Positions 1 through 64,000 of a stretch of DNA of 64,000 nucleotides are shown here, one piece after another (within the stretch, counting starts at the first letter, position 1; each line of letters starts with the position of its first letter). The position numbers and the translations under genes were made by a program. The notes under the pieces are model-generated. The model had not been told where the DNA came from and ran no database searches. It worked only from the letters and a program-made list of their open reading frames with translations. The stretch is from Bacteroidota bacterium. GTDB taxonomy: Bacteria; Bacteroidota; Bacteroidia; J057; JAJTIE01. The stretch lies in the NCBI GenBank assembly GCA_019638695.1, contig JAHBTG010000004.1, positions 3,233 through 67,232 of the forward strand, read 5' to 3'.

Positions 1-354
1 GGCGATGCCGCGCAGTGCCTGCCGCTGATATACACCTGTGTTGCCCGTCAGCCCCGCATTAACTTACGGGTCATCCTGCGGGATGAATACCCCGAGGCCA
101 TGGACCACTTTGCCAACGGAGGCAGCCGGGCCATCCCCATCCTGGCCTGTATCCGCCAGCAGGACATGAAACTCCTGGGACACTGGGGACCACGGCCCCA
201 ACCCGCACAAGCCATTGTAACGGCCCACAAAGCCAACCCCACAAAACCGGATGCCGAGATGTACGAAGACCTGCACCGCTGGTATGCCCGGGATAAAACC
301 GTCACCCAGCAGCAGGAATTTGCCGCACTTATCCGCCACTGGTCCCAGGCCTGA
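1..354 (+). CDS. thioredoxin-fold family protein, C-terminal part (5' end outside the window)
   Basis: Frame 1 is open from nt 1 to the TGA at 352-354. The translation GDAAQCLPLIY...ILRDEYPEAMDHFANGGSRAIPIL...WGPRP fits my memory of the Bacteroidota 'thioredoxin family protein' pattern (WCGDxxxxxP ... RDENPxLMDxYLTNGxRxIP). Track ORF 100..354 is only its internal-Met tail. Confidence 0.6.
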   Translation, partial: GDAAQCLPLIYTCVARQPRINLRVILRDEYPEAMDHFANGGSRAIPILACIRQQDMKLLGHWGPRPQPAQAIVTAHKANPTKPDAEMYEDLHRWYARDKTVTQQQEFAALIRHWSQA

Positions 355-356
355 AC

Positions 357-2066
357 ATGCTCACCCGGCTGCACATACAGAACTATGCACTCATAGATGA
401 GCTGGAGCTAACGCCCGGCACGGGGCTAAACCTCATTACCGGGGAAACCGGCGCAGGCAAGTCCATTATGCTGGGTGCCATTGGGCTCATCCTGGGCAAC
501 CGCGCCGAGCCCGCCATGATCCTGGATGCGTCTCGCAAATGCGTGGTAGAAGCAGAGTTTCAGTTACAAGCCCATAGTGAAATAGCTACGTTGTTGCAGG
601 CCGAAGAACTGACAGATGAAGACACCCCGCAAACACTTATCCTCCGCCGGGAACTTAGCCCCCAGGGCAAAAGCAGAGCTTTTGTCAACGACATCCCCGC
701 CACACTACCTATCCTGCGAGAGCTCACCTCCCGCCTGGTAGACCTGCACAGCCAGCGAGACGGGCAACGCCTGCTGGAGGCAACAGAACAACTGGCCATA
801 TTGGACCAATATGCAGGTTGCAGCCACCAAACCCGCGCTTTCGGGCAGCAATTGGAAAGCATTCGCCAGCAGGAAAAAACACTACGCGAACTGGAAGCGC
901 ATAGCCACACCCAGGCACAAGAAACAGATTACCGGCAACACCAGTTAGCAGAGCTGGAGGCAGCCAGTCTGCATCCCGAAGAAGACAATCAGGTGGAACA
1001 AGAACTTTCCATACTGCAACACGCAGCCGGTCTTACCCAAACGGTGACGGAGGCCGTTCATATATTGGATGAACAGGAAAACTGGGCAGCCAGCTTGCAA
1101 CTATCCCAGCAGTTGAAACAACTGGAACGTGCCCAAAGCCTGATGCCGGCGCTGGAACCGGAAGTGAATAAACTACGCGAAGCACATATCTTGCTGACGG
1201 AGACGGTCACCGGCCTGCGTGCCCAGCTGGACGCACTGGAAATGAACCCGGCGCGCCTGGCTCAGCTGGAAGAAAAGCAGGACCTCTATAACCGGCTCAA
1301 ACTCAAATACAAATGCCGCACTGCGGCAGAGCTCATCCGGCTGCGGGATGAGCTGGCCCTGCAACTGGAAGGTACTGAGGGCCTGAGCGCCCGTATTGCA
1401 GCAGTGCAGGAAGAGTTAGCTCAGGCATACCTCCAGTTGGGCATACTGGCCCAGGCGCTAGAAGAGCAACGGCAAAAAGCCGCACAGGAGCTAGCCGGCC
1501 AGGTAAACGAAGTATTAGCGGCTGTGGCGCTCCCCCAGGCAACATTCACTGTAGATATTCAACGCCTGTCTCAGCCAGACAGCCCTTTGAGCTTACCCGG
1601 CGGCAGTCCGGTGCGGGCAACCCCCACCGGTATTCATAGCGTTACCTTCATGGTACGGCTAAACCCGGGCACACCGTCTGCCCCGCTTAGCCAGGTAGCC
1701 TCCGGGGGAGAAGTCAGCCGCCTATTGCTGGCCGTCAAACAGGCATTGGCCGGCAGGCTGTTGTTGCCCCTGCTGATCTTCGATGAGATCGATACTGGCA
1801 TTTCCGGCGAAACGGCATTGCGGGTAGCCCGGGTAATGAGCGAACTGGCCAAGGACCATCAGCTGATAGCCATCACGCACCTGCCCCAGATAGCGGCACG
1901 CCCGGGCAAACATTACTATATCTATAAGGAGACCACCGGAAATACCACGCACACCCACCTGCGGGTGCTGGCCCCTGAGGAACGCATACAGGAGCTAGCC
2001 CGCATGCTGGCAGGGGATCATCCCACCCCTGCGGCCCTGGCGGCTGCACAGGAACTTATGAGTTAA
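357..2066 (+). CDS. recN: DNA repair protein RecN
   Basis: 569-aa ORF. The N-terminus LHIQNYALIDELELTPGTGLNLITGETGAGKSIMLGA carries an SMC-type Walker A. There is a long coiled-coil middle, a C-terminal signature ASGGEVSRLLLAVK and a Walker B LLIFDEIDTGISG. The ATG at 357 lies 2 nt after the upstream stop. Confidence 0.95.
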   Translation: MLTRLHIQNYALIDELELTPGTGLNLITGETGAGKSIMLGAIGLILGNRAEPAMILDASRKCVVEAEFQLQAHSEIATLLQAEELTDEDTPQTLILRRELSPQGKSRAFVNDIPATLPILRELTSRLVDLHSQRDGQRLLEATEQLAILDQYAGCSHQTRAFGQQLESIRQQEKTLRELEAHSHTQAQETDYRQHQLAELEAASLHPEEDNQVEQELSILQHAAGLTQTVTEAVHILDEQENWAASLQLSQQLKQLERAQSLMPALEPEVNKLREAHILLTETVTGLRAQLDALEMNPARLAQLEEKQDLYNRLKLKYKCRTAAELIRLRDELALQLEGTEGLSARIAAVQEELAQAYLQLGILAQALEEQRQKAAQELAGQVNEVLAAVALPQATFTVDIQRLSQPDSPLSLPGGSPVRATPTGIHSVTFMVRLNPGTPSAPLSQVASGGEVSRLLLAVKQALAGRLLLPLLIFDEIDTGISGETALRVARVMSELAKDHQLIAITHLPQIAARPGKHYYIYKETTGNTTHTHLRVLAPEERIQELARMLAGDHPTPAALAAAQELMS

Positions 2067-2073
2067 TTTCCTG

Positions 2074-2081
2074 TATATTTG
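2074..2081 (+). promoter_or_regulatory. candidate Bacteroidota sigma-A -7 box (TATATTTG)
   Basis: Exact match to the TAnnTTTG -7 consensus, 45 nt upstream of the ATG at 2126, in the recN-downstream intergenic gap. Confidence 0.35.
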
Positions 2082-2125
2082 GCACGCCGTTTGAAGGATT
2101 TCTCAACAGCACAACCCCGCTTATC

Positions 2126-3076
2126 ATGAAAAAAATGCAATCATTTACCTTATTGGCTGCACTCCTGCTCGCACTGCCGCTGAGCCTGCAGGCACAGAAA
2201 AAAAGTAAGGGCAAAGCAGAACCCAAAGTGGCCATTGCTTTGCAAACGGGGCAAACCTATACCTACCGCTACACCACAAAAAGTGATGGAGAGCAGAATA
2301 TGATGGGGCTGAATATTACCAACGAGAACCACATAGAGCGCCAGTATACCTATGAAGTACTGTCTGTAGAAGGGGATACCGTGCGCCTGAAAATGACGCT
2401 CGACTATGCCATGAACAGCATGAGCAACAACCAGACCGGCGGGGAGCAGTATGATAGCCGCAAGGCCGGCAGCAAACCCCATGATGCGGCACGGTTCGAT
2501 GCGTGGCTTACAGGCAAAAGCTGGACTGTAGTGCTGGACAAGTATGGCAAAGGCACCCGGTCAGAGGGTTACCAGGCGCTCTATGACAAGATGATCGAAG
2601 AAGTAGCCTTCAAGGGTCCTGCAGCGGCGGTGCTGAAAGGCAGCCTTACAGAAGATTACAAGGACGCCATGGTGCTGAACCTGGCTACAGAAGCCTTTGG
2701 TAGCTATCCGGCAAAGGCTACCGCCAAAGGGGCAAACTGGAAGGATAAGCCGCAGGACGATTTTATAGGGGAACGCACCTTTTCGGTCACAGAAATGAAC
2801 AATGAGGTGACAGAAGTGGTCATGAATCGCAAGATCATCCCCAATCCCAAGGCGAAGCCAGTACGTAAGCCCAACGGCATTACGGTAGTCAATAAAATGG
2901 GAGGAGACCAAAACCTGGTTACCCGCCACGACCCGGCAACCAAAGCCTTAATGAAGCGTGAGCTGAAACAGAACCTGAGCGGTACCCTGGTACTCTCCGG
3001 CGGGCCGCTGGGTGATAACCCGACCAACGTAGAAGGCAAACAAAACAGCCAGAGCATTATAGAACAAGTGAAATAA
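2126..3076 (+). CDS. hypothetical secreted protein / lipoprotein candidate
   Basis: 316-aa ORF with signal peptide MKKMQSFTLLAALLLALPLSLQA. I recognise no family. The antisense ORFs in the track look spurious. Confidence 0.75.
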   Translation: MKKMQSFTLLAALLLALPLSLQAQKKSKGKAEPKVAIALQTGQTYTYRYTTKSDGEQNMMGLNITNENHIERQYTYEVLSVEGDTVRLKMTLDYAMNSMSNNQTGGEQYDSRKAGSKPHDAARFDAWLTGKSWTVVLDKYGKGTRSEGYQALYDKMIEEVAFKGPAAAVLKGSLTEDYKDAMVLNLATEAFGSYPAKATAKGANWKDKPQDDFIGERTFSVTEMNNEVTEVVMNRKIIPNPKAKPVRKPNGITVVNKMGGDQNLVTRHDPATKALMKRELKQNLSGTLVLSGGPLGDNPTNVEGKQNSQSIIEQVK

Positions 3077-3109
3077 CCACCGGTATCCATCTCTTATTTC
3101 TTTGACAAA

Positions 3110-3499
3110 GCCCTCTCTGCACACCGGGCTGCCGCTGCGGGAATAATCCCGGAGAGGAAAGTCCGGACAGCACAGGGCATCCTGCTACCTAACGGGTAGG
3201 GTCTGCAAGCGCGAGTCTGCAGATACGGCAAGTGCAACAGAAAGCATACCGCCTACGTGCCGGGCAACCGGCACCGGTAAGGGTGAAATCGTAGAGTAAG
3301 TGCCTACGGGTATGTGTGGCGACATACATACCGGGTAAACCCCAGGAGCTGAAAGGCCATGTACACCGGCGCCAAGGGCTGCTCGTCCAATGCCGGGGGG
3401 TAGACCGATAGAGCCCTCCCGTGAGGGACGGCCTAGATAAATGGCAGCCATGCTCCCAAAGAGCATACAGAATCCGGCTTACAGGTGTGTAGAGAGGGC
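3110..3499 (+). ncRNA. rnpB: RNase P RNA, bacterial type A
   Basis: The universally conserved P4 strands are present: GAGGAAAGTCCGGAC at about 3151-3165 and ACAGAATCCGGCTTA at about 3468-3482. Typical ACAGAAAGCATACCGCC, GGTAAACCCC and AGATAAATGGC blocks are also present. The P1 stem is formed by 3110-3125 (GCCCTCTCTGCACACC) and 3484-3499 (GGTGTGTAGAGAGGGC). End positions are accurate to a few nt. Confidence 0.9.
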
Positions 3500-4342
3500 C
3501 TTGTTAAAGAAAGTGAGAGAAGCTTGCAACGCCTCCAGGGTTTGTGCAGGAAGCTCCGGCTCCGTCCAGGGATGACGGCCTCCAAAAGTGTGATTGGCAC
3601 CGGGTATTTCCAGGTACTCCGCACGCTGGTTAAAAAGATGCAAGGCACTGGCCTCGGCCGGGGTTACCGTTGTATCCAACGAGCCATGTATCTGCAGGTA
3701 GGGCACCTGTAAAGCGCGGGCAGCATGCTTAAGATTATAATCGCGCGTGTGGGTTTCCCAGTCTGTGAATATATCTGAGAACAAAGGCATGCGCTGTCCT
3801 GTACGGGTATTCTCTATCCAGGTAACCCCTTGCACTCTCCAGTCTGCCAGTTGCTCCGGAGAGAACCGCAGGAGCGTACCGATGCCTGCCCAGGTGACCA
3901 CAGAAGCTATTTTATCAGAACGGCTAGCTGCCAGCAATGCAGATGCTCCACCACGGCTATGCCCTATAAGATGGACCCTGGAAGGCTGTATATATTGGGT
4001 AATAGGAGTGCCCAGGGTAGTCGCCTGCTGAATAACCGCCAGCAAGTCTTGTAACTCTTTGGTGTAGGTATTGCGGCCAAATGCTTCCAGGTTAGAGAAC
4101 TCAAAGGGAGTCTCTGGCTGGGTACCGTTATGTGAGAAATCGAATCTTAACACGGCAAATCCCTGGCCTGCCCACCAGCGGGCAATATGCGGAAAATGCC
4201 CCCATTCCCTGAAGCCTTTGAACCCATGCACCCAAATGATCAACGGAGTACCGGACAAGGGTATGCGCGGCAAATGCAAGGTAGCTCCCATGCGACCGTT
4301 GGGCCCATGCAGGACAAAATTAATTTCTTGCAAGTCTGCCAT
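3479..4342 (-). CDS. alpha/beta-fold hydrolase
   Basis: GHSRGG nucleophile elbow (GxSxG); HGFKGFREWGHFP oxyanion region; C-terminal HGSLD...NH triad-like residues. I place the start at the ATG at 4342 (MADLQEINF...). The track start at 4405 would run through the intrinsic terminator at 4355-4390. Confidence 0.8.
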   Translation of the reverse strand: MADLQEINFVLHGPNGRMGATLHLPRIPLSGTPLIIWVHGFKGFREWGHFPHIARWWAGQGFAVLRFDFSHNGTQPETPFEFSNLEAFGRNTYTKELQDLLAVIQQATTLGTPITQYIQPSRVHLIGHSRGGASALLAASRSDKIASVVTWAGIGTLLRFSPEQLADWRVQGVTWIENTRTGQRMPLFSDIFTDWETHTRDYNLKHAARALQVPYLQIHGSLDTTVTPAEASALHLFNQRAEYLEIPGANHTFGGRHPWTEPELPAQTLEALQASLTFFNKALSTHL

Positions 4343-4354
4343 AGAACATTGCAA

Positions 4355-4390
4355 AATAAAAAAAGCCCGCCATACAGGCGGGCTTTTTTT
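4355..4390 (-). terminator. intrinsic terminator after the 1863-aa gene (bidirectional shape)
   Basis: GCCCGCC (4365-4371) / ATACA loop / GGCGGGC (4377-4383), flanked by an A-run on one side and a T-run on the other. It lies 18 nt downstream of the stop at 4408. Confidence 0.7.
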
Positions 4391-4407
4391 CGGCAAAGCG
4401 CTCAAAG

Positions 4408-7400
4408 TTATTGCTTAATGAAACGCGTTGTCTTATCATAAGTTCCGGCCTGCATACGGAGCACATACACACCTGCCGGCATATTGGGCAGCAGGACATC
4501 TGCAGTATAGCTACCGGCTTTGAGGGGCTGGTTCTGCAGCAATACCGCTACCTGCTGGCCTTGGGTATTGTATACCGTAAGTGTCACCGGCACATCATCC
4601 GCTATGGCGTAGTTTACACGGGCGGAGGTATTATGCGGGTTTGGATAGGGCGTGCCCAGTGCATACCCCATAGGCAAAGTAACCGAACGCACGCCATGAT
4701 TGTGTACGGCACCGTTGATGTCCTGGCTCAGCAACTGGTAGTAGTATGTCTTGCCGGGCTGAAGGGCATAGCTGTCATAATAGCTGTAGGCAGCAGGCGC
4801 ATTGGTAGTACCTTGTCCTTTCAGAGCAGGCAGGCTGTTATGACTGGCTATCTGCATAAAACCATACGGCTCATCTGCGGCTCTCAGAAGGACAAAGCCT
4901 TCATTATTAATCTCGCCACGGGTATTCCACAACAGCTGGGTACCGCTTCCGGCATATTTGGCCTGGAAATCGAGCGTTTCTACCGGCAGGATATTGTCAA
5001 AGAACACCAGGCCGAAGTCTCCATTACCTAGGGTGAAGAAACCCGGAAGCGTGAGGGCTTCGCCCCCTTGTTCATTACCGTTAAGCTGTGCAGTAGCAGG
5101 GGGACAGTTGACAGTGGAAAAGTCTGCCAGATCTGCCAGTGTTTTGAGATCATGTCCATTGGGATTTGTTCCGGCGTCTTTTACGACACGAACATTCTCA
5201 AAGCTTTCGGTCAGCCCGTCATCATTGTCCCAAACCAGCTTAATGTTACCCTGAGCCAGGTTAGCGGTACCGCCCAGCGCACCATACAGGCGCGCCACAT
5301 TCCAGAAGCGGGGAAGCAGGGCCAGCTTTAACCCGAGTGAGGGAGAAACACAGGGATCCGGCACAGACCTGTCCACCGTATCTATCGGCTGGTTGAACTG
5401 TTCCATGGCAAAGCGGGTGATCGCCGGGCCGTTAGTGGCCAGCTGAATCTCCAGCTCAACAGGCTTTACATATTCCTGGAACTTACCAATGGGGAAGTCA
5501 TAGTTAAAAGGCACATTGGAGATATAAGTACGCGCCAGCGGACCATCTACAAAACTACCGGCAGAAGCATTGGTCCAGCTACCAAAGAGGCCCAGGATAG
5601 CTATATTATTGAACTCCTGGCGAATATAGCCGGGTAATGCACTGAAATAGTAGTTGGTGATCAGGTTACGCTGCCGCAAGTCCAGTACCCCATCAATGAG
5701 CAGGGGATCCAGCAACTGAACATGGTGGGTAGAAGGCGAGAGGTATTTATCCAGCACCATGTTAAAGAACGTCTCGTGCAGATCTGCCCCGGTATAGGTG
5801 ATAAATTGGGTGGACTCTGCAATCTGGGCATAGGACGCAGTACTCGCACCTACGGGCTCACTGTGTGCAGGCAGGTCTACAAAAGCTACCGTACCGTATC
5901 GGCATTCAAATTCGCCGTCGTCATGCCAGTTGAAGGCCACATTGAGGCGGTTGTTATCATTGGAAGCATCCAATATACCGTCGGCCATAATCTCTACGGT
6001 GCGTTCTACGGTGATCTCCGAGTTCAACTCATACACACCTTCCATAATGAGCAGATTACGGAAGGGATAGTTATCGTGCGGCTCATTATAAATAACGTTG
6101 GTACCAATTCCCTGGAAACGCAGGGTTGCAGTGCCGCCACCATTATAGAACTGGCCTTCATTACTAAAGTTACGACGGAAAGTAATGGTTGGGGTGGCCG
6201 AAACAATGTTAAAGGTACCCTTCTGCTTGTTAGTGAACTGACCGCCCACAGTAAGATTGGAATGGACAGCCAACCGAATAGGGTTGCCTGCACCAGGCGA
6301 AATGGTCAGGTCCCGCAGCACAACATCTGCTCCATTGAGGGTAATGTTCATCGTAGGAGCAATACTGCAGCCAGTATGGTCCAGGATCACATCCGCATTC
6401 ACATTAAGGCCCACACCGGGCACACCATTGGGGCACCAGTTATTAGCGCTGTGCCAGCTGACACCGTCGCCACCGCCATCCCAGCGGAACTGGTTGCTGA
6501 TCGACCACGCCACACGATTCACCCCTCCGGTGTCATCGTCAAAATCTTCACCGGCAAATACCCCGCTGGGGTTAACAAAGGTTATGGAAGTAGGTCCTCC
6601 CGTGCTTACCCTGGATACATTAAACGTGCTTGCACCGGAATTGGCGGGGAAACTGGCTTCCGTGATGTTGGTAGTACCCGCCCATGTGTTGGGCAGGCGT
6701 AGCAGGTAAGAACCGGCAGTGGGATCTCCATTGGTAAATATAGAGTTGCTGAAGCAGCCAATACCTGTAGCAGGGTCGACGATCGTGGTCGCATCCCGGC
6801 AGTCGAAGCCATTCACGTCCGCAAGCTCAAAAAGGGCATAACGGGCGCTGATCGTACCATTGATATCTATACCATACCGGCCGATAATACCGTTGCGGGA
6901 TATCTTGGAAGTGCGCGCGCTGGTGCCTATGATATTGATCCTGCCATTTACGATAAACTTGTTATCGGTTTCAGAAGCATAGGTAACCGGGTCGTCTCCG
7001 CCATACACCAGCAGTTCTGCACCACGCACTCCCGTTCCCGGGTTCACGTTCAGGATAGCGCCTGCATCCACAATGAAGCGGTGGGTGCGCATCACGTTGC
7101 CGTTAAGGTTCAGGGTCTTACCGGTGCGGATGCGGCATTGGTTGTAACTATTATCGGTAAACCAGGAGCCCATATCCGGGGTAGTGGTGTTATCGGAGTT
7201 CAGGATATTCAGGTTACCCTCCAGGTTATAAGTGCCCGTACCGGCACCTGCAAACAAGCAGTAGTTAAAAGGCTGGTTGTTGGTGCGGATAGTACGCGTA
7301 GTTCCTGTGGGAGACATGAACATGATACAACTACGTTCCGGCATGATCGTACCGCCATCATTATAGAAATTGCCGGAGAAGAACACGGTGGAGAAGTTCC

Positions 7401-9999
7401 AGATATGAGCTCCGGAAGTGAAGGTAAAATCGCCGTCTACACGCAGGCACAGACCGGTAAATAATTCCATATTACCGGCAGTATTGGTCAGATTACCGCG
7501 CACAGTCAGGTTATTGTTCTGCACAAATACGGTAGAAGACGGTTTATTCACTATCAGGTGATTAAATGCATTGGTCGTATTGGGGTAGTTGGTACCATCC
7601 TGACCGGTGCGGGTACGCAACTGCTGCACGGAGAGGCCATCCAGCGTCACGGTACTCTGATTGGCCGTAAACGTGGCATTGGCAAAGTGCATGAACAGGT
7701 TGCCCCCTACATTCATCGTAGGATGCGGAGCGGTGTTTTGCATGGTGATGGTGCCATCGTTCATGATAAACAAGTCTCCGTCTATATCCAGGTTGCGGTT
7801 GGAGTTCACCTGGAGCCGCCGGTTTCCGGTTCCTTGCGTATAGGTTGACCCTCCCGGATAAATCCCCAGGGAAGTATCCAGGTATTTGGCCGGCAAGGTA
7901 TATTCCAGGTTCTCATACAAAGCGCCCCGGATGTTCACGTTGATGTTCTGGAGCACATTCCCATTGCCGGTTCCACCCAAACTGGGCAGGCGAGAGCCTT
8001 TGGGGATGATGACCGTATAGTTCTCATTGCCTGCGGTTCCGGGTATCGCTGTGGCAGAGATCTCTTTGGTACTCCAGTTGTCTATATTGTTCCAGTTATC
8101 ATTATTCCCCCTGCCTATCCAGATGGCCACGGGCCGGCCTTCGAATACGATATGGTCGTTAACAAGGGGAATACGGCTGGCATTGTCCCGGTAGATAAAG
8201 TTGGGAGTGACGAACTCACGATAATCCCGTAGCCCCGTATCATACCCTTCGCCAAATATTTCACCACCGATCAGGCCGGAGCTATTGACCAGGCGAAGCG
8301 TGGTGCTGGCATTATTGGAACACGCATTGGTAGGAGAAGACGTACCGCCATTACAAAGCGTGGTGGCACCGGTGCCCCCGGCAGGAATGCCAAACTCATT
8401 ATTCAATACCGAAGCCTGGTTGGCGCCGTTGAATACCACATTCTCTATCACATGGGTGCCGGCCACATTAAGGGTAAGGGCGGTATACCCACTACCCCCG
8501 GCAGAGAATGCACAGTCAGAGAAATTATTGCCCACACCATCCGGGTCCAGCACCGCGCCGGCAAATACTTTCATACCCCCTTGTGAGGTATAACAAGGGC
8601 TGGTGTTATTGGTACAGTCACAGGCAGAGCCCAGCAGCCCGTCGTTATTAAAGCCGGTATTGGAAGTACCCTGGAAGTTGAAATCTACATACCGCATAGA
8701 CACGCGCCCGGTATTATACACTGCCGTGCGGTAGTACTGGCCAGGGGTAGCCGCATCACGCGTGATAGTGATACGCTGAGCGGCAGAACCTACCATTTTA
8801 AGATGGCCGCCGGCAAATACCCGCAGAAAGGTGCCGTCTCCGGAACTGGTCATCATCTGCAGCACACTGCCGTCATTGGCATGCAGCGTACCATTGTCGC
8901 GAATGTCCAGTGTATTGCCGTTATTTTCCCCATAGAGCAGGTTCTTGCTATTGAGCAGCCATATGCCCGAACGGATCTGGGCATTGCCATACAGGCGCAC
9001 ATTGGTCAGCATCGCCACACGCTTGGTGGGATCCGGCTTATCCACGATCACACGGGGCAGCCATATGCCGGAGCCCTGGTTAGCCACGTCTGCAGCATTC
9101 GTCAGGGGGTACTGGCCCAGTACGGTTTGGTCCTTGACACCGTTAAAGACCAGCAAAGGGCGGTTCCCGCTGGTGCCCATGCGCACCACGCTGCCAATGA
9201 AGAAACCGCGGACATTGGTGGGAGGGAAAGGCGCAGTATTATCGGCCAGGTTACCCCCCAGGTTCACACGTATACGCTGGGGAAGCACGGCGCCGCAGCC
9301 CAGGTTGTTATCTATGAAACCGCTCAGGTCCAGGCACCCACCGTTGTTAATGGTGATATTACCCGTCACCGCAAGCTCGGGGTTATTATCTGCGCCATCC
9401 ACATCTGCCAATGCCAAGACGCCTTTATCTATAGTAAGGTTATTGGTAATGACAATAGGAGTACCCACCGTACCGTTGAGACAACGGGGCTGGTTATAAA
9501 CACGGGCCGAGGCAGATTTATTAATGGTAACGTCAAATAACGTAATAGGGTTGATAATGGCCGAGTTCCCGGGCCCAAAGAACACTACCCGGCTACCCGG
9601 CTGGGAGAAAATATTTCCGTTGGAAAGAGAGTTGTCCAGGTTACCGGCTATCTGCAGGCGGGCATTGGAGAGCAGACGCACGTCTCCTGCGTCTCCCAGC
9701 TGCAAATTACCGTAGATAGAAAGCTGCTGGCCGATGTTGACCACCAGCTCATCAAACTCAATGTAAAAGTTCAGGCAGGTAGCATCTACAATGTCTACAT
9801 AAGGACGCCGGGTAGAAGGGCCCAAGATTTCCACATTGTCTGTGGGACCAGGCAAAACCGCCGGGACCAGGCTTGCCACCTCCCAGTTATTCAGATTACT
9901 CCAAAGGCTGTCCTCAGCACCTGTCCACAAATAATCCGCAGCCTGAGAAGACACGGGCAAGAGGCAGAGCAAGAAGAATAGTAGATGTAAGCGACGCAT
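4408..9999 (-). CDS. giant secreted surface protein (1863 aa) with T9SS type A C-terminal sorting domain
   Basis: Signal peptide MRRLHLLFFLLCLLPVSSQA. The body is N/G/T-rich with beta-helix-like repeats. There are three WxGxxxxxWxxxxNW modules. The C-terminus YPNPHNTSARVNYAIADDVPVTLTVYNTQGQQVAVLL...GVYVLRMQAGTYDKTTRFIKQ matches the Por/T9SS type A CTD pattern. ATG at 9999 verified. Confidence 0.9.
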   Translation of the reverse strand: MRRLHLLFFLLCLLPVSSQAADYLWTGAEDSLWSNLNNWEVASLVPAVLPGPTDNVEILGPSTRRPYVDIVDATCLNFYIEFDELVVNIGQQLSIYGNLQLGDAGDVRLLSNARLQIAGNLDNSLSNGNIFSQPGSRVVFFGPGNSAIINPITLFDVTINKSASARVYNQPRCLNGTVGTPIVITNNLTIDKGVLALADVDGADNNPELAVTGNITINNGGCLDLSGFIDNNLGCGAVLPQRIRVNLGGNLADNTAPFPPTNVRGFFIGSVVRMGTSGNRPLLVFNGVKDQTVLGQYPLTNAADVANQGSGIWLPRVIVDKPDPTKRVAMLTNVRLYGNAQIRSGIWLLNSKNLLYGENNGNTLDIRDNGTLHANDGSVLQMMTSSGDGTFLRVFAGGHLKMVGSAAQRITITRDAATPGQYYRTAVYNTGRVSMRYVDFNFQGTSNTGFNNDGLLGSACDCTNNTSPCYTSQGGMKVFAGAVLDPDGVGNNFSDCAFSAGGSGYTALTLNVAGTHVIENVVFNGANQASVLNNEFGIPAGGTGATTLCNGGTSSPTNACSNNASTTLRLVNSSGLIGGEIFGEGYDTGLRDYREFVTPNFIYRDNASRIPLVNDHIVFEGRPVAIWIGRGNNDNWNNIDNWSTKEISATAIPGTAGNENYTVIIPKGSRLPSLGGTGNGNVLQNINVNIRGALYENLEYTLPAKYLDTSLGIYPGGSTYTQGTGNRRLQVNSNRNLDIDGDLFIMNDGTITMQNTAPHPTMNVGGNLFMHFANATFTANQSTVTLDGLSVQQLRTRTGQDGTNYPNTTNAFNHLIVNKPSSTVFVQNNNLTVRGNLTNTAGNMELFTGLCLRVDGDFTFTSGAHIWNFSTVFFSGNFYNDGGTIMPERSCIMFMSPTGTTRTIRTNNQPFNYCLFAGAGTGTYNLEGNLNILNSDNTTTPDMGSWFTDNSYNQCRIRTGKTLNLNGNVMRTHRFIVDAGAILNVNPGTGVRGAELLVYGGDDPVTYASETDNKFIVNGRINIIGTSARTSKISRNGIIGRYGIDINGTISARYALFELADVNGFDCRDATTIVDPATGIGCFSNSIFTNGDPTAGSYLLRLPNTWAGTTNITEASFPANSGASTFNVSRVSTGGPTSITFVNPSGVFAGEDFDDDTGGVNRVAWSISNQFRWDGGGDGVSWHSANNWCPNGVPGVGLNVNADVILDHTGCSIAPTMNITLNGADVVLRDLTISPGAGNPIRLAVHSNLTVGGQFTNKQKGTFNIVSATPTITFRRNFSNEGQFYNGGGTATLRFQGIGTNVIYNEPHDNYPFRNLLIMEGVYELNSEITVERTVEIMADGILDASNDNNRLNVAFNWHDDGEFECRYGTVAFVDLPAHSEPVGASTASYAQIAESTQFITYTGADLHETFFNMVLDKYLSPSTHHVQLLDPLLIDGVLDLRQRNLITNYYFSALPGYIRQEFNNIAILGLFGSWTNASAGSFVDGPLARTYISNVPFNYDFPIGKFQEYVKPVELEIQLATNGPAITRFAMEQFNQPIDTVDRSVPDPCVSPSLGLKLALLPRFWNVARLYGALGGTANLAQGNIKLVWDNDDGLTESFENVRVVKDAGTNPNGHDLKTLADLADFSTVNCPPATAQLNGNEQGGEALTLPGFFTLGNGDFGLVFFDNILPVETLDFQAKYAGSGTQLLWNTRGEINNEGFVLLRAADEPYGFMQIASHNSLPALKGQGTTNAPAAYSYYDSYALQPGKTYYYQLLSQDINGAVHNHGVRSVTLPMGYALGTPYPNPHNTSARVNYAIADDVPVTLTVYNTQGQQVAVLLQNQPLKAGSYTADVLLPNMPAGVYVLRMQAGTYDKTTRFIKQ

Positions 10000-10359
10000 A
10001 GGCCTTATATATTGACTGGTTAGTGATTTCTCCGAACAACGTTAAGTGCGCAGCGAAACCTTCCCTCGTGTACGCAACATCGGCAGATAGGTTTTCGTGC
10101 AGCTACGATTTTCTAGTAGTATTATTTCTCAATTAACGACAGTTGCGGTAAAAATACAAATTGAAGATATACGATACAACAAGCTTACACAGGATTATCG
10201 GTCATTGGGACAAGAAAGCATGCAGCCCAAAAAACAATTCACACCAAATTAAACCACTGATAGTAAATTGAATAAGTAGTTGTGCACAAATACCCGGCTT
10301 AAATGCGGCACATTACGTATCTTAATGAGCCAATACAAATACAGGTGCTTAGGAATACT

Positions 10360-10367
10360 TAATTTTG
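10360..10367 (+). promoter_or_regulatory. candidate -7 box (TAATTTTG) for the 2680-aa gene
   Basis: Matches TAnnTTTG, 72 nt upstream of the ATG at 10439, inside the 439-nt AT-rich divergent intergenic region. I found no clear -33 TTTG. Confidence 0.3.
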
Positions 10368-10438
10368 GAGTGATACGCTCCATAGCGAAATAGGACAGCG
10401 GCGGAGGACTCTCCCCATAAAGCCGCCTTAATTAAATT

Positions 10439-13400
10439 ATGACAATACAAGATATGTTTGTGCCTATAAAAATCGCCAGCTTGCTACTGATATGTGCCCT
10501 TCCCTTAAGTCTGTGGGCACAACCGGCCAACGATAACTGCGCAGCAGCCATACCCCTGGTCTTGCAGCAAAACACATGCCAACCCCAGGTCTTTACCAAC
10601 GCAGGAGCTACTACCGCGGGAGACCCTGCCAAGCCTGCCTGCTGGGCAAACAACCTCACGGCCACCATATGGTTCAGTTTTGAGGCCACCGGCACCGCTG
10701 CCCGCATCAGCACCCATTTCGACCAAACCACCGTAAACACGCGTATTGCAGTGTATAGCGGCACTTGCGGCAGCCTGACGCTGGTCAGCTGCAATGACAA
10801 CATCAGCGTAACAGACGGGCACCTGAAGAACAATGTCTTAGCCACCAACCTCACCCCGGGGCAAACCTATTACATCATGGTGGATACGGACGGAGGCACC
10901 GGCAACATCGCTATCTGTGCAGAGGAGATCCCCAACCCTGCCGGAGCAGGCACACTCCTTGGGGCAGGCTACCAGGACTGTACGGACGCTTTCTATGTCA
11001 TCAACACCAGTAACATCTCCATAGCGCCTGGCAGCTTTGGCGCAGGCAGCCAGGAACCCGCCCCCTGCTTTGGTGCGGACGGAGAACAAAATTCCATCTG
11101 GCTCAAGGTATATGCCCAAACGGCAGGCCAGCTCTATTTCACCGCCACCCCCACCGTAGGCACTACCGACCTGGACTTTGCCGTGTATGACGCCACCAAT
11201 GGCTGCCTGGGTCTCAACATTGCAGCCCCCCACGGTTGCAGTGTCAATACCGGTACGGCGCCGGACGGCACCGTAGGCTGGGCCTGCCCGGTGCCTGCCG
11301 TATGCGCCACCCAGAGTTGCAACAATACCCTCTCCTGCCCCACAGGCATCAATATGGCCGCAGGAAGAACCTATGCCATCATGATCGACCGCAAGGCAGC
11401 CAGCACCGGGGTAACGGTCTCATTCCCGGGCATTGGCGGTGGTCCCGGGCAGAGTACGCTGGTGCCCAGCATGCCCAGGCCCAGCTTCCTGGCATCCACG
11501 GAATGCCTGGGCAACCCGGTGCAATTCACCAACTTCTCCAGGGGACGTAACATGGCTTATACCTGGGACTTTGGAGATGGCAGCACCAGTAGTATCGCCA
11601 ATCCTTCCTACAGCTATAAAACCGCAGGCACCTACACCGTCAACCTCATTCTTACCGAGCTGAATACGGGCGCCACCCGCCTGAGCAGCCAACAAATAAC
11701 CATAGGCGCAGGCCCCACTGTCCACACCCTGCCCAAGCAGGCTATGGCAGCGGAAGACACCATCGTGTGTGCCAATGAACCCGTAAGTCTGCGAGGCACA
11801 GCACAAGCCTTTGACGCAACTTCTCCGGCAGACATTTCTTTCTTCAACTTCAATAGCTACGAAGTGTTACCGGAAGGTCCCGGCACTACGGGTGCCAGGT
11901 CAGAAGTCAATGTGTCCCAAGTATTCCCGGCAACGGTTAACAGCAGCTCTATCAAGAGCGTCTGCTTCACCATTGCCACCACCCAGCCCCGGCAGATCCG
12001 GATAGAACTGGAATGCCCCAACGGCGCCAGGGAGATCCTCTTTACCGGGAACAAGCTGGCAGGCCGGCGCTGGTTCGAAGGCACTTGCGTAGAAGCAGGC
12101 GCCGCCGCCTGGGCTAGCGCTCCTGGAGGCACAGGCTCCAACATCACCGGCACTTATGCCATAGAGAACGGCTCCAATGCCTGGAACAATGTCCTGGGCT
12201 GCGAGGCCAACGGCACCTGGAAACTCATTGTGCGGGACACCGTAACAGGCTTCCCGGCCGCCCTGCTGGACTGGTCTATCACCTTCAATACCCAAAATCC
12301 CACCAACGAGATAGTGGATATCATCTGGGAAGCAGAAGACGGTACTGCCGTGAACGCCTCTCCCCCGGCACTCAACGGAGCCACCGCCAGCAGCCAGGCC
12401 AGCGCAGTACCCCAAACCAGTACCCGATACATCATGCGTGCATTTGACCTGCTGGGCTGCTCCAATACAGACACGGTGCGGGTGCGGGTTGCCGGCGCCA
12501 ATATCAGTGTGGCCAAAACGGACGTCACCCTGCCTGGCGGATGTGACGGCACCGCAAGCGGGAGCGCTACAGGAGATTATCCCCCCTTCACCTTCCAGTG
12601 GCTCCGCCCCAATGGCACGTTGCTCAACGGTCCTTCTATTACCGGTCTTTGCTCAGGCACCTACAAAGTATATTCCACAGATGCACGCGGGTGCCGGGAC
12701 TCCGCTCTCTATACCATCTTTGAGCCGGGAGCAGGATCACTGCTGCTCAACAGCAACTTTACCCACCCCCTATGCAACGGTAATGCCAATGGCACCATAC
12801 AGATTTCCCCGGGTGCAGGCCTGGCGCCTCTCACCTATACCTGGTCGGGCCCTATTCCACTGACCAGCGGAATCAATGTCACCAACCAAAGTGGGTTGCC
12901 GGCCGGCCAGTACAAATGTGTGGTAACGGATTTCGGCGGCATCAAAGACTCTGTCCTTATTGACCTCGTCAACCCCCAAAAGCTACAGGTGTTTCTCACC
13001 GGCAGTACCCCTGTCAGCTGCCACGGCGGCAGCAATGGCTCTGCCACGGTAGACGCCAGCGGAGGCGTGCTGGGCCCCAACTCCGGCTACAGATTCTTCT
13101 GGAAACTGGTATCCAACAATGGCCCCATCGGCCAGTTCTCGCGCACAGCTACCAACCTCACGGCCCGCGCCTACTGGTGTGTAGTGCAGGATGACAATAA
13201 TTGCAAGGACTCCGTACAAGTAGTGATTACGCAGCCCGCCCAGCCCCTGGCAGCCACCGCAGGTGCTACCACCCCGGTATCCTGCGCCGGCAGTGCAGAT
13301 GGCAGCGCATCTGTGACGGCCTCCGGCGGCACCCCGGGCTATTTCTACCTGTGGACCCCGGGGAACGAAGCCACAGCCAGTGTGACCAACAAACCGGCAG

Positions 13401-16400
13401 GCACCTATACGGTGCGGGTGCGGGACAGCCGCGGCTGTGAAACCACCATTAATACCACCATTGGCAGCCCGGCTCCGCTAAATGTCAGCATGGGAACAAT
13501 AACGCAGGTCAGTTGCTTTGGGGGAAATAACGGTAGCGCGCAGGCAAATGCCTCCGGCGGCAGCGGCACCTATACCTACACTTTTCTGCGCCTGCCCTTG
13601 CTAACTCCCGTAAGCAGCGGGCCAGCCAGCAGTATCAGCGGTTTATCTCCCGGTGACTACCGCATCCGGGTAACCGATGGCAATAACTGCCGGGATTCCG
13701 CCACCTTCACCATCACAGAGCCCACCGCGCTGGAGATAGCTTTCTCCCAGATCAACCCCACATTGGCCGGAGGCACCAACGGCAGTATTACGCTGGAAGC
13801 TGCCGGCGGCACCCCTCCCTACAACTACAGCTGGAAACTGCAGAACGGCACCCCTATCTCGGGTAGCCAGGCTACCCGCAGCGGGCTGGGTGCCGGCAGT
13901 TACTGGGGCATTGTCACTGACAACCGGGGCTGCCAGGACTCTGCCCTGGTGACCCTGGTAGAACCGGGCATTCTGCAAGTGTCTGTAAGCGCCACCAATG
14001 CGCAATGCCCCGGTCAGAGTAACGGCAGCGCAGAGGCCTTCGCTTCCGGGGGTACTACACCTTACAGCTTTGCCTGGGAAAAACTGACGAATCTGCCGGA
14101 ACCGCTATTCTCCACCAACCCCACCGGAGCTGCCAGCGAGGCAGCCACCGGGCTTAACCTGGGCACCTGGCAGGTCACCGTAACCGACGGGGGCGGAGCT
14201 ACCGCAACCACGTCCTTCTCCATTGGAGAAAACACTGGCCTCACCCCGCAGATGGTGAAGACCGATATCAGTTGTAACGGAGCAAACAACGGTAGCGCAT
14301 CCGCCAACCCCAATGGCGGCACGGCGCCTTTCCAATATACCTGGACAGGACCCGGCGGCTATACCAGCACCCTGCAAACAATTGAGAACCTGCTCCCGGG
14401 TATCTACACCGTAGCAGTTACCGACGTATTCGGATGTTCCGGAGGAGGGAATGTAACCATTGCCGAACCGGCTACGCCCTTGCAGATCACAAGCATTAAC
14501 AAAACGGACCTCAGTTGCTTTGAAAGCTTTGACGGCACGCTCCAGGCGAATGTTACGGGCGGCACACCCAACACAGTAGGCCCTGCCTACAATTACATCT
14601 GGGAACGCGCAGCATCTCCCCTGGTGTATACCACAGCCACCGTCAGCAACCTGCCCGCAGACGCCTATACCCTGACAGTTACGGACGCCAACGGCTGCCA
14701 GGTGCAACAAACCATAGTGCTGAACCAGCCGGCAGATATCAGCATCACCGCCAATATCACCGCAGTTACCTGCCAGGGAGGTAATAACGGCGCATTGGCC
14801 ATAACGGCTACCGGCGGCAATCCCGGGGCTAAAACCTACCTGTGGGAGCCCGGCGGCATGACTACTCCCGGTATCAGCAATCTCAAAGCGGGCATCTACA
14901 AAGTTGTCGTGCGCGACCCTACGGGCTGTGCAGATTCTGCGTTCTTTACCATACCCGAGAACCCGGGCATCACGGTCAACATCCAGCAAACGAACGTCAG
15001 TTGTAACGGCAGTAACAACGGAGAGGTCATCGTGCGGGCCTCCGGGGGCATGCGCCTGGCAGGACCTTCGCCTTATACCTACGGCATTGCTCCGGCATCC
15101 GGCACGCAGTTGCAGGACTCTATCTTCCAGGGACTGACGCCCGGCACCTATACCCTCTCCGTAACCGATGCTCTGGGCTGTGTCAGCACCCTCCAGACCA
15201 TCGTATCCATGCCGGAAGTATTGACCCTGGTTACCACCCAAACCAGCGCCGCCGCAGGGGGCGGCACCAACGGCACAGCCTCTGTGCTGATACAAGGCGG
15301 CACGGCTCCGTATACTATTGACTGGAGCAATGATGGCACGGGAGACTTTGACGATAATCCTACTATCACAGGCCTGGTTCAGGGTAACTATACCGTAGTG
15401 GTGCGCGATGCCAACGGCTGCACCCGTAGTGCAAACATCATGGTAACCGAAACTGCCGGCGGGCCATTACAGGTAACACGCCAGGCGACGGACGCCACCT
15501 GCGACGGCCAGACCAATGGCACTGCCGCGCTGAATGTCACCGGGGGGCAACCACCTTATGCATTCAATTGGGTACCGGCCGTCAGCACCACCAGCTATGC
15601 TACAGGGCTGATCCCCGGTGTGAATTACAGCGTAACCGTAACCGACGCAGGAGGAGCAGTCCCTGCCAATATCAACTTCACCATAGGAGAACCGGCACCG
15701 CTGGAACTGGTAGTGCCCAATCTCTCACTCACCTGCTTTGGCAATCCCGGGGCGCTGGAAGCATTCCCCACCGGAGGCACCCCTCCTTACCGCTACCGCT
15801 GGGTGAGCAGCCAGTTCATCGGAGAATATACCACCAAACGCATTGAAGGGCTAACTGCGGGCAACTATGTAGTGACAGTGACGGACAATAATAACTGCAC
15901 CATCAGCACTACCGCACGCGTCAATACCCCCGAACGGCTGCGCCTGAGCGTCAGCTTTGTTACGAACAATGATTGTTTCGACGATAACACCGGAGGTGTG
16001 ATCATTACCCCCACAGGAGGCACACAGTGCGTGACACCGGCCCAGCCATATGCCTATAACTGGATACCCGGCGGCATGACCACGGGAACGGTTTCCAACC
16101 TGAAGGCAGGCACCTACAAAGTGATTGTATCCGATTGTAACAACTGCCAGGACTCCGCTACCGTGCAGGTGAACCAGCCGGGCAGGCTGGAGATGCGGGT
16201 AAATGTTACCAATGTGGCCTGCGGCGGCGGACAAAGCGGGGCGGCAGGCGTCCACGTGACCGGGGGTACCCCCAGCTACAGCTATTTGTGGAAGAACCTG
16301 ACGAACCCTGCCTTCCAGGTGCTGGGCACAGACACTGCCAGCAACCTGCCCGCAGGTATTTACCGGGTAGTGGTCACCGATGCCAACCAGTGCCAGGACA

Positions 16401-18481
16401 GCATCAACTTCCAGATATTCCAGCCCAAAGCCCTGCAGGTGGCTGCTACCCGCAAGCCGGTAAGCTGTCATAACGGGGGAGACGGCGCCCTCTTTGCACT
16501 CGGTTCCGGCGGCATCCCCGGCCCGGCAGGCTATCACTTCACCTGGAAAAATGCCCAGACCGGGCAAACACTGGGCACCGGCACGGAGATCGACAATCTA
16601 TCGCCCGGCCTTTACAGGGTAGTCATTGCAGACGACCGGGGCTGCCGGGACAGCACCCAGATCACACTGGAGAATCCGCCCCGCATCCGGCTGGACCGCC
16701 AGGTAACCAATAACCTTTGCCGCGGCGGCAGTGCGGGTATTGTACGGGTCATTCCCAGCGGCGGCAACGGCGGATTCACCTACCAGTGGGAGGGCAGCTC
16801 GGTAACCACAGCTACACGTTCAGGCCTTGCAGAAGGTTCGTATAAAGTGCGGGTATTTGACGCCGCAGGCTGTGTAGACAGCGCCACATTTACCCTCACG
16901 GACCCCCCGGCCGTCAGTTTTGACAATATCCAGTTGCAGCCCAGTTCCGGCACCAATAACGGAACGGCCACAGTGCTGGCCGTCTCCAACGTAGCGGATC
17001 CTTCCATGCTCAGCATCTATGACCTGGATAATCCCACAGGCAGTCCGCTACAAACTACCGCGGCCGCAGCTGCTCCTTATCCTGCATTTACAGGACTGGC
17101 AGCCGGCAACTATCGTATTGTGCTCACAGATAACAATGGCTGCAGGGATTCCACAGACATTGAGATCCTGCAAGGTGAACTCAGCATAGAAGACATTATT
17201 GCCGAAAGCTGTAGCGGCCACGATGGCAGCGCTACCGTGCGGGCACGCCCCACCCTGGTCACCACACCCATTACCTACCGCTGGTACCGCATGCCGGCAC
17301 GCCAGCTCATCCGCACCCAGAACAGCAACAGCCTGACGGATATACTGGCCGGGCAAACCGCCGGGCAATACCGGGTGGTGATCCAGGATGCCGTCAACTA
17401 TCGCGATTCGGTAGATTTCAGCATTCCCCAGGGGCCTCGCCTGCAGCTGCGTCCGGATTATGCCGAGTGTCTGGCGCCTTCGGACCCCGTGAACACTACC
17501 CTGGATCTGGAATCCCCCGCGCCTATGCTGGGCACCAATCCGGCTACCGGTTCTTGGGCGGCATTTGACAGGAACTTTGCGCCTATCGGGGGGCTCAGCG
17601 GCACCCAGCTGACCATTACCACCCAGGGTATCTTCTATGCCGTATTCACAGAAACCTCCACAGGGTGCCAGGACACCGTAAGCCTGTTCTTCGGAGAACT
17701 GGATGCCGGACCCGATACCATTGCCTGCCTCACCAGCAACACAGGCACTTTCCAGGTAGCGGCACCCTTTGGAGTAGGCACCTGGACGGCATCAGACCCT
17801 AATGTAACGGTGCTGAATGCGCAGACAGGTCTCTTTGACATCAGCCAGTTGTCTCCGCCCACTATATTCACCGCTACGCTGACCGCAGCAGGCGGGGGGT
17901 GCAGCGATGACCTGGATGTGATCGTAGAAAGAGGACCTACCGTGCGCTTCGGCACCCTGCCGGAACTCCCGTCGGCTATCCTGTTCATTCCTGCGGCAGA
18001 TGTCATCGTGCAGAACCTCAGCGACCTGAACGGCGCCACAGGGGACTGCATATGGGATATGGGCGACGGTACCATTCTCACCGGCTGCCAGGACCGGCTG
18101 GTGCACCGCTATCAGCAGCCCGGCAACTACAACATTTGCCTGACCATAGACGCGGGCAACTGTGCCGAGACCTTCTGTATCGAAAACATCATTGTAGCCA
18201 ATCAGAGCAGCATCAAGGTACCGGGGGTCATCACGCCCAACGGGGACGGCATCAATGACCGGCTGGTAGTGGAGACGCTCAATATCATTTCCTATGAGCT
18301 CACCATCCGCAACCGCTGGGGCCAGCTGGTATTTTCCACCACAGACCCGGCCAACCACTGGGATGGCCGCATCAAAAACGGGAACGATGCCCCATCCGGG
18401 GTATATTTCTGGGTGATCAAGGCCAAGGACAATCACAACCAGGTGATTCACGAGGCCGGCAACGTCACTATCCTACGATAG
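10439..18481 (+). CDS. giant adhesin-like protein (2680 aa): PKD, proprotein-convertase P-domain-like, about 20 SprB-type repeats, T9SS type B (gliding-motility-associated) C-terminal domain
   Basis: Signal peptide ...LICALPLSLWA. PKD motif at about 11,520-11,660 (YTWDFGDGSTS...GTYTVNL). P-domain-like region at about 11,890-12,290 (IRIELECPNGAREIL ... GTWKLIVRDTVTGFPAALLDWSITF). A repeated CxGxxNGxxxxxxxGGxxPYxYxW module. A second PKD-like region near 17,990-18,160. C-terminus VITPNGDGINDRLVVE...IRNRWGQLVF...WDGR...PSGVYFWVIKA... matches the type B CTD. Confidence 0.92.
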   Translation: MTIQDMFVPIKIASLLLICALPLSLWAQPANDNCAAAIPLVLQQNTCQPQVFTNAGATTAGDPAKPACWANNLTATIWFSFEATGTAARISTHFDQTTVNTRIAVYSGTCGSLTLVSCNDNISVTDGHLKNNVLATNLTPGQTYYIMVDTDGGTGNIAICAEEIPNPAGAGTLLGAGYQDCTDAFYVINTSNISIAPGSFGAGSQEPAPCFGADGEQNSIWLKVYAQTAGQLYFTATPTVGTTDLDFAVYDATNGCLGLNIAAPHGCSVNTGTAPDGTVGWACPVPAVCATQSCNNTLSCPTGINMAAGRTYAIMIDRKAASTGVTVSFPGIGGGPGQSTLVPSMPRPSFLASTECLGNPVQFTNFSRGRNMAYTWDFGDGSTSSIANPSYSYKTAGTYTVNLILTELNTGATRLSSQQITIGAGPTVHTLPKQAMAAEDTIVCANEPVSLRGTAQAFDATSPADISFFNFNSYEVLPEGPGTTGARSEVNVSQVFPATVNSSSIKSVCFTIATTQPRQIRIELECPNGAREILFTGNKLAGRRWFEGTCVEAGAAAWASAPGGTGSNITGTYAIENGSNAWNNVLGCEANGTWKLIVRDTVTGFPAALLDWSITFNTQNPTNEIVDIIWEAEDGTAVNASPPALNGATASSQASAVPQTSTRYIMRAFDLLGCSNTDTVRVRVAGANISVAKTDVTLPGGCDGTASGSATGDYPPFTFQWLRPNGTLLNGPSITGLCSGTYKVYSTDARGCRDSALYTIFEPGAGSLLLNSNFTHPLCNGNANGTIQISPGAGLAPLTYTWSGPIPLTSGINVTNQSGLPAGQYKCVVTDFGGIKDSVLIDLVNPQKLQVFLTGSTPVSCHGGSNGSATVDASGGVLGPNSGYRFFWKLVSNNGPIGQFSRTATNLTARAYWCVVQDDNNCKDSVQVVITQPAQPLAATAGATTPVSCAGSADGSASVTASGGTPGYFYLWTPGNEATASVTNKPAGTYTVRVRDSRGCETTINTTIGSPAPLNVSMGTITQVSCFGGNNGSAQANASGGSGTYTYTFLRLPLLTPVSSGPASSISGLSPGDYRIRVTDGNNCRDSATFTITEPTALEIAFSQINPTLAGGTNGSITLEAAGGTPPYNYSWKLQNGTPISGSQATRSGLGAGSYWGIVTDNRGCQDSALVTLVEPGILQVSVSATNAQCPGQSNGSAEAFASGGTTPYSFAWEKLTNLPEPLFSTNPTGAASEAATGLNLGTWQVTVTDGGGATATTSFSIGENTGLTPQMVKTDISCNGANNGSASANPNGGTAPFQYTWTGPGGYTSTLQTIENLLPGIYTVAVTDVFGCSGGGNVTIAEPATPLQITSINKTDLSCFESFDGTLQANVTGGTPNTVGPAYNYIWERAASPLVYTTATVSNLPADAYTLTVTDANGCQVQQTIVLNQPADISITANITAVTCQGGNNGALAITATGGNPGAKTYLWEPGGMTTPGISNLKAGIYKVVVRDPTGCADSAFFTIPENPGITVNIQQTNVSCNGSNNGEVIVRASGGMRLAGPSPYTYGIAPASGTQLQDSIFQGLTPGTYTLSVTDALGCVSTLQTIVSMPEVLTLVTTQTSAAAGGGTNGTASVLIQGGTAPYTIDWSNDGTGDFDDNPTITGLVQGNYTVVVRDANGCTRSANIMVTETAGGPLQVTRQATDATCDGQTNGTAALNVTGGQPPYAFNWVPAVSTTSYATGLIPGVNYSVTVTDAGGAVPANINFTIGEPAPLELVVPNLSLTCFGNPGALEAFPTGGTPPYRYRWVSSQFIGEYTTKRIEGLTAGNYVVTVTDNNNCTISTTARVNTPERLRLSVSFVTNNDCFDDNTGGVIITPTGGTQCVTPAQPYAYNWIPGGMTTGTVSNLKAGTYKVIVSDCNNCQDSATVQVNQPGRLEMRVNVTNVACGGGQSGAAGVHVTGGTPSYSYLWKNLTNPAFQVLGTDTASNLPAGIYRVVVTDANQCQDSINFQIFQPKALQVAATRKPVSCHNGGDGALFALGSGGIPGPAGYHFTWKNAQTGQTLGTGTEIDNLSPGLYRVVIADDRGCRDSTQITLENPPRIRLDRQVTNNLCRGGSAGIVRVIPSGGNGGFTYQWEGSSVTTATRSGLAEGSYKVRVFDAAGCVDSATFTLTDPPAVSFDNIQLQPSSGTNNGTATVLAVSNVADPSMLSIYDLDNPTGSPLQTTAAAAAPYPAFTGLAAGNYRIVLTDNNGCRDSTDIEILQGELSIEDIIAESCSGHDGSATVRARPTLVTTPITYRWYRMPARQLIRTQNSNSLTDILAGQTAGQYRVVIQDAVNYRDSVDFSIPQGPRLQLRPDYAECLAPSDPVNTTLDLESPAPMLGTNPATGSWAAFDRNFAPIGGLSGTQLTITTQGIFYAVFTETSTGCQDTVSLFFGELDAGPDTIACLTSNTGTFQVAAPFGVGTWTASDPNVTVLNAQTGLFDISQLSPPTIFTATLTAAGGGCSDDLDVIVERGPTVRFGTLPELPSAILFIPAADVIVQNLSDLNGATGDCIWDMGDGTILTGCQDRLVHRYQQPGNYNICLTIDAGNCAETFCIENIIVANQSSIKVPGVITPNGDGINDRLVVETLNIISYELTIRNRWGQLVFSTTDPANHWDGRIKNGNDAPSGVYFWVIKAKDNHNQVIHEAGNVTILR
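12500..17430 (+). repeat. array of about 20 SprB-type coding repeats (about 75-85 aa each)
   Basis: I counted 20 occurrences of the Cys-Gly-x-x-(N/D)G...GG(T/S)xPYxYxW core in the translation (e.g. VSCHGGSNGSATVDASGG, VSCAGSADGSASVTASGGTPGYFYLW, ISCNGANNGSASANPNGGTAPFQYTW). The copies are divergent at the nucleotide level. Confidence 0.75.
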
Positions 18482-18499
18482 CCCGGGAGCACAGGGTTG

Positions 18500-18537
18500 C
18501 AAAGCTGACACGAGTATATATACTCGTGTCAGCTTTG
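18500..18537 (+). terminator. intrinsic-terminator-like perfect 38-nt palindrome after the 2680-aa gene
   Basis: CAAAGCTGACACGAGTATA|TATACTCGTGTCAGCTTTG starts 19 nt after the stop and is followed by T-rich TATATTTG. Confidence 0.7.
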
Positions 18538-18545
18538 TATATTTG
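18538..18545 (+). promoter_or_regulatory. candidate -7 box (TATATTTG) for tRNA-Thr
   Basis: Exact TAnnTTTG match ending 9 nt before the first tRNA nucleotide (18555) and directly abutting the palindrome. Confidence 0.4.
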
Positions 18546-18554
18546 CCTCTACCA

Positions 18555-18627
18555 GCCACCTTAGCTCAGTTGGTAGAGCGGTACTTTCGTAAAGTATAGG
18601 TCGCCAGTTCGAGTCTGGCAGGTGGCT
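18555..18627 (+). tRNA. tRNA-Thr (anticodon CGT)
   Basis: Hand-folded cloverleaf. Acceptor GCCACCT/AGGTGGC; D arm GCTC-AGTTGGTA-GAGC; anticodon stem GTACT/AGTAT with loop TTCGTAA (anticodon CGT); variable AGGTC; T arm GCCAG-TTCGAGT-CTGGC; discriminator T. No encoded CCA. Confidence 0.93.
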
Positions 18628-18699
18628 CTTCTTCCTATCCAAGCCTTATGCAGGAACCCTTTCCGGGCAGGACTGCATTCATATCCCAAACTCCTCCGC

Positions 18700-19899
18700 A
18701 TGAAGACTCCTTACATCGTAGATGCCGTGCGCACTCCTATCGGTGCCTATGGGGGTGCGCTTTCCGGCGTGCGTCCCGACGATATGCTGGCCAGCGTACT
18801 GAAAGCGCTGCTGGCACGCAATCCTACACTTGACCCGGATAGCATTGAAGAAGTCATTGCCGGCGCAGCCAACCAGAGTGGAGAAGATAACCGGGACGTG
18901 GCCCGCATGGCGTTACTACTGGCGCAATACCCTATTTCGGTAGGTGGCGTCACGGTAAACAGGCTATGTGCCAGCGGGTTGCAGGCAGTGGTGGATGCTG
19001 CGCGCAGCATACGCTGCGGAGATGGCGGTGTCTATGTGGCAGGCGGTGTGGAAAGCATGAGCCGTGCTCCCTTTGTGATGGCCAAACCCGCTACGGCCTT
19101 TAGCCGCCAACCCGAGATGTATGACACGACCATTGGCTGGCGCTTTACCAACCCGGCACTGTCCAGGCTGCACCACCCCTATACTATGGGTGAGACGGCG
19201 GAGAATGTGGCCCGCAAGTACGACATCAGCCGGGAAGCGCAGGACAGGTTTGCACTGGACAGCCAGGAAAAGTACTGGGTAGCACAGGAAGCAGGGCGTT
19301 TTGCAGACGAGCTGCTACCGGTAAGCATCCCTCAGCGCAAAGGGGATCCCGTCATCGTAACACAGGACGAGCACCCGCGCCGCACGTCGTTAGAGAAGCT
19401 GGCGGCACTGGCCCCTGCATTCGTCAAGGATGGCAGCGTAACCGCAGGCAACAGTTCCGGCATCAACGATGGCGCGGCGGCGCTCCTGCTCTGCGATGAA
19501 GCGGCATTGCAAACCCACCGCCTACGCCCTATGGCACGGATAATCGCTACAGCTGCGGCCGGAGTAGACCCTGCCTATATGGGCATAGGCCCTGTGCCGG
19601 CTACCCGCAAGGCCCTGCAGCGTGCCGGGTTGCCACTCCGGGATATAGGGCTGGTGGAATTGAACGAGGCCTTTGCCGCACAAAGCCTGGCCTGCATCCG
19701 GAAGCTGGAACTGGACCCGGCCATCGTCAACGTCAACGGAGGCGCCATTGCGCTGGGTCACCCGCTGGGGTGCAGCGGCGCACGCATCCTGACCACCCTA
19801 GTCTACGAGATGCGGCGGCGCCAGGTGCGTTACGGACTGGCCTCGCTCTGTGTGGGGGTGGGACAGGGACTGGCTGTTATTGTAGAACTAACGGATTAA
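18700..19899 (+). CDS. acetyl-CoA C-acyltransferase (thiolase, PaaJ/PcaF-like)
   Basis: MKTPYIVDAVRTPIGAYGGALSGVRPDD; active-site Cys motif NRLCASGLQAV; C-terminal NVNGGAIALGHPLGCSGARI and CVGVGQGLA. The start is placed at the ATG at 18700, because the track start at 18622 overlaps the tRNA. Confidence 0.9.
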   Translation: MKTPYIVDAVRTPIGAYGGALSGVRPDDMLASVLKALLARNPTLDPDSIEEVIAGAANQSGEDNRDVARMALLLAQYPISVGGVTVNRLCASGLQAVVDAARSIRCGDGGVYVAGGVESMSRAPFVMAKPATAFSRQPEMYDTTIGWRFTNPALSRLHHPYTMGETAENVARKYDISREAQDRFALDSQEKYWVAQEAGRFADELLPVSIPQRKGDPVIVTQDEHPRRTSLEKLAALAPAFVKDGSVTAGNSSGINDGAAALLLCDEAALQTHRLRPMARIIATAAAGVDPAYMGIGPVPATRKALQRAGLPLRDIGLVELNEAFAAQSLACIRKLELDPAIVNVNGGAIALGHPLGCSGARILTTLVYEMRRRQVRYGLASLCVGVGQGLAVIVELTD

Positions 19900-19901
19900 T
19901 C

Positions 19902-20423
19902 ATGACCCGGTACGTAGCGCTGCTCAGAGGCATCAATGTGGGTGGGAACAAAAAAGTGCCCATGCCGCAGCTGAAGAAAGTAATGCAGGACCTGGGGTAT
20001 GCGGAGGTAAAGACGCTGCTGGCTACCGGCAACATTGTATTTGATGCAGAAAATGCCTCTGCAGATCACCTGGCGGCAGAACTGGAGAAAGCCTTTGGTT
20101 TTGCCATCCCTACCATCTTACTCACGCACCGGCAACTGCAGGAACTGGTAGACAGCCGGCCCTTTGCAAGCGTAACGGTAACGGATCGCATGCACCTGTA
20201 CGTCACCTTCCTGCCCAAACCCACACCAGCGCCCTTTGCCCTCCCCTATTTGTCAGAAGACGGCTCCTTACAGATCTTGCAGGTGACGGATGAAGCTGTA
20301 CTCAGCGTGCTGGATTTAACGATTGCCGGCACGGTAGATGCGTATCTCGTGTGGGAGAAAGCCTTTGGCAAGCAGATCACCACCCGCAACTACAATACGG
20401 TGGTCAAGCTCTGCGCACTATAA
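19902..20423 (+). CDS. DUF1697 family protein
   Basis: MTRYVALLRGINVGGNKKVPMPQLKKVMQDLGY...TGNIVF is the characteristic DUF1697 N-terminus. The ATG at 19902 lies 3 nt after the thiolase stop. The track's longer N-terminal extension lies in another frame over the thiolase 3' end. Confidence 0.8.
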   Translation: MTRYVALLRGINVGGNKKVPMPQLKKVMQDLGYAEVKTLLATGNIVFDAENASADHLAAELEKAFGFAIPTILLTHRQLQELVDSRPFASVTVTDRMHLYVTFLPKPTPAPFALPYLSEDGSLQILQVTDEAVLSVLDLTIAGTVDAYLVWEKAFGKQITTRNYNTVVKLCAL

Positions 20424-21068
20424 AGGCCCGTCCAGCAGATAGAGATCGTAGATATAGCGGATCTTCTCAAATTCCTGCTCCATATCCAGGCCCAGGTCTA
20501 TAAGCTTGCCGGTGCGCACATCAAAGACCCATCCCAGGATCTTGGGATAGCCCGTCTTGGAAAGGCTGCGCTGCACGTGATCTATCTTGATGACGTTATA
20601 ACACTGCTCCAGCACATTCAGCTCCACCAGTTTGTCATATCGCTTCTGGGGATCTTCAATGACATTCAGTTCCTCTTCATGCAGCCGGTATACATCGCGC
20701 AAGGTCTGCAGCCAGCTATTGAGCTGTCCCATATCCGTGGGATTCATGGCTGCCTTAACTCCCCCGCACTCGTAGTGCCCGCATACGACGATGAACTTCA
20801 CCTTCAGTTGCTCCACGGCATACTGCACCACCGCATTCAGGTTATTATCCGTGCTCACCACCAGGTTGGCAATGTTGCGGTGCACAAAAACCTCACCGGG
20901 CTGCATACCCATCAGGTCCTCCGCAGTGGCCCGGCTATCGCTGCAACCGATATACAACACATCCGGCGACTGGCCTTTGGACAGCTTTTCGAAATATTCC
21001 GGATCACCAGACAGCTTTTCGGCTACCCACCGTTTATTATTTTCGAATATTTGACTTACATCCAGCAT
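20418..21068 (-). CDS. beta-class carbonic anhydrase
   Basis: Zinc and active-site motifs CSDSR, HRN and VCGHYECGG; 216 aa; ATG at 21068 verified. Confidence 0.9.
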   Translation of the reverse strand: MLDVSQIFENNKRWVAEKLSGDPEYFEKLSKGQSPDVLYIGCSDSRATAEDLMGMQPGEVFVHRNIANLVVSTDNNLNAVVQYAVEQLKVKFIVVCGHYECGGVKAAMNPTDMGQLNSWLQTLRDVYRLHEEELNVIEDPQKRYDKLVELNVLEQCYNVIKIDHVQRSLSKTGYPKILGWVFDVRTGKLIDLGLDMEQEFEKIRYIYDLYLLDGPL

Positions 21069-21459
21069 AGCGCAATATCAGGTATTAAAAGGTTCGGAAA
21101 CAGCAATTGCCCCGGGAATCACTTCCGGTATCCGGTAAAAGGTTGAGAGCCAGCTAAAGCAAAACCTTGAGGTAGTTTCCTCAACACCGTTAAGGGGTGA
21201 ATAACTGCGAGAGGAAGGCAACCTCTGATTATATATGAAAATGGCCGAAATATCGATTCCAGGTAATTTGATTGCAAATAACGAAAAAGATGCCATCCAG
21301 CATACTTACTGGCTTAAATACTATCCAAAAACGCAGGGAATACTACCCTACAAGTTTACACCCACAGCAGTATGGGCCGCTTGAGCACCAGGCCTTATTT
21401 TTTTCTTGATAAAAAAACAAGCTAAAAATTAAGGCTAGACAGCAAAAGGGGGAGCGTTT

Positions 21460-21483
21460 CCCTCCCAGAGGGAGGGCTTTTTT
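21460..21483 (+). terminator. orphan intrinsic terminator (no upstream plus-strand CDS)
   Basis: CCCTCCC (21460-66) / AGA / GGGAGGG (21470-76), then C and TTTTTT. It is preceded by a long A/T-rich hairpin at 21392-21435. The nearest upstream gene is on the other strand. Confidence 0.5.
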
Positions 21484-21599
21484 CGCACCTGCAAAATCGG
21501 CTGCTCCGTCAGTTGCAAGCAGCAGCAGGCGGTTTGCAGGCATCCGGACTTATATACGGATAGCGCAACATCTTTTGATCTTTCTGCGTATCTTTAAGC

Positions 21600-21851
21600 A
21601 TGGCTATATCTATTGACATAGAATACCAATACCAGATGGATGAGCAGGGCAACCGTAAAGTTGTCATGGAAGAAGTTCAATTCAACAAACTGATGCAGTT
21701 GCTGTCCATTGCACAAGAGGAAGTCTGCATTAAAGAAGGCATTCTCAGCGGACTAAGAGAAGCACATGCCATTCAAAGGGGTAAGCGCAAAGCCGTTCCT
21801 GCCAGAGAGACCCTTGCAAGACTAGCTCAAGAGGTTCGTGAAGAAGCCTGA
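21600..21851 (+). CDS. putative antitoxin (partner of the RelE/ParE-family toxin)
   Basis: 83-aa ORF immediately upstream of, and overlapping by 14 nt, a RelE/ParE-like toxin gene. Size and position are typical of a type II antitoxin. I do not recognise the family. Confidence 0.6.
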   Translation: MAISIDIEYQYQMDEQGNRKVVMEEVQFNKLMQLLSIAQEEVCIKEGILSGLREAHAIQRGKRKAVPARETLARLAQEVREEA

Positions 21852-22197
21852 AATTATTTTCATGCTTTCTTTTGAGAAAAGCGTAAAACCGTTATTAAAA
21901 AAGTATAGGTCGCTTGAAGGAGACCTGCTTTCTCTCATTTCTTCGCTCGAAGAACAACCCGAAAGCGGCACAAACTTAGGCGAGAACATATTTAAGGTTC
22001 GCCTAGCCATCCAAAGCAAAGGAAAAGGAAAAAGTGGTGGTGCGCGAGTTATCACCTACTACGCCAATGAACACCATAAAGTCTTTTTGCTGTATATCTA
22101 CGATAAGTCTGAACAATCAACAGTAACCAAAGAGCAATTAAAGACCTGGGTTCAAGAAGCCATCTGGATTATTGAGCTCGAAACGCCTAATGACTAG
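21838..22197 (+). CDS. type II toxin-antitoxin system RelE/ParE-family toxin
   Basis: FEKSVKPLLKKYRSLEGDL...IFKVRLAIQSKGKGKSGGARVITYY...VFLLYIYDKSEQSTVTKEQL matches the (G)KGKSGG(A/Y)RVI(Y)Y...LLxIYxKxE pattern of this family. The GTG start at 21838 gives the usual N-terminal beta-strand length; an alternative ATG is at 21862. Confidence 0.75.
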   Translation: MKKPEIIFMLSFEKSVKPLLKKYRSLEGDLLSLISSLEEQPESGTNLGENIFKVRLAIQSKGKGKSGGARVITYYANEHHKVFLLYIYDKSEQSTVTKEQLKTWVQEAIWIIELETPND

Positions 22198-23372
22198 TGC
22201 TCCTTGCCAAGAGCCTGCAAAACCCGCTGCTCTAGTTCCGTCAGTTGCAGGCCTCTGCGCGCCATCACCCGCCGTGCGGTCTCCAGCGCTTTATCCAGCC
22301 GGTAGGGCGCCAGACCACCTGCCCCGCCCCAGCTAAAGGCCGGGATATGTTTGGGAGGGAAATCCGCCCCAAATACATTGGCGCATACACCCACCACCGT
22401 ACCCGTATTGAACATGGTATTGATGCCGCTCTTGGCATGATCGCCCATGATCAGGCCACAAAAAAGAAGTCCCGTATCCACGGCTTCGCCGGCAGCGTAG
22501 CTATGTACCTGCACAGTACCATAGTTATTCTTGAGGTTGGAGGTATTGGTATCGGCCCCCAGGTTACACCACTGTCCCAGTACGCTATTCCCCACAAAGC
22601 CGTCATGGCCCTTATTACTATATCCCAAAATTACACTATTACTCAATTCTCCCCCCACCTTGCAGTAGGGACCCAGTGTGCTGTCTCCACGCAACTTGGC
22701 GCCCATATTCACCACGCTGTGCGCTCCTATGGCATGGGCGCCCTGGATGACCGCTCCGGGTTGCACCTCAGCATCCCGGGCCAGGTAGACAGGACCACTC
22801 TCTGCGTCAATGATGGCGGCCCGGATGCGCACTCCCTCTTCCAGGAAGAGGTTGTCCTTGCCATAGACCACGGTATGTGCATCTGTCACAGGCTGTGATT
22901 TGCGGCCTGCCACCTTTTCCTCAAAATCCTGGAGCAGCACGGCCCTGTTGAGGCGAAAGATATCCCAGGGGGCCTGCAACAGAAAGCGCGGAGCATAGGT
23001 ACTCATCCGTACGTCCCCCGGCGGCTCATCCGAACAGGCAACGGGGGCGGCTGTATGCCGGTAGGCCAGCAATCTGCCCTGTGTGTCCTGTAAACCTTCT
23101 CCGGGACCCAGTTCATGCAACGTGCGCAGTAATTCCACATCCGGCGCCAGGGCACCGCAAATAAACAGGCTCTCTGCACCCGGCTGCCAGGTACTGTAGC
23201 CGGCAAGGTGGCCGTAGCTATGAATAGCAGGATGACGTCCCAGGTGCCGGGCCCATTTTTCCAGCAGGGTATCTATCCCCACACGCAGAAAGGCACAGGG
23301 ACGTGTGTCCGTAAGCGGACGCAACGCATGCCACAGCCCGGTATCGAGCAAAACGTACTGCATAAGCGACAT
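22194..23372 (-). CDS. GlmU-like putative sugar-phosphate nucleotidyltransferase with left-handed beta-helix
   Basis: N-terminus LLDTGLWHALRPLTDTRPCAFLRVGIDTLLEKWARHLG resembles the Bacteroidota 'GlmU family protein' (LLPxTxTRPVAxxRVGIxTxxEKW). The C-terminal half carries hexapeptide-repeat-like segments (GAHSVVNMGAKLRGDSTLGPYCKVGGELSNSVILGYSNKGHDGFVGNSVLG). Confidence 0.8.
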   Translation of the reverse strand: MSLMQYVLLDTGLWHALRPLTDTRPCAFLRVGIDTLLEKWARHLGRHPAIHSYGHLAGYSTWQPGAESLFICGALAPDVELLRTLHELGPGEGLQDTQGRLLAYRHTAAPVACSDEPPGDVRMSTYAPRFLLQAPWDIFRLNRAVLLQDFEEKVAGRKSQPVTDAHTVVYGKDNLFLEEGVRIRAAIIDAESGPVYLARDAEVQPGAVIQGAHAIGAHSVVNMGAKLRGDSTLGPYCKVGGELSNSVILGYSNKGHDGFVGNSVLGQWCNLGADTNTSNLKNNYGTVQVHSYAAGEAVDTGLLFCGLIMGDHAKSGINTMFNTGTVVGVCANVFGADFPPKHIPAFSWGGAGGLAPYRLDKALETARRVMARRGLQLTELEQRVLQALGKEH

Positions 23373-23395
23373 TGCCTGGGAAGGAAGTTATATCC

Positions 23396-24766
23396 TTAGC
23401 GCGCTACCTGCTGCACCTGCTCCACCTCGGCACGGAAAACGTTACCGCGCTCCTCGTAGCTTTCAAAGAGGTCAAAGCTGGCACAGGCGGGGGAGAGCAG
23501 GACAGCATCGCCGCTATTGGCCAGTTCGCCGGCCATGCGCACGGCTGCGGCCATGTCTTCGGCATGCGCCATCTGCTTCACCGCACCCCGGAAAGCGTCC
23601 TGGATCTTGGCGATGTCTTTGCCCAGCATCACTACGGCTTTGACTTTCTGCTTTACCAGGGGCAGGATCATACCGTAGTCATTGCCTTTGTCTACGCCGC
23701 CGACAATCCACACTACGGGCTTGTGCATGCTTTCCAGTGCAAACCATACGGCATTGACATTGGTGGCCTTGCTGTCGTTGATGTACTCCACGCCGTTGAC
23801 GGTGCGCACGGGTTCCAGGCGGTGCTCCATGCTTTCGAACTCCTCCAGGCTCTGGCGGATGTTCTCTTTGCGGATGTCTACCAGGCGGCCCACCACGGCA
23901 GCAGCCATGGCATTGTGCAGGTTGTGGTTGCCCTTGAGCTTGAGGGCATCCAGCGGCAGCTTCTCTTTCTTGGCAGAAACAGCCAGCTTTTTGTTGAGAT
24001 GAATCATAATAGAGTGGTTTTGGATATATACTTGGGAATCGGGTTTTTCGGTGAGGCTGAAGGGTACCAGCGTGGAACGGAAACGGTGGTTAGCCATCTC
24101 CTCGAGCAGCAACGGGCTGTCTGCACAGTAAACAAAATAATCTTCCGGCCCCTGGTTCATGGCAATGCGGAACTTGCTGGCCGCATAGCGGCGGATATCT
24201 CCGCCATAGCGGTTGAGGTGGTTCTCATAGATATTGAGCAATACCGCGATGTGGGGGCGGAAATACACGATGTGGTCCAGCTGAAAGCTGCTGACCTCCA
24301 CCACATACCAGTCATGCGGTTCCTCCGCCACCATACGGGCAAAGCTGCGGCCTATATTGCCGCACAGGCCGGCATCCAGGCCGCCGTCGCGCAGGATCCG
24401 GTGCGTAAGGGTGGTGGTGGTGGTTTTGCCATTGCTGCCCGTGATGGCAACAATAGGAGCGGAAGTATGCCTGCCGGCAAATTCCAGTTCAGAGATCAGG
24501 GGAATTCCTTTCTGAAGCACGGCCTGTGCTACAGGGGCTTCCGTGGGGATGCCCGGACTGATGACCACCAGGTCTGCCTCCAGGATGCGCGGCATCGTGT
24601 GAGAGCCGGTCTCATAAGGCACGCCCAGGTGCTCCAGGTCTTCGAGAAAGCGGGGCTTGGGCTGCCCGCCGTCCGAGACGAACACCTCCATGCCCAGCGC
24701 CTTAGCCAGCACTGCCGCACCTATACCGCTCTCCTGGGCACCTAATATGGATATGCGCTGGTTCAT
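23396..24766 (-). CDS. murD: UDP-N-acetylmuramoylalanine--D-glutamate ligase
   Basis: ILGAQESGIGAAVLAKALGMEVFVSD N-terminal Rossmann region; Mur ligase P-loop ITGSNGKTTTT; position after mraY; 4-nt overlap with mraY. Confidence 0.93.
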   Translation of the reverse strand: MNQRISILGAQESGIGAAVLAKALGMEVFVSDGGQPKPRFLEDLEHLGVPYETGSHTMPRILEADLVVISPGIPTEAPVAQAVLQKGIPLISELEFAGRHTSAPIVAITGSNGKTTTTTLTHRILRDGGLDAGLCGNIGRSFARMVAEEPHDWYVVEVSSFQLDHIVYFRPHIAVLLNIYENHLNRYGGDIRRYAASKFRIAMNQGPEDYFVYCADSPLLLEEMANHRFRSTLVPFSLTEKPDSQVYIQNHSIMIHLNKKLAVSAKKEKLPLDALKLKGNHNLHNAMAAAVVGRLVDIRKENIRQSLEEFESMEHRLEPVRTVNGVEYINDSKATNVNAVWFALESMHKPVVWIVGGVDKGNDYGMILPLVKQKVKAVVMLGKDIAKIQDAFRGAVKQMAHAEDMAAAVRMAGELANSGDAVLLSPACASFDLFESYEERGNVFRAEVEQVQQVAR

Positions 24767-26145
24767 CGGAGTTTGAGGGTGGCAAAGGCCAGTATGGCCA
24801 GTAAAACGGTGATGATCCAGAAGCGGGACACGATCTTGGACTCGTGCCAGCCCTGCAGTTCATAGTGGTGATGCAGGGGCGCCATCCGGAAGATGCGGCG
24901 GCCCTCGCCATATTTGCGCTTGGTGTATTTGAAATAGCTTACCTGAATGATCACGGAAAGTGATTCGATAAAATATACCCCGCAAATGATGGGAAGCAGG
25001 AGTTCCTTTTTGGTCATCAGGGCCAGTACGCCTACTGCTCCGCCCAGGGCCAGGCTGCCGGTGTCTCCCATAAAGATCTGGGCCGGGTAGGTATTGTACC
25101 AGAGGAACCCGATGCAGGCACCTATCAATGCCGCGCAGAAGACAAAGAGCTCCCCGCTAAGGGGTATGTAGCTGATATTGAGGTAATCGGCAAAAATGGC
25201 ATTGCCGGAGATATAGGCAAAGATGCCGAACACCACCGCTACGATGGCGGTAGTGCCCGCCGCCAGGCCATCCAGGCCATCCGTGATGTTTACCCCGTTA
25301 GAGACCGCAGTGACAATAAAGATGACGACGAAGATGTACAGCAGCTTGCTCAGGAAATTCTCCCCACCGGTCAGCAGGGCATAGTTGAACACCAGGTCTT
25401 TGAAGAAAGGAATATCCGTCTGGGTAACAAAAGCAAAGTCCTGCCTGCCGAACAGGCGTTCGGCCACTCCTGCACGGCTGTCCTCGGGTATCTGCACGGT
25501 GATGCGTTCCTTGTTGCGTACCAGCACATATTCCTCACAGGGTTGCGGGTCTGTACGTTGCTGGTCCAGGCTGCGGTTGCAGGCTGAGACAATGCGGTCC
25601 CCGGCATGAAAGCCATAGGCTTCCAGGTATTTGCTGGAACGCACTTCTCCATTGGCCTTTACCCGCGGATTATCTCCCCTGAACTGCGGATGATAGACCA
25701 TGGCAAGCCCCACAATGAGCCCCAGTCCCACCTGGCCGATGATCTTGAACTTGCCCTTGAGGCCGGATTTATTGTTGCGAAACACCTTGATGTAATCATC
25801 CAGGAATCCGATAAGCCCCATCCAGAGCGTGGCCACAATGATCAGGAGCACATAGGCATTGGTCAGATCTCCCAGCAGGAGGGTGGGCACCAGGCAAGCC
25901 AGCAGGATGATCAGCCCCCCCATGGTGGGCGTACCGGCTTTGGCCTTGTGCGTGGCAGGCCCCAGTTCCCGGATGCGCTCCCCCATCTTGCGGCTTTTGA
26001 GCCACAGGATGATACGGCGCCCTATGAATATGCTGATGACCAGCGACAATACCGCTGCCAAAGCCGCCCGGAACGACAGGTACTGGAATACCCCTATCCC
26101 GGGGATATCCTGTTGCCGGAGCCAATCGGTAAGTGCGTATAGCAT
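24763..26145 (-). CDS. mraY: phospho-N-acetylmuramoyl-pentapeptide transferase (with an enlarged internal insert)
   Basis: FLDDYIKV, NGVNITDGLDGLA, MGDTGSLALGG and APLHHHYE motifs. 460 aa, with an insert of about 95 aa at residues 153-248. Confidence 0.95.
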   Translation of the reverse strand: MLYALTDWLRQQDIPGIGVFQYLSFRAALAAVLSLVISIFIGRRIILWLKSRKMGERIRELGPATHKAKAGTPTMGGLIILLACLVPTLLLGDLTNAYVLLIIVATLWMGLIGFLDDYIKVFRNNKSGLKGKFKIIGQVGLGLIVGLAMVYHPQFRGDNPRVKANGEVRSSKYLEAYGFHAGDRIVSACNRSLDQQRTDPQPCEEYVLVRNKERITVQIPEDSRAGVAERLFGRQDFAFVTQTDIPFFKDLVFNYALLTGGENFLSKLLYIFVVIFIVTAVSNGVNITDGLDGLAAGTTAIVAVVFGIFAYISGNAIFADYLNISYIPLSGELFVFCAALIGACIGFLWYNTYPAQIFMGDTGSLALGGAVGVLALMTKKELLLPIICGVYFIESLSVIIQVSYFKYTKRKYGEGRRIFRMAPLHHHYELQGWHESKIVSRFWIITVLLAILAFATLKLR

Positions 26146-26156
26146 AGTAGTAGGGT

Positions 26157-27614
26157 TTAGCCGGGTAGTTGGAATGCGTTGCGGATCTCTTCGGTATCAT
26201 CAAAAGGGAGGCGCTGGCCCTTGATCTCCTGGTAAGCCTCATGCCCCTTGCCGGCTACCAGCAGAATATCTCCCGGCTGCACCATGCGGCTGGCAGCCTG
26301 TATGGCCTCGCGGCGATCTGTAATGACGGTTACCCGGCGGGCATGGCTGACCGGCACGCCCGCCAGCATTTCATCCAGTATGGCGCGGGGGTCTTCCTCA
26401 CGGGGGTTGTCCGAGGTGAGCACCACCAGGTCTGACAACTGCGCCGCAATGGCGGCCATCAGCGGGCGTTTCTCCCGGTCACGGTTACCTCCGCAGCCCA
26501 CCACCGTGAGAATGCGGCCGCCCTGGCGCATCTCGGCAATTGTAGACAAGGTGCTTTTGAGGGCATCGGGCGTATGCGCATAGTCTACTACGGCAGTGAT
26601 CCTGTCGGAAAAGGCCAGTGTCTGGAACCGCCCGGCTACCGGCAACAGCTGGCTGGCATGTAACAGCACTTCCTCCGCAGGAAGCTCCAGCTCCAGCATG
26701 CAGGCCACTGTAGCCAGCACATTGGCGGCATTGAATCTCCCCATAAGACGGAAACCCACCTGCTGCCCCAGCATATCCAGCAGCAACCCGTGAAAGGTGT
26801 TCTCAAGGATACGCGCCTGGTAGTCGGCCGGGTTCCGGATGCCATAGGTACGCAGGCGGGCCCTGGTGTTCTGCACCATCACCTTACCATGTTTGTCGTC
26901 CGTATTGATGAGGGCAAAAGCACCGGCAGGCAACTCATCAAACAGTGTTTTCTTGGCCTTCAGGTAACCATCGAAGGTGCCGTGGTAATCCAGGTGGTCA
27001 TGTGTGAGATTAGTGAAGATAGCCCCGGCAAAAGGGATCCCATGCACCCTGTGCTGCGCCAGGGCATGGCTGCTGACCTCCATAAAAACATATTGGCAAC
27101 CCTGGGCCACCATCTGAGCAAAGTAGTTATGGAGCTGGCGGGCATCCGGGGTGGTGTGCGTGGCCGGAAATACCTGCTGCCCGATGCGCACATGCAACGT
27201 ACCCAGCAGCGCCGCCGGATACCCCATCCGCATGGCCAGCTGATAGAGCAGGCTGGTAATGGTGGATTTGCCATTGGTACCGGTAACGCCTATTATTGTA
27301 AGTTCCTGGGCCGGATTCCCATAAAAGTTGGCAGCTATATGTGCCAGGGCAATGTCTGCATCCTTGACGAGCACCCAGGTAACGGATTCATCAAGGGCAT
27401 CCGGAAGCTGCTCTGTCACTACGATACGAGCGCCATTGCGCAAGGCATCGGGCACAAAGGCATTGCCATCTGCACGGGTGCCTTTCTGCGCCACAAACAG
27501 GGCACCGGGAGTGATATACCTGCTATCGAAATGAAAATCCGGCACGGGCACATCCGCCTGTCCGCTCAGCTGCAACAGCGGCACACGGTAGAGTATGTCG
27601 GTCAGGCGCTTCAC
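26157..27614 (-). CDS. murE: UDP-N-acetylmuramoyl-L-alanyl-D-glutamate--2,6-diaminopimelate ligase
   Basis: Mur ligase P-loop GVTGTNGKSTI; DNPR motif (TSDNPREEDP); GTG start at 27614 overlapping the ftsI stop (GTGA). Confidence 0.93.
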   Translation of the reverse strand: MKRLTDILYRVPLLQLSGQADVPVPDFHFDSRYITPGALFVAQKGTRADGNAFVPDALRNGARIVVTEQLPDALDESVTWVLVKDADIALAHIAANFYGNPAQELTIIGVTGTNGKSTITSLLYQLAMRMGYPAALLGTLHVRIGQQVFPATHTTPDARQLHNYFAQMVAQGCQYVFMEVSSHALAQHRVHGIPFAGAIFTNLTHDHLDYHGTFDGYLKAKKTLFDELPAGAFALINTDDKHGKVMVQNTRARLRTYGIRNPADYQARILENTFHGLLLDMLGQQVGFRLMGRFNAANVLATVACMLELELPAEEVLLHASQLLPVAGRFQTLAFSDRITAVVDYAHTPDALKSTLSTIAEMRQGGRILTVVGCGGNRDREKRPLMAAIAAQLSDLVVLTSDNPREEDPRAILDEMLAGVPVSHARRVTVITDRREAIQAASRMVQPGDILLVAGKGHEAYQEIKGQRLPFDDTEEIRNAFQLPG

Positions 27615-29698
27615 TGCAGGTCCAGGATTATGAGTTGATTTTTACGAAGCGGGCTACCCGGGGCTACGCTTTGCTGAGCCACGCGGCCATAGCCACGCAG
27701 CACCACACGCAGTCCCATATTTTCGAGCAAGGGCAGGGCATCTTTGGAGGTCATTCCCCGGGTATCGGGCACTCTGCGGGCCGGGGTATTGTGGGCTTTA
27801 AGCGCCACTTCGGTATCTGAACTGCGAACGGTTCGCACATATTCGGTATGCGCTTTCTGGGCGGCAAGCGGCAAATTCAACATACTGTACACTGCCCGGA
27901 TGTCCCGGTTATGGGCTGCACGCACCATAGGGTACTGGGATTTGGCAGAACGGCGTTCTGCCGGCAGGCTGCGCAGGCGGGTAGCCTGCAGATGATCGGC
28001 AATCTCCCGTACGACAGGAGCAGCCACAGCCCCGCCATAAAACTCATCGACACTGGGTTCATCAATAATGACAATGCAGCTATACCGCGGAGCATCTGCA
28101 GGGAAATAGCCGACAAAAGCCGACATGTAACTGGCCGTATACCGGCCGCCCTTGAGCTTCTGGGTGGTACTGGTCTTGCCGGCAATGGGCACGTGGCCGG
28201 TATTGATGCGCCGTGCCGTGCCATGAGAGACCACGCCTTCGAGCAGGCTGCGCACCTGGGCCAGTGTTTTTTCGCTGCAGATCCGGGATTTTAGCACCCT
28301 GGCTTCAAAGGCTTCCACGGTCTTGCCATGATCCTGCACTTCGCTCACAATAAGTGGCTGGATGTACTTGCCGTCGTTGGCAATGGCATTGTAAAAGGCA
28401 AGCATCTGAAGCGGTGTGAGCATGACATTGTAGCCTATGCTCAGCCAGGGTAGTGTGGTGGCATTGAAGTGGCGGGTACCGGGACGCACGACATAAGGAC
28501 TGGGCTCTCCCTTGAGCTGAAAACCCAGCGGCTCCAGGATCCCCAGGGCGTCCAGTTCTTCGTAGAACTTGCGGGGATTGGCCCGGTAGTGTTCATTAAC
28601 CACACGGGATATGCCAATGTTACTGCTTTTCTCAAAGGCGGTGCGGAAGGAGATGCGACCTGTGGTGTAATCGTCCCGCATGGTGCGGTCATCGTATTCC
28701 ACCTTGCCTTGTCCCACATTGATGGTGTCATCAGGCTGGATATAACCGGCTTCCAGCACGTTGATCACGCTCGCTGTCTTGAAGGTACTGCCCGGCTCCA
28801 GTAAGGTGGCCACCGCATGGTTATAGGTCTCGGGATAATTGGCTATGGCCTTGATGTGGCCGGTCTGTACTTCCATGAGGATAGCTACTCCCCAGTTGGC
28901 CTTGTGCCGCAGAACGGCCTTCTTCAGGGCGGCATCCGCCACATCCTGCATATTGACATTGAGCGTGGTGCGGATATCCAGTCCTTCGCGGGATTCCCGT
29001 TCATAGATATAGTTGAGGGGCACTTCCGTACCGCCGGATACGCGCTGCACCAGCATCTGGCCGTCTTGTCCGCGCAGCCACTGCTGGAAGCTGAACTCTA
29101 TCCCGCGGCTGGGTATGCTATCCTGGCGCACACTACCAAGGGTAACCCGCGCCAGGCTACCCAGGGGATAGAAGCGGCTGTTATTCTCTTTCTCAATGAT
29201 AAGCCCTCCCCTAAAGCGCCCCTGGTTAAAGATGGGAAGCTGGCGGGCCAGTTTCATTTCATTATGAGAGAACAGCCGGTTGTAGGGGAACAAGTAGATA
29301 TGACGGTCTTTCTCCTGCCGGGCAGCCAGGATACGGTCACGGAAATACGTTGCGGTAAGGTTTTCATTGCCAAAATGGGCAGCCAGTCCATCACAAAGGG
29401 CATCGAGGCTATCGGCAAAATTGGGGAAGTGATGAGTTTCCAGAGCAGTGGCATCCAGGGCCAGGCGGTAAAAAGGCAAGGTACTGGCCAGCACGGTGCC
29501 GTCATCTGACAGGATGCTGCCACGCTCTGCCAGCATGGATTTGCGATAGACGCGTTCTTTTTGCTGGATCTGGGCATAGGTTTCTCCCTGCCCCCACTGC
29601 AGGCGCATGATCTTGATACTGACCAGCAGGGCAAACACAATGAAGCACCCAAAAAGCAGGTACACGCGCTTCAGTATCTTGTCCGAAACTTTGCTCAT
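27611..29698 (-). CDS. ftsI: penicillin-binding protein (FtsI/PBP3-type transpeptidase) with C-terminal PASTA-like domain
   Basis: N-terminal TM anchor (VYLLFGCFIVFALLVSI); SxxK motif (GSTFKT); SxN motif (SSN); C-terminal VPDTRGMTSKDALPLLENMGLRVVLRGYGRVAQQSVAPG resembles PASTA; position in the dcw cluster. Confidence 0.9.
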   Translation of the reverse strand: MSKVSDKILKRVYLLFGCFIVFALLVSIKIMRLQWGQGETYAQIQQKERVYRKSMLAERGSILSDDGTVLASTLPFYRLALDATALETHHFPNFADSLDALCDGLAAHFGNENLTATYFRDRILAARQEKDRHIYLFPYNRLFSHNEMKLARQLPIFNQGRFRGGLIIEKENNSRFYPLGSLARVTLGSVRQDSIPSRGIEFSFQQWLRGQDGQMLVQRVSGGTEVPLNYIYERESREGLDIRTTLNVNMQDVADAALKKAVLRHKANWGVAILMEVQTGHIKAIANYPETYNHAVATLLEPGSTFKTASVINVLEAGYIQPDDTINVGQGKVEYDDRTMRDDYTTGRISFRTAFEKSSNIGISRVVNEHYRANPRKFYEELDALGILEPLGFQLKGEPSPYVVRPGTRHFNATTLPWLSIGYNVMLTPLQMLAFYNAIANDGKYIQPLIVSEVQDHGKTVEAFEARVLKSRICSEKTLAQVRSLLEGVVSHGTARRINTGHVPIAGKTSTTQKLKGGRYTASYMSAFVGYFPADAPRYSCIVIIDEPSVDEFYGGAVAAPVVREIADHLQATRLRSLPAERRSAKSQYPMVRAAHNRDIRAVYSMLNLPLAAQKAHTEYVRTVRSSDTEVALKAHNTPARRVPDTRGMTSKDALPLLENMGLRVVLRGYGRVAQQSVAPGSPLRKNQLIILDLQ

Positions 29699-30078
29699 GG
29701 CTTTACCTCCAGTTTAATGGGTGGCACGGCAGGCACATGAAGGCCCAGCGAATCTGCCATTTCCAGGATGGCGGACTGGCGGCGGTTTTTGGCCAGGTTA
29801 GCATTCAGGGTATTGTATTCGCTCTCCAGCTCCCGCACCTGTTGAGAAAGCGCATCTGCCTGGCGGGCATGCCGTTCTGCCCGGTGGGTATTCCAGATAT
29901 AGATGATCCCCATCAACGTGAGAAAAGCAGCAAAGACCAGGTTTCGCTCCAGTACTGTAAGCCAGCTGACGCCTTTGTCACTAAAGCGATACAAACCATT
30001 GAGCACACGGATGCGCTTGCGGCGGCGTTCCACCTGCTTCGCCTCGGCTTTCTTCTGTATGAAACGGTTCTGCTTCAT
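29695..30078 (-). CDS. ftsL: FtsL-like cell division protein
   Basis: 127-aa bitopic protein (TM NLVFAAFLTLMGIIYIW followed by a coiled coil) located between rsmH and ftsI, with 4-nt overlaps on both sides. Confidence 0.7.
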   Translation of the reverse strand: MKQNRFIQKKAEAKQVERRRKRIRVLNGLYRFSDKGVSWLTVLERNLVFAAFLTLMGIIYIWNTHRAERHARQADALSQQVRELESEYNTLNANLAKNRRQSAILEMADSLGLHVPAVPPIKLEVKP

Positions 30079-30974
30079 ATCTTCTGGGCTATGCGCAGAC
30101 GGGCGCTGCGGGCACGCGGATTATGAGCGATCTCCTGCTCATCCGCCTGAACAGCTTTGCGGGTAATGAGCTTCCAGGGAGTAAGCGGGTTGCCGTAGAA
30201 GTCTTTATGCAGGGTTCCTTCAAAGTTCCCTGTTTGCATAAAGTGCTTGACCATGCGGTCTTCGAGGCTATGATAGCTAATAATGACTAGCCTGCCACCG
30301 GGTTTGAGCACAGCCAGGCTTTGTGTGAGGAGGTCTTCCAGGGCTCCCATTTCGTCATTCACAGCTATGCGCAGCGCCTGAAAAATACGGCTGAGCACCG
30401 GGTACTCATTTACCCTGGGCAAGAAGGCATGCAATGCATCTATCAGCTGTGTGGTCGTCTGCAAGGGCCTGGCCCCCACAATAGCAGCGGCCATGCGGCG
30501 GCTATTGTGAAACTCCCCGTATTGCCAGAGGATACGGGCAATCTCTTCTGCGCTGCGCTCATTTAAGAACTCGGCCGCCGTGATGCCCGTAGTGGTATCC
30601 ATGCGCATATCCAGGGGTGCTTCGGCACGGTAGCTGAATCCGCGGCGGGGTTCATCCAGCTGGTAAGAAGAAACCCCCAGGTCTGCCAGCACGGCATCTA
30701 CTTGTGTAATGTCGCTGGCCGCCAGTTGCTGCTGCAGATGACGGAAATTGGCCGGAATGAGCGAGAAACGGGCATCCGCCAGGGCATTACAGCGGGCATC
30801 CGGGTCCTGGTCAAAGGCGTAGAGACGGCCCTGTGCGCCCAACTGTTCCAGTATATGCCGGCTATGCCCGCCTCCGCCAAAAGTGGCATCCACACACCGC
30901 CCGTCTTCCGGGAGTGCCAGGCCCGCGACAGCGGCATGAAGCAACACAGGTATGTGGTACATAAGGCTAAGCAT
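30075..30974 (-). CDS. rsmH: 16S rRNA (cytosine1402-N4)-methyltransferase
   Basis: YHIPVLL, DATFGGGGHS and DLGVSSYQLD motifs. The start is the ATG at 30974 or the Met four codons later. Confidence 0.93.
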   Translation of the reverse strand: MLSLMYHIPVLLHAAVAGLALPEDGRCVDATFGGGGHSRHILEQLGAQGRLYAFDQDPDARCNALADARFSLIPANFRHLQQQLAASDITQVDAVLADLGVSSYQLDEPRRGFSYRAEAPLDMRMDTTTGITAAEFLNERSAEEIARILWQYGEFHNSRRMAAAIVGARPLQTTTQLIDALHAFLPRVNEYPVLSRIFQALRIAVNDEMGALEDLLTQSLAVLKPGGRLVIISYHSLEDRMVKHFMQTGNFEGTLHKDFYGNPLTPWKLITRKAVQADEQEIAHNPRARSARLRIAQKI

Positions 30975-31422
30975 TGTCTTTGTCTGCCATTACGCGTTCG
31001 GATATCTCTGCCAGCTGGGGAAGGTCCTGGGCCAGCTGCACCTCAAAGGCTTCCTTACTCCAGACTTCTATTTTGTTACCGGAACCTATCAGCACCAGGT
31101 CCTTATCTATACCGGCGTGCTCCGCCAGCTTTTTGGGCACCAGCAGCCGGTTGCTGGCATCCAGTTCCAGTGGTGTGGCACCGCTCTGGAACATACGGGC
31201 AAAAGCGCGGTTCTCTGCCACGAACTGGTTCTTGCCATAAATCTTGGTGAGCTCCTCCTGCCACACCTGCTGGGTATAGAGCACCAGGCATTTATCCAGC
31301 CCACGGTTCATAACAAAGCTTTGGCGGTGGTCCTCCGGGAGCTGGCGCAGCAGTGCAGCCGGCATCAGGAACCGGCCTTTGGCATCTGCCTTGCATTCGA
31401 ACTCTCCGAAGATGAAGGACAT
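30967..31422 (-). CDS. mraZ: division/cell wall cluster transcriptional regulator MraZ
   Basis: Two SpoVT/AbrB-like halves with DxxxR motifs (DAKGRFLMPAAL and DASNRLLVPKKL). The start is placed at the ATG at 31422 (MSFIFGEFECK...). The track extension to 31464 is not needed. Confidence 0.9.
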   Translation of the reverse strand: MSFIFGEFECKADAKGRFLMPAALLRQLPEDHRQSFVMNRGLDKCLVLYTQQVWQEELTKIYGKNQFVAENRAFARMFQSGATPLELDASNRLLVPKKLAEHAGIDKDLVLIGSGNKIEVWSKEAFEVQLAQDLPQLAEISERVMADKDNA

Positions 31423-31442
31423 GGGTAGGGTTGTATACCAAG

Positions 31443-31450
31443 CAAAATTA
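31443..31450 (-). promoter_or_regulatory. candidate -7 box (TAATTTTG on the minus strand) for the dcw operon
   Basis: Plus-strand CAAAATTA is TAATTTTG on the minus strand, 21 nt upstream of the mraZ ATG. There is no clear -33 TTTG. Confidence 0.35.
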
Positions 31451-31474
31451 CCACTTTCTCCCACCCACCCCCAC
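31451..31474 (-). promoter_or_regulatory. candidate MraZ operator (TGGG(N) direct repeats with 10-nt phasing)
   Basis: The minus strand reads AAAGTGGGGGTGGGTGGGAGAAAGTGGTAATTTTG. TGGGG, TGGGA and TGGT start 10 nt apart, with an extra TGGGT between them. They directly abut the -7 box. In E. coli MraZ binds TGGGN direct repeats with 10-bp periodicity in Pmra. Confidence 0.45.
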
Positions 31475-31660
31475 TTTTTACCCCAAAATCCTTATGTTAA
31501 GTTATTCACAGGCAAATAAAAAGCTCTTTTTCAGTCATTTACATGCGCCAGAGTGCATGAATCAGGGGGTTCTTCTGTCAAGATTTATTGCCATAAAAGA
31601 ATACTTAAACACCTGTAAAAGGGATTATCCATCTGCTCCTTACCGGCATAGGGGCAGTTA

Positions 31661-31708
31661 GTGGGAATGAGTGGGAAACGCCCAGGACCGAATGGGTAGA
31701 GGTGGGAA
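31661..31708 (+). promoter_or_regulatory. second cluster of phased GTGGGAA boxes
   Basis: GTGGGAA at 31661 and 31671, ATGGGTA at 31692 and GTGGGAA at 31702. The TGGG cores are spaced 10, 21 and 10 nt apart, so all lie on one helix face. Their orientation is opposite to mraZ and the same as the DUF4476 gene. Confidence 0.35.
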
Positions 31709-31785
31709 CCCAGGGTTGTTGTCTGCTTTAGTATACAGTCCGGCGGATTGCAACTATTGATTTCCGAGCCAAAAGGGGCTTTTTG

Positions 31786-31793
31786 TACCTTTG
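31786..31793 (+). promoter_or_regulatory. candidate -7 box (TACCTTTG) for the DUF4476 gene
   Basis: TAnnTTTG match 45 nt upstream of the ATG at 31838. Confidence 0.35.
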
Positions 31794-31837
31794 GCATAGC
31801 TATTGAATAGCTTGCCTGAATTCTATTTACTTAATCT

Positions 31838-33103
31838 ATGAAAACGCTACAAAAACTACCACTACTCCTGATGGCACTGCTGCTGAGCAGTCCCCTGCTA
31901 GGCCAGGGGGTGGGCCACCTGTATATCTTTAACAAAGCCAATATGGCCTTTGTGGCCTGCCTGAACGGACAACTGATCAATCCCACGCAATATGCCGATC
32001 TGCTGGTAGAGAATCTGCCCGCAGGCACCCATGATCTGCACCTGAGCATATTCCATACAGGGGGCGGCAGCACGATTAGTCAGCAGATTACTATCAACCG
32101 GGCGCAAGAAAGCAGCTATGAGATCCGTATGGGCCGCGGCGGACGCCCGCAGGTGGTGCTGGTGAGTACCGTGCCCCTGCAACCGGCACCCCACACGACC
32201 AATACCCCCACCTGGGCCACACAACCTGACCAGAACGGCTATGTGCGCTTTAACTGGCGCGGGTTTGGGGTGAATGTGGACGTAAACGGAAATGGCGCCC
32301 CGCAGCACCCTCACCGCCCGGGCAACCCGGGTAACCCGGGCAACCCGGGCAATACGGATCCGGCCCCGCCGCTTGAAGATCCCAACTATAGCGGGCCAAT
32401 GGCGCGCTGCCAGAATCCGTTACCCCTCAGCGCTTTCACTGCCGCCCTCAGCCGCATTCAGAGCCGCCCTACGGAAAGCGCCAAGTATAGCATAGCCAAG
32501 GACGAGATTGAACGTGCCGGCTGCATCACCAGCGCCCAGGCGCTGGAGTTTATGAAAGCCCTCAGTATCAGCAGTTCCCGCCTCAACCTGGGCAAAATTG
32601 CCTGGCACCACGTGACGGACCCCGAAAACTTCCATGTCACCTATGACGCCTTTAGCACCGGCAGCCTGATAGACCAGCTGAAAACTTACACCCAGCAACA
32701 CCCCTACCCTGTCTCCGGGGTAATCCCCGTGGACCCTGTGAACCCGGTGGTGACACCCCCGGACCACTATGTAATGCCCGGGTATATGGGACAGATAGGA
32801 TGTCCCTGGCCTATGCTTCCTGATGCCTTTCAGCGGGCCAAACAAACCATCTCCCGCCAGAGTTTTGAGAGCACCAAGGTGAGCGTGATGAAGCAAGTGG
32901 CGGCACAGAACTGCTTTACCGTGGAGCAGGTGAAGGAACTACTTCGTATGTTCAGCTTCGACAACACCAAGCTGGATATGGCCAAGTATCTTTTTGACTA
33001 TACCTATGACCTGGGCAATTACTTTATGGTCAGCGAGGTATTCACTTTCTCCAGCAGTACGGAAGACCTGAATCGTTTCCTGGAAAGCCGGAGAAGTCGC
33101 TAA
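31838..33103 (+). CDS. secreted protein with two DUF4476-like domains and a PGN-repeat linker
   Basis: Signal peptide MKTLQKLPLLLMALLLSSPLLG. There are two copies of the DUF4476-like pattern (...FTVEQVKELLRMFSFDNTKLDMAKYLFDYTYDLGNYFMVSEVFTFSSSTEDLNRFL, plus a more divergent copy upstream). The linker reads HRPGNPGNPGNPGN. Confidence 0.8.
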   Translation: MKTLQKLPLLLMALLLSSPLLGQGVGHLYIFNKANMAFVACLNGQLINPTQYADLLVENLPAGTHDLHLSIFHTGGGSTISQQITINRAQESSYEIRMGRGGRPQVVLVSTVPLQPAPHTTNTPTWATQPDQNGYVRFNWRGFGVNVDVNGNGAPQHPHRPGNPGNPGNPGNTDPAPPLEDPNYSGPMARCQNPLPLSAFTAALSRIQSRPTESAKYSIAKDEIERAGCITSAQALEFMKALSISSSRLNLGKIAWHHVTDPENFHVTYDAFSTGSLIDQLKTYTQQHPYPVSGVIPVDPVNPVVTPPDHYVMPGYMGQIGCPWPMLPDAFQRAKQTISRQSFESTKVSVMKQVAAQNCFTVEQVKELLRMFSFDNTKLDMAKYLFDYTYDLGNYFMVSEVFTFSSSTEDLNRFLESRRSR

Positions 33104-33124
33104 CTATCCTTACGATTTTCACAA

Positions 33125-33155
33125 AAAGCCTGTATTCTACCCGGATGCAGGCTTT
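33125..33155. terminator. candidate bidirectional terminator hairpin between convergent genes
   Basis: AAAGCCTGTATTC / TACCC loop / GGATGCAGGCTTT forms about 13 bp including two G-U pairs, flanked by an A-run upstream and T-rich sequence downstream. It lies between the DUF4476 stop (33103) and the SUKH stop (33223). Confidence 0.45.
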
Positions 33156-33222
33156 CTTGTTGGGAATAAAGTAAGATCATCTTAGCCCCAAAAAGGGAAG
33201 GCGGAACTACTTGTACCAGGGA

Positions 33223-33753
33223 TCAAGTGTATTTGCTCACCTTATACAAGCGATCCTTAAAATCCAGGAAGGTGGGTGCTACAAAGAACACACGGCTGGT
33301 TTGCATATAAACCGACAGGCTGCGGGCATCCACTGAGTTCTGGATATCCCAGAAATGGACGCTGCCATCGGCCATATCCAGGCACATGATGTTACGGAAC
33401 TGGTCAAAGGCTATGGGCATCAGTTCCGGACGGGGTAGCAGGCCCTTGTAGTTGCTGTAATTTTTGAGGATATCTTCGCTTCCGGCAGGGTTGATACCCA
33501 GGAATTTCTTAATCACAAAGGTATACAACACCCTGTCCTGGGTATCGGCATTTGAGTACACATCGCAAGTGCGGTCCAGGTAATGCACCTGGTTATAATT
33601 TTGCAGAAACTCCTTGTAAGAAGGGGGAATTTCTTTGGCAAAAAGAGCCTCTATCTGCTCAATTCCTTTGCGGACGCGTTTATCACGCTCTTCCCGGTTC
33701 CCCCTCCTACGTCTCTTTGCAGACTTCTTTTTGCCAAACAGCCAACCGAGCAT
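33223..33753 (-). CDS. SMI1/KNR4 (SUKH-1) family protein with basic N-terminal extension
   Basis: IEQIEALFAKEIPPSYKEFLQNYN ... LMPIAFDQFRNIMCLDMADGSVHFWD fits the SUKH-1 pattern (lPxdYkeFLxxyNG ... PiaxDxxGNxxcLDxxxGxVyxwdhe). The N-terminus is MLGWLFGKKKSAKRRRRGNREERDKRVRK. The start is placed at the ATG at 33753; the track start at 33822 would overlap the upstream gene by 44 nt. Confidence 0.65.
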   Translation of the reverse strand: MLGWLFGKKKSAKRRRRGNREERDKRVRKGIEQIEALFAKEIPPSYKEFLQNYNQVHYLDRTCDVYSNADTQDRVLYTFVIKKFLGINPAGSEDILKNYSNYKGLLPRPELMPIAFDQFRNIMCLDMADGSVHFWDIQNSVDARSLSVYMQTSRVFFVAPTFLDFKDRLYKVSKYT

Positions 33754-33778
33754 GGTACCTGATCCTGGAAATTGAATT

Positions 33779-35341
33779 CTAGAAACGAATACCAATGACC
33801 AGGATATCGTCAATCTGCTCATATTGCGTGCCCATCCACTCTTCTATGGTAGTGTTCAGGATCTCACGCTGCTCCTCCATAGGCTTGGTATAAATAGAGG
33901 CCAGGAGCTCTTTGAAGCGCTTGGTCATAAACTTGCGCCCGCGGTCTCCGCCAAACTGGTCCTGGAAGCCATCGGTATAGATATAAACCACATCTCCGGG
34001 CTGGGAGTCGTGGGTTTGCAGGGTAAAAATGCGCTCAGTTTCTGTTTGCAGGCCCCCGATAGACTTTTTGTCCGGGGTAAACTCCGTATACTCTCCATTG
34101 CGCACCACAATCATAGGATTGTTGGCGCCGGCAAAATACACCTTGTTATTATCCTGCGTATCGATTACCACAAAAGTGATATCCATACCATCACGGCTTT
34201 GGCTGCCGGCCTGGTCCTGCTTCAATGCCTTACGCACCCCCAGGTGCAGGTTATTCAGGATCTGGTCCGGCATGGTATGGTCATTCTGCAATACTATCTG
34301 GTTGAGAATGGTATTGCCAATCATGGTCATGAAAGCACCGGGCACACCGTGGCCGGTACAATCTGCAGCAGAGATCAGTTTGTATCGGTCTTTATCTGCA
34401 AACCAGTAGAAGTCGCCGGAAACGATATCCTTGGGGCGCCAGAGGACAAACGCCTGGGGCAGGCTTTGCATGACATCTTCCATCTGCGGCACAATGGCGC
34501 GCTGAATGCGGAAGGCATAGTTGATGGAATCCGTGATCTCGTGGTTCTTTTCCTCGATCACCTTATAGGCTTCTTCCAGCTTGGCTTTGCCTTCTTCGAT
34601 AATGCGCTTCTCGCGCTCTACCGCATCTTTTTCTTTCTCGGTCTTCTCGCGCTCCAGGTTGATCTTCAGCGCCGCCAGTTCCTTTTGCTTGCGCTGTTCT
34701 TCTTCCTTCTTACGGTCGGTAATATCGCGGCTGTTGAGGACTATCCCGTTAATGAGCGAGTTGCTCAGCAGGTTGGTACCGGAACTCTCAAACCAGAGCC
34801 AGGTGCCGTCTCTGTGCTGAATACGGTAGCTGAAGAAGAAGGTATTTGACTTTTGCTCCAGGGCATACTTCAAAATACTATGATCTTCTGCATGAATCAG
34901 CTCAAAGATGCTTTGGTTATTCAGCTCATCCGGCAAATAGCCCAGGATGCGTTCTGAAGAAGGACTTTGGTATTGGATATGGCCTTGCAGGTCTATAATG
35001 GTAATGACGTCCAGGGAGTTCTGGATCAGGGCCTTGTATTTGGTATCCTCTTCCGTTTCTGCCTTGACAACCGCCTTTTTCACATCAAAATTGAGCCCGC
35101 GGGTAATTCCCTTGAGGCGCATAGTGACATAAACGACCATGACAAAGGCCAGGAATGAAAGGCCATAGCCTAATATTTTCTCCCAGAAACCGCCTTCTTC
35201 CTGGGTAATAAACTGGGTACCCAGGCTCACCACCAGCACGAGGTAGGTGATAAGGATCAGGGTAATGGCAATAATCAGGTTATTGATGTTTTGAATATTC
35301 TTTCTCAACATCCTGATTCTACGGGCTCTTCTCGCACTCAT
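33779..35341 (-). CDS. membrane-anchored PAS domain / SpoIIE-type PP2C protein phosphatase
   Basis: Two N-terminal TM segments; PAS-like region (ALIQNSLDVITIIDLQGHIQYQSPSSERILGY...); charged coiled coil; C-terminal PP2C/SpoIIE motifs (VSGDFYWF, DCTGHGVPGAFM, RDGMD, YIYTDGFQDQFG). Confidence 0.85.
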   Translation of the reverse strand: MSARRARRIRMLRKNIQNINNLIIAITLILITYLVLVVSLGTQFITQEEGGFWEKILGYGLSFLAFVMVVYVTMRLKGITRGLNFDVKKAVVKAETEEDTKYKALIQNSLDVITIIDLQGHIQYQSPSSERILGYLPDELNNQSIFELIHAEDHSILKYALEQKSNTFFFSYRIQHRDGTWLWFESSGTNLLSNSLINGIVLNSRDITDRKKEEEQRKQKELAALKINLEREKTEKEKDAVEREKRIIEEGKAKLEEAYKVIEEKNHEITDSINYAFRIQRAIVPQMEDVMQSLPQAFVLWRPKDIVSGDFYWFADKDRYKLISAADCTGHGVPGAFMTMIGNTILNQIVLQNDHTMPDQILNNLHLGVRKALKQDQAGSQSRDGMDITFVVIDTQDNNKVYFAGANNPMIVVRNGEYTEFTPDKKSIGGLQTETERIFTLQTHDSQPGDVVYIYTDGFQDQFGGDRGRKFMTKRFKELLASIYTKPMEEQREILNTTIEEWMGTQYEQIDDILVIGIRF

Positions 35342-35370
35342 GGGGGTAGGGTATCGTCAGGTACAAGTAT

Positions 35371-36396
35371 TTAGAAGCTAGGGAAAGGGTGTTCGGGGTT
35401 CCGATATTTCTGCCCGCCAAACAGGTAACTGCACATTACCTGCATACCGCCGTATGCGGTAGGCGCCAGGGTTTCATTCGTCACCAGAAAATCATACCCA
35501 AATCCCAGGGTTAGCGTTCGTTGAAGCTGGAATCCGCCAAAAACTGTAGCGGCTTCCATATTGCGCAGGGTGCCTCCCAGCATAAAAGCGGCCTTTTCCC
35601 GGCCAAACCACACATTGTTCTCATACAATACGTAGCGTGCAAACAGGCTGGCATTCCACAGGCTGCTGTTGTTCTGTATCATGTAGCCCAGGTTGATGTT
35701 AAAGTCAAAAGGCGTGCGGGTACGCAGGCGGCCACCGCCTATCAGGCTGGTGCGCATGCCCATCTTCTCCTGTCCCTGGTCAAAGAATCCTATGCTGGGC
35801 CTGTTGATATGGTGCATGGCAAAACCCAGGTAGTGGTTAAACTCGGGGTTGCCCTTAATCTTTTGTGTGCGATACCACATGAGCCCCATGCTAATATCGG
35901 GCGACAACACCGAAATGTTATCGAATTTATCCTGTGTAGGCATATTAAAGCCCAATCCGTCAAACTGGTCCTCAAACTTAAAGTCCGTATCTATCAGCTG
36001 ACGCTGCACCATCCCAAACTGGAAACCGGCACGCAGATGATGGTAACGCACTTTAGTACCCAATGGAGCCTCATAGGCAAAAGCAAGCTGTGCCTCCGAA
36101 GTGCGGATGCCTCCGGCAACATCCGAGCTGACCAGCAATCCCAATCCGCCTTCGGCAAATGAGGTGTTTACAGGCAGGTTGGCAGAGAGGATGCTTGTAT
36201 TGAAATTGGTACTAGGAGTAGTTACCCTGGAGCGATGACTGAGTGTAGCATTAAAATCGCCCATAGCTACCCCGGCAAAGGAAGGGGTGAGCAGGAGGGG
36301 ATGGCTGTAAATAATGGAATAACTGGGATCCTGGGCATGCACGACACCTATCCATGCGAAGAGCAAACCAAAGAATATGCGTATGGAAAACCTCAT
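35371..36396 (-). CDS. T9SS membrane protein PorP/SprF family
   Basis: Signal peptide followed by QDPSYSIIYSHPLLLTPSFAG (family hallmark QDxxFSQYxxNPLxxNPAxAG). The rest is a beta-barrel-like alternating pattern. The gene starts 6 nt after the stop of a type B CTD cargo gene, the canonical arrangement. Confidence 0.88.
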   Translation of the reverse strand: MRFSIRIFFGLLFAWIGVVHAQDPSYSIIYSHPLLLTPSFAGVAMGDFNATLSHRSRVTTPSTNFNTSILSANLPVNTSFAEGGLGLLVSSDVAGGIRTSEAQLAFAYEAPLGTKVRYHHLRAGFQFGMVQRQLIDTDFKFEDQFDGLGFNMPTQDKFDNISVLSPDISMGLMWYRTQKIKGNPEFNHYLGFAMHHINRPSIGFFDQGQEKMGMRTSLIGGGRLRTRTPFDFNINLGYMIQNNSSLWNASLFARYVLYENNVWFGREKAAFMLGGTLRNMEAATVFGGFQLQRTLTLGFGYDFLVTNETLAPTAYGGMQVMCSYLFGGQKYRNPEHPFPSF

Positions 36397-36402
36397 ACTG
36401 GG

Positions 36403-39400
36403 TTAGCGAATAAGGGTAACAGTGCCTTCGTAAAAAATAGGTTCACCTGTGATGCGAATAATCTTGGCCTTGTAGGTATAGGTGCCCGGGTCAAACGGCT
36501 TTCCGGTATCAGTGTTGCCATCCCAACCATCGCGTGCATCGGTTTCAAAAACTTGGTTTCCCCAACGGTCGAAGATACGAATATATTCTACGCGGGGATT
36601 AGCATTCACCGGCACAGGACGAAAACGGTCATTTACACCATCTCCGTTGGGAGTAAAAGCCGTAGGAAAGAAATATTCTTCTTCCTTAATCTCCACATAA
36701 TCTGTAAGGATCAGGAGATCCTGGCATTCCTGGCCAGAACCATCGTCCTGCAGTTCTCTGACCAGCTGAATGACGGTGTATTTACCCGGACGGGTATAAC
36801 GGATCTGGGGATTCAATACATCCGTCTGGATATTCCGCGGGTTCAGAGTATCTCCAAAATACCAGAAGATACTGACAGAATCTCCAGGAGTGCGTGTATA
36901 AGTACTCACAAACTGGATGGAAGGCTCCAGGATGGAAGTTACCGGCAAAGGCGCTACACCGGGAGGCAATGGATTCGTATCCGAACCGCCCAAGGCCGCC
37001 TCACGGGCTTTGGGATAAGCATAAAACCCGGACTGCGGAGGATTAGAGGCCCAGACGGTATCTTCTATTAATGAAGTACAACCGGTATTGGGGTTAAAAC
37101 ACTCCAGCACATACACATGAAACCCATAGTTATTGACCGGGAAAGTTACGGTATCCGCATTAGGGAACTGGCTGGGGTTCACTATCCAATACTGGCTACG
37201 CAGGGCGGGCGGTGTAGCCAGGAGATTGGCCAGCGTGGTACGGTACCACACTCTGTTGACGCATTCCGGTATCGGCGGAGAAGAGATGAAATAATCATCA
37301 AACAGCCCGCAAAGATCCGGCGCATTCAGGGTGGGTAAGGTTGTGGGCAATACCGTCACGGTATATTGGGTGGTATTGCGGCATCCATTGGCAGTAGTAG
37401 CGGTTACCACATAAGTCGTGGTCATCAGAGGCCTCACGACCGGATTAACGGGATCAGTCACATCAAAGGGTTGCGGAGTCCAGGCGACATTGGTGAAGGT
37501 ACCCGCAGGGAACTGAGAGAGGGATAAAGTCACGGGATCTCCGGGGCAGATATCGGTAACCACAGAAGGGGTAATCGACATCAGGTTACCCGGCTGCACA
37601 TTGATGAGAATAGTATCCAGGAAAGTACAATTACTGGTGGGTTCAAAAATAAGCACGTCATACCGGCGCGTTACCAGGGGTATGGCACGTATACTGTTGG
37701 CAGTAATGAACTGGAAATCCGAACCCACCCAATTATACTGGGTACCTCCCATGGCGGTAATCACCACAGTATCTCCCAGGCAGATGGTAATATCCTTGGA
37801 TGCAGGCGTAACAATACCTGCAGGCAATAACCCTTTCACAAAGACTGTTTGCGGATAATCCACCGAATCCCCGGGGCAATCTGCCGTACCCACCCGCCAG
37901 GTAATGACCACATCCTGGTTAGCATCTGCCGCTACGGACTGGTAGCTGGCATTGGCATTTATATTATTGGGATGGAAAGTACCTCCTCCGGAAGTATACC
38001 ACCGCCCTGAACCCACTGTAGCAAAGGCATTCAGCGGACCAGTGGAAGAATTGGTACAGATCGTATCCGGCGCATCTGTAAAGCCGCCATGTGGGATAGG
38101 GAACTTGGGCATGACACGGCAATAATCTACGCTATCGCAGACCCCATTGCCCACACGCCAGCACAGGAAAACAGGCACAGTTTCATCTGCAGGCACACTC
38201 AGGTACTGTGCATTGGGGTTATTGATACCTCCCACAAATGAGCCAAAGCCGGTAGTTGTCCAGCGCCCACCTCCACTATAAGTTTCTGCACTCAAAGGGA
38301 TTGTCAGATCTCCCAGGCATACAGTGGAAATGACCGTATTCATAGCCCCATCGGGCAAGGTATCCACCTGGAGAAAACGGGAATAGGAAACCGGGGGACA
38401 GGTGCCATTCTGCACGGTCCATACCAGTTCTACGGTTTGTCCGCCATCAGAAGAAACTGAGATATAGCGGGAATTTCCATCTGAAGTGGGTGTAGTGAAA
38501 CCGCCATGGCAGTTGTTACAGCTCCAGGAACCCACTCCGACATTGGCCACAGCGCCCAGCGGGATGCTGGCCTGCCCGGCACAGATAGTAGGAAGTACCG
38601 TAGCAAAAACACCATCAGAAGGCTCAAACACCTGGACATTCTGTGTATAAGTCACCACAGGGCAGGCATTCTTGACCACATTCCACTCCAGGGTCACAAT
38701 GTTGCCGCCATCTCCCAGCAAACTTTGATACTGCGCATTAGGCGCATTGCTATTTGGGATAAAGCTACCGACACAATTAGAACAACTCCAGTAACCGGTT
38801 CCTTCAAAGGCCTGACCGATCAGGGGTATGGTCACATCTCCCGCACAGATATTCCCGGGGTTGCTGGAGAACGCCCCCAATGGGGTCTTGGAGATATACA
38901 GCTTACGGTCAAAATTAAGGTCGGCACATAACCCGCGCGATACCGTCCACGTCAGGGTAACCGAGTCTATCCCATTACCCACAGCGCTCAAATGCACATA
39001 ACGGGCATTAGGATCATTAGGAGCAGGGTTGCCCGCCGCATCTACAAATAAGCCCGTGCCGCTGCTGGACCAGGTACCAATAGCCGGTGGCACCGCCGGA
39101 GAGGGAGGAGCGAATGTGGCATTGAGGGGCACAGTAGTATCACCCTCGCAAATGGTGTCCGGGGCAAACGCAGCAAAGCTGCCCGTCAGCGAAACGTTCA
39201 GAGCTTCAACTACACGCAGGTTTGTATCTTCTACACAGGTAGGGCCATTATTCACTATCCAGTAGAGATTGATAAAATGACCCGCATCTGCCACATCGCT
39301 CAGGTAATAGGCATTGGGATCATTGGGAGTGGGGTTTCCGTGTATATCCACAAAAGCCCCCAGGCCATTATCCGTTTCCCAGCGGCCCGTGCCCACCAGG

Positions 39401-42400
39401 ACAATAGCATTCAGCTGGGCAGAATAGCCTCCTGCACAGAACGGAGGGATATTGGTAGTAAAAGCACCTACCGGGGGCTGCACCACATTGACATACTGGC
39501 GTTGAGTATCGGGCGGACAATTTGTACTTTGGGTGATCCATCTGAGTTCAACAGTAGAAGCCGCATCCCCCGGCCCGGGAATATACCGGGTAGAAGTTCC
39601 GGTAGGATTTGAGAAGACCCCTGTACCATTGGAACGCCAGTGCCCTGTAGTACCCGGAGCAGCCGTGGCAGAAAACACATCCGTCTGGGAACCGGCCAGG
39701 AAGCAGACATCCGGCGGACCGGCTGCAAATACCCCGGCAGGCCGGCAGGAAACCGTCAGATTCTGCTGAAACACACCGGGAGGGCATCCGCCGGTAGTCA
39801 CCTCCCATCGCAGGACGGTGGTACCGCAATAGCCGGGATTAGGTGTAAAGGTAGCATTGGGGTCCAGCGGGTCAGAAAAAGCACCATTGGCATTCGCCAG
39901 CCACACGCCGGTATTGCCGGGGCCGGCATAAGCCCCCAACGGAGCCGTAATCCCCCCCTGGCAAATGGTAGTGGGTGCCGTGGCAAAGCTGCCATCTACC
40001 ACACTATTATTGACAAAGAAGGATTGCGTAGTCGTCACGCACCCGCAACCCGGCTCGCAGACCCGCCACTGCAGGACAATGACCTGGTTGGCATCTGCCA
40101 GCACAGAAGTATAGAACGCATTGGGGTCCGAAGGATCCGAGATCGCACCCTGGCCCGTATAAGCGCTGCCATTGGGCAGCAGGCTCCACGTGCCGGTACC
40201 CACAGTACCCACCACGTTAAAGGGGGTGGTAGAAGAACCACTGCAGATATCGGCAATGGGGTCTATAGTACCTGCTACAGGCGTTTGGCCCACATCCAGC
40301 ACATGGATAATCGTATCGGGGTCACAAGGACTATTCTGGACAATCCAGGCGATGGTTACCTGTTCGGCTACACCCGGCACCGGTGTGTAGCTGGCGCTGT
40401 CATTCAGCGGATTATCAAAGAACGTTCCGGCATGCGGGCCCAATACTTCAAAATGTCCCCGGCCAAATACCCGGATACCGAAGAAACGGGCAGGAGTAGG
40501 ACTGGTAGAACAAATGGGTGTTAAGGGGCCTACAAAGTAGCCAAGCGGCTGGCGATTGACCCGAATCATATTCTCCAGGACAAGCGGCGTACAAGCCCCC
40601 TGGGTCACTGTATAGGTAAGGGTAATATCCAGGCCGGCATCTGCCAATACAGACTGATAGTAGAAATCAGGACCTATCTGCACGATACTGCCCCCGCCAT
40701 TATGCGAATAAGCTCCGGTACCTACATAAGCAACCCCGCCGAGAGGACCTACCAGGTCTTCTGCACATACCGTATCCGGCGTAATCGGGGGGAAAGCCCC
40801 GTCTACCACAGGAACCAGCACATTCAGCGTCTGCTGGTACACCGCAGGGGCACATACGCCATTGGTGACCGTCCAGATAAGATCTACTGTACTCCCCGAG
40901 TTACTGGGGTGCGTAATATACCGGGCGTTAGGGGTAGTGTTATTGGGAGTAAAATACCCCAGCGAGCCCACACTGGGCACAGCAGTCCACACTCCCGTAC
41001 CCCTGATGGCAGTTGCTCCCAGGTGACCGGTAGAGCCGCCCGCGCACACATCCGAAGGGGTGGAGGCAAACGTACCCAAAGACGGCGCATAAATATAGAC
41101 CTGGCGCTCCAAGACTATGGGCGTACAGGTACCGGAAGTAATCACATAGTAGAAGGTAACCAGTGCCTCCCCAGTACCCATATCCGTAAAGGTAGCATTG
41201 GGGGCATTCAAACTGGGCAAAAAGATACCCGGGCGGGAGGTTGTCCAGAATCCGGTACCAGTCACCAGCGTCGCACCCAATGGGGCCGAAACGCCAGCCT
41301 GGCACATCAGCACCGTATCTGCGGGCATACTACCCGAGGGCAAACCGGCGTGCTGCACAAATTGCACGTCCCCGCTATCTACACGACAGCCTTCGGTAAT
41401 AAGCACACGGTAATAAGCAGAAGCCGCCAGCGAAGGGATCGTATAGATGGGGGAAGTCTCACTGGCAATATCCGACCAGGTTATGGCATCAGGGGAAACC
41501 TGCCATTGCAGGGACGCAGACGTGCCTGTATAGGTCAGGACAGGGCTGGTTCCGGTGCAAAAGATGCCCGCACCGGAGGTAATGCCGCGATCCGGGGCCA
41601 CGGTCACATCCACAAACACCACGTCAGAAGTATCCACACAGGTAAATCCTGCAGTGCTCACCACCAGGGCATAATAAGTGGGCGCCACCAAAGGTTCGGT
41701 ATACAATACAGGAGAGCTGTTAAAGCCCACACCCGTACTCACATGCGTCCAGGGTCCTGTAACGGAGGGACCGCTAATCCAGTATAACGTATCTCCCAGG
41801 AAACTTCCCACATAGACCACGGCAGATTCTCCCGTGCAGACACTGGTATCCGCACTGGCAGGCCCGGCAATCGCATTACACAGGTTCAGGAACACCAGCA
41901 ACGTATCATCCTGGAAACAACCGGTAACCGGGTTGGTAAGCCGGACCACCACCGTATCCGTAAGTGACGGATCACTCAGTGCAGAAGTAAAGTCAATGGC
42001 GGGAGATACAGCCGTGGGATTGGAAATCCCTGCTGCGGAGCCATTGCGGGTCCATGAAATATCCATTCCTGCTGCATTGGCCACAGAATAAGGCTGGGCC
42101 AGCGCCGGGATCACCAGCAGCTGCGGGCCGGAGGCTACGGGAACTGGCAGGGGATTGACCGTAAGGGTTAACACATTGGCAGCCGTATCCGAACAGCCAT
42201 TCGCGGTGGTGGCAATTACCGTATAGTTACCCTGGATATTGGTTACCAGGCTCACCCCGGTTTCACCCGGAATGGGAAAATTATTGCGCAACCATTGGTA
42301 ACCCGTATAGGTGGCATCAGAGGCCGTAAGTGTAACCGTGGCGTCTTCGCAAATGGTCAAAGGATCTGTGGTGGTTACCGTAAAAGCAGGCAGGCTATGC

Positions 42401-43965
42401 ACGGTGATAGGGAAGTTTTGCAAACATCCGCCGCCATAATCCACGGTGACCACATCCACCAGGTCTGCCCCAGAGGCATTCATACCCGGGATAAAAAAAG
42501 CACTGCTGCCCGGGCTGCCGATAATACTGGCTCCGCTCAGGTTAGTGGAAATACTCCAGTTACTGGCCGCAATCCCCGTATTCAACAAAACAGCCCCACC
42601 GTCGGGACAGGCGGTATTAGCTCCTGTTATGGGATTATTAGGGTATACGGTAATCAGCAGTGTATCCGCGCAGGTAGCACTTGTTGCAATGAGCGTATCC
42701 ACCCGAACACTGAGTGGCAGGCCAAAAGTCACCTGGGTAATCAACGCGGGATTACCGCCCGTAACCCCGGAGGGTGTGCCCCCCACCCCGGAAAGAATCG
42801 TCCATGTAGGTGGCACAGAACCCGCCACTTCATACTGGACAATAGAATCTCCGCAAACCTGCAGTGCCGGTGTCACAAACTCTGGCCGCTCCTGCACCTG
42901 CACAAATATCGTATCCGTCCGGCCACAAGGGAACGGACTGGTCAACACAATGGTATCCAGCTGGCCTGCAAGCGTATTAGGGAAAACCACATCGATAAAA
43001 GGTGTACCCGTGGTAAACGGACTGACGATTGCACCCCCATTCAGCACCTGCCAGTCAGCAGGGCCGCTTGCCACCAAACGGACAGGCAATTCTGCACATA
43101 CCGGCTGCGGAGCCACAGCGGTAGTTAGATCAAAAGGAGGTAAAGCGCTTACCAACGACACAGGAGTCACAGAAAAGACCACCGTATCGCGGCAGCTTCC
43201 TAGTGAAAAGATGAGCGTATCATTGGCAGGCACCAGTGCATTGCCCAGGTCCACATACACGGTATCCGTACTCAGCGGATTACCGGTCAGCGCATCAAAA
43301 GCAGTACCATGCGGACTAATAATGCTCCAGCTGCCTACGGCATTCCCCCAAAGCTTCAGCACAGGTTCGTCTGCACAGAAGGCAAAGTTACCGCTAGGAT
43401 TGGTGATCCGTGCACCCGCCAGGGCAGGCAATGGCGGAACAAACACAGCCTGAGGCTTGATGTCATTTGAAGCGTAATCCAGGATAACCCCGGAGTTCAC
43501 ACGCCAGCTAATGTGGCTGGCCCTGTTGCAGTCCTTCTGGATAATGAATATGCGGGCCACCCGGGTGCGGGTAGCCGTCACATTAATACCAGGCCCGGCA
43601 TTGGTGGGGACCACACTCAGGTTAAGAAAATTAAAAGTACCGCCAATCTCCAGAGGGAAATAAGAGTCGGGAGGCGCCACACCCGACCAAGGGCCTGCGA
43701 CAAGAATCCCTTTATCGGAAATATCGAGCAAACTGGTATCAATGTTAATGACAAAGTTTGCGGCACCCAGCGCAAAATCAGGACCGGATGCCTTCTGAAT
43801 ATAGACATCCAGGAACAGCGTATCTGCCCCGCCTTTAACCTGCTCTACTTCCAGCCTGTAATCCTGTGCATAGAGCCGCGGCCCTGCAAGTCCACTCATA
43901 AACCATATGCCCAGCAATAAGAGCCAAGGGGCAAACCAGCTTAACCTGAGAGGGAAACGCAACAT
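36403..43965 (-). CDS. giant secreted protein (2520 aa): cohesin-like N-module, >=13 Cys-containing Ig-like repeats, PKD-like region, T9SS type B C-terminal domain
   Basis: Start placed at the ATG at 43965 (MLRFPLRLSWFAPWLLLLGIWFMSGLAGPRLYA signal peptide). The track start at 44052 adds a non-signal extension. C-terminus FPTAFTPNGDGVNDRFRPV...IRIFDRWGNQVFET...GWDGN...PGTYTYKAKI matches the type B CTD. The N-module is homologous to those of the 756-aa and 1485-aa neighbours. Confidence 0.9.
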   Translation of the reverse strand: MLRFPLRLSWFAPWLLLLGIWFMSGLAGPRLYAQDYRLEVEQVKGGADTLFLDVYIQKASGPDFALGAANFVINIDTSLLDISDKGILVAGPWSGVAPPDSYFPLEIGGTFNFLNLSVVPTNAGPGINVTATRTRVARIFIIQKDCNRASHISWRVNSGVILDYASNDIKPQAVFVPPLPALAGARITNPSGNFAFCADEPVLKLWGNAVGSWSIISPHGTAFDALTGNPLSTDTVYVDLGNALVPANDTLIFSLGSCRDTVVFSVTPVSLVSALPPFDLTTAVAPQPVCAELPVRLVASGPADWQVLNGGAIVSPFTTGTPFIDVVFPNTLAGQLDTIVLTSPFPCGRTDTIFVQVQERPEFVTPALQVCGDSIVQYEVAGSVPPTWTILSGVGGTPSGVTGGNPALITQVTFGLPLSVRVDTLIATSATCADTLLITVYPNNPITGANTACPDGGAVLLNTGIAASNWSISTNLSGASIIGSPGSSAFFIPGMNASGADLVDVVTVDYGGGCLQNFPITVHSLPAFTVTTTDPLTICEDATVTLTASDATYTGYQWLRNNFPIPGETGVSLVTNIQGNYTVIATTANGCSDTAANVLTLTVNPLPVPVASGPQLLVIPALAQPYSVANAAGMDISWTRNGSAAGISNPTAVSPAIDFTSALSDPSLTDTVVVRLTNPVTGCFQDDTLLVFLNLCNAIAGPASADTSVCTGESAVVYVGSFLGDTLYWISGPSVTGPWTHVSTGVGFNSSPVLYTEPLVAPTYYALVVSTAGFTCVDTSDVVFVDVTVAPDRGITSGAGIFCTGTSPVLTYTGTSASLQWQVSPDAITWSDIASETSPIYTIPSLAASAYYRVLITEGCRVDSGDVQFVQHAGLPSGSMPADTVLMCQAGVSAPLGATLVTGTGFWTTSRPGIFLPSLNAPNATFTDMGTGEALVTFYYVITSGTCTPIVLERQVYIYAPSLGTFASTPSDVCAGGSTGHLGATAIRGTGVWTAVPSVGSLGYFTPNNTTPNARYITHPSNSGSTVDLIWTVTNGVCAPAVYQQTLNVLVPVVDGAFPPITPDTVCAEDLVGPLGGVAYVGTGAYSHNGGGSIVQIGPDFYYQSVLADAGLDITLTYTVTQGACTPLVLENMIRVNRQPLGYFVGPLTPICSTSPTPARFFGIRVFGRGHFEVLGPHAGTFFDNPLNDSASYTPVPGVAEQVTIAWIVQNSPCDPDTIIHVLDVGQTPVAGTIDPIADICSGSSTTPFNVVGTVGTGTWSLLPNGSAYTGQGAISDPSDPNAFYTSVLADANQVIVLQWRVCEPGCGCVTTTQSFFVNNSVVDGSFATAPTTICQGGITAPLGAYAGPGNTGVWLANANGAFSDPLDPNATFTPNPGYCGTTVLRWEVTTGGCPPGVFQQNLTVSCRPAGVFAAGPPDVCFLAGSQTDVFSATAAPGTTGHWRSNGTGVFSNPTGTSTRYIPGPGDAASTVELRWITQSTNCPPDTQRQYVNVVQPPVGAFTTNIPPFCAGGYSAQLNAIVLVGTGRWETDNGLGAFVDIHGNPTPNDPNAYYLSDVADAGHFINLYWIVNNGPTCVEDTNLRVVEALNVSLTGSFAAFAPDTICEGDTTVPLNATFAPPSPAVPPAIGTWSSSGTGLFVDAAGNPAPNDPNARYVHLSAVGNGIDSVTLTWTVSRGLCADLNFDRKLYISKTPLGAFSSNPGNICAGDVTIPLIGQAFEGTGYWSCSNCVGSFIPNSNAPNAQYQSLLGDGGNIVTLEWNVVKNACPVVTYTQNVQVFEPSDGVFATVLPTICAGQASIPLGAVANVGVGSWSCNNCHGGFTTPTSDGNSRYISVSSDGGQTVELVWTVQNGTCPPVSYSRFLQVDTLPDGAMNTVISTVCLGDLTIPLSAETYSGGGRWTTTGFGSFVGGINNPNAQYLSVPADETVPVFLCWRVGNGVCDSVDYCRVMPKFPIPHGGFTDAPDTICTNSSTGPLNAFATVGSGRWYTSGGGTFHPNNINANASYQSVAADANQDVVITWRVGTADCPGDSVDYPQTVFVKGLLPAGIVTPASKDITICLGDTVVITAMGGTQYNWVGSDFQFITANSIRAIPLVTRRYDVLIFEPTSNCTFLDTILINVQPGNLMSITPSVVTDICPGDPVTLSLSQFPAGTFTNVAWTPQPFDVTDPVNPVVRPLMTTTYVVTATTANGCRNTTQYTVTVLPTTLPTLNAPDLCGLFDDYFISSPPIPECVNRVWYRTTLANLLATPPALRSQYWIVNPSQFPNADTVTFPVNNYGFHVYVLECFNPNTGCTSLIEDTVWASNPPQSGFYAYPKAREAALGGSDTNPLPPGVAPLPVTSILEPSIQFVSTYTRTPGDSVSIFWYFGDTLNPRNIQTDVLNPQIRYTRPGKYTVIQLVRELQDDGSGQECQDLLILTDYVEIKEEEYFFPTAFTPNGDGVNDRFRPVPVNANPRVEYIRIFDRWGNQVFETDARDGWDGNTDTGKPFDPGTYTYKAKIIRITGEPIFYEGTVTLIR
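37850..41400 (-). repeat. array of >=13 coding repeats of about 91-95 aa (C...PL.A....GTG.W....G.F.....PNA.Y.S...D.G..V.L.W.V..G.C)
   Basis: I found 13 clear occurrences of the (P/A)NAxY / xxSRY core in register (NAPNATF, TPNARY, DPNAFY, DPNATF, TSTRY, DPNAYY, DPNARY, APNAQY, GNSRY, NPNAQY, ANASY, ...). Boundaries are approximate. Confidence 0.7.
43432..43863 (-). other. cohesin-like N-terminal module, copy in the 2520-aa protein (aa 35-178)
   Basis: DYRLEVEQVKGGADTLFLDVYIQKASGPDFALGAANFVINID...TATRTRVARIFI...ISWRV. Clearly alignable with 50348-50863 and more distantly with 48044-48550. The fold assignment is inference from the pattern only. Confidence 0.5.
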
Positions 43966-44053
43966 TGGGGAGTTAGCTATGCAAGTTGAAGTAGTTCTTA
44001 TCTTGAAATGGAGCGTAGTAGTCAGGGCAAATTTGGAGAAAAAACAAACCAAA

Positions 44054-44094
44054 AAGGCAATGGAGTAGAGCTTTTTACTCTACTCCATTGCCTT
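44054..44094 (-). terminator. intrinsic terminator after the 1485-aa gene
   Basis: 17-bp perfect stem AAGGCAATGGAGTAGAG / CTCTACTCCATTGCCTT with a 7-nt loop. On the minus strand it is followed by TTTTTGGTTTGTTTTTT. It lies 59 nt downstream of the stop at 44153. Confidence 0.8.
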
Positions 44095-44152
44095 AATTTT
44101 CCCCATACGGTATCAGCATGTACTTCCAGACTAACTTTTGAGTGTTCAAAAA

Positions 44153-47100
44153 TTAGGGATTAGGCACACTGGTAATCCGCAGGTCATTGTTATTGGTTCT
44201 GACAATCGTCACATCAAAAGCGTTCAGATCACCATCCAGTGACGCATCGGTTTGTGTGTACACATTAGAGGGGTTGCTTATAGCAGCCACGCGGGTGCGG
44301 AAAAAGTCTGCGGCATTCACCTCTCCTACATCATTAAACACAGCATTGTCATAGACGTTGCCCGCCAGCATCGCATACACAACATAGGCCGGGGCTGCGT
44401 TCCTATTGATAATGGCCACTGCAGGCGTCAGACCGGGATCCTGGTAGTAGTTCGCAGGGTTATTGAATGACCAGCTGCTGGGCACCACGCTATTCAGGGG
44501 TACGGCTACACTGGACATGATGGGCAGGTGGTTTTTATGACGCACCACGATATAGTAGTTGCCATCAGGATTGCCATCGCAGAAGTTTACAGCAGGGTTA
44601 GTTGCCGTAGCAAAATCACGCACACTACCGTCTGCCATCAGCCACGCATAGGCGGAATCAATAGCGGGCCCTGTGGCGGAAGAACGAATCTCCAGCTTGA
44701 GCACATCCACCGCATCTATAGGCAGGGACGCCATAACGGTATTGCTATCAGCAGGCTGTACAAACCCGGTAGGATCCAGTGCGGGGCTGCCATCTCCAAA
44801 GACATCCGTCAGCAGCGTATACGTACTGTTCAGCAGCGCAAAGTTCATCGGCACCGAACCAGTAGTGTCTATACAACCTTCCATAAAGACGGTAAGCTCC
44901 ACACCCAGGCCGGTCGTTCTATTAATGACAACCGTATTGGCCATATCCTCTGTACAAGTGAAAGGAACGGTTCTTTGACCTGTAACGGTCACCGTAATAT
45001 TGCCGGATGCCGGGAACAGCGTCAATGGCAGCATCAGTACAGAGCCGTTACCAGGCGTAGAACTGGACAGCGGAGTGATTCCGTCAAAAGCGGTGTAGGA
45101 TACTCCGGCATCAGATGCCAGTATGCGAATGACAGGAGTATCGGTTCCGCAGAAGGAGGTATCCCCTTCCACTGTTTTGAGATCTACCCGGTTACTGGTG
45201 ATGACCAGGGTATCATACGTTACGCAGAAACCATCTGAAACCGACCACATCAGGCTATCGGGAGTGCCGGGCACAGAAGTGGTAGTAAAGAGAGAGTTCG
45301 GATCAGAAGGATCGGTCACTGTGAAGCCGGCTGTAATGGGCACCCAGGTACCTATATAAGGGCTGGTCACAGGCGTGGCATTCAGGGTGGTGTTGTCAGT
45401 ACAAATGTTCTGGTCGGCGCCGGCAGCAGCTACGGCAAAGTTCAGGGTCACATCATCCGAATGTGCCACAGAACAGCCGGGACCAGGGGCAGTTGTCTGC
45501 CAGCGGAAGACGTAGGTACCGGGCACATCAACCGTCACGGCTGTATTATAGGTGGAGTTGCCAGGGTTATAAGTGGGTGAGCCGGGGCCACTGACAAATA
45601 ACCAGTTGGCAGAGACTCCTAGCTGAGTCAAGGCATCCGAACCCTCAAGGGTAACAGAAAGACCGCAGATATTGGAATCAGGTCCTGCTGACACATAGTT
45701 AAACACAACGGTCACGTCATCAAACGGATGCGACACGCAGCCTAACGGCAAAGTACCGGTACTCTGCCAGCGCAAGGTATAGCTACCGGGAGTATCTACG
45801 GTAATCACAGAAGTAGGCGCAGTATCATTGGAGAATACAGGAGCTCCGCTGCCACCAGGGCTGGCAATTACAGACCACTGACCGCCGGAAGCACCGATGA
45901 TCGTGGGATCGAATCCTGCCAATCCAGCGGTGTTGGCATCACAAAGCACCAGGTCCGGTCCTGCCGTCACAAAGTTGAAGGTGATATCCACACTATCTAC
46001 AGGCGTACAAGCTCCCACCACGTTACCGGTCCAGTAGAAACGATAGGTACCGGGCACATCAACCGTTACACCTGAAACGGGACTGCTGGCATCAGTAAAG
46101 GTAGCGGTACCAAGACCTGAAACCTGACTCCAGGTACCAATGGTAACAGGTGCTATCAGCGCGGGGGCATCCATGATATACGTGGAATCGCAGACGGTCA
46201 TGGGTGAAGTACCCGCTTCTATGAAGGCAAAAGTTACTTCTATACTATCTTGGGCAGAACAAGCACCCATAGTAGCGCTCCAGTAGAACTTATAGGTACC
46301 GGCAATACTGACACTTACCGTGCTGGTTTCTGAGCCGGGAGTAGCGATGGTCGCCACACCAGGATTGCCTACAGCTGCGCTCCATACACCGCCGGTGACG
46401 GCAGTAGCGTCAAAGGTATAAGTGCTGTCATTACAGACTGCCACGGGAGTAGTACCGGCTTCTACAAAAGCAAAGGTTACTTCTACACTGTCCTGCACAG
46501 AGCAGGCACCTACAGTAGCACTCCAGTAGAACTTATACACACCGGGAGTATTGACACTCACGGTGCTAGTTTCCGAGCCGGGAGTAGCGATGGTCGCCAC
46601 ACCAGGATTGCTTACAGCTGCGCTCCATGCACCGCCTGTCAAAGGCTCGGCATCGAACGTGTAGGTACTGTCATTACAAACTGCTGCAGGGGTAGTACCT
46701 GCCTCAGCAAAGGCAAAGGTCACTTCTACGCTGTCCTGGGCAGAACAAGCACCTATAGTAGCGCTCCAGTAGAACTTATACACACCGGGAGTATTGACAC
46801 TCACCGTGCTGATTTCCGAGCCGGGAGTAGCAATGGTCGCCACACCGGGGTTGCCTACGGCTGCGCTCCATACACCGCCGGTGACGGCTGTAGCGTCAAA
46901 GGTATAGGTGCTGTCGTTGCAGACTGTTACAGGCGTAGTACCGGCTTCTACAAAAGCGAAATCAATCTCTACACTATCCTGGACAATACCGCAAGGTACG
47001 CCTGCATTGTACCCCCAGTAAAACTTATAGAGACCGGGCGTATTGACACTCACGGTGCTATTATACAGGTTCACATCTGTGATAGTGGCCACACCGGGGT

Positions 47101-48610
47101 TACCTACTGCTGCGCTCCATACACCGCCGGTGACGGCAGCAGCTTCAAAGGTATAGGTACTGTCGTTGCAGACTGCTATAGGAGAGGTGCCGGCTTCTGC
47201 AAAATGGAAGGTTACCAGCAGGCTATCCTGAACAAGGCCGCAGCTGCCTACTGTGGCATCCGTTCTCCAGTACAGTTTATAAGTACCCGGGATAAGCGCT
47301 CTAGCCACAGAGGTCGGAGAAGCCGGGGTGTCAAAGCTGACGTTTATGGGGTCTTCAGCAACCCATATGCCACCGACGCCTAATGACACAGCCACCGGAT
47401 CTGCATAGAGTATAAGGGAATCGGCCCCACAGACCACGGAATCTCCACCGGCTTCGGTAAATACAAAGGTCAGGTCCACACTGTCTACCAATGACAGCGG
47501 AGGATCTGCCGTCCAGTAGGCACCATACGTACCGGCCGGGAAGCCCGGAGCCACACTTACAGAAGAAGTAGGACTAGTGGACGCAGCAAATAACAGGCTG
47601 CCAGGAGGATTTGAAGACCATGTTCCGGGAGAAACTACTATTGTGGAAGACGCATCCAGCAAAGTATAGGGACCAGCGCTACCACAAAGGGTATCATTGA
47701 TCAACGGAAAATCAATGGCCCAGAGCTGGGAAGTCACTACAACCGTATCTGTGTATACGCAACCATTGGCGGTTACGGTATATGACCATACCAGAGTATC
47801 GGCCAAGCCTCCGGCACCCAGGTTCCTGACGATGGAAGTAGGTGAAGAAGGTGTATCAAAAGTAGCCGTACTGGCACCGTGTGCACTCCATAATCCGGTC
47901 TCGCCGGTCATCAGCGGTTCGGCATAAAGCTCGAGCGTATCCACATAAATGGTGGAATCTATACCTGCGCTACGTTCCAAACGGGTAGAAAGCGGGGCAT
48001 CTGAGGTGCGGGCAACCGTAACGACAATAGGTGTTGAAATGGTCTGATGGATCAAAAAAACAGGATTCCCGAAACCGTCATCATCCCAGGAACCGATGGT
48101 ACCGGCAATCACAAACTGCGGGTTAATGTCCACTTCGCAATAAGGAGTTGCTGCAGCCCTGGCGTATATCGTACCAATCTTGACGGTATCATTCAGCAGG
48201 AACTGGTTGGGAGTGGGAATGGTGCCCGGAGAAGGGTACACATAGCTCTTGATAAACCGGACGATCAGGCGCCGGGAGAGTGAACTGACGCTCAGCACCA
48301 TGGGTTCATAGGGAACCGCGGGGTTAAACTCCCAGTCTGAAGTACCATTAAGGCGAGAGCCGGTGGTATCGACCAGCCTCGCACCCACACCATTACTGAT
48401 GGCAGCCCAGTCTGCAACGGTGAATTCAATGGGAATATCACCACTACCGATTTCAAGCGGCGTGGCCTGTTTGTTGATAATGAAGATATCAAACAAGAGC
48501 GAATCTGCGCCACCGCGGCGCTTCTCCATTCTTATCTCGTAGTTATATGATTGGGCAAACACATTAGCGCCCAATAATATGAACAGCATAGCGACGAGTA
48601 TCCTTTTCAA
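44153..48610 (-). CDS. giant secreted protein (1485 aa): cohesin-like N-module, many Ig-like repeats, dockerin-like C-module, no recognisable T9SS CTD
   Basis: TTG start at 48610 (plus strand ...tccttttcaa), giving the signal peptide MKRILVAMLFILLGANVFAQ. The repeated AGxxxxVCxxSTYxxxA...GGxWS...GxxTxxxxxSxTSxVSVxxPGxYKFYW module fills most of the protein. The last 250 aa are homologous to the C-terminus of the 646-aa protein. Confidence 0.88.
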   Translation of the reverse strand: MKRILVAMLFILLGANVFAQSYNYEIRMEKRRGGADSLLFDIFIINKQATPLEIGSGDIPIEFTVADWAAISNGVGARLVDTTGSRLNGTSDWEFNPAVPYEPMVLSVSSLSRRLIVRFIKSYVYPSPGTIPTPNQFLLNDTVKIGTIYARAAATPYCEVDINPQFVIAGTIGSWDDDGFGNPVFLIHQTISTPIVVTVARTSDAPLSTRLERSAGIDSTIYVDTLELYAEPLMTGETGLWSAHGASTATFDTPSSPTSIVRNLGAGGLADTLVWSYTVTANGCVYTDTVVVTSQLWAIDFPLINDTLCGSAGPYTLLDASSTIVVSPGTWSSNPPGSLLFAASTSPTSSVSVAPGFPAGTYGAYWTADPPLSLVDSVDLTFVFTEAGGDSVVCGADSLILYADPVAVSLGVGGIWVAEDPINVSFDTPASPTSVARALIPGTYKLYWRTDATVGSCGLVQDSLLVTFHFAEAGTSPIAVCNDSTYTFEAAAVTGGVWSAAVGNPGVATITDVNLYNSTVSVNTPGLYKFYWGYNAGVPCGIVQDSVEIDFAFVEAGTTPVTVCNDSTYTFDATAVTGGVWSAAVGNPGVATIATPGSEISTVSVNTPGVYKFYWSATIGACSAQDSVEVTFAFAEAGTTPAAVCNDSTYTFDAEPLTGGAWSAAVSNPGVATIATPGSETSTVSVNTPGVYKFYWSATVGACSVQDSVEVTFAFVEAGTTPVAVCNDSTYTFDATAVTGGVWSAAVGNPGVATIATPGSETSTVSVSIAGTYKFYWSATMGACSAQDSIEVTFAFIEAGTSPMTVCDSTYIMDAPALIAPVTIGTWSQVSGLGTATFTDASSPVSGVTVDVPGTYRFYWTGNVVGACTPVDSVDITFNFVTAGPDLVLCDANTAGLAGFDPTIIGASGGQWSVIASPGGSGAPVFSNDTAPTSVITVDTPGSYTLRWQSTGTLPLGCVSHPFDDVTVVFNYVSAGPDSNICGLSVTLEGSDALTQLGVSANWLFVSGPGSPTYNPGNSTYNTAVTVDVPGTYVFRWQTTAPGPGCSVAHSDDVTLNFAVAAAGADQNICTDNTTLNATPVTSPYIGTWVPITAGFTVTDPSDPNSLFTTTSVPGTPDSLMWSVSDGFCVTYDTLVITSNRVDLKTVEGDTSFCGTDTPVIRILASDAGVSYTAFDGITPLSSSTPGNGSVLMLPLTLFPASGNITVTVTGQRTVPFTCTEDMANTVVINRTTGLGVELTVFMEGCIDTTGSVPMNFALLNSTYTLLTDVFGDGSPALDPTGFVQPADSNTVMASLPIDAVDVLKLEIRSSATGPAIDSAYAWLMADGSVRDFATATNPAVNFCDGNPDGNYYIVVRHKNHLPIMSSVAVPLNSVVPSSWSFNNPANYYQDPGLTPAVAIINRNAAPAYVVYAMLAGNVYDNAVFNDVGEVNAADFFRTRVAAISNPSNVYTQTDASLDGDLNAFDVTIVRTNNNDLRITSVPNP
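44156..44905 (-). other. shared C-terminal module with dockerin-like tandem Ca-loop motifs, copy in the 1485-aa protein
   Basis: FMEG...VDVLKLEIR...AYAWLMADGSV...YYIVVRHKNHLPIMS...AGNVYDNAVFNDVGEVNAADFFRTRV...TDASLDGDLNAFDVTIVRTNNNDLRITSVPNP(stop). The second loop DASLDGDLNAFD fits the EF-hand/dockerin DxxxDGxxNxxD pattern. Confidence 0.5.
46200..47210 (-). repeat. four near-identical tandem coding repeats (period about 243-249 nt) inside the 1485-aa gene
   Basis: For example, the 37-nt string GAGCCGGGAGTAGCGATGGTCGCCACACCAGGATTGC occurs at 46332 and again at 46575 (243 nt apart). The protein units (E)AGTTPV(T/A)VCNDSTYTFDATAVTGGVWSAAVGNPGVATIATPGSE(I/T)STVSVNTPGVYKFYWSAT(I/V)GACS(A/V)QDSVEVTFAF are almost identical. 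Confidence 0.85.
48044..48550 (-). other. cohesin-like N-terminal module, copy in the 1485-aa protein (aa 21-189)
   Basis: SYNYEIRMEKRRGGADSLLFDIFIINKQATPLEIGSGDIPIEFTV...DTVKIGTIYA. This is the most divergent of the three copies. Confidence 0.4.
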
Positions 48611-48673
48611 AGCAGTTATATTTTTAAGGTTAGCCAGAGGATCTATTTTGCGAAAGGAGATAACAACAGGAGA

Positions 48674-50944
48674 TTAGCGCTCCAGTTCAATCAGTTTGCG
48701 GGTTGCCGTAACGTCATTGACACGCAGCACCACAGTGTAGGTACCAGCGCTTACCGATTGGAGACGAGACCCAAACTCATAGGTATAGGTACCTGCAGGC
48801 AGCGTACCGTCCTGCAGAGCCGCCACACGGGCGCCCAGGAGGTTGTAGACTTCCAGCGTGATCTCAGCAGACCTATCCAGTGTAAGATAGAGTCCGGTTT
48901 TACCCACAAACGGGTTAGGATAAGCCTGGAATCCAACGCCCTCGGCAGCCAGATCGCGGTTGGTGAGGCTCACCACCACAAAGTCTGAGGTAGCGGCGCC
49001 GCAATCATTAGTAGCCGTCACCGTGTAATTGCCGGATTGTGTAGCCACCAGCATGTTGGTATTGGCGCCATCGATCAGAATACCGTTATGGAACCATTGG
49101 AGATTGCCCGGGGCATTCGTAGTCAGCAGGTTATCCGTTGCCTGAATAACCGGCTGAACAGGTTGAGGGGTGATCTGTACGGTAATAGCGGTAGAACGCT
49201 CTGAGATACAGTTGCCATCCTTGCTGGATGCACGATAGATACCTTCTTCTGTAACCAGGAGCTCACTGTCCGTATTCGTCATGATATTACCGTTCTGGTA
49301 CCATACATGTGTACCGGTAACGCTGGAAGAAAGCATGAGGTTTTCGTTCTCGCACACTTCTACAACACCGTTACTTACAGTGCGGCTGGCAGAAACTTCG
49401 GGAGCGGCCACACTGCGCTCGGCAATGACAGCCGCATTAGAGGTAGAGGAAGCGCATCCGCCGTCCATCATCACAGCAGTATAGGTACCGGGCTGGGTAG
49501 CTACAAAATCAGCACCTGCGCCATTGATGGACTGGCCGTTGCGATACCAGGCATGCACACCCGTCCGGTTACTGCTAATGGTAATTTGCTCGCCCTGGCA
49601 GATCTCGCTTGCGGCAGCCGCAATTTCAGGTGTCTCCAGCACAGCAGTGCGGATAGTAATGGTGGCAGGCTGGGTGTTGCAATCTGTAATGGCCTCGGCA
49701 CGGTATACACCGGGCTGAGCCACTATGAGCTGGGTACCGCTGGACTGCACCAGGCTATTATCCTGGTACCAGCGGTGGTTGCCCGAAAAGTCGGAGGTAA
49801 TGGTTACCGTCTGTCCGGAGCAAATCACACCCGCTGACGAAGCAGACAGGTTGGGATTCACATTATCTACGATGCTAACCGTAACCGGATCTGAAGCCGT
49901 AGACTGACAGTTGCCGTTCACACTCACCACAGTGTACGTACCGGCCTGGTTGGCCACCAACTGGTTACCTGACCCTGTAATAACCTGGCCGTTGCGATAC
50001 CAGATGTGCGTACCTGATTTGTTAGAATTGAGCGTAACCGAAGAAGAAGCGCAGATCTGAGTGGCGCCGGCAGCAGAAAGTTCCGGAGTCTCTGCGGTGC
50101 TGTAAGCGAGGTCCACCATCTGAGAGACCTCGGAACGGCAGGAGTAGAACATCGATACCGCAGTATAGGTACCGGGCTGGGTAGTTACCAGCTCATTTTC
50201 AGAGGCGCTGGGGATCAGCTCGCCATTGCGGTACCATTCATGAGGACCGGCATAGTTCGAAGTAAGTTCAAAGCTCTCACCCGGGCAAACAGCAGTGCCG
50301 CCAGAAGCCAGCTGAGGCACGGCAGGCTTGTAACACAGCGGAAAATCGGGTGCAGGGTTCACGTAATCGCCATTGGATTTGATATCAGAGTAGATGTACT
50401 CTGTGATCATATTACCGGAGCCGGGATTAAAAGGATCTTCTACCGTGCGGGTCTCCCATTTCATCACAGCAGTAGGAGCCACCCGCCATGTGGTGGTCGT
50501 AAACCCGCTATGATCGGTTACGGGGATCACCAAACGCCCCACACGGGTGCGGGTAGAAGTGACCATAGCACCCAATGTCTTGTCATCAGGGGTTTTATGC
50601 AACGTATTCAGTACCACGTAGTTAGTCCCGTTACCTTTGGAAAGGGACTCATAATGAGCGGGCATGGTCTGCACATGCCAGGGCCCGCTCTTGGTAAAGT
50701 CAATAGAAGTGGAAGGCAGATTGAGATAATTCTGATTGACAAAGAGGGAGAAGTTGCAGGCAGCCAGTGCAAAGTCCGGCCCGCTGGTTTTCTGGATATA
50801 GATATCTACATTCAGTTTTCCTGGCTCAACAGACTGCTCCACTTCCATGCGGAAGAACTTGTTTTGAGCAAAAACCTGATTGAGCGCCAGCAGGCAGCAA
50901 AGTGCCGTGAGCAAAGCAAATGAGGCGATACGTTTGCGCAACAT
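48674..50944 (-). CDS. secreted protein (756 aa): cohesin-like N-module, six Ig-like C..W(Y/F)xNG repeats, T9SS type A C-terminal sorting domain
   Basis: Start placed at the ATG at 50944 (MLRKRIASFALLTALCCLLALNQVFAQ), 13 nt after the upstream stop; an alternative ATG at 50974 overlaps the upstream gene. There are six repeats such as TQICASSSVTLNSNKSGTHIWYRNGQVITGSGNQLVANQAGTYTVVSVNGNCQSTAS. C-terminus YPNPFVGKTGLYLTL...LEVYNLLGARVAAL...GTYTVVLRVNDVTATRKLIELER matches the type A CTD. Confidence 0.88.
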   Translation of the reverse strand: MLRKRIASFALLTALCCLLALNQVFAQNKFFRMEVEQSVEPGKLNVDIYIQKTSGPDFALAACNFSLFVNQNYLNLPSTSIDFTKSGPWHVQTMPAHYESLSKGNGTNYVVLNTLHKTPDDKTLGAMVTSTRTRVGRLVIPVTDHSGFTTTTWRVAPTAVMKWETRTVEDPFNPGSGNMITEYIYSDIKSNGDYVNPAPDFPLCYKPAVPQLASGGTAVCPGESFELTSNYAGPHEWYRNGELIPSASENELVTTQPGTYTAVSMFYSCRSEVSQMVDLAYSTAETPELSAAGATQICASSSVTLNSNKSGTHIWYRNGQVITGSGNQLVANQAGTYTVVSVNGNCQSTASDPVTVSIVDNVNPNLSASSAGVICSGQTVTITSDFSGNHRWYQDNSLVQSSGTQLIVAQPGVYRAEAITDCNTQPATITIRTAVLETPEIAAAASEICQGEQITISSNRTGVHAWYRNGQSINGAGADFVATQPGTYTAVMMDGGCASSTSNAAVIAERSVAAPEVSASRTVSNGVVEVCENENLMLSSSVTGTHVWYQNGNIMTNTDSELLVTEEGIYRASSKDGNCISERSTAITVQITPQPVQPVIQATDNLLTTNAPGNLQWFHNGILIDGANTNMLVATQSGNYTVTATNDCGAATSDFVVVSLTNRDLAAEGVGFQAYPNPFVGKTGLYLTLDRSAEITLEVYNLLGARVAALQDGTLPAGTYTYEFGSRLQSVSAGTYTVVLRVNDVTATRKLIELER
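50348..50863 (-). other. cohesin-like N-terminal module, copy in the 756-aa protein (aa 28-199)
   Basis: NKFFRMEVEQSVEPGKLNVDIYIQKTSGPDFALAACNFSLFVNQ...TSTRTRVGRLVI...TTWRV. Closely alignable with 43432-43863. Confidence 0.5.
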
Positions 50945-50957
50945 ATAGTTAGTGGGA

Positions 50958-52898
50958 TTAATTCTTAGGTGCATTGGAAATACGCAGTTGGCGAGAGTTG
51001 AAGCTGGTGATAGTCATGTCGCTGCTATTGGAATAGCCATCGAAGCGGACATCGATCTGCTGGTAGATCTGGTCTCCTGCAAGCAGGTTGTTAGCCACCC
51101 GCTGGCGGAAGAAGTCGGCAGAGTTCACCTCATCTTCATCATTAAAGATCAGGTTATCATACACGTTGCCACCTATCATGGCATAAGCCCCGGGATTCAC
51201 AAATACCAGGTTATTGTTAGCAACATTGCCCAGCACGGACAAGTCCAGAGATACCGGCGTAGTACTCAAGGTATGGGCGCTTGCGGTAATAATGGAGATG
51301 TGGTTACGGTGGCGCACAACCACGTTGTAGCTACCGGCGCCTACTCCGCAAAACATAAGGTGATTCCCTCCTGCATTACCGGAGAAGAACGGCTGCACAC
51401 TGCCATCAGACATTACCCAGGCGTAGCAGGTATCCAGCTTGGCGGTAGGCGGATTGGGCCAGAGCTCTACTTTGATGACGTCCACCGCACCGGCAGGAAC
51501 GGCCACGTCACGATACATCTTGGGAACCGGCTGGCCGTTATACAAGGCAACCGGGCTCGTTTCGGAGTACATACTGTCCAGCAAACTGGAATAGCTGGTA
51601 GTGCTGATCTTGTTAAGCGTATCGGACATATCTCCCTCAACCGTACGATACGCACCTTCCAGGTACACCTTTATATCCAGCCGGACACTTTCATTGACTG
51701 TGACAAGCACACTGGAACTGGTATCTCCCAAACAACCCGTGTTGGAGATCGTCCGTAAGGCAAAGTGAGTGGGCGTAGGCTGCCCGGGTATAATACCGGG
51801 GCTATAGAACACGTCAGAAGTCTGGCCAGGCACGTCTGCCCAGGTAGAACCGCCGTCCGCGCTGAGAATCCACTGCAAGTCGGCAGTGGGATCATATCCG
51901 GTAGCTTCCAGGCGAATAGTATCCACCTCGCAAATGCTAGAAGCAGAGATAACTGCCGCCGTACCCGCAGGGGAAGCGCATGCCCCAAAGGCGTAATAAC
52001 CCAACTGAATAGGGTTGAAGGCATTGTTCACTCCTATATAATAAGGAGGGGAACCATTCTGATAGAAATCATTCCCCATGGAACCATATGGCTGCACACC
52101 ATCCGGACTATACACGATATGCGTAGAAGGAATCTGCGCAGGAGAGATGCCGGAGGAAAACTTAAGTTCTATATCCCCCGCATCGTTATAGGTACCTCCG
52201 AAAGCAGAGATCCGCCAGTGGTGGTCCGGAAATACGAGGCCCACCCCAGGACCGGGGTTATTGAGCGGGGGAGTAGCCAATGCTTCGGCCTGCACAAAAG
52301 TGCCTGCATCCGCCACAATAGAACCAAAGTTAATCTTCTTGGCCTCGGTAGCCGTACCCACAGGAAGAACTAATGAAGTATTATCTACATTAATGGCCAC
52401 AGGGCCAACCACCCAGCCATTGGCACCCAGGTCAATCGAAGGAGATACGGGTATTGTTCTGTCAAAAATGAGAAGATCCGAAGCGCTGCCATTGGTATAG
52501 ATCATGGCTTCCGGAGCATCCAGGGAAGAAAATACGCTCAGGGTATCCTGTACATGGAGAGAAGCCGTAGCAGGAGACTCCAGCACAAGGTATCCTACCG
52601 TGTCATGACCAGCAGCTTTATATAACAGATTGCCGGCACCGGTAAATCGTACGGCCACCTCATCCTCTGTATTGTGGCTAAGCCGCCCGTCATTACTAAG
52701 TGTATCGGCCAGGTACAGGCTGCCTTGCAGGAGCAGCTCGCCCCCGGTGGCTATCCCCACATTACCCGTTACATACACCTGTTCCCCATTGCGCACGGAA
52801 AGTACTCCTCCATTACCTACATGCAGGCGTGTCTGCCCCCATACCTGAAACGGGAGCAGCAAAACAGCAAGTAAGGAACCGTGAAGTAGTAGTCTCAT
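50958..52898 (-). CDS. secreted protein (646 aa) ending in the dockerin-like C-module, no recognisable T9SS CTD
   Basis: Signal peptide MRLLLHGSLLAVLLLPFQVWGQ; ATG at 52898 verified. The last 242 aa are homologous to the C-terminus of the 1485-aa protein. Confidence 0.85.
   Translation of the reverse strand: MRLLLHGSLLAVLLLPFQVWGQTRLHVGNGGVLSVRNGEQVYVTGNVGIATGGELLLQGSLYLADTLSNDGRLSHNTEDEVAVRFTGAGNLLYKAAGHDTVGYLVLESPATASLHVQDTLSVFSSLDAPEAMIYTNGSASDLLIFDRTIPVSPSIDLGANGWVVGPVAINVDNTSLVLPVGTATEAKKINFGSIVADAGTFVQAEALATPPLNNPGPGVGLVFPDHHWRISAFGGTYNDAGDIELKFSSGISPAQIPSTHIVYSPDGVQPYGSMGNDFYQNGSPPYYIGVNNAFNPIQLGYYAFGACASPAGTAAVISASSICEVDTIRLEATGYDPTADLQWILSADGGSTWADVPGQTSDVFYSPGIIPGQPTPTHFALRTISNTGCLGDTSSSVLVTVNESVRLDIKVYLEGAYRTVEGDMSDTLNKISTTSYSSLLDSMYSETSPVALYNGQPVPKMYRDVAVPAGAVDVIKVELWPNPPTAKLDTCYAWVMSDGSVQPFFSGNAGGNHLMFCGVGAGSYNVVVRHRNHISIITASAHTLSTTPVSLDLSVLGNVANNNLVFVNPGAYAMIGGNVYDNLIFNDEDEVNSADFFRQRVANNLLAGDQIYQQIDVRFDGYSNSSDMTITSFNSRQLRISNAPKN
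50961..51686 (-). other. shared C-terminal module with dockerin-like motifs, copy in the 646-aa protein
   Basis: KVYLEG...VDVIKVELW...CYAWVMSDGSV...YNVVVRHRNHISIIT...GGNVYDNLIFNDEDEVNSADFFRQRV...IDVRFDGYSNSSDMTITSFNSRQLRISNAPKN(stop). Confidence 0.5.
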
Positions 52899-52941
52899 AG
52901 CGTTCAGGCGCGATTGTACATAGCTTAGGGAATATTCATCT

Positions 52942-52949
52942 CAAATATA
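52942..52949 (-). promoter_or_regulatory. candidate -7 box (TATATTTG on the minus strand) for the 646/756/1485-aa operon
   Basis: Plus-strand CAAATATA is TATATTTG on the minus strand, 44 nt upstream of the ATG at 52898 and just downstream of the terminator of the preceding gene. Confidence 0.35.
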
Positions 52950-52992
52950 GATAGCTTTCACAACACGAGCATCATCCCACAAACAAAAAACA

Positions 52993-53029
52993 CAAAAAAA
53001 AAGGAGGGTAAATACCCTCCCTTTTTTTC
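52993..53029 (-). terminator. intrinsic terminator after the STAND/WD40 gene (bidirectional shape)
   Basis: GGAGGG / TAAATA / CCCTCC hairpin (53003-53020), flanked by A9 on one side and T7 on the other. It lies 13 nt downstream of the stop at 53043. Confidence 0.7.
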
Positions 53030-53042
53030 AGATATATAATTT

Positions 53043-56000
53043 TTACTTTAACAGGATACGCTGGCCGGGGCGCAGCTCATCGCTCTTCAGGTTATTGATA
53101 GCCCTGAGCTCTTCTACTTTCATCCCGTATTTTTTGGCAATGCTGTAAAGCGTTTCACCTTCTTTCACCTTATGTTTTTCCGGACGATTCTGCCAGTTCT
53201 GCATAGGATCCAGGCGGTCTACTTCCCGCAGTTCCGTGCCGTCTGTTTCATCCAGCAGGGTACCGTCTTTGGTATCGCGCAGGCCGGTGGCATCGGCATC
53301 CAGTTTCTTGCGGTCTACAATATAGAAGTACTCTTTCTCTTTGGGTGTCAGATCCCGTTTCTTAAGATTGGTACGCACAAAGTCTATGAGTTCCTGGCGG
53401 TTGGGCAGTACTTTAAAGATATGCACGCTAAACTTAGGCTCCTGCGGGAAGCGGGAGATGCTCATGGCAATCTTGCTGGCATCCGGGCTGAAGACCGCAT
53501 AATACCCCAATCCTTCATGGCCGGAATAAGTAGCCAGGTGCGTGAAGTACTGGGCGTCCCACAGGCGAGAGGTTTTATCCTCTGAGCTGGTAAGGATGTA
53601 CTTGCCGTCACTGCTGAACTCGGCATAATAGACCACATTATCATGGCCGCCTACCCCGCCTTCCAGCCCGCCCAGGCGCTTGCCGGTGGCTGTGCTCCAC
53701 ACCTTAGCCGTGAAATCGGCCGAGGAAGTCACCAGCTTGTTATCTTCGGGACTAAAGGCGGCATGCAATACAGGCGCTTTATGACCCAGCAAACGGCTGC
53801 GGATATTCCCGGTAACCCCATTCCAGATAATGGCAGTACCATCCTCGGAAGTAGTAACCACCATCGTACCGTCATTACTGAAAGTACTGAAGGTTACGGG
53901 TGCAGAGTGGCCATTCAACACCGCAATAAGCGATCCGCTCTCGGTATCCCACAGGCGGGCGGAACCATCCCTGCTGGTAGTCACCAGGCGGGTGCCCTGC
54001 GGGTTGAAAGAAGCATGCAACACCGCGTCCGTATGGCCTTCCAGTACGGCAATCTTGGTGCCTGTATTGGCGTCATACAAGCGCGCAGTCTTGTCCAGGC
54101 TGGTCGTCACCACCCGGTGGTTATCATCTGAGATGGCCGCATGAGTGAGCAAATTGCCATGTCCGCGGAATACGGATAAGCTGCGCTTACGCTCAAAGTC
54201 CCAGAGGCGGGCTGTAAAGTCCTCTGCAGTAGTGACGATATAGCGCCCGTCTTTGCTAAAGGCAGCCCTGTCTACAATGTGGGTGTGCCCGCTCAATACC
54301 CATAGCTCCTTGCCGGTAGCCACGTCCCATACACGGGCGGTCTTGTCCCAGCTGGAAGTGATCAGGCGGGTGCCATCGGGACTGAAGCGGTTATAGATCA
54401 TCTTGTTATTGTGACCCAGCATCAACTGCAGGGGCTTTTCATTAACAATCTTATCCGCTGCATTATAAAGGGCGGCCTCCGCCTCCGGCACATAGGGGCG
54501 GTCGGTAGTATCTCCTATCGTCTCAGGCAGGGCATATTCAGCCAGAAGCACGCCCACTTCCGGATTACCTGACTGCACTTCATCCCGTGCCTGGTTACTC
54601 TGGAACATAGACTCGTTCATGTAGGCGCTATTGCGCTGGCGTTTGGCTTCTGCCAGCGCCTCCAGTGCACGCTGCTTCTCCTCCCGGGCAATTTTCTCAT
54701 TCACCTCGGCACGGTCGCGCTGGCGCTCAGCTTCCTGGCGCTGCATTTCTGCCAGCGCTTTCTGCTCCATAGCTATCTTCTGCTGCACTTCCGCAAAACG
54801 ACGGCGTTCATCCGCCGTGAGGCGTTCGCGGCGGGCGATCTTGGTCTGAATCATAGCCTGCAGCTTGTTTCGCTCGGCCAGCAACTGCTGCAGCTTGGCG
54901 CGGCGTTCCTGCTCCACCGCTTTCTGGCGCTGAATCTCGGCCTGGCGTGTCTGCTGCTCGGCAATCTCTTTTTGCTTGAGCGCGTCTTTCTGCGCGGCGA
55001 TGGCTTTGATCCGCTCGCCGTTTGCCCAGAAAGCCAGTGCACTGGCCAGCAGGAGCAACGCAGAAATAAGCACAATGATGAACCACATGATGCGGCGCTG
55101 GCGCTCCAGCTTTTCTCTGCTGAGCAGCAGGAACTCATCAATGTCTTCCAGGTAAAGCTCGGCCTGCTCCATAGGCTCCAGCTCCGGCACAATCTCCTCG
55201 GGGGTGATGTAACGGCGTATCCAGGCAGGTGTAGGCCGGGTATCTTCATACCAGGCATTGAAGAAGTTGTAGTTACCGCTGTTGAGCAGGTACTTGGGCA
55301 GGCAGTCATTCTCCAGCCAGCGGTTGACCTGCACCTTGAAGTCTGTATAGATAGACACCCGCTTATGCTCGCGCTCGGCCCATTCTACCAGTTTGTCCCA
55401 GTTACGGATCAGGGCCTCATGGGTAATGTCCAGTACCGTGTTCGGCGCCAGCTCGCGTGTCTCGGGGCGGCTGGGGTCTATGTATGGCTGCACAAAGGTA
55501 TTTCCCGGCTCACGGAAAATATTGAGAAGGCGGCCCACCATCAGGTAGTCCACATCATCGCGGCCAATAATATCGGTGATCTCCTGCAAGGACATGCGGT
55601 TGCGCACCGCACGGTTCTCATCTATCTTGGTAAGGCCGGTAAACGCGTAGCGTATGATCTCCTGCGCCTTCTCCTTGGTGACGTGCGGCTCATACCGCTC
55701 ATTATAATAGATGTGTGCGTTATTATAAAGCTCGTTGGCGTGCCGGTTCAGGATATTGCGCAGCTTGGGCTTGAGATACAGCTGGCGGCTTTCATCCGGC
55801 AGCTTACTGAACCACCGCTGGTACTCTTCTACCTGGTTGCGGGGCAGCTTGAGCTCTGCCAGGCCCCCTACCTTGGCATAATGGATAAGGTCCAGCTCTT
55901 CGGTGCCTTGCTTGGCCTCGGTCCATATCTGGTGGAGGGCATGCTGCAACACGGGCAGCTGGTCTATACCATCTCCCAGGTCATTTAATATACGCTGGCT

Positions 56001-57785
56001 GAGGCGCACGCTCAGGCGGTTGCCATTGAGGAAGGCGGGGGCTTCGATCACCTCCTGGATTTCCTCGCGCTTCAGACGGGGAACAAAGTAGGTACTGCTG
56101 CCAATCAGCTCGGCAAAACCGCGGAACGCTACACACTGACCGATAAAGTCGCTGCGCATGGTAAAGAGCACGTAGATGGGAAGCCCCTGCTCTCTGGCAA
56201 TGCGAATGGTCTCGATCAGTACGTTTATCGTGATTTGCGCAGTAGGACTGGCCACCCCATCCCGGTAGTTTTCTGAATTGGTAAAGAATTCTTCAAACTG
56301 GTCTACCAGGATCAGCAGGTTGGCGGCCTGGCGTTTCATCTGCTTACGGGTTTCCTCATCGCCGTCCACCCACTCCAGGCTGGTATAGTCGCAATAGAGG
56401 TCGGACTTTTTGTAAAGATCCACCAGAGCAGAGAAACCATAGCTCAGCGCACTCTCCACGGCATCGGGGTTGCGCATGCGCAGTTCCTGGGAAAGGGCAT
56501 GGCTGAGGTTGCGCAGCGGCTGGCGTTCCGGACGGAAGTCGGCCACGGCCCATTTGGAGAAGCTGGTCTTCAGAAAGCCGCCTTTGAGGCTGGGAATCAC
56601 ACCTGCGTAAATGAGGGAGGATTTGCCATCGCCGGAAGAACCGGTGACCATGACAAACTTCTCCTCTCCCATCATCTCCATGATAGTGTCTATATGGCGT
56701 TCGCGACCTTTGAAGAAGATAGATTCATCTTCATTGAAAGGACGCAGACCGGTATAGGGGCAGAAAATGGTCTCACTGATACGGCCGGTTTCTTTTACCC
56801 GGGCATACACCTCTTCTACCTTGCTCAATACGTCGGCAGCAGGCACTACCTCCAGGCCGATCTGGGGAGCACGGAAGCGGATAAAACGGTTGCGACGAGG
56901 CTCATCCTCACCGATAAGCAGGAAGGGTGTACTGGATGAGGCACCGCCCACCACCTTCCACATCTGCTTTACAAAACTGATGGCCCAGTCAGAGGATTCT
57001 TTGAAGTAAATGACCGCGAGCTTGCTCTTGAGTATCTTCTCACGGGCTTCTTCGCGAAAATCCAGGTCGCTCTCCGGGATAACGGTAAGTGTCGTCAGTT
57101 TCAGGGACTCTCCCAGCTTTTCAATCGTCTGGTAGCAATCCCCGGCATCCTGCACGTTGGCGATGAATGCAATATCATATTCCTTGTTGGGCAGCACGCG
57201 GGCGGCCTCGCTTTCCAGGAATGACTTGAGATCTCCGATCAACTCTGCACCACTGGGCACGCTGGAGAACATCATACCTGCATCCAGGTGGTTCTGGATA
57301 TGGTTAATGAAATCCTGCTGTTCACCCTGCAGCAACTTACCCTCCAGGGACTGCTGCCAGAAGAAGAGCTTGTATTTGGCACCGGTCAGCTTGAGTTTGC
57401 TGGTGGCCACATCATACTGATAGCGGAGATGGCTCACACCGGCATCGCTGCGCAGGGTGCTGCCAAAATCTCCTCCCAAGAGGAAAATAGCAAAGTCTGA
57501 ATCCTGGATGTTTTTCTCGGTTTTTTCGCGCAGCTCATCCTCAGATGTATAGCGGTCCTGATAACCGAGCACATTATAGCCTGCCTTCAGCAGCATGACG
57601 GCAAAGTCTTCCCGTGCCTGCTGTATGTCCTGGGGTACCCAGGCCAGAAAAACAGTAGGCTTGGCGGGGTCAAATACGACAGGGGTATTATCCTCCACGC
57701 CTGAGAACGTACCGCGCATATTTTCTACGGATACCTCACCGGCATTGCCGGGGGTTTCAATAGTCAGAGAATCCTGTTCACTCAT
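53043..57785 (-). CDS. 1580-aa STAND-type P-loop NTPase: two DUF4062/TIR-like N-modules, NTPase, one TM helix, coiled coil, 7-8 WD40 repeats, C-terminal LysM
   Basis: aa 42-195 and 200-335: two flavodoxin-like beta-alpha modules (TVFLAWVPQD...SDFAIFLLG...SHLRYQYDVA; YDIAFIAN...KLAVIYFKESSDWAISFVKQMWKV). aa 341-362: CPYTGLRPFNEDESIFFKGRE. Walker A VMVTGSSGDGKSSL (aa 378-391, nt about 56,613-56,654). Walker B LLILVDQFEE (aa 490-499). ITHEALIRNW at aa 787-796. TM helix IMWFIIVLISALLLLASALAFWA (aa 899-921, nt about 55,023-55,091). Charged coiled coil at aa 922-1055. WD40 blades (GH...WD-type) at aa 1120-1445 (nt 53,451-54,428). LysM HKVKEGETLYSIAKKYGMKVEELRAINNLKSDELRPGQRILLK at aa 1537-1580 (nt 53,046-53,177). 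Confidence 0.92.
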   Translation of the reverse strand: MSEQDSLTIETPGNAGEVSVENMRGTFSGVEDNTPVVFDPAKPTVFLAWVPQDIQQAREDFAVMLLKAGYNVLGYQDRYTSEDELREKTEKNIQDSDFAIFLLGGDFGSTLRSDAGVSHLRYQYDVATSKLKLTGAKYKLFFWQQSLEGKLLQGEQQDFINHIQNHLDAGMMFSSVPSGAELIGDLKSFLESEAARVLPNKEYDIAFIANVQDAGDCYQTIEKLGESLKLTTLTVIPESDLDFREEAREKILKSKLAVIYFKESSDWAISFVKQMWKVVGGASSSTPFLLIGEDEPRRNRFIRFRAPQIGLEVVPAADVLSKVEEVYARVKETGRISETIFCPYTGLRPFNEDESIFFKGRERHIDTIMEMMGEEKFVMVTGSSGDGKSSLIYAGVIPSLKGGFLKTSFSKWAVADFRPERQPLRNLSHALSQELRMRNPDAVESALSYGFSALVDLYKKSDLYCDYTSLEWVDGDEETRKQMKRQAANLLILVDQFEEFFTNSENYRDGVASPTAQITINVLIETIRIAREQGLPIYVLFTMRSDFIGQCVAFRGFAELIGSSTYFVPRLKREEIQEVIEAPAFLNGNRLSVRLSQRILNDLGDGIDQLPVLQHALHQIWTEAKQGTEELDLIHYAKVGGLAELKLPRNQVEEYQRWFSKLPDESRQLYLKPKLRNILNRHANELYNNAHIYYNERYEPHVTKEKAQEIIRYAFTGLTKIDENRAVRNRMSLQEITDIIGRDDVDYLMVGRLLNIFREPGNTFVQPYIDPSRPETRELAPNTVLDITHEALIRNWDKLVEWAEREHKRVSIYTDFKVQVNRWLENDCLPKYLLNSGNYNFFNAWYEDTRPTPAWIRRYITPEEIVPELEPMEQAELYLEDIDEFLLLSREKLERQRRIMWFIIVLISALLLLASALAFWANGERIKAIAAQKDALKQKEIAEQQTRQAEIQRQKAVEQERRAKLQQLLAERNKLQAMIQTKIARRERLTADERRRFAEVQQKIAMEQKALAEMQRQEAERQRDRAEVNEKIAREEKQRALEALAEAKRQRNSAYMNESMFQSNQARDEVQSGNPEVGVLLAEYALPETIGDTTDRPYVPEAEAALYNAADKIVNEKPLQLMLGHNNKMIYNRFSPDGTRLITSSWDKTARVWDVATGKELWVLSGHTHIVDRAAFSKDGRYIVTTAEDFTARLWDFERKRSLSVFRGHGNLLTHAAISDDNHRVVTTSLDKTARLYDANTGTKIAVLEGHTDAVLHASFNPQGTRLVTTSRDGSARLWDTESGSLIAVLNGHSAPVTFSTFSNDGTMVVTTSEDGTAIIWNGVTGNIRSRLLGHKAPVLHAAFSPEDNKLVTSSADFTAKVWSTATGKRLGGLEGGVGGHDNVVYYAEFSSDGKYILTSSEDKTSRLWDAQYFTHLATYSGHEGLGYYAVFSPDASKIAMSISRFPQEPKFSVHIFKVLPNRQELIDFVRTNLKKRDLTPKEKEYFYIVDRKKLDADATGLRDTKDGTLLDETDGTELREVDRLDPMQNWQNRPEKHKVKEGETLYSIAKKYGMKVEELRAINNLKSDELRPGQRILLK

Positions 57786-58034
57786 GGGTGGCTGGATTAT
57801 AGTTGAATAGCTTTCCTTAACAAACCGTAAATAAGCGAAATTTCCACCTAGCTATCCACGGAAGTGGGTTGAAAAAACCCTTAAAGATAAGTGTTTTTTT
57901 CCACAAATAACCCCGCTTTCGGGTTTATGAAATGCGAATACTCCACCGGCTTAACATAACGAAGACCTATATGAAAACAACTATGGATATAGACCTTCCA
58001 ATAAAAATGACAGGTGCGCCTGACAAAAAAATTC

Positions 58035-58042
58035 TAAATTTG
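58035..58042 (+). promoter_or_regulatory. candidate -7 box (TAAATTTG) for the purE-like gene
   Basis: TAnnTTTG match 38 nt upstream of the ATG at 58080. Confidence 0.35.
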
Positions 58043-58079
58043 GCATCCACTCTAGACATTTAACGCGACTTTACCCCAT

Positions 58080-58607
58080 ATGAACGAGAAAGAGATAGGC
58101 ATTGTGATGGACAGCGAAGAAGTGCTGCCTGTTATGCAGGAAGCTACCAAGGTACTGGACCGTTTCGGGCTCCCCTACACGCTGGATATCCTGGAGACAC
58201 ACAAAAACCCCACCCGTATGATAGAGTATGCCAAGAGCCTGGCTACCTCCAACATCATGGTGGTCATTGCCGGGGCAAGCGGCGCAGCTCATTTGCCGGG
58301 TATGATTGCCGCGTTCACACCCAAGCCCGTCATCGGGGTGCCTATCAAATCCGAGAACTCCATCGACGGGCTGGACGCTATCTATTCCATGCTCCAGATG
58401 CCCAAAGGGGTACCCGTGGCCACCATGGCGCTGAATGAAGCGGCCAATGCCGCACTCTTTGCCCTGCAGATCCTGGGATGCAAACACCCCAGCTACTATG
58501 ACCTGGTCATGGCCTTCAAAAAACAAATGCGCGAAGAAGAAGACCGCAAAGCCAATAAGCTGGTTTCACTGGGCGTGGACAAGTACCTGGAATCTATCCG
58601 CCTGTAA
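58080..58607 (+). CDS. purE: PurE-family protein (N5-CAIR mutase-like) with substituted active-site motifs
   Basis: Alignable along its full length to PurE (VVIAGASGAAHLPGMIAAFTPKPVIGVPIKS...GLDAIYSMLQMPKGVPVATMA). However, the canonical GSxSD is DSEEV here and SAHRTP is ETHKNP. Confidence 0.75.
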   Translation: MNEKEIGIVMDSEEVLPVMQEATKVLDRFGLPYTLDILETHKNPTRMIEYAKSLATSNIMVVIAGASGAAHLPGMIAAFTPKPVIGVPIKSENSIDGLDAIYSMLQMPKGVPVATMALNEAANAALFALQILGCKHPSYYDLVMAFKKQMREEEDRKANKLVSLGVDKYLESIRL

Positions 58608-58611
58608 TCCC

Positions 58612-59268
58612 ATGCAGGCATGGGCTTTTTTGATGGGACTGCTCTGGGTGCTCCCCTACCCTGTTTGGGGGCAGATGGTACGCACCCAGGATCAGCCCGT
58701 CATGCAAGGGGTGGGAATGCGCTTTGCGGCCGATTTTCATAACTATAACCGCCCCCAGGACTATCCGTTGATAGACGGCACCTTCAGTACCTTCCTGGTG
58801 GGAGTCCATTACAAGAAGTATTTTGGCAACGGTATCATAGAGGTGGGGGGCAACTTCATCTATAAAGGCGGAGAAGATGGCTTTCGTTTGCCGGTGGTAA
58901 TGCAGGACTGGCCCCGCGACAAGTATCACACGCGGTTCACAGCTGCAGAGCTGGATCTGCGGGTGGGCCCCCGCATCGGGCTTTTTTTCCCCAAGATCGG
59001 TGCCCGCCTGCAATACCGCTTCACGCAGGAAGGCATGGTGGAAGACGGCTTCCAGGGGCGTCCGGCATCGGATTACCAGCTGAATCCGGTATACCTGTTC
59101 CTACCGCTGGGGGTATCCCTGGAGTTACCCACCAGCTTTGGAACCACGGGCATAGGCGCCTATTACAACTTTGGCATCACTAATGTACTGAGCACCCGGA
59201 ACCTGGAGACCGGCGGCACACAGCGTGCGCTTACACTGGAGATCCACGTAATGCTGCGCACAGACTAG
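58612..59268 (+). CDS. hypothetical outer-membrane beta-barrel-like protein
   Basis: The ATG at 58612 gives the signal peptide MQAWAFLMGLLWVLPYPVWGQ. The pattern is alternating and aromatic-rich with Y/F/G-rich strands. The track start at 58435 overlaps purE in another frame. Confidence 0.55.
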   Translation: MQAWAFLMGLLWVLPYPVWGQMVRTQDQPVMQGVGMRFAADFHNYNRPQDYPLIDGTFSTFLVGVHYKKYFGNGIIEVGGNFIYKGGEDGFRLPVVMQDWPRDKYHTRFTAAELDLRVGPRIGLFFPKIGARLQYRFTQEGMVEDGFQGRPASDYQLNPVYLFLPLGVSLELPTSFGTTGIGAYYNFGITNVLSTRNLETGGTQRALTLEIHVMLRTD

Positions 59269-59277
59269 CGCACGCAG

Positions 59278-60504
59278 CTAAAAGCTTAGCTGAGCCTGGA
59301 GGCGCAGCAAGCTACCCTTCTGTAAATTACTGGGCTGCTGGCCGTCCTCAAAACGGCGGCTGGAGATGGTATACATGGTTACCAGCTCAAAAGTGGGCCA
59401 CGGGTGCCACTCGATACCGATCTCTTGTTCGCTCACCTCATAAGAACGGGCGTCCAGTTCCAGTTTTTTGCCGCCGTCATATTGTTGCCACCGCACAAAA
59501 GGATAAATGAGATGATTTTTGCAGGCAATCCTGGCCGTCAGGGTTATGTAGCCGCCCCGCAGCGCTGCTTGTTCTATAACACGGGTGGCAGGATTGAACT
59601 GCGGCCCTGTACCCACATTGTATTCTGCCTGAAAGCCTATGGGCTGCGGGTAGAGCACCAGGCTGGCAGCCGCCCGCTGGTCCAGATAGGTATGCCTGGC
59701 TTCCACCTGTGCACTTACCTGGCTGGCCGGCAACACAAAGTTGCCGGTATAGGTCTGGACGCCAGGCTCCAGGATCTGTTTCTTCCCTAGCAGGAAAGGA
59801 TAAGTAACGCGTGCTACCATATGCGCATCACGGTTAAGGTCGGGGCGATTGGCCCCTTGTCCGTTAAATGCGCCAAACGCCAGCACACCATAATCTCCGC
59901 TACCCTTGAGGCCGCTACGCACCAGGAAAGCAAAACGCTCCCGTATATGCCTGGGCGCCCAGTAGGCAAACACGGCCAGGTCCCGTTCATTCACTACGGA
60001 GCTGTTGAGTGCATCCGAACGGTCCAGCGGGAGGCGGTTCTGGCTGCTTTGCATATTTTCAAAGCCATAGGGGATCTTGCTCTGCCCCAGGCGAAGACGC
60101 AGGGTATTATCCGGGGTAAGCCCTATGTCAAAATAAGCATCGCGGATCTGCCCGTAATGCAGGCCATTGGAGCCGATGCTGGTGGCAAAATCCGGCTGCA
60201 GGTAGAAATAGACACGCTTGCTCACTTGCCCAAAGAAGATCACCCGAACCCTGCGCAGGAAAAATCCGCCATCTCCTCCCCAGGAACGGTCACATTGTTC
60301 GCACTGCAAATCCGGGTTCGTTTCCAGCAGCCGATTATACCGCAGCTGCACATAGCCCCGTATGGAAATACGTTCTGCCCAGTTCAGCACGGGGGGCGCT
60401 ACTACAGGATCTGCCAGGGTATCTTTCTTTACAGACTGGGCCTGCAGACAAGGGCTCGCCATCCCAAACACGATAAGGACTGCAAGGAATTGTAGTGAGG
60501 TCAT
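59278..60504 (-). CDS. phosphate-selective porin O/P-like outer-membrane porin
   Basis: ISIRGYVQLRYN...GFFLRRVRVIFFGQVSKRVYFYLQPDFA resembles the Porin_O_P family; the terminal residue is F. Start at the ATG at 60504 (MTSLQFLAVLIVFGMASPCLQAQ); an upstream GTG at 60516 is possible. Confidence 0.75.
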   Translation of the reverse strand: MTSLQFLAVLIVFGMASPCLQAQSVKKDTLADPVVAPPVLNWAERISIRGYVQLRYNRLLETNPDLQCEQCDRSWGGDGGFFLRRVRVIFFGQVSKRVYFYLQPDFATSIGSNGLHYGQIRDAYFDIGLTPDNTLRLRLGQSKIPYGFENMQSSQNRLPLDRSDALNSSVVNERDLAVFAYWAPRHIRERFAFLVRSGLKGSGDYGVLAFGAFNGQGANRPDLNRDAHMVARVTYPFLLGKKQILEPGVQTYTGNFVLPASQVSAQVEARHTYLDQRAAASLVLYPQPIGFQAEYNVGTGPQFNPATRVIEQAALRGGYITLTARIACKNHLIYPFVRWQQYDGGKKLELDARSYEVSEQEIGIEWHPWPTFELVTMYTISSRRFEDGQQPSNLQKGSLLRLQAQLSF

Positions 60505-60671
60505 GAAGGAGGGCACTTTGCCTTTGAAAGGCCAAAGTTGGCAAAGCCAGTCGTGTTAAGCAATTGTTAACAAAAACTACCCCACGCTAATGGCAGAAAA
60601 AGTCATTGCAACAAGCCCCCCCATAGCCCTCAGAGGTTGCCGGGCAACCTCACTTACAAGCGGAGCGACGG

Positions 60672-61085
60672 CTATTCCCGGTAGAAGAAAAAGAAATACA
60701 GGATGGCCTGCTTACGCGTAACGCTTCCATCCAAACGAAGGATGGTGCTGCGGCTCGCATTCTCTATGCGGTCGCCACTGATGTAACCGATGGTGCTGCG
60801 ACTCGCGTTCTCTATGCGATCACCGCTGATATAGCCGATGGTACTGCGGCTCGCATTCTCTATGCGGTCGCCACTGAGATAACCCAGTGTGCTGCGACTG
60901 GCGTTCTCTATACGGTCGCCGCTGATGTAGCCGATGGTGCTGCGGCTCGCATTCTCTATGCGGTCGCCGCTGATATAGGCAAGAATGGAATTAGAGCTGT
61001 TGCTGATTCTCTGGCTGTATGCGGGAATAGCAGCTGCACCTAATAAGATACACCAGAGCAAGAGGGGCAGGATTCGAGATTTCAT
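60672..61085 (-). CDS. small secreted protein made of five 16-aa tandem repeats (SGDRIENASRSTIGYI)
   Basis: The ATG at 61085 gives the signal peptide MKSRILPLLLWCILLGAAAIPAYSQ. It is followed by five repeats of (I/L)SGDRIENASRST(I/L)GY and the aromatic tail AILYFFFFYRE. The gene lies 42 nt downstream of the Omp85 gene on the same strand. Confidence 0.75.
   Translation of the reverse strand: MKSRILPLLLWCILLGAAAIPAYSQRISNSSNSILAYISGDRIENASRSTIGYISGDRIENASRSTLGYLSGDRIENASRSTIGYISGDRIENASRSTIGYISGDRIENASRSTILRLDGSVTRKQAILYFFFFYRE
60741..60980 (-). repeat. five 48-nt tandem coding repeats
   Basis: Units start at 60741, 60789, 60837, 60885 and 60933 (GATGGTGCTGCGGCTCGCATTCTCTATGCGGTCGCCACTGATGTAACC and variants). 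The differences between units are almost all synonymous. Confidence 0.9.
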
Positions 61086-61127
61086 AAGGTCAATATAAGC
61101 ACAATCCATGCCAAAGAACCTTTTCCC

Positions 61128-63728
61128 CTAAAAAGGATATCCTATCCCCAGGTTATACTGTATGCGATTGGCGCCAATGTCTTTGGGGAACCGCTGCACC
61201 ACAAAGCCCCTGATATCTGGCGCATACACCTGCTGCCCAATATCAAACGCGAGAATGATAAAATCAAAATCAAAGCGCAGGCCAATACCGGCAGCCACGC
61301 CCAGTTCCAGGTTATGTTTGTTAAGATAGGCCCTGGGCTCCTGGAAACTGCTGCCTTGCCAGAACCACACGTTGCCGGCGTCTATAAAAAACGCCAGCTC
61401 CAACGGGGAAACGGCCTTAACCCGGTATTCCGCATTTACCTCAAACTTCACCTCCCCGCCAATGGAAATGATACGGCTGAGATCAAAAGGATAAGTCCCG
61501 GGTCCCAGGGTATTGCTTTGCCAGCCGCGGACGCTATTAGTCCCGCCTGAGAAGAAGCGGTATTCCAGCGGAATGGTACCAGAACCATTGAAGCCCCTGC
61601 CCGCACCAATCAGCATCCTGGCCACCCATTGCTGGCGGGCATTGGAACGTTTGGAGATTCGGCCTTCCAGGGACAAACGGTAAAACTGGGAATACTGCAG
61701 GTTCTGTTTGCCCAGTACCTTGGTGCCATCCACCGGATGCTGCACTTCGCCGGTAGCCAGCCGGTCGATCAGAGAAGGCAGATTCCCCCCAAGGTCTACC
61801 TGGGCACGGAAGAACCAACCGGCCTGCCGTTGTTTCCCGTTATACTGGCGGGTATAGGTGCGGATATAGGTAGAGGCCGTGACAAAGCGGGGCTGAAAAT
61901 CCCGAAGAGTAAATAACCGCACACGCAAATCATTCTCAGACAGCAGATTACCCTCTGCATCCGTAATGGTATAGAGTTGTTCTTCAAACGCAGGCTCCAG
62001 GAAAGTATTGACATACGTTACTACCAGGGGTTTGAAGATAGACTGCCATCCCCTGTCCTGCCCAAAACGAAAAGGGGTATGCGACCAGGCATACTGGTAA
62101 GAAAGGATAAGGTTCTGCCGCTGAAACTGCTGGTTGAGCTCCTGGTTAAAATTGAGGCTGATCGTGGTACGCCGCTCGTAGAAAGACAGCCATTTCGGGT
62201 TCAGGCGGGTAGCGCGCAAAGCCAGCGTATCCAGCAGGTAAAAGTGGGGCGCATTGAAGTTGACACTGATACCATACTGGTAAAAAAGCTGAGAAGGCTG
62301 TTGGTCGGCATCAGGGGAATACAAGAACACATTCCCGGTAAGCTGCAGATCCAGTTGTTCTGCGCGGCGAAAAGCGTTCCGGTTCGCCAGTTGTATAGTC
62401 CCCCCCAGTCCGGGCAGGTTACTATTGATACGGCGGTCCTGGCTTTGGAAGAGCTCCACCCGTTCCTGGTGGAAATAGCGATTGCTCATGGACAAATCCA
62501 CAGCGGCATGCAAACTATTGGGCCTTCGCCCGGGCTCATAGCGCACAAAAGTATTGCTGAACACCCCCAGCTGCTGAAGCTGGCGCACCGTAAGGCGATA
62601 ATCATCCAACCGGAAGAGGCTATCCTTGTGCAGGCGCAGGCGCCGCTCCAGCATATTATAATTGAGAATATGCCGGGTGCGTTCTGTAGTAAGGAACCGG
62701 GCAGAATTATAGATGGAAAGCCGACGCATGGGCAGTTGCCAAGCTTTGCGCTGGGCGTCTGTCAGTGCAGGGCCATAATAGCTGAAGCGGGTAGAATCTG
62801 TGAGGTCATGCACAAGCCGCACGGTCACACTATCCAGGGTATAGACCTGGTTACTATCCGGCAAGTGTACCTGTATGCTGATGAGCCGGTAAGGAGTGTG
62901 GCGTTTCTGGTAAAACAGGATACGATCTCTCACCCGCGGCCTTAGCAGGCTGTCCGCCAGCTCCACATGGCTGGTGTCCACGGTAAAGCTGACATCTTTC
63001 AGCCCAAAGGCATAATACCCGTTGTTGCGCATCAGCTCCGTAATGCGGCTGCGCTCCTCACTGATGCGGGTCTCATCATAGGTCTGGCTGGGGCGCACCT
63101 GCGCCTGGCGGCGGGTGGCCTCCAGCAACTTCAGCAAAGCCGTGTCCTGGGTCATATAGGCCACCCTGTGAATGATGGCCACCTCGTTTTCTTCCACATG
63201 AAAGATCACATTCGCCTTACGGTTATTCCAGTAGACCGGCTTCACCTGGTAACGGACACGGGCATTGAAAAAACCCTTGGAGAAATAGAAACTCTCCAGG
63301 TTCTTACAGTCACGTATAAGCTGTGGGCGATCTACCAGTTCGGGGGGCTCCCCCACTACCCGCTTCATCCAGCGGGCAGTAGACTTCAGGAACAGGGAAT
63401 CCTTATCCAGCTTCAGAAACAGGTGTTTGACAAAACCGCTATCCTGCAACAAACCTTCCCCGGTATTATACACATGCAGGTATACCTTAGGCAATACGAC
63501 ACGGCGGTTACGGTGTGTTTTGATATAGGTTTCCAGTTCATCCGCCGTCAGGTTCACTTGTCCTGTGAAGCGGGGCTGGGTCTTTACCAGCTGCCGCCCC
63601 TCGGGCAGGTAGCGGGTAGCTTCGCAGCCCGCAAGACTGGCCAGCACCCACAGGGCAAACACCCACCGTACCAGTGTGCGGGGTAGCCGGGAAATGCAGG
63701 GGAAAAAGGCTGTATCTTTGGCAGGCAT
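61128..63728 (-). CDS. Omp85 (BamA/TamA-family) outer-membrane protein
   Basis: 866 aa. Lipoprotein-like signal ...VLASLAGC. The N-terminal half is POTRA-like. The C-terminal beta-barrel ends in ...RIQYNLGIGYPF (terminal aromatic residue) with GGxNSVRGW-type motifs (FSGGTNSVRGW). Confidence 0.85.
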   Translation of the reverse strand: MPAKDTAFFPCISRLPRTLVRWVFALWVLASLAGCEATRYLPEGRQLVKTQPRFTGQVNLTADELETYIKTHRNRRVVLPKVYLHVYNTGEGLLQDSGFVKHLFLKLDKDSLFLKSTARWMKRVVGEPPELVDRPQLIRDCKNLESFYFSKGFFNARVRYQVKPVYWNNRKANVIFHVEENEVAIIHRVAYMTQDTALLKLLEATRRQAQVRPSQTYDETRISEERSRITELMRNNGYYAFGLKDVSFTVDTSHVELADSLLRPRVRDRILFYQKRHTPYRLISIQVHLPDSNQVYTLDSVTVRLVHDLTDSTRFSYYGPALTDAQRKAWQLPMRRLSIYNSARFLTTERTRHILNYNMLERRLRLHKDSLFRLDDYRLTVRQLQQLGVFSNTFVRYEPGRRPNSLHAAVDLSMSNRYFHQERVELFQSQDRRINSNLPGLGGTIQLANRNAFRRAEQLDLQLTGNVFLYSPDADQQPSQLFYQYGISVNFNAPHFYLLDTLALRATRLNPKWLSFYERRTTISLNFNQELNQQFQRQNLILSYQYAWSHTPFRFGQDRGWQSIFKPLVVTYVNTFLEPAFEEQLYTITDAEGNLLSENDLRVRLFTLRDFQPRFVTASTYIRTYTRQYNGKQRQAGWFFRAQVDLGGNLPSLIDRLATGEVQHPVDGTKVLGKQNLQYSQFYRLSLEGRISKRSNARQQWVARMLIGAGRGFNGSGTIPLEYRFFSGGTNSVRGWQSNTLGPGTYPFDLSRIISIGGEVKFEVNAEYRVKAVSPLELAFFIDAGNVWFWQGSSFQEPRAYLNKHNLELGVAAGIGLRFDFDFIILAFDIGQQVYAPDIRGFVVQRFPKDIGANRIQYNLGIGYPF

Positions 63729-64000
63729 GCTGTTATCACAAGCAAAGTTAAAGGTTTTCAGTGCGCTGCATCTGAAGAAAGTCCGACAGGCAGAAGGGCT
63801 GTATCTGGCCCCGGGAGAGAAGCTCCTGCAGGAAGTCCTTCAGCGAGGAATGCGGCCCGAGGCCGTCATCGCAGATCCCGGCTTTATACCCAGGTTACCG
63901 CAGGCACTGCCCTGCCCCGTATACGAAGCTACCGGCGCCCAGCTCAGGCGCATCAGTGGCCATGAACAACCGGAGGGCGTTGTAACAGTGCTGCCGCTGC
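63727..64000 (+). CDS. TrmH/SpoU-family RNA methyltransferase, N-terminal part (3' end outside the window)
   Basis: This frame is open from ATG 63727 to the window end and is not in the track because there is no stop. MLLSQAKLKVFSALHLKKVRQAEGLYLAPGEKLLQEVLQRGMRPEAVIAD... resembles the N-terminal substrate-binding domain of RlmB/TrmH-like enzymes (SxxNxxxKxxxxLxxKKxRxxxGxFxxEGxKLxxE). Confidence 0.55.
   Translation, partial: MLLSQAKLKVFSALHLKKVRQAEGLYLAPGEKLLQEVLQRGMRPEAVIADPGFIPRLPQALPCPVYEATGAQLRRISGHEQPEGVVTVLPL

Follow-up and report, generated by a model that had tools for sequence, protein, structure and literature searches.

Four consecutive minus-strand genes (A–D) in a stretch of 64,000 nucleotides of a contig from an uncultured Bacteroidota bacterium, referred to here as the window, combine two terminal modules: an N-terminal module of cohesin fold and a C-terminal module homologous to dockerins. 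On balance we favour the view that this block specifies a non-cellulosomal, cohesin–dockerin-type surface assembly system of a T9SS-bearing bacterium. The same pairing of a plug gene with a socket gene in many related bacteria points to a cousin of the cellulosome that is non-cellulolytic and has so far gone unannotated.

Gene layout and sorting domains

The features of the block are collected in Table 1. Genes A and B are separated by 13 nt, B and C by 63 nt and C and D by 187 nt, while gene E begins 6 nt downstream of gene D. The first-pass annotation had described this four-gene layout together with the 13- and 63-nt gaps, a terminator and a -7 box, all of which were recovered by ORF calls and sequence reading. 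It had also assigned a type A sorting domain to the 756-aa protein, a type B domain to the 2520-aa protein and a PorP/SprF gene immediately behind the latter, and these assignments are borne out by Pfam and NCBIfam matches. Other giant T9SS proteins are encoded in the window at 4408-9999 and 10439-18481.

Table 1. Positions of genes, modules and signals in the window
Feature	Position	Strand	Details
Gene A	50958..52898	-	646 aa, ORF call; Sec signal peptide, ~340-aa conserved N-terminal domain of unknown fold, Ig-like linker, C-module
Gene A C-module, beta-sandwich ("X"-like) part	51171..51713	-	aa ~396-576; AlphaFold2 strands, module residues 10-179
Gene A C-module, dockerin-like part	50961..51170	-	aa ~577-646; two loop-helix segments
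Putative Bacteroidota -7-type promoter element	52942..52949	-	TAtaTTTG; sequence reading; 44 nt upstream of gene A start codon
Gene B	48674..50944	-	756 aa from second Met (ORF 48674-50974, 766 aa); signal peptide, N-module, Ig-like repeats, T9SS type A sorting domain
Gene B N-module, cohesin-fold beta-sandwich	50330..50866	-	aa 37-215 of 766-aa ORF; AlphaFold2 and Foldseek
Gene B T9SS type A C-terminal sorting domain	48689..48922	-	aa 685-762; TIGR04183 4.3e-8, Por_Secre_tail 8.6e-5
Gene C	44153..48610	-	1485 aa, TTG start; signal peptide, divergent N-module-like head, ~10 Ig-like repeats (~85-aa unit), C-module
Gene C N-terminal region	48011..48553	-	aa 20-200
Gene C C-module	44156..44935	-	X-like sandwich and dockerin-like tail
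Intrinsic-terminator-like hairpin between genes C and D	44054..44094	-	18-bp stem and T-run
Gene D	36403..43965	-	2520 aa from Met30 of 2549-aa ORF (36403-44052); signal peptide, N-module, Ig-like repeats, ~95-aa repeats (13 copies), T9SS type B sorting domain
Gene D N-module, cohesin-fold family	43408..43872	-	match to independent profile, E 5e-52
Gene D T9SS type B C-terminal sorting domain	36406..36669	-	TIGR04131 7.4e-12, CHU_C 1.1e-12
Gene E	35371..36396	-	PorP/SprF-family outer-membrane protein; TIGR03519 7.5e-41, PF11751 2.2e-35

The product of gene B is identical to a deposited protein using the 756-aa call and annotated as "T9SS type A sorting domain-containing protein" [MBX3101161.1]; that of gene C is deposited as a "hypothetical protein" [MBX3101160.1] which starts 7 codons later than the 1485-aa ORF. 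Pfam and NCBIfam searches found no sorting domain in the products of genes A and C, in agreement with the earlier reading of the 646- and 1485-aa proteins, and the gene A product gave no match at all in either collection. Full-length homologs of gene A were recovered (P0003, P0005, P0014 and P0026), and gene D has an ortholog (P0075) with 55% identity across its full length.

Type B sorting domains are known to pair with PorP-like proteins for surface anchorage (PMC9143113), and gene E is presumed to encode the cognate anchor or shuttle for that of gene D. The adjacency of a type B gene and a PorP/SprF gene recurs in three other loci (L001, L006 and L017). Among homologs possessing the N-module only, 14 of 16 carry a T9SS sorting domain (Por_Secre_tail in 13, CHU_C in one), and Por_Secre_tail was present in seven of the eight tested N-module genes lying downstream of C-module genes. 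Neither Por_Secre_tail nor CHU_C was found in the 84 C-module homologs, whether these carried both modules (0/12) or the C-module only (0/72).

The shared modules and their linkage

The N-module (~160 aa) is common to the 756- and 2520-aa proteins (32% identity over 224 aa, E 9e-20). With an AlphaFold2 model of the gene B copy (pLDDT 93.1, pTM 0.86) as query, PDB ranks 1-39 in Foldseek were all cohesins of types I, II and III (E 9.6e-6 to 2e-3, target TM 0.45-0.63), which supports the cohesin-type beta-sandwich proposed in the first-pass annotation. Lower matches include cohesin-like modules of Clostridium perfringens as well as the adhesin domain CLIPPER. Pfam Cohesin gave weak matches in only two of 35 N-modules (E 0.047 and 0.0057), an N-module profile found no cohesin among PDB sequences, and hhalign against the CipA cohesins returned a probability of 7%. 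The kinship of N-module and cohesins is shown at the level of fold only and is not supported by sequence, and the likeness may have arisen by convergence on a jelly-roll sandwich. One member of the family possesses a bona fide Pfam Cohesin domain (8e-8) in the N-module position together with this C-module at its C-terminus.

The N-module had been assigned to three proteins, an assignment which holds for the 756- and 2520-aa proteins and only in part for the 1485-aa protein. Only the first ~55 residues of the gene C head (YNYEIRMEKRRGGADSLLFDIFI...) are demonstrably related to the family: the BLASTP match to the 2520-aa protein (E 2e-5) is 62 aa long and includes the signal peptide, a profile built without the gene C sequence did not detect the head, and Jackhmmer started from the mature N-terminus recovered the N-module family over those ~55 residues only. 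No further copies of either module were found in the window.

The C-module (~250 aa) is, as had been claimed, common to the 646- and 1485-aa proteins, which align over 329 aa with 32.5% identity (E 4e-34). The top nine PDB matches to its AlphaFold2 model (pLDDT 94.5, pTM 0.91) are all X-Doc/type II dockerin dyads, among them 4u3s_B, 4wi0_B (target TM 0.68), 5k39_B and 2b59_B, and the next match has an E value of 0.056. Two independent C-module profiles match almost only dockerins among PDB sequences (5k39_B, 2.4e-6; 2b59_B, 1.4e-5), and Pfam Dockerin_1 is recognized in 12 of 45 family members (best E 2.4e-11). The dockerin-like nature suggested for this module is thus upheld, and when checked as a possible T9SS sorting domain it showed no similarity to one by Pfam, NCBIfam or Foldseek.

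The X-like part of the gene A copy bears the conserved motifs AVDV, YAW(L/V)M-DG and VVRHRNH; across the family N137 and H138 are invariant, and H135 and R136 nearly so. In its dockerin-like part the model places helices at module residues 198-208 and 230-241. The second loop reads D-V-R-F-D-G-Y-S-N-S-S-D in gene A and D-A-S-L-D-G-D-L-N-A-F-D, which is canonical, in gene C; the family pattern is D-x-N/D-x-D-G-x-V-N-x-x-D, with D1 present in 44 and D12 in all of 45 members. The first loop is degenerate in the family as a whole, the two window copies included.

Co-occurrence of the two modules in other genomes, named at the outset as a point to be checked, was found both within single proteins and in adjacent genes. 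Complete proteins with an N-terminal N-module and a C-terminal C-module make up 13 of the best 150 representatives, as checked with an independent profile. One locus (L002) encodes a protein with four tandem N-modules and a C-module, adjoined by a 316-aa protein with N-module and sorting domain and by a C-module protein of more than 2859 aa. Of 28 N-modules encoded in 80 metagenomic loci, which were gathered with the C-module as the sole bait, 24 immediately follow a C-module gene on the same strand; 21 of 83 testable C-module genes (about a quarter) have an N-module gene as their direct downstream neighbour. The gene order in L006 and L017 is C-only, N (~440 aa), N (~2000 aa) and PorP/SprF; in L001 it is C-module gene, gene D ortholog and PorP/SprF.

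Assembly model and alternatives

We envisage the products of genes B and D as receptor (anchoring-scaffoldin-like) proteins in which the cohesin-fold module would tip a long stalk of Ig-like repeats. Protein B would be exported and fixed to the outer membrane via its type A sorting domain, and protein D via its type B domain with its partner E. Proteins A and C would be the ligands, plugging into the cohesin-fold modules with their C-terminal dyad of X-module and dockerin-like tail, of whose two Ca2+ loops one is canonical and the other half-degenerate; this binding would presumably depend on Ca2+, with B and D as the chosen partners, and would place A and C at the surface. Since A and C have no known outer-membrane route they may instead be periplasmic. 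The core unit would be the tightly linked pair of an X-dockerin gene followed by a cohesin-sorting-domain gene (A then B), and C may function as an adaptor, provided that its divergent head has kept the ability to bind a dockerin. Because the cargo is non-enzymatic (an N-terminal domain of unknown fold and Ig-like repeats), the system would probably serve to display or extend adhesin-like structures on the cell surface and not to degrade polysaccharides.

One might argue that the C-module is a third kind of C-terminal sorting domain, hitherto undescribed, which directs export or anchoring by the T9SS or by other means at the outer membrane, and that the N-module is an unrelated distal tip domain, the shared operon then reflecting one jointly built surface structure and not mutual binding. 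The C-module is the extreme C-terminus of 53 of 56 homologs, it is found in proteins with Sec signals from phyla that possess the T9SS (Bacteroidota, Ignavibacteriota, Rhodothermales), and its beta-sandwich carries an invariant HRNH-type motif for which a passive spacer would have no need; A and C, moreover, are otherwise without an export route. Dockerins, though, are typically C-terminal too, and the mutual exclusivity of C-module and Por_Secre_tail/CHU_C (0/84), which speaks for such a signal, is equally expected if the C-module docks onto a partner bearing the sorting domain. As both profile and fold make the tail a homolog of dockerins, the module is unlike T9SS sorting domains, and the regular cohesin-fold start of the directly downstream partner gene would be left unaccounted for, we judge this explanation quite unlikely.

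It also seems unlikely that the modules are independent binders of external ligands on separate adhesins which merely share an operon. In that case the N-module would be a tip that recognizes carbohydrates or proteins, and the dockerin-like tail would act either like a Ca2+-dependent lectin or as a structural element. Against this reading, the order of C-gene then N-gene (24/28 N-modules) is non-random, scaffoldin-like proteins with four tandem N-modules and a C-module exist, sorting domains are strictly partitioned onto N-module proteins, and the best structural matches are both partners of one complex type, type II cohesin and X-dockerin. These points must be set against the failure of sequence methods to link N-module and cohesins, the other purposes served by cohesin-like folds (as in the C. 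perfringens modules and CLIPPER), the three quarters of C-module genes which have no adjacent N-module gene, and the adhesin-like cargo domains of the family (FG-GAP, LamG, fn3 and cadherin-like). Finally, the repeats inside genes C and D attest to active duplication, and together with the other giant T9SS proteins of the window they might suggest that the shared termini are a by-product of local duplication or domain shuffling among giant surface proteins, without functional coupling. The module copies of the window are just 32-37% identical, so that such duplications must be old, and the combinatorial pattern recurs across unrelated contigs and phyla, a cross-genome conservation which already contradicts this notion and renders it highly improbable.

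Comparison with known systems

The cohesin–dockerin-type reading invites comparison with the type II cohesin/X-dockerin anchoring of cellulosomes, exemplified by the XDoc of Clostridium thermocellum CipA with SdbA, OlpB and Orf2p, by that of Acetivibrio cellulolyticus ScaA with ScaB, and by the structures 2b59, 4u3s, 4wi0 and 5k39, which supply the best matches of both models. As there, a C-terminal sandwich-plus-dockerin dyad is accompanied by a cohesin-fold receptor of ~150-170 aa on a cell-anchored protein, and proteins with both modules, one having four tandem cohesin-fold modules, follow a hierarchical scaffoldin logic. Cellulosome scaffoldin genes lie in tandem in sca gene clusters, as do the genes here. 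Unlike cellulosome producers the hosts are diderm members of the FCB group and not Firmicutes, and T9SS type A and B sorting domains with PorP/SprF take the place of SLH domains or sortase. The N-module escapes Pfam Cohesin, the first Ca2+ loop is degenerate, and the X-like sandwich is larger (~180 aa), with its invariant HRNH motif. Neither glycoside hydrolases nor CBM3 are present, just as none had been recognized in the first-pass annotation, and most of the cargo has no known function.

In 2009 Peer et al. reportedly surveyed cohesin and dockerin modules from non-cellulolytic organisms, where the proteins concerned are often of unknown function and some carry both modules. That survey reportedly relied on sequence-recognisable modules, and the N-module escapes such models; to our knowledge it covered neither the wiring to the T9SS nor the conserved pair of genes.

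The claim that no system of this layout had been described needs qualification. In "Ca. Stygibacter" (Cloacimonadota), likewise an FCB-group diderm, a putative cellulosome-like complex was inferred from MAGs, with a scaffoldin-like protein that bears cohesins and would attach to the surface by a conserved C-terminal domain of T9SS type, and with signal-peptide proteins whose C-terminal dockerins have no stated outer-membrane route (PMC8542988). That complex is an inference only, as is ours, and does not match the present one wholly: its cohesins and dockerins are canonical and were detected by InterProScan, its dockerin proteins are enzymes (GH18, GH57, S8 and C25 peptidases), its scaffoldin has CBMs, and an X-Doc dyad, a conserved dockerin-then-cohesin gene pair and a type B plus PorP unit are not described there (PMC8542988).

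Pairs of type B cargo and cognate PorP/SprF-like protein include Flavobacterium johnsoniae SprB/SprF and Porphyromonas gingivalis PG1035-PorP (PMC9143113, PMC12618676). Unlike these known cargos, for which neither an N-terminal cohesin-fold module nor recruitment of dockerin-bearing partners has been reported, the gene D product starts with such a module, while its type B domain, with a PorP/SprF gene following 6 nt on, conforms to the SprB/SprF type of system.

The gene block and its shared modules

Genes A to E all lie on the minus strand and, as read from the sequence, all five products carry type I signal peptides, with no lipoprotein among them. The first-pass annotation had proposed gaps of 13 and 63 nt, a terminator after the third gene and a -7 box ahead of the first, and all of these were recovered: A-B and B-C are separated by 13 and 63 nt, the terminator lies within the 187-nt gap between C and D, and the box (TAtaTTTG) is found 44 nt upstream of gene A. 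D and E are 6 nt apart. In the NCBI records, MBX3101161.1 is identical to gene B and MBX3101160.1 (locus tag KF690_01490) corresponds to gene C, both on a 73-kb contig. The NCBI start of gene C is an internal Met (1478 aa, MLFILLG...) and deprives the signal peptide of its charged n-region; the TTG codon seven codons upstream gives MKRILVAMLF... and a normal signal peptide, and on this sequence basis looks the more plausible start.

Coordinates of the block and of other features of the window
Feature	Position	Strand	Remark
Gene A	50958-52898	minus	646 aa
Gene B	48674-50944	minus	756 aa; a longer 766-aa ORF overlaps the end of gene A
Gene C	44153-48610	minus	1485 aa, TTG start
Gene D	36403-43965	minus	2520 aa, inside a 2549-aa ORF
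Gene E	35371-36396	minus	341 aa, PorP/SprF
N-domain of gene A	51714-52898		aa 1-395
Beta-sandwich part of the C-modules	51171-51713, 44366-44935
TTG start of gene C	48590-48610
Terminator between C and D	44054-44094		18-bp stem
PAS-SpoIIE and SUKH genes	33223-35341
1580-aa protein gene	53043-57785	minus	directly upstream of the block
Terminator upstream of the block	52993-53030		strong, bidirectional-looking
SprB-repeat protein gene	10439-18481	plus	2680 aa
1863-aa protein gene	4408-9999	minus

Protein B combines a Sec signal peptide with a type A sorting domain (TIGR04183/PF18962; TIGR04183 at 4.3e-8, its 33 bits exceeding the cut-off of 23) and is thus a type A cargo of a type IX secretion system (T9SS). 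Protein D ends in a type B domain (TIGR04131/PF13585; TIGR04131 at 7.4e-12, 45.3 bits against 35) and is followed by its presumed cognate PorP/SprF, protein E (TIGR03519, 7.5e-41). Both sorting domains and the adjacent PorP/SprF were as originally called. Proteins A and C produced no Pfam or NCBIfam match of any kind, sorting domains included, and proteins A to D contain neither glycoside hydrolases (GH) nor carbohydrate-binding modules (CBM), as had been supposed. Protein C has about 10 repeats of ~85 aa and protein D 13 repeats of ~95 aa.

The C-module is common to proteins A and C, over the final ~260-330 residues (32.5% identity, E 4e-34), and the N-module to B and D, over the first ~200 residues (32% identity, E 9e-20); no additional copy of either module exists within the 64-kb window. 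Protein C had been credited with both modules. Its C-module stands, and its N-module is recognisable only in part: BLASTP against protein D aligned 62 residues, signal peptide included, an N-module profile built without protein C did not detect it, and with jackhmmer, started from its mature N-terminus, the relation to the family was confined to the first ~55 residues, which hold the GGAD-L-FD-I strand pair.

The surroundings include other T9SS cargo genes and a dcw cluster, in keeping with the metagenome-assembled Bacteroidota source of the window. The SprB-repeat protein possesses PKD, P_proprotein, GBD_T9SS_assoc and type B (CHU_C, 1e-19) domains; unlike gene D its gene has no adjacent PorP/SprF, the next gene specifying a thiolase. 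In the 1863-aa protein a T9SS type A sorting domain is the sole recognisable domain, and neither module is present. The 1580-aa protein contains an nSTAND1 NTPase, a transmembrane/coiled-coil segment and WD40 propellers, with LysM at its C-terminus; a terminator separates its gene from the block.

An X-dockerin-like tail and a cohesin-fold head

Dockerins are composed of two duplicated segments of ~22 residues, in each of which an EF-hand-like Ca2+ loop precedes a helix. Single C-module copies from the window fall below the Pfam thresholds for dockerin (PF00404) and match PDB dockerins weakly (E 0.02-0.2). At the level of the family there is a match. Dockerin_1 (PF00404) is matched by 12 of 45 members, at best with 2.4e-11, and the 45-member profile retrieves dockerins almost exclusively from the PDB sequences, led by 5k39_B (2.4e-6) and the CipA X-dockerin 2b59_B (1.4e-5), with 3kcp, 5g5d, 4wi0, 5lxv_B, 4fl4_A and 2vn5_B among the further matches. 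A separate full-length profile of 72 members likewise finds dockerins almost exclusively (3.5e-6). The alignments to 5k39_B and 2b59_B begin in the last strand of the X-module.

The AlphaFold2 model of the gene A C-module (pLDDT 94.5, pTM 0.91) resembles a single domain, in which a beta-sandwich of ~170 aa precedes two loop-helix segments (helices 198-208 and 230-241). Foldseek ranks 1-9 in the PDB are all type II X-module-plus-dockerin dyads, aligned over 162-252 columns with target TM up to 0.68; the tenth match has an E of 0.056. As in those dyads, the sandwich is predicted to pack directly against a C-terminal dockerin, and in 53 of 56 homologs with full coverage the module forms the very C-terminus. 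Two EF-hand/dockerin-like loops had been described at its end. Loop 2 is canonical, with D1 in 44/45 and D12 in 45/45 family members; protein C reads D-A-S-L-D-G-D-L-N-A-F-D, and protein A has Arg at position 3. The description of loop 1 holds for its second half, where positions 7-12 are kept (E-V-N-x-x-D), and not for positions 1-5, which are variable or gapped. One concern raised earlier was that the C-module might score as a known T9SS sorting domain; Pfam and NCBIfam gave no such match, nor did Foldseek of the model against solved T9SS sorting domains. The C-module is an X-dockerin-like dyad with a tail homologous to dockerins, and is no known T9SS sorting domain.

Its sandwich contains the strongly conserved motifs AVDV, YAWLM-DG-IRDF and VVRHRNHL. 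In the last of these, the N and second H are invariant among the 45 homologs and the first H and the R occur in at least 90%. Such conservation is far above what one would expect of a spacer and could point to metal binding, to a surface for contacts or to a signal for recognition.

The cohesin is a nine-stranded jelly-roll beta-sandwich of ~140-170 aa which binds dockerin via its 8-3-6-5 sheet. Sequence comparisons do not connect the N-module to it. The window copies have no match to Pfam Cohesin (PF00963) at E up to 10; weak matches (E 0.047 and 0.0057) occur in only two of 35 family members, and profiles against PDB sequences found no cohesin. With hhalign, three CipA cohesins (sequences taken from the PDB alignments) gave non-significant probabilities of 4-7% (P 0.005-0.009) despite equivalent strands being paired. 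A match to the C-terminus of a baculovirus sulfhydryl oxidase (E 1e-3) was rejected as spurious: it covers a short helical region, vanished with larger N-module profiles, and is at odds with the all-beta model.

The fold had been proposed to be cohesin-like, and structure prediction bears this out. The AlphaFold2 model of the gene B N-module, built on a 27-sequence alignment (pLDDT 93.1, pTM 0.86), is an all-beta sandwich of ~10 strands for which Foldseek PDB ranks 1-39 are all cohesins (probability 1.00, E 1e-5 to 2e-3, target TM 0.45-0.63). They include type I (4ums, 2ccl, 1ohz, 1anu), type II (3fnk, 5k39_A, 2b59_A) and type III cohesins, with 5lxv and 4uyp from R. flavefaciens, and a C. perfringens cohesin-like module. 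The modelled N-module thus superposes on the cohesin jelly roll and has the cohesin fold, while lacking the PF00963 sequence signature; homology to cohesins is unproven, and the TM values indicate a distant relative or an analogue.

Homologs and gene neighbourhoods

With a chimeric N+C alignment as the query, an exhaustive HMM search yielded, at E up to 1e-3, 5022 representative clusters (50% identity). Among the best 150 of these, 120 have the C-module only, 17 the N-module only and 13 both, a split which is no estimate of abundance because the longer C-module dominates the scores of a chimeric query. All 13 two-module proteins carry the N-module at the N-terminus and the C-module at the C-terminus, and an independent profile, made from B-like proteins alone, recognised full N-modules in eight of them, among these the 870-aa protein described below. 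The expected co-occurrence of the modules in other genomes was found, both within single proteins and in adjacent genes. Word-indexed homolog searches with single modules and an exact look-up of gene A returned no match, B and C being in a larger library; these empty results reflect the sensitivity of the tools and are no sign of rarity. Scans of genome contigs with N-module and C-module patterns gave no confirmed relative.

Sorting domains go with the N-only homologs, which are T9SS cargo. Por_Secre_tail (type A) ends 13 of 16 N-only homologs and CHU_C (type B) one of 16, and neither is present in 12 N+C or 72 C-only homologs (0/84). The 72 C-only proteins include one CBM9 and no GH; C-module cargo elsewhere comprises LamG, FG-GAP, fn3 and cadherin-like domains, with occasional PPC domains and, rarely, S8 peptidases. 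The most common cargo is the N-terminal ~340-aa domain of gene A, a conserved family aligned over more than 250 positions in 28 of the best 150 of the 5022 representatives (e.g. homologs P0003, P0005, P0014, P0024 and P0026) and without a sequence match in Pfam or the PDB. The homologs with a named source belong to Roseivirga, Saprospiraceae, Bacteroidales, Rhodothermales and Ignavibacteriota, and all are annotated as "hypothetical protein" or by sorting domain only.

One JGI metagenome protein of 376 aa (P0128) has a Pfam-significant Cohesin (8e-8) in the N-module position and, at its C-terminus, the X-dockerin module of this family, in which the duplicated dockerin is very canonical. Between its cohesin and the N-module profile no relation in sequence could be detected, and hhalign between the two was not significant.

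A metagenome scan, seeded with the 68-aa conserved core of the C-module and thus recruiting from the C-module side only, gave 212 relatives, of which 80 loci (650 kb in total) were kept. They contain 28 N-modules, 24 of them directly downstream of, and on the same strand as, a C-module gene, the N-module domain beginning 66-211 nt past the end of that ORF. Where enough downstream sequence was available, 21 of 83 C-module genes have an N-module gene next, and seven of eight downstream N-module proteins tested end in Por_Secre_tail.

Several loci reproduce larger parts of the block. L001 is syntenic with the window (C-module gene, D ortholog at 55% identity, PorP/SprF, PAS-SpoIIE, SUKH), and L006 and L017 correspond to the block minus gene C, with a C-only gene, N-module proteins of ~440 and ~1900-2100 aa, and PorP/SprF. 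L004 (GCA_020627945.1) specifies a C-only protein (550 aa), an N+LamG+C protein (1866 aa) and then a protein starting with an N-module. In L002 a C-module protein of >2859 aa and a 316-aa N+Por_Secre_tail protein precede P0008 (9817-12429, ENA ERZ25039515 contig_103520), whose 870 aa comprise four tandem N-modules and then a C-module; judged by its predicted domains, L002 has a full primary-scaffoldin/anchoring-scaffoldin layout.

C-module genes form tandem arrays of 2-4 paralogs in 18 of the 80 loci (L022, L031, L033, L037, L073 and others), alternating with N-module genes in L022 and L073, which suggests local expansion of ligand/receptor pairs. After PorP/SprF, both the window and L001 (10546-12627) have genes for a membrane protein of PAS-SpoIIE type (PP2C phosphatase) and for a SUKH/SMI1-KNR4 protein; these two may form a conserved pair, linked to the block, that serves regulation or immunity.

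A proposed surface assembly, its possible export and known systems

These data are best read as a surface assembly of the cohesin-dockerin type, for which we infer binding, Ca2+ dependence, pairing specificity and localisation. The T9SS would export proteins B and D, which would then be anchored, cargo of type A being linked to anionic lipopolysaccharide and type B cargo held by a PorP-like protein (PMC9143113). Their cohesin-fold tips would then capture the X-dockerin tails of A and C. For dockerin binding by the N-module the evidence is genomic linkage, and the adjacency of genes A and B suggests that A binds B. Protein C might serve as a bridge in the assembly, or lengthen it, provided that dockerin binding persists in its divergent head. 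Since the window cargo is non-enzymatic (the ~340-aa N-domain of the A family and Ig-like repeats), adhesion or surface architecture is a more likely function than polymer degradation.

How A and C, which have Sec signals and neither sorting domain nor lipobox, cross the outer membrane allows two explanations. That the C-module is itself their export signal we consider quite improbable, given its dockerin homology and its lack of resemblance to sorting domains. Alternatively, the X-dockerin protein might bind its downstream-encoded, sorting-domain-bearing partner while both are folded in the periplasm, and the T9SS would translocate the heterodimer on a single sorting signal. Such piggy-back export would account both for a gene pair, C-gene then N-gene, that is so tightly conserved and for C-module proteins that strictly lack sorting domains; our literature searches found no report of T9SS hitchhiking, and we regard the idea as speculative and rather unlikely.

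If the modules do bind like cohesin and dockerin, many unannotated surface proteins of Bacteroidota, Ignavibacteriota and Rhodothermales could be read as modular, self-assembling structures, and the cohesin-dockerin principle would reach diderm, T9SS-bearing bacteria and non-enzymatic cargo. The two-gene cassette offers a simple genetic handle on surface export without a T9SS sorting domain. Orthogonal cohesin-dockerin pairs for Bacteroidota surface display would follow, and a new profile for a cohesin family missed by current models would be justified.

Under a cohesin-dockerin assembly, the block would work in the manner of the anchoring tier of clostridial cellulosomes, which pairs type II cohesin with X-dockerin. 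Cellulosomes have dockerin-borne GHs and a CBM-bearing scaffoldin; the block has neither and is therefore not a cellulosome. The first-pass annotation knew of no described system with this layout. For Bacteroidota this agrees with our literature search, which found no T9SS cohesin-dockerin system described; the sole precedent found is in Cloacimonadota MAGs, for which a scaffoldin that combines cohesins with a C-terminal domain of T9SS type, and enzymes bearing dockerins, have been inferred (PMC8542988), and the general idea is therefore not new. What is new is a large unannotated family of the FCB group whose cohesin-fold module current profiles do not see, an X-dockerin dyad that has a conserved motif of its own, a conserved cassette in which an X-dockerin gene precedes a gene for a cohesin-fold protein with a sorting domain, anchoring through type A as well as type B/PorP, and non-enzymatic cargo.

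Follow-up and report, generated by a model that had tools for sequence, protein, structure and literature searches.

The two large proteins that end in a common C-terminal region in the window analysed here, a 64-kb stretch of DNA, raise the question of whether this region is a dockerin-like module or a sorting signal of a hitherto unrecognised kind. Protein A (44153..48610, minus strand; 1485 aa with a TTG start) carries a Sec signal peptide (..LLGANVFAQ/S) followed by about 12 Ig-like repeats, within which a tandem array of 4.1 units of 243 nt is found at 46208-47204, and then the C-terminal module (44153..44914, minus strand; residues ~1233-1485 plus the stop codon). Its residues ~24-124 possibly form a divergent copy of the N-domain discussed below, with a weak match. 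Protein B (50958..52898, minus strand; 646 aa) has a signal peptide (..FQVWG/Q), an N-terminal region without any library match, an Ig-like domain and the twin of the module in protein A (50958..51686, minus strand; residues ~405-646 plus the stop codon), and this ~640-aa architecture recurs across many members of the family. Both signal peptides are of class I.

BLASTP gave a single strong alignment between residues 1163-1484 of protein A and 344-645 of protein B (33% identity, E 9e-35), and tblastn found exactly two copies of the module in the 64-kb window, matching each other with E about 2e-33. The two segments that an earlier note on this DNA had described as a shared C-terminal module (44156-44905 and 50961-51686, i.e. 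the last ~250 and ~242 codons) are thus homologous, and each of the motifs that it had listed, from (F/Y)(M/L)EG to the LRI(T/S)..P before the stop, was found in both translations. Its further observation, that the two proteins have no recognisable C-terminal domain (CTD) for type IX secretion (T9SS), agreed with searches of Pfam and NCBIfam, which gave no such domain in either protein and no library model covering the module. Chance or low-complexity similarity of the two tails could be ruled out by the E value of 9e-35 together with the huge family described below. In protein A the beta-sandwich motifs of the module read VDVLKLEI, YAWLMADGSV and YYIVVRHKNHL, the dockerin-like two-helix domain comprises GNVYDN..EVNAADFFRTRVA and DASLDGDLNAFDVTIV, and the terminal tail is NNDLRITSVPNP.

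The HMM search that the earlier note had proposed revealed a family reaching far beyond this genome, with 9007 cluster representatives at E <= 1e-3 in a library of 1.84 billion proteins; these being clusters at 50% identity, the count should be read as at least 9000 clusters. Word-indexed protein searches recovered few homologues, and it was the HMM search that gave the family size. The members belonged to Bacteroidota, Ignavibacteriota, Rhodothermales, Calditrichia and Cloacimonetes; the module is confined to the FCB superphylum, with Bacteroidota, Ignavibacteriota and their allied phyla. The family has no model in Pfam or NCBIfam, profile positions 1-148 were covered by no library model when family members were searched, and literature searches found neither the module nor the gene pairing presented below described. 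Two motifs of the beta-sandwich, W-L-x-D-G and H-R-N-H, are nearly invariant. Variants with the beta-sandwich but without the dockerin also terminate proteins (L037).

With regard to position, the module ended at most 20 aa from the C-terminus in 143 of 151 members (about 95%), with which the genome loci agreed, and this could suggest that the T9SS has, besides types A and B, a further C-terminal secretion signal, which SprA/PorV or a PorP-like protein would read directly and which may be cleaved. Such a reading would also accord with the limitation of the family to T9SS-bearing phyla, with passenger domains typical of T9SS cargo (Ig_7, PKD, fn3, FG-GAP, GH9 and BNR) and with the presence of signal peptides, without any known CTD, in proteins A and B. 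Like the established CTDs (type A, TIGR04183 / PF18962; type B, TIGR04131 / PF13585), the module forms the very end of surface proteins that are exported by Sec, occurs in the same phyla and has many paralogous carriers per genome. Unlike them it has a different fold and can be internal, in tandem or sometimes placed before a true type A CTD, and none of these four CTD models matched protein A, protein B or any of 35 family members at E <= 1. In the structural model presented below, the last ~70 residues form a helical dockerin and not an all-beta sandwich of ~70-100 aa, and T9SS CTD structures were absent among the top 50 PDB fold matches of the module. Furthermore, the conserved tail (..L.I/Y.S.VP) is kept in the internal copies of tandem-module proteins, where the next copy follows directly; the tail is therefore a fold element for which a free C-terminus is not required, and its role as a free-end sorting motif was rejected. 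The earlier note had also asked whether a CTD ever follows the module, and a standard type A CTD did so only in a few members; in protein P0115 two modules precede a Pfam Por_Secre_tail, and the last domain of P0029 is a CTD-like FlgD_ig. As some proteins end in the beta-sandwich lacking a dockerin, and as the conserved CTD-bearing partner encoded downstream suggests a CTD supplied in trans, we regard a direct secretion signal as very unlikely. Of the two functions that had been proposed for the tail, the unrecognised sorting signal was thereby not upheld, whereas attachment was right in spirit, if not as a signal in its own right, with the module being genomically coupled to partner proteins that bear T9SS CTDs.

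Structure prediction, likewise proposed in the earlier note, gave an AlphaFold2 model of the module with a pLDDT of 85 and a pTM of 0.87 when based upon an alignment of 35 sequences (the pLDDT being 36 with 4 sequences), in which a beta-sandwich is joined to a two-helix dockerin. The top eight matches of this model in a Foldseek search of the PDB were all X-module/dockerin dyads (E 6e-5 to 4e-4, probability 1.0), and matches beyond these had E > 0.03, which leaves X-module/type II dockerin dyads as the sole significant fold matches. The similarity was moderate (TM 0.55-0.65 as normalised by the target chains of 156 residues, with an rmsd of 5-8 Å), and the dyads were matched at the level of the whole module despite its larger sandwich. 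The predicted fold of the module is X-dockerin-like. The beta-sandwich itself had no sequence homology to cellulosomal X modules, with the alignment starting at the last pre-dockerin strand (position 149).

The last ~75 residues of the module are homologous to dockerins, as judged from profile comparisons. The family profile matched X-module/dockerin chains of the PDB with E 1.6e-5 to 8.5e-4, the top matches being 5k39_B (1.6e-5), 2b59_B (1.8e-5), 3kcp_A, 4wi0_B and 4u3s_B, with type I dockerins next; overall, the PDB dockerin matches had E 1.6e-5 to 3.8e-3 and spanned profile positions 149-222. Pfam Dockerin_1 (PF00404) was matched by 11 of the 35 members (best 6e-6); the window copies alone gave no PF00404 match, and their match to the PDB dockerin chain 2vn6_B had an E value of only 0.21. 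These profile and Pfam matches, together with the restriction of the significant fold matches to X-module/dockerin dyads (XDoc), bear out the dockerin-like nature that had been suspected. At the family level two loop-helix repeats are seen, with both loops and both helices present, a loop 1 consensus of G94-(N/D)...V-N72-A-x-D100, a loop 2 consensus of D99-x-N69-x-D64-G88-x-V70-N61-x-x-D98 and, between the two loops, a conserved Tyr (93%) like that of type II dockerins. It was also clear, as had been noted from the sequence, that the second loop of protein A is near-canonical (DASLDGDLNAFD, with oxygen side chains at all five ligand positions) and the first loop degenerate, the latter having in the window copies a 4-residue insertion compared to canonical members and no ligands at positions 1 and 5. 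The second loop of protein B (DVRFDGYSNSSD) is partly degenerate, with an Arg at position 3. The module may depend upon calcium.

X-module/type II dockerin dyads, such as those of CipA from Clostridium thermocellum (2B59, 3KCP, 4FL4 and 5G5D) and ScaA from Acetivibrio cellulolyticus (4U3S and 4WI0), come from clostridial cellulosomal scaffoldins, in which a beta-sandwich immediately precedes a two-repeat dockerin in a unit at the C-terminus, as in the module. Sequence homology starts with the last beta-strand and continues through the dockerin; the ..M.AGD/N.. strand and the Tyr preceding loop 2 are part of it. The clostridial unit is known for fastening a large protein to a receptor protein on the cell surface. 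The module differs from it in several respects, its sandwich being about twice as large (~180 versus ~90 aa) with an N-terminal extension and with invariant WL.DG and HRNH motifs that are missing in X modules, its hosts being Gram-negative FCB bacteria, and the first calcium loop being degenerate in the window copies. Its putative receptor, encoded by an adjacent gene, would moreover be anchored by a T9SS CTD instead of SLH domains and is not demonstrably a cohesin.

The candidate receptors in the window are two proteins encoded directly downstream of the module genes. The partner of protein B (48674..50974, minus strand; 766 aa) consists of a signal peptide, an N-domain (50426..50833, minus strand; residues ~48-183), Ig_7-like repeats and a T9SS type A CTD. 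The first ATG of its gene overlaps the stop codon of protein B by 17 nt, and the true start is likely Met11, located 13 nt past that stop. The gene for the partner of protein A (36403..44052, minus strand; 2549 aa) starts 100 nt downstream of protein A and encodes an N-domain (43462..43860, minus strand; residues ~65-197), a long passenger region and a T9SS type B CTD (CHU_C / TIGR04131). It is followed by a gene for a PorP/SprF-family T9SS outer-membrane protein (35371..36396, minus strand; PF11751, E 2.2e-35), the last in the putative operon; PorP/SprF proteins are the usual companions of type B CTD cargo. The two N-domains, which both begin right after the signal-peptide site, were 35% identical (E 2e-23). 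That of the 766-aa protein matched the partner HMM with E 7.7e-9 and by hhalign with E 5.5e-4, with jackhmmer converging on the partner family, and that of the 2549-aa protein matched with E 1.8e-6 (HMM) and E 1.4e-16 (phmmer). These were the only N-domain HMM matches in the window, appearing only with the --max option of HMMER since default filters hide them, and the two other T9SS cargo proteins encoded in the window gave no match. The gene order of protein A and its 2549-aa partner is conserved in another locus (L080).

The same arrangement was found across the family when loci covering 6 kb on either side of a module match, as retrieved with the 4-sequence alignment, were analysed for gene pairing. 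An N-domain ORF came directly after the module gene in 33 of 93 cases. Seen from the other side, 34 of 42 N-domain ORFs had a module ORF of the same strand directly upstream, three were found within module proteins and none (0/42) was opposite in strand to the module ORF. The downstream partners have a signal peptide, an N-domain of ~150 aa and a T9SS CTD, with a Pfam Por_Secre_tail in all six partners tested. A module gene followed by an N-domain/CTD gene is thus a conserved pairing, which both module genes of the window obey (766 aa with type A; 2549 aa with type B plus PorP/SprF). About two thirds of the module genes had no N-domain gene downstream. A universally conserved neighbour was rejected, with the contexts of P0157, P0164, P0166 and P0156 being unlike that of the window and pairing seen in about one third.

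Cohesins, the binding partners of dockerins, do occur together with the module, either within one protein (Pfam Cohesin in P0154 and P0146) or in loci where genes for a signal peptide-cohesin-type A CTD protein, a signal peptide-cohesin-module protein and a partner-CTD protein lie side by side (L004, L018 and L051). The partner N-domain is, from its sequence, not demonstrably a cohesin. Profile searches of the PDB with it found nothing, and Pfam Cohesin (PF00963) gave no match in six partners at E <= 1. Comparison with five FCB cohesins by hhalign gave a weak match (probability 8%, E 0.004) that was colinear over 90 columns, and a cohesin HMM gave marginal colinear matches to several N-domains (6e-4, 2e-3, 0.019 and down to 0.3). 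An HMM built from FCB cohesins had no match anywhere in the window, the cohesin domain of P0154 gave no match in a protein search, and a cohesin at the N-termini of proteins A and B was discarded as a candidate, there being no match by phmmer against the PDB or by Pfam at E <= 10.

We favour, with a probability of roughly 0.55, the explanation that the module is a non-cellulosomal docking unit of X-dockerin type, tethering its protein to a T9SS-anchored partner. A beta-sandwich of ~180 residues would pack against a C-terminal dockerin made up of two F-hand repeats, each with a loop plus a helix. Proteins A and B are carried across the inner membrane by Sec, and their C-terminal modules would bind the ~150-residue N-domain of the protein encoded by the next gene, B thereby pairing with the 766-aa protein and A with the 2549-aa protein. 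Because these partners carry T9SS CTDs, they are secreted by the type IX route, via the type A or the type B CTD (the latter with PorP/SprF), and held at the cell surface; docked proteins A and B would be presented at the N-terminus of the partner, distal to its anchor. Both the physical binding of module to N-domain and the route of proteins A and B across the outer membrane are what we infer here. Weighing against docking are the degenerate calcium loops of the window copies, the many module genes that lack an N-domain neighbour and the scant likeness of the N-domain to cohesins. The outer-membrane crossing of a protein without a CTD, and the role of the HRNH/D/G cluster, are left unexplained by docking.

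That crossing would be accounted for if docking onto the partner N-domain took place while both proteins were still in the periplasm, and the partner CTD then took them through the T9SS as a folded complex. The module would in that case be both an export adaptor and an attachment device, within a "dock and anchor" cassette of two genes that would be widespread in FCB bacteria. The tight gene linkage with probable translational coupling (13 to 17 nt between protein B and the 766-aa gene), the family-wide order of module gene and then partner gene, and module proteins without an export signal of their own would all fit such co-transport, as would the known ability of the T9SS to transport cargo in the folded state (see PMC5445135). 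We nonetheless find it doubtful, considering that proteins of 1485 aa and 2549 aa would need to pass together, that an adjacent partner is missing for two thirds of the module genes and that piggy-back transport by the T9SS has no precedent known to us.

It could also be that the beta-sandwich binds a ligand, such as a carbohydrate, LPS or metal, with the dockerin-like helices serving as a calcium-stabilised cap, so that the proteins would be anchored to a glycan or a substrate instead of a protein partner. The invariant polar residues of the beta-sandwich (D, G and H-R-N-H), the variants having only a beta-sandwich and the many module genes with no adjacent partner gene point in that direction, as do secondary fold matches to transthyretin-like and putative carbohydrate-binding sandwiches (4iyk and 4fxt). 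Those fold matches were, however, weaker (E > 0.03), and ligand binding leaves unexplained both the directional pairing with N-domain genes and the co-occurrence with true cohesins, making this an improbable explanation.

At present, only CTDs of types A and B are used to predict T9SS secretomes, and the module marks a very large CTD-less set of Sec-exported proteins with adhesin or enzyme domains in Bacteroidota, Ignavibacteriota and their relatives. Should docking hold true, surface proteomes, adhesin tips and enzyme display would be built modularly, much as in cellulosomes, with a layer that present predictions miss; should the partners also be exported together, there would be a new branch of type IX secretion, and the predicted secretome would grow by thousands of CTD-less proteins. 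The module and the partner N-domain are two uncurated domain families ready for HMM curation, and the gene-order rule nominates candidate binding pairs. Together, module and N-domain are also candidates for an orthogonal pair of docking proteins with which to display proteins on the surface of Gram-negative hosts.

Non-cellulosomal dockerin and cohesin modules have been described before (Peer et al. 2009, as cited in PMC8542988), and in Cloacimonadota MAGs (Ca. Stygibacter) dockerin-containing enzymes were inferred together with a cohesin scaffoldin that bears a T9SS CTD (PMC8542988). That system shares with the one studied here FCB proteins having a signal peptide and a C-terminal dockerin, a partner with a T9SS CTD and a cohesin-dockerin logic outside cellulosomes. 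It differs in that the dockerin of the module is fused to a conserved beta-sandwich without a library model, that the partner is an N-domain protein encoded by the next gene, in one-to-one cassettes as opposed to one large scaffoldin, and that, instead of enzymes, adhesin-like proteins with Ig repeats are the passengers in the window.

Proteins A (1485 aa; gene at 44153..48610, minus strand) and B (646 aa; 50958..52898, minus strand) each have the module encoded at the 3' end of the gene. Alignment of residues 1163-1484 of A with 344-645 of B gave 33% identity (BLASTP, E 9e-35), bearing out the shared C-terminal module claimed in the earlier note, and all of the motifs listed there were found in both proteins. 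By tblastn, these were the only two copies in the window. Class I signal peptides could be read from the sequence at the N-termini of A (..NVFAQ/S) and B (..QVWG/Q). T9SS CTD models matched neither protein, as had been presumed, and no Pfam or NCBIfam model covered the region common to both. Within A, a tandem array at 46208-47204 (243-nt period, 4.1 copies, 79% matches) encodes Ig-like repeats of about 81 aa (..VCNDSTYTFDA..GGVWSAAVGNPGVATIATPGSE.STVSVNTPGVYKFYWSAT..) and appears to be a repeat region that expanded recently and whose length could vary.

A word-indexed search brought up just two relatives. Exhaustive HMM searching of 1.84 billion cluster representatives, as proposed earlier, gave 9007 proteins at E <= 1e-3, including 2837 at <= 1e-10 and 66 at <= 1e-30; the family is real and large, without a curated model. 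Of the best 151 proteins, 133 had the module ending at most 5 residues before the C-terminus and 143 at most 20, and C-terminal placement was also seen in ORFs of 87 fetched genomic loci (L-numbers below). The consensus reads V.L.G.Y..M...L...P..AVDVI..ELR...AWLM.DGSIRDF.TG...F...G.Y..VV.HRNHL...S...D.T...N.YG.G...M.AGN....EVNA.D...V.....Y...D.NLDG.VNA.D....NND.LY.S.VP-stop. Bacteroidota genomes with the module covered Chitinophagales, Saprospiraceae, Sphingobacteriales, Flavobacteriales, Cytophagales and Bacteroidales, and it was found in many Ignavibacteriota as well as in Rhodothermales, Calditrichia, Kapaibacterium and Cloacimonetes. Bins with implausible taxon labels contributed a few hits, among them L026 (Methanobacterium sp.), L014 and L051 (Chromatiales), L058 (Hyphomicrobiales) and L047 (Terriglobia); these contigs are probably mis-binned, since an FCB-typical gene adjoins the module on most of the five (a partner with a type A T9SS CTD in L026 and L051, a partner-family N-domain gene in L014).

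The N-terminal architectures joined to the module were varied, with passengers including Ig_7, fn3, PKD, FG-GAP, BNR, TIG, GH9+CelD_N, M43 peptidase and laminin-G. In a crude hydrophobicity screen of 95 Met-starting members, 53 passed as having a Sec signal peptide, many of the failures being visibly truncated at the N-terminus, and one was lipoprotein-like. A 273-aa module-only protein of Dyadobacter (gene at 10001-10822 in L081, L082 and L083) closes an SpvB/RHS/YD-shell toxin locus, where its gene follows several small ORFs lacking annotation and adjoins an integrase, a setting unlike the adhesin cassettes.

When a profile of 35 module sequences was searched against PDB sequences, the best matches were chains comprising an X-module and a dockerin (5k39_B, 1.6e-5; 2b59_B, 1.8e-5; 5g5d_B, 3kcp_A, 4wi0_B and 4u3s_B), followed by type I dockerins, with the alignment spanning the last ~75 profile positions. 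Pfam Dockerin_1 was matched by 11 of the 35 members, NCBIfam models by none. The AlphaFold2 model from these sequences (pLDDT 85, pTM 0.87) has a predicted beta-sandwich at residues 5-185 and then helices at 203-215 and 234-245. X-module/type II dockerin dyads made up all eight of its top Foldseek matches in the PDB (E 6e-5 to 4e-4, probability 1.0); transthyretin-like sandwiches came next (E > 0.03), and T9SS CTD structures were absent from the top 50. Loop 2 of the family is canonical (D-x-N-x-D-G-x-V-N-x-x-D), with the full ligand set in A (DASLDGDLNAFD) and Arg at position 3 in B, while loop 1 is canonical in some subfamilies (GDVNGDG..) and has a four-residue insertion in that of the window. 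Taken together, the profile, Pfam, fold and loop results identify the module as a beta-sandwich/dockerin dyad, supporting the dockerin-like reading of the earlier note. The sandwich has near-invariant residues of its own (D in AVDV, W-L-x-D-G and H-R-N-H) and no curated model. Proteins encoded in L062 and L064 end in the sandwich alone, as do the products of five tandem genes in L037 (1043-12240; HMM positions ~3-139, without dockerin), showing it to be a C-terminal domain in its own right.

The conserved tail had also been suggested to be a novel sorting signal. That suggestion was not supported in its direct form, because internal copies in the tandem-module proteins P0006, P0008 and P0143 retain the ..S/T-x-V/I-P tail with the next copy abutting directly, and some proteins end in the sandwich alone; the tail probably behaves as an element of the fold. 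As to whether the module ever occurs together with a type A or B CTD, A and B have none, whereas in P0115 a Por_Secre_tail (Pfam, 1.3e-13) lies downstream of two modules and P0029 has a CTD-like FlgD_ig domain at its C-terminus. A T9SS signal, where present, is thus a separate domain following the module.

The main new result is the pairing of module genes with a partner gene. A type A CTD used as tblastn query located such CTDs in many loci, ~0.9-1.2 kb downstream of the module, and 35 of 61 downstream ORFs of >= 250 aa fell into one homologous cluster. The partners have a signal peptide, a ~150-aa N-terminal domain (N-domain), an Ig/fn3-like domain (PLPVELSSF...NNYGF.VER) and a Por_Secre_tail, the last in six of six examined. 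In loci extending 6 kb to either side of the module match, with both strands scored, 34 of 42 N-domain ORFs directly followed a same-strand module ORF, three were within module proteins, two directly upstream and three second in the downstream row, with none on the opposite strand; conversely, an N-domain gene followed 33 of 93 module genes. The window follows this rule twice. Run on it without speed filters, the N-domain HMM matched only two window ORFs: the one directly after B, for the 766-aa type A CTD protein (E 7.7e-9), and the one directly after A, for the 2549-aa type B CTD protein (E 1.8e-6). Two other giant T9SS cargo proteins, of 2680 aa (10439-18481, plus strand; 15 SprB repeats, PKD, P-domain, type B CTD) and 1863 aa (4408-9999, minus strand; type A CTD), gave no match and served as internal negative controls. 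The two N-domains share 35% identity (E 2e-23), starting right after the AQ site of the signal peptide, and jackhmmer seeded with a window N-domain converged on the partner family. L080, the closest relative found, has an A-like gene, a 2538-aa CHU_C protein with N-domain, PorP/SprF and PAS-SpoIIE in the same order as the window.

We propose that A and B would cross the inner membrane by Sec export, and that the X-dockerin-like module would bind, presumably in a calcium-dependent manner, the N-domain of the T9SS-secreted, surface-anchored protein that the following gene encodes, thereby pairing B with the 766-aa protein and A with the one of 2549 aa, which has a PorP/SprF to itself. After a putative passage through the outer membrane, docking would leave A and B positioned at the anchored partner's distal end. 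Alternatively, the complex could assemble in the periplasm, with the CTD-less protein riding through the T9SS, which we consider unlikely. An attachment role of the module, and possibly a co-export role, is directly testable because the conserved partner ties it to T9SS cargo; to that extent the possibility of attachment raised in the earlier note stands, without the direct sorting. At least 11 of the best 150 module proteins themselves carry an N-domain at the N-terminus, with a weak, divergent candidate in A (residues ~24-124, E 9e-4), and such proteins could be adaptors or assemble head to tail.

Pfam Cohesin occurs together with the module in P0154 and P0146. In Ignavibacteriota/Bacteroidota MAGs, cellulosome-like clusters (L004 2116-7227; L018 2-7864; L051 33-7616) encode, in neighbouring genes, small SP-cohesin-type A CTD proteins (272-303 aa), SP-cohesin-module proteins (387 aa), large cohesin-dockerin-cohesin proteins (some with a type A CTD) and a partner-CTD protein. 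For the N-domain as a candidate cohesin itself, a profile search of the PDB gave no match, hhalign against FCB cohesins gave a probability of 8% (E 0.004), and a cohesin HMM gave only marginal, colinear matches to N-domains.

Non-cellulosomal dockerins are known. Among described systems, the X-module/type II dockerin dyad of cellulosomal scaffoldins comes closest, with the same architecture and anchoring logic but a different sandwich and host envelope, and with SLH domains as anchor in place of a T9SS CTD. In Cloacimonadota MAGs, dockerin enzymes have been inferred to combine with a cohesin scaffoldin carrying a T9SS CTD (PMC8542988). Within the limited literature covered, no description of the family, its beta-sandwich or the N-domain pairing was found, and an earlier account may exist.

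Directly upstream of B on the same strand, 53043-57785 encodes a 1580-aa protein that joins an nSTAND1 NTPase and a WD40 beta-propeller to a LysM domain at the C-terminus, an unusual architecture in which a STAND signalling ATPase has a putative peptidoglycan-binding tail. At 33223-35341 (minus strand), just downstream of PorP/SprF, a gene for a 199-aa SUKH/SMI1-KNR4 immunity-like protein overlaps the end of the PAS-SpoIIE phosphatase gene; PAS-SpoIIE also follows PorP/SprF in L080. The region at 22194-30974 (minus strand) resembles a cell-division/cell-wall (dcw) gene cluster, the Pfam check covering the MraW methyltransferase (30075-30974), and the adhesin locus therefore seems to belong to the core chromosome rather than to any evident island.

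What the first reader, a model, noticed from the sequence alone, without database searches (positions are those of the whole stretch)
53043..57785. Monocistronic transmembrane STAND NTPase: DUF4062/TIR-like x2 - NTPase - TM - coiled coil - WD40 - LysM
This 1580-aa gene has its own AT-rich upstream region and its own terminator. Domain order is as follows:
- two tandem flavodoxin-like modules (aa 42-195 and 200-335); the first resembles DUF4062 (VF.....D....R......L...G ... S....YD.A), and I could not find a TIR catalytic Glu in either
- a STAND-type NTPase with CPYTGLRPFNEDESIFFKGRE, Walker A GSSGDGKS, Walker B LLILVDQFEE and ITHEALIRNW, hallmarks I associate with the WD40/TPR-linked 'nSTAND'-type NTPases discussed in comparative-genomics work on NTP-dependent conflict systems
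- a single strongly hydrophobic 22-residue helix (aa 899-921), preceded by RQRR
- a charged coiled coil of about 135 aa
- a 7-8-blade WD40 propeller
- a canonical C-terminal LysM

LysM is a peptidoglycan-binding domain. Together with the positive-inside flank of the TM helix, it argues that the coiled coil, WD40 and LysM half is periplasmic, and that the NTPase and the TIR-like modules are cytoplasmic. The result would be an NLR-like switch that senses something in the cell envelope across the membrane. Characterised bacterial STAND defence proteins, such as the Avs/NLR-like families, are instead cytosolic sensors.

Hydrophobic segments after the NTPase do, as I recall, occur in this family. 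The LysM tail is what gives independent topological evidence here.
Basis: partly seen in the sequence, partly recalled or inferred. Interest (0 to 1): 0.75.

Follow-up and report, generated by a model that had tools for sequence, protein, structure and literature searches.

The report
Membrane-spanning STAND NTPase with periplasmic propeller
This is a real 1580-residue inner-membrane protein that joins a cytoplasmic NLR-type ATPase switch to a periplasmic, cell-wall-tethered WD40 propeller, so it looks like a receptor that reports on the cell envelope, but its TIR-like head has lost the catalytic residue and its biological trigger is unknown.

Summary
ORF 53043-57785 (-) encodes, in order:
- a DUF4062-like module
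- a second TIR/NDT-like module
- a Pfam nSTAND1 NTPase
- one strong TM helix
- a ~154-aa heptad stalk
- an 8-repeat WD40 propeller
- a LysM domain

It has its own terminator.

Four sequence-based lines support an N-in/C-out topology:
- LysM is present in 38 of 44 orthologues.
- The positive-inside bias holds in 43 of 43.
- Cys is depleted after the TM (0.09% against 0.60%).
- The stalk length is conserved.

Three things change the picture.
1. The TM after nSTAND1 is a family-wide trait. It occurs in hundreds of Bacteroidota relatives and in some Thermodesulfovibrionia and Electronema proteins.
2. The two N-terminal modules are a constant "adaptor". In sister operons it is a separate protein, alone or fused to TIR or to cyclase-TIR, just upstream of two TM-nSTAND1 genes.
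3. The catalytic Glu of DUF4062 is Gln here and in most family members, so NADase output is unlikely.

The gene context and codon usage are housekeeping-like, and there is no defence island.

TM-bearing bacterial STANDs sensing periplasmic signals have already been proposed in the literature. I file this as a new variant of a known kind. The topology is well supported; the function is inferred.

The parts
53043..57785 (-). Whole ORF, 1580 aa plus stop codon
   Evidence: identical to database protein P0001, named as a LysM protein of a Bacteroidetes MAG
57786..58079 (-). AT-rich upstream spacer (38.8% GC), with a sigma-70-like match at 57823-57796
   Evidence: The promoter match is only a consensus hit, and Bacteroidota promoters differ from the sigma-70 consensus.
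57666..57785 (-). Disordered, unconserved N-tail (aa 1-40); no effector domain
   Evidence: pLDDT below 50; 13-32% identity among orthologues
57192..57665 (-). Module 1 (aa 41-198): DUF4062-like TIR-fold domain. The catalytic Glu position is Gln123 (nt 57417-57419).
   Evidence: Pfam DUF4062 E 2e-8. Alignment to KpSwz PDB 10wc_A places Q123 at the E97 position. That column is Q in at least 90% of orthologues and in 46 of 52 adaptors.
56766..57191 (-). Module 2 (aa 199-340): second TIR/NDT-like flavodoxin-fold domain. It is the best-conserved part of the adaptor (N210, D213, S254, F261, W267, A268, Q274, W276, G280, G281, G292, N299, P307).
   Evidence: AF2 pLDDT 92.5. Foldseek finds DNPH1, BtpA, MAL and AbTir TIR at TM about 0.5-0.6 with weak E. 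Conservation. No Pfam hit.
55101..56765 (-). nSTAND1 STAND NTPase (aa 341-895): Walker A at nt 56619-56642, Walker B at nt 56289-56318, TMRSD at nt 56148-56162
   Evidence: Pfam PF20703, E 2e-71; motifs invariant in alignment A2; coordinates
55023..55091 (-). Single transmembrane helix (aa 899-921), preceded by RQRR
54561..55022 (-). Pro/Gly-free charged heptad stalk (aa 922-1075), about 22 nm if fully helical
   Evidence: Length is 151-166 aa in 43 of 43 orthologues, at only about 30% identity.
53427..54560 (-). Conserved linker (aa 1076-1115) plus 8-repeat WD40 propeller (aa 1116-1453)
53181..53426 (-). Poorly conserved charged linker between propeller and LysM (aa 1454-1535)
53046..53180 (-). 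C-terminal LysM peptidoglycan-binding domain (aa 1536-1580)
   Evidence: Pfam LysM E 6e-15; NCBIfam LysM-region hits to MltD, DipM and YneA; present in 38 of 44 orthologues
52993..53030 (-). Intrinsic-terminator-like hairpin plus T-run

Best explanation
The gene encodes a bitopic inner-membrane STAND protein with N-in/C-out topology.

**Cytoplasmic side**
- A disordered tail of about 40 aa.
- A pair of TIR-fold modules that have lost the catalytic Glu: DUF4062-like with Gln123, then a second TIR/NDT-like module.
- An intact nSTAND1 NTPase switch.

**Periplasmic side**
- A heptad helical stalk of about 154 residues with a conserved length, which looks like a molecular ruler.
- An 8-repeat WD40 propeller.
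- A LysM domain that tethers the tip to peptidoglycan.

**Proposed mechanism (inferred).** The propeller binds a ligand, or registers a change, at the level of the cell wall. The change in the oligomeric or conformational state of the stalk and TM helix is passed to the NTPase. The NTPase exchanges or hydrolyses NTP and oligomerises, as other STAND proteins do. This clusters the N-terminal TIR-like adaptor pair. Output then comes from scaffold assembly or partner recruitment, not from NAD+ hydrolysis by the DUF4062 module itself.

In sister operons the same adaptor pair is a separate protein encoded just upstream of two TM-nSTAND1 genes. It often carries a canonical TIR domain and a class III (PycC-like) cyclase. 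The family's output is therefore most likely nucleotide- or NAD-based signalling. The window's protein carries no such enzyme domain.

**Shown and inferred.** Shown: the domain anatomy, the family relationships and four sequence-based lines of evidence for topology. Inferred: the direction of signalling, the ligand and the output.
For: **Anatomy:**

**Topology**
- One TM at a fixed distance after Walker A in 117 of 120 homologues.
- K+R 5.8 against 2.7 in the 15-aa flanks, with N greater than C in 43 of 43 orthologues and in 70 of 74 sister proteins.
- LysM in 38 of 44 orthologues.
- Cys 0.60% on the N-side against 0.09% on the C-side, with zero Cys in about 660 aa in 26 of 43 orthologues.
- Stalk length 151-166 aa in 43 of 43 orthologues, with heptad periodicity.

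**Intact switch:** Walker A, Walker B and the sensor-like motifs are invariant. The NTPase is the best-conserved region, at 60-91% identity.

**Adaptor logic**
- aa 37-332 is 35% identical (E 1e-66 to 1e-68) to the C-terminal 300 aa of the gene directly upstream of the sister nSTAND1-TM genes.
- Those proteins are adaptor-only, TIR-adaptor or cyclase-TIR-adaptor.

**Dead DUF4062**
- The KpSwz E97 position aligns to Q123.
- The catalytic role of that Glu is reported in bioRxiv 10.64898/2026.05.01.722283 and 10.64898/2026.06.25.731849.
- The column is Q in 46 of 52 adaptors and in 35 of 60 aligned cluster representatives.
Against: - No topology predictor (DeepTMHMM or Phobius) and no experiment was available. 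All topology evidence is compositional or comes from domain logic, and the orthologues are related, so their counts are not independent.
- No ligand, partner or effector is identified for this protein. Neighbourhoods beyond the closest relatives share nothing.
- A Gln at the catalytic position does not strictly exclude another chemistry or a ligand-binding role.
- Four full-length orthologues lack LysM, so PG tethering is not essential to the family.
- Some relatives carry HEAT repeats after the TM, which is unusual for a periplasmic domain.
Confidence: 0.55

Rival explanations
1. It is a classical abortive-infection STAND defence protein, in the manner of Avs, bNACHT or Swarozyc. On sensing phage, the NTPase oligomerises and the DUF4062 domain depletes NAD+.
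For: - DUF4062 proteins are TIR-like NADases in anti-phage defence.
- DUF4062-STAND-WD40 is the TEP1/NWD layout.
- Sister operons carry TIR and a PycC-like cyclase.
Against: - The catalytic Glu is Gln123, and this is conserved.
- Module 2 has no conserved Glu.
- PADLOC gives no match.
- There is no defence island in 5 different neighbourhoods.
- GC3 and codon usage equal those of housekeeping genes.
- The WD40 region is not hypervariable.
- The sensor lies on the periplasmic side, where phage proteins are scarce.
Confidence: 0.12
2. It is a lineage-specific housekeeping envelope protein. The cytoplasmic NTPase acts inside-out, or it acts as a stress-signalling receptor. In either case it organises or monitors a PG-tethered periplasmic propeller hub (compare TolA/TolB-Pal) and has nothing to do with conflict.
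For: - Full-length orthologues of 44-92% identity occur across many Bacteroidia MAGs, in different housekeeping contexts.
- Base composition is native.
- The protein has a TolA-like stalk of fixed length and a LysM tether.
- It has no enzymatic effector.
- The chromosome region holds the dcw cluster and T9SS gliding genes.
Against: - The family's sister operons attach TIR and PycC-like cyclase domains to the same adaptor. This is typical of conflict or nucleotide-signalling systems.
- STAND NTPases are signalling switches, not motors.
- No conserved envelope-biogenesis partner gene was seen.
Confidence: 0.25
3. The hydrophobic segment is not membrane-spanning, so the whole protein is cytosolic. 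The LysM would then be a decoy or bind a cytoplasmic glycan precursor.
For: Characterised STAND sensors fold their repeats back onto the NTPase. Some relatives have HEAT repeats after the segment.
Against: - The segment is 23 uncharged residues with KD 2.77 and dG_app about -4.3.
- Only its hydrophobic character is conserved, not its sequence.
- Positive-inside bias holds in 43 of 43 orthologues.
- Cys is depleted after it.
- LysM is present.
Confidence: 0.05

Closest known systems
TEP1 / NWD1 / NWD2-type STAND proteins (DUF4062-NACHT-WD40), and the bacterial 'TEP1-like' proteins mentioned in the Evangelion and Swarozyc preprints
   Same: An N-terminal DUF4062 TIR-like domain, a central STAND NTPase and C-terminal WD40 repeats, in the same order.
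   Different: - The NTPase is nSTAND1, not NACHT.
- A TM helix and stalk separate the NTPase from the propeller.
- There is a LysM tail.
- There is a second TIR-like module.
- The catalytic Glu is replaced by Gln, whereas TEP1 is reported to be an active NADase.
Bacterial NACHT/STAND proteins with C-terminal TM regions (Kibby et al., class 4 sensors; Kaur et al. 2020, 2021), and DGR-diversified NACHT-CLec proteins predicted to be periplasmic (Dore et al. 2024)
   Same: The idea that a STAND NTPase is membrane-embedded and reads intramembrane or periplasmic signals.
   Different: - Those are described as multi-TM regions or CLec sensors on NACHT proteins.
- Here there is one TM, a ruler-like stalk, a WD40 propeller and a PG-binding LysM that independently marks the compartment.
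- None of those has been tested experimentally for topology either.
Swarozyc / Evangelion DUF4062 NADases
   Same: The DUF4062 fold; the Pfam match is above the gathering score, and the S...[EQ]-[YF]..A motif is in register with KpSwz.
   Different: - The catalytic Glu (KpSwz E97, Eva01 E87) is Gln.
- There is no AUX domain.
- The module is fused to a STAND NTPase.
- It is not located in a defence island.
Avs (antiviral STAND) defence proteins
   Same: The tripartite logic: N-terminal output module, STAND NTPase, C-terminal repeat sensor.
   Different: - There are no PADLOC Avs hits.
- Avs proteins are cytosolic and sense phage portal or terminase; here the sensor is periplasmic.
- No nuclease, protease or active TIR effector is present.
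Sister operon of Bacteroidota: adaptor (with or without TIR, with or without cyclase), then two nSTAND1-TM genes, then a protein of about 6 TM helices
   Same: - The NTPase is 50-60% identical.
- The TM is at the same distance after Walker A.
- The same two-module adaptor is present, with Gln at the catalytic column.
   Different: - The adaptor is a separate protein.
- The C-terminal about 780 aa is an unassigned, weakly TPR-like domain instead of stalk-WD40-LysM.
- There are two paralogous NTPases plus a polytopic membrane protein.
Toll-like receptors and TolA (analogies only)
   Same: - TLR: an extracytoplasmic repeat sensor, one TM and a non-catalytic cytoplasmic TIR scaffold.
- TolA: an inner-membrane anchor plus a long charged helical periplasm-spanning domain.
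   Different: No homology is claimed. TLRs lack a STAND NTPase, and TolA lacks any cytoplasmic domain.

Membership tests
STAND NTPase, Pfam nSTAND1 (PF20703) | Profile match above the gathering score across the NTPase and helical/winged-helix region | tested here: met
   242.3 bits against a cutoff of 27.1, in two stretches covering profile positions 1-258 and 260-375
STAND NTPase, Pfam nSTAND1 (PF20703) | Intact Walker A (GxxxxGK[ST]) and Walker B (hhhhD[DE]) | tested here: met
   GSSGDGKS at aa 382-389 and LLILVDQFEE at aa 490-499; both invariant in alignment A2
DUF4062 / NIR TIR-like NADases (Swarozyc, Evangelion, TEP1) | DUF4062 profile match and TIR-like fold | tested here: met
   34.7 bits against a cutoff of 24.7; phmmer hit to KpSwz 10wc_A; AF2 model with DNPH1 and AbTir structural matches
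DUF4062 / NIR TIR-like NADases (Swarozyc, Evangelion, TEP1) | Catalytic Glu of the E-[YF] motif (KpSwz E97, Eva01 E87) | tested here: not met
   Gln123 (RYQYDVA) aligns to the E97A position. The column is Q in at least 90% of 22-44 orthologues, in 46 of 52 adaptors and in 35 of 60 representatives.
DUF4062 / NIR TIR-like NADases (Swarozyc, Evangelion, TEP1) | NAD+ hydrolase activity | not testable with these tools
   Needs an enzyme assay of aa 1-340, wild type and Q123E
Known anti-phage defence systems (PADLOC-DB v2: Avs, bNACHT, etc.) | Match to a defence-system protein model | tested here: not met
   Only coiled-coil noise: JetC at E 0.003 and LmuB at E 0.63 on the stalk
Known anti-phage defence systems (PADLOC-DB v2: Avs, bNACHT, etc.) | Location in a defence island or on a mobile element | tested here: not met
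   Neighbours are purE, porin O/P, a BamA-like gene and T9SS cargo. Orthologue neighbourhoods are housekeeping. GC3 and codon usage are native.
LysM peptidoglycan-binding domain (PF01476) | Profile match above the gathering score | tested here: met
   55.4 bits against a cutoff of 20.9, aa 1538-1579, profile positions 1-42 of 43
LysM peptidoglycan-binding domain (PF01476) | Binding to peptidoglycan or GlcNAc polymers | not testable with these tools
   Needs a pull-down with purified sacculi
WD40 beta-propeller | At least 7 tandem WD40 repeats | tested here: met
   Pfam WD40 E 2e-56 with 7 stretches; 8 GH...WD-type repeats by inspection
Bitopic N-in/C-out membrane protein | A single hydrophobic span with positive-inside bias and extracytoplasmic markers on the C-side | tested here: met
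   All evidence is sequence-based; no dedicated predictor or experiment was available.
TEP1/NWD-like architecture (DUF4062-NACHT-WD40) | A NACHT-clade NTPase and a contiguous cytosolic polypeptide | tested here: not met
   The best NTPase model is nSTAND1, with no NACHT hit. A TM helix interrupts the architecture.

The most novel reading that the evidence does not exclude
This would be a bacterial hybrid of Toll-like and NLR-like receptors. A periplasmic, peptidoglycan-tethered WD40 sensor is held at a fixed distance from the inner membrane by a ruler-like coiled coil. It signals through one TM helix to a cytoplasmic STAND NTPase. The output would be the assembly of non-catalytic TIR-fold scaffolds that recruit TIR or cyclase partners in trans. 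The protein would then be one member of a previously undescribed, Bacteroidota-wide family of trans-envelope STAND systems.
Probability: 0.3. Interest if true: 0.8.

Novelty: new variant of a known kind. Interest (0 to 1): 0.6.

Why it matters
All bacterial STAND/NLR-like immune sensors characterised so far work in the cytosol. This protein, and the several hundred Bacteroidota relatives found here, place the repeat "sensor" on the other side of the inner membrane.

The LysM tail, the Cys depletion and the fixed-length stalk give unusually clear sequence-level evidence for that topology. The idea of periplasm-sensing STAND switches has so far been only a remark in comparative-genomics papers. 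These features make it directly testable.

The family also offers a natural series for asking how STAND oligomerisation is coupled to TIR-fold modules, and whether Glu-less DUF4062 domains act as scaffolds or as ligand sensors. The series runs from adaptor alone, to adaptor with TIR, to adaptor with cyclase and TIR, to adaptor fused to the NTPase.

Tried and rejected
1. The search for homologous proteins with the adaptor alone (aa 37-335) returned no hit, although the protein itself is in the database. I treated this as a tool quirk. The exhaustive representative search replaced it.
2. A genome-contig scan with the single protein found nothing, and alignment A1 had no stretch conserved enough to search with. 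The NTPase alignment A2 worked.
4. hhalign of module 1 against module 2 gave E 0.05. There is no significant evidence that they are duplicates.
5. The 3.5-residue periodicity of the stalk is not significant; only the 7-residue periodicity is. A single-alpha-helix (ER/K-type) stalk rather than a coiled coil is therefore not excluded.
6. I considered a functional link to the downstream T9SS cargo and PorP cluster, which is syntenic in the two closest orthologue groups. I rejected it as unsupported. A terminator separates them, and more distant orthologues have unrelated neighbours.
7. I considered a link to the dcw cluster in the window. It lies about 22 kb away and shows no conserved association.
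8. Literature searches for nSTAND1, DUF4062, TM-STAND and LysM+WD40+NTPase found no description of this architecture.
Full report
**1. The observation**

The ORF at 53043-57785 on the minus strand is real: 1580 codons, starting with ATG. A long hairpin plus T-run follows it at 53030-52993. A 294-bp spacer of 38.8% GC precedes it, against 54.7% for the gene itself.

- DUF4062 at aa 45-127 (E 2e-8, above the gathering score).
- nSTAND1 from aa 343 to about 870 (E 2e-71).
- Seven scored WD40 repeats. Eight GH...WD units are visible, starting at aa 1124, 1166, 1208, 1250, 1292, 1334, 1380 and 1422.
- A canonical LysM at aa 1538-1579 (E 6e-15).

There is exactly one strongly hydrophobic segment, aa 899-921. 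Its Kyte-Doolittle mean is 2.77, and the runner-up in the protein is 1.08. Its additive insertion free energy is about -4.3 kcal/mol against at least +8.6 elsewhere; the scale values were recalled from memory.

The next roughly 150 residues contain no Pro or Gly, are 68% A/E/K/R/Q and show heptad periodicity beyond all 5000 shuffles.

**2. The N-terminal modules**

An AlphaFold2 model of aa 1-345, built from 22 orthologues, has pLDDT 86. It shows a disordered tail of about 40 residues and two five-strand/five-helix flavodoxin-like modules, at aa 44-195 and 203-333.

The two-module model and module 2 modelled alone (pLDDT 92.5) both find DNPH1/RCL and TIR domains as best structural neighbours: AbTir, RPS4, BtpA, MAL and SARM1. 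Significance is weak, with TM 0.5-0.7 and E about 1e-3. "Two TIR/NDT-like modules" is therefore supported.

Recent preprints show that DUF4062 is a TIR-like NADase whose activity depends on one Glu: E97 in Klebsiella Swarozyc and E87 in Eva01, within an E-[YF] motif. The deposited KpSwz chain carries E97A. It aligns to aa 45-132 of this protein and places Gln123 (RYQYDVA) at that position.

The Gln is at least 90% conserved among the full-length orthologues. It is present in 46 of 52 adaptors from all fetched loci. It is the commonest residue (35 of 60) among cluster representatives of the whole adaptor family, against only 4 Glu. Module 2 has no conserved Glu either; its near-invariant residues are N210, D213, S254, F261, W267, A268, Q274, W276, G280, G281, G292, N299 and P307.

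It matters because the DUF4062 module fails a defining test for the NADase family.

**3. Relatives**

The protein is identical to a database entry from a Bacteroidetes MAG. It has 43 full-length orthologue clusters at 44-92% identity, all from Bacteroidia MAGs. Below them lies a much larger family of about 1350-aa proteins in Cyclobacteriaceae, Chitinophagaceae and others. That family is 50% identical over the NTPase but lacks the N-terminal modules.

In 117 of the 120 listed proteins one hydrophobic helix sits about 515-520 residues after Walker A. A scan of species-representative genomes found 292 or more relatives across Bacteroidota, including Balneolaceae, Saprospiraceae, Hymenobacter and Sphingobacteriales. 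Nearly all have that helix.

More distant nSTAND1 proteins repeat the NTPase-TM-repeat layout:
- Adaptor-only operons in Bacteroidales-type MAGs, with nSTAND1-TM-WD40.
- A Thermodesulfovibrionia nSTAND1-TM-WD40 protein.
- Electronema nSTAND1-TM-HEAT proteins.

The transmembrane helix is thus a family trait. What is special to this clade is the stalk-WD40-LysM ectodomain and the fusion with the N-terminal modules.

**4. The adaptor**

In sister loci the gene directly upstream of the nSTAND1-TM gene ends in about 300 residues that are 35% identical to aa 37-332 of this protein, at E 1e-66 to 1e-68. An HMM of the two modules finds such a gene upstream of the NTPase in essentially every locus with enough flank.

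Four forms occur:
- Adaptor alone, about 290 aa.
- TIR-adaptor, about 530 aa.
- Class III cyclase-TIR-adaptor, about 705 aa.
- Adaptor fused to the NTPase, which is this clade.

An exhaustive search of 1.84 billion representatives finds only 95 adaptor clusters, and most of them are adaptor-only. The cyclase matches Pycsar PycC models. The TIR keeps a WxxE-type motif.

The sister operon continues with a second paralogous nSTAND1-TM gene and a membrane protein of about 6 TM helices.

By Rosetta-stone logic the adaptor works physically with the NTPase. Where enzymatic outputs exist in the family, they hang on the adaptor's N-terminus. The window's protein has only a disordered, unconserved tail there.

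**5. Topology**

Four sequence-level lines agree on N-in/C-out:
- LysM is a peptidoglycan-binding domain. It is kept in 38 of 44 orthologues; two of the six exceptions are fragments.
- K+R in the 15 residues before the helix averages 5.8, against 2.7 after it. The N-flank is higher in 43 of 43 orthologues and in 70 of 74 sister proteins.
- Cysteine is 0.60% before the helix and 0.09% after it. The roughly 660-residue ectodomain has no Cys in 26 of 43 orthologues, including this one. That is expected for a domain exposed to the oxidising periplasm and unusual for a cytosolic WD40 protein; the comparison rests on my own knowledge.
- The Pro-free stalk is 151-166 residues long (median 154) in all 43 orthologues, although only about 30% identical. 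If helical it would be about 22 nm, the scale of a Gram-negative periplasm (my own knowledge). This resembles the charged helical domain II of TolA.

The orthologues are related, so these counts are not independent tests. No dedicated predictor or experiment was available.

**6. Context**

The neighbours are purE, a phosphate-selective porin, a beta-flower protein and a BamA-like Omp85 on one side. On the other side lies a run of T9SS cargo genes ending in PorP/SprF. The window also holds the dcw cell-wall cluster.

The downstream T9SS run is syntenic in the closest orthologue groups. More distant orthologues sit among unrelated housekeeping genes. No locus looks like a defence island, and PADLOC gives no hit. 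GC3 is 0.665 against 0.664 for housekeeping genes, and codon usage correlates at r = 0.89.

The NTPase is the most conserved region (60-91% identity). The WD40 region is moderately conserved (39-75%), not hypervariable.

**7. Mechanism**

The best-supported reading is a trans-envelope STAND switch, working as follows:
- A PG-tethered propeller is held by a ruler-like stalk.
- It senses a ligand or a change near the cell wall.
- The signal crosses through the single TM helix, probably by changing the oligomeric state.
- The nSTAND1 NTPase then oligomerises and clusters the Glu-less TIR-fold adaptor pair.
- Output follows by scaffold assembly or recruitment rather than by NAD+ hydrolysis.

Three things cannot be decided from sequence: whether the trigger is an invader or endogenous envelope stress, whether signalling might instead run inside-out, and whether the adaptor binds a nucleotide ligand. 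I put 0.55 on this mechanism as stated. I put much more, about 0.8, on the anatomy and topology alone.

**8. Comparison with what is known**

- The layout resembles TEP1/NWD-type DUF4062-NACHT-WD40 proteins and follows the Avs-like tripartite logic. Several membership tests fail, however: the NTPase is nSTAND1, the catalytic Glu is absent, there is no PADLOC match and there is no defence island.
- The idea that some bacterial STAND/NACHT proteins carry TM regions and read periplasmic or intramembrane signals is already in the literature (Kibby et al.; Dore et al.; Kaur et al.).
- I found no description of the nSTAND1-TM-stalk-WD40-LysM architecture, of the two-module adaptor, or of the sister operon.

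I therefore rate the finding as a new variant of a known kind, with interest 0.6.

Noticed in passing
L009:5850-16906, L010:5808-16868, L011:6403-16868, and most of L012-L068: A conserved four-gene operon is widespread in Bacteroidota. Its order is: adaptor (alone, TIR-fused, or PycC-like-cyclase-TIR-fused), then nSTAND1-TM (about 1350 aa), then a paralogous nSTAND1-TM, then a membrane protein of about 268 aa with about 6 TM helices. I found no description of it in the paper library. The cyclase plus TIR combination recalls Pycsar.
   Followed up: partly
window 54561-55022 (aa 922-1075): The stalk length is held at 151-166 residues in 43 of 43 orthologues despite only about 30% identity. This is molecular-ruler-like behaviour. 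At about 22 nm it would be roughly the width of a periplasm.
   Followed up: partly
window 35371-52898 (- strand): Directly downstream of the gene lies a run of T9SS cargo genes:
- a 646-aa protein with no Pfam match
- an Ig_7/Por_Secre_tail protein
- a 1485-aa protein
- a 2549-aa CHU_C protein

The run ends with PorP/SprF. The first genes are syntenic in the closest orthologue loci (L001, L005).
   Followed up: partly
window 10439-18481 (+) and 4408-9999 (-): There are two giant T9SS proteins: a 2680-aa SprB-repeat/PKD/CHU_C gliding-adhesin-like protein, and an 1863-aa Por_Secre_tail protein. The host is probably a gliding Bacteroidota.
   Followed up: no
window 22194-31464 (- strand): This is the dcw cell-wall synthesis cluster (PBP3 with PASTA, MurE, MraY, MurD and others), which marks the window as core chromosome.
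   Followed up: no
window 33223-33822 and 33779-35341 (- strand): A SUKH/SMI1-KNR4 protein of a family often described as immunity proteins overlaps by 44 nt the end of a PAS-SpoIIE (PP2C) phosphatase gene.
   Followed up: no
L087:6983-11158, L088: Cable-bacteria (Candidatus Electronema) nSTAND1 proteins have a hydrophobic helix followed by about 900 aa of HEAT/PBS-lyase repeats. If the helix spans the membrane, HEAT repeats would be periplasmic, which is unusual.
   Followed up: no
P0129, P0141 (adaptor-only proteins): A few adaptor-family members keep Glu at the catalytic column (SKPEYEYKKA, SITEFEFQKA). The family may therefore contain both active and inactive DUF4062 modules.
   Followed up: no
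The search for homologous proteins returned zero hits for aa 37-335, although the full protein is in that database with 100% identity. This probably reflects a limitation of the word index, not a biological result.
   Followed up: yes
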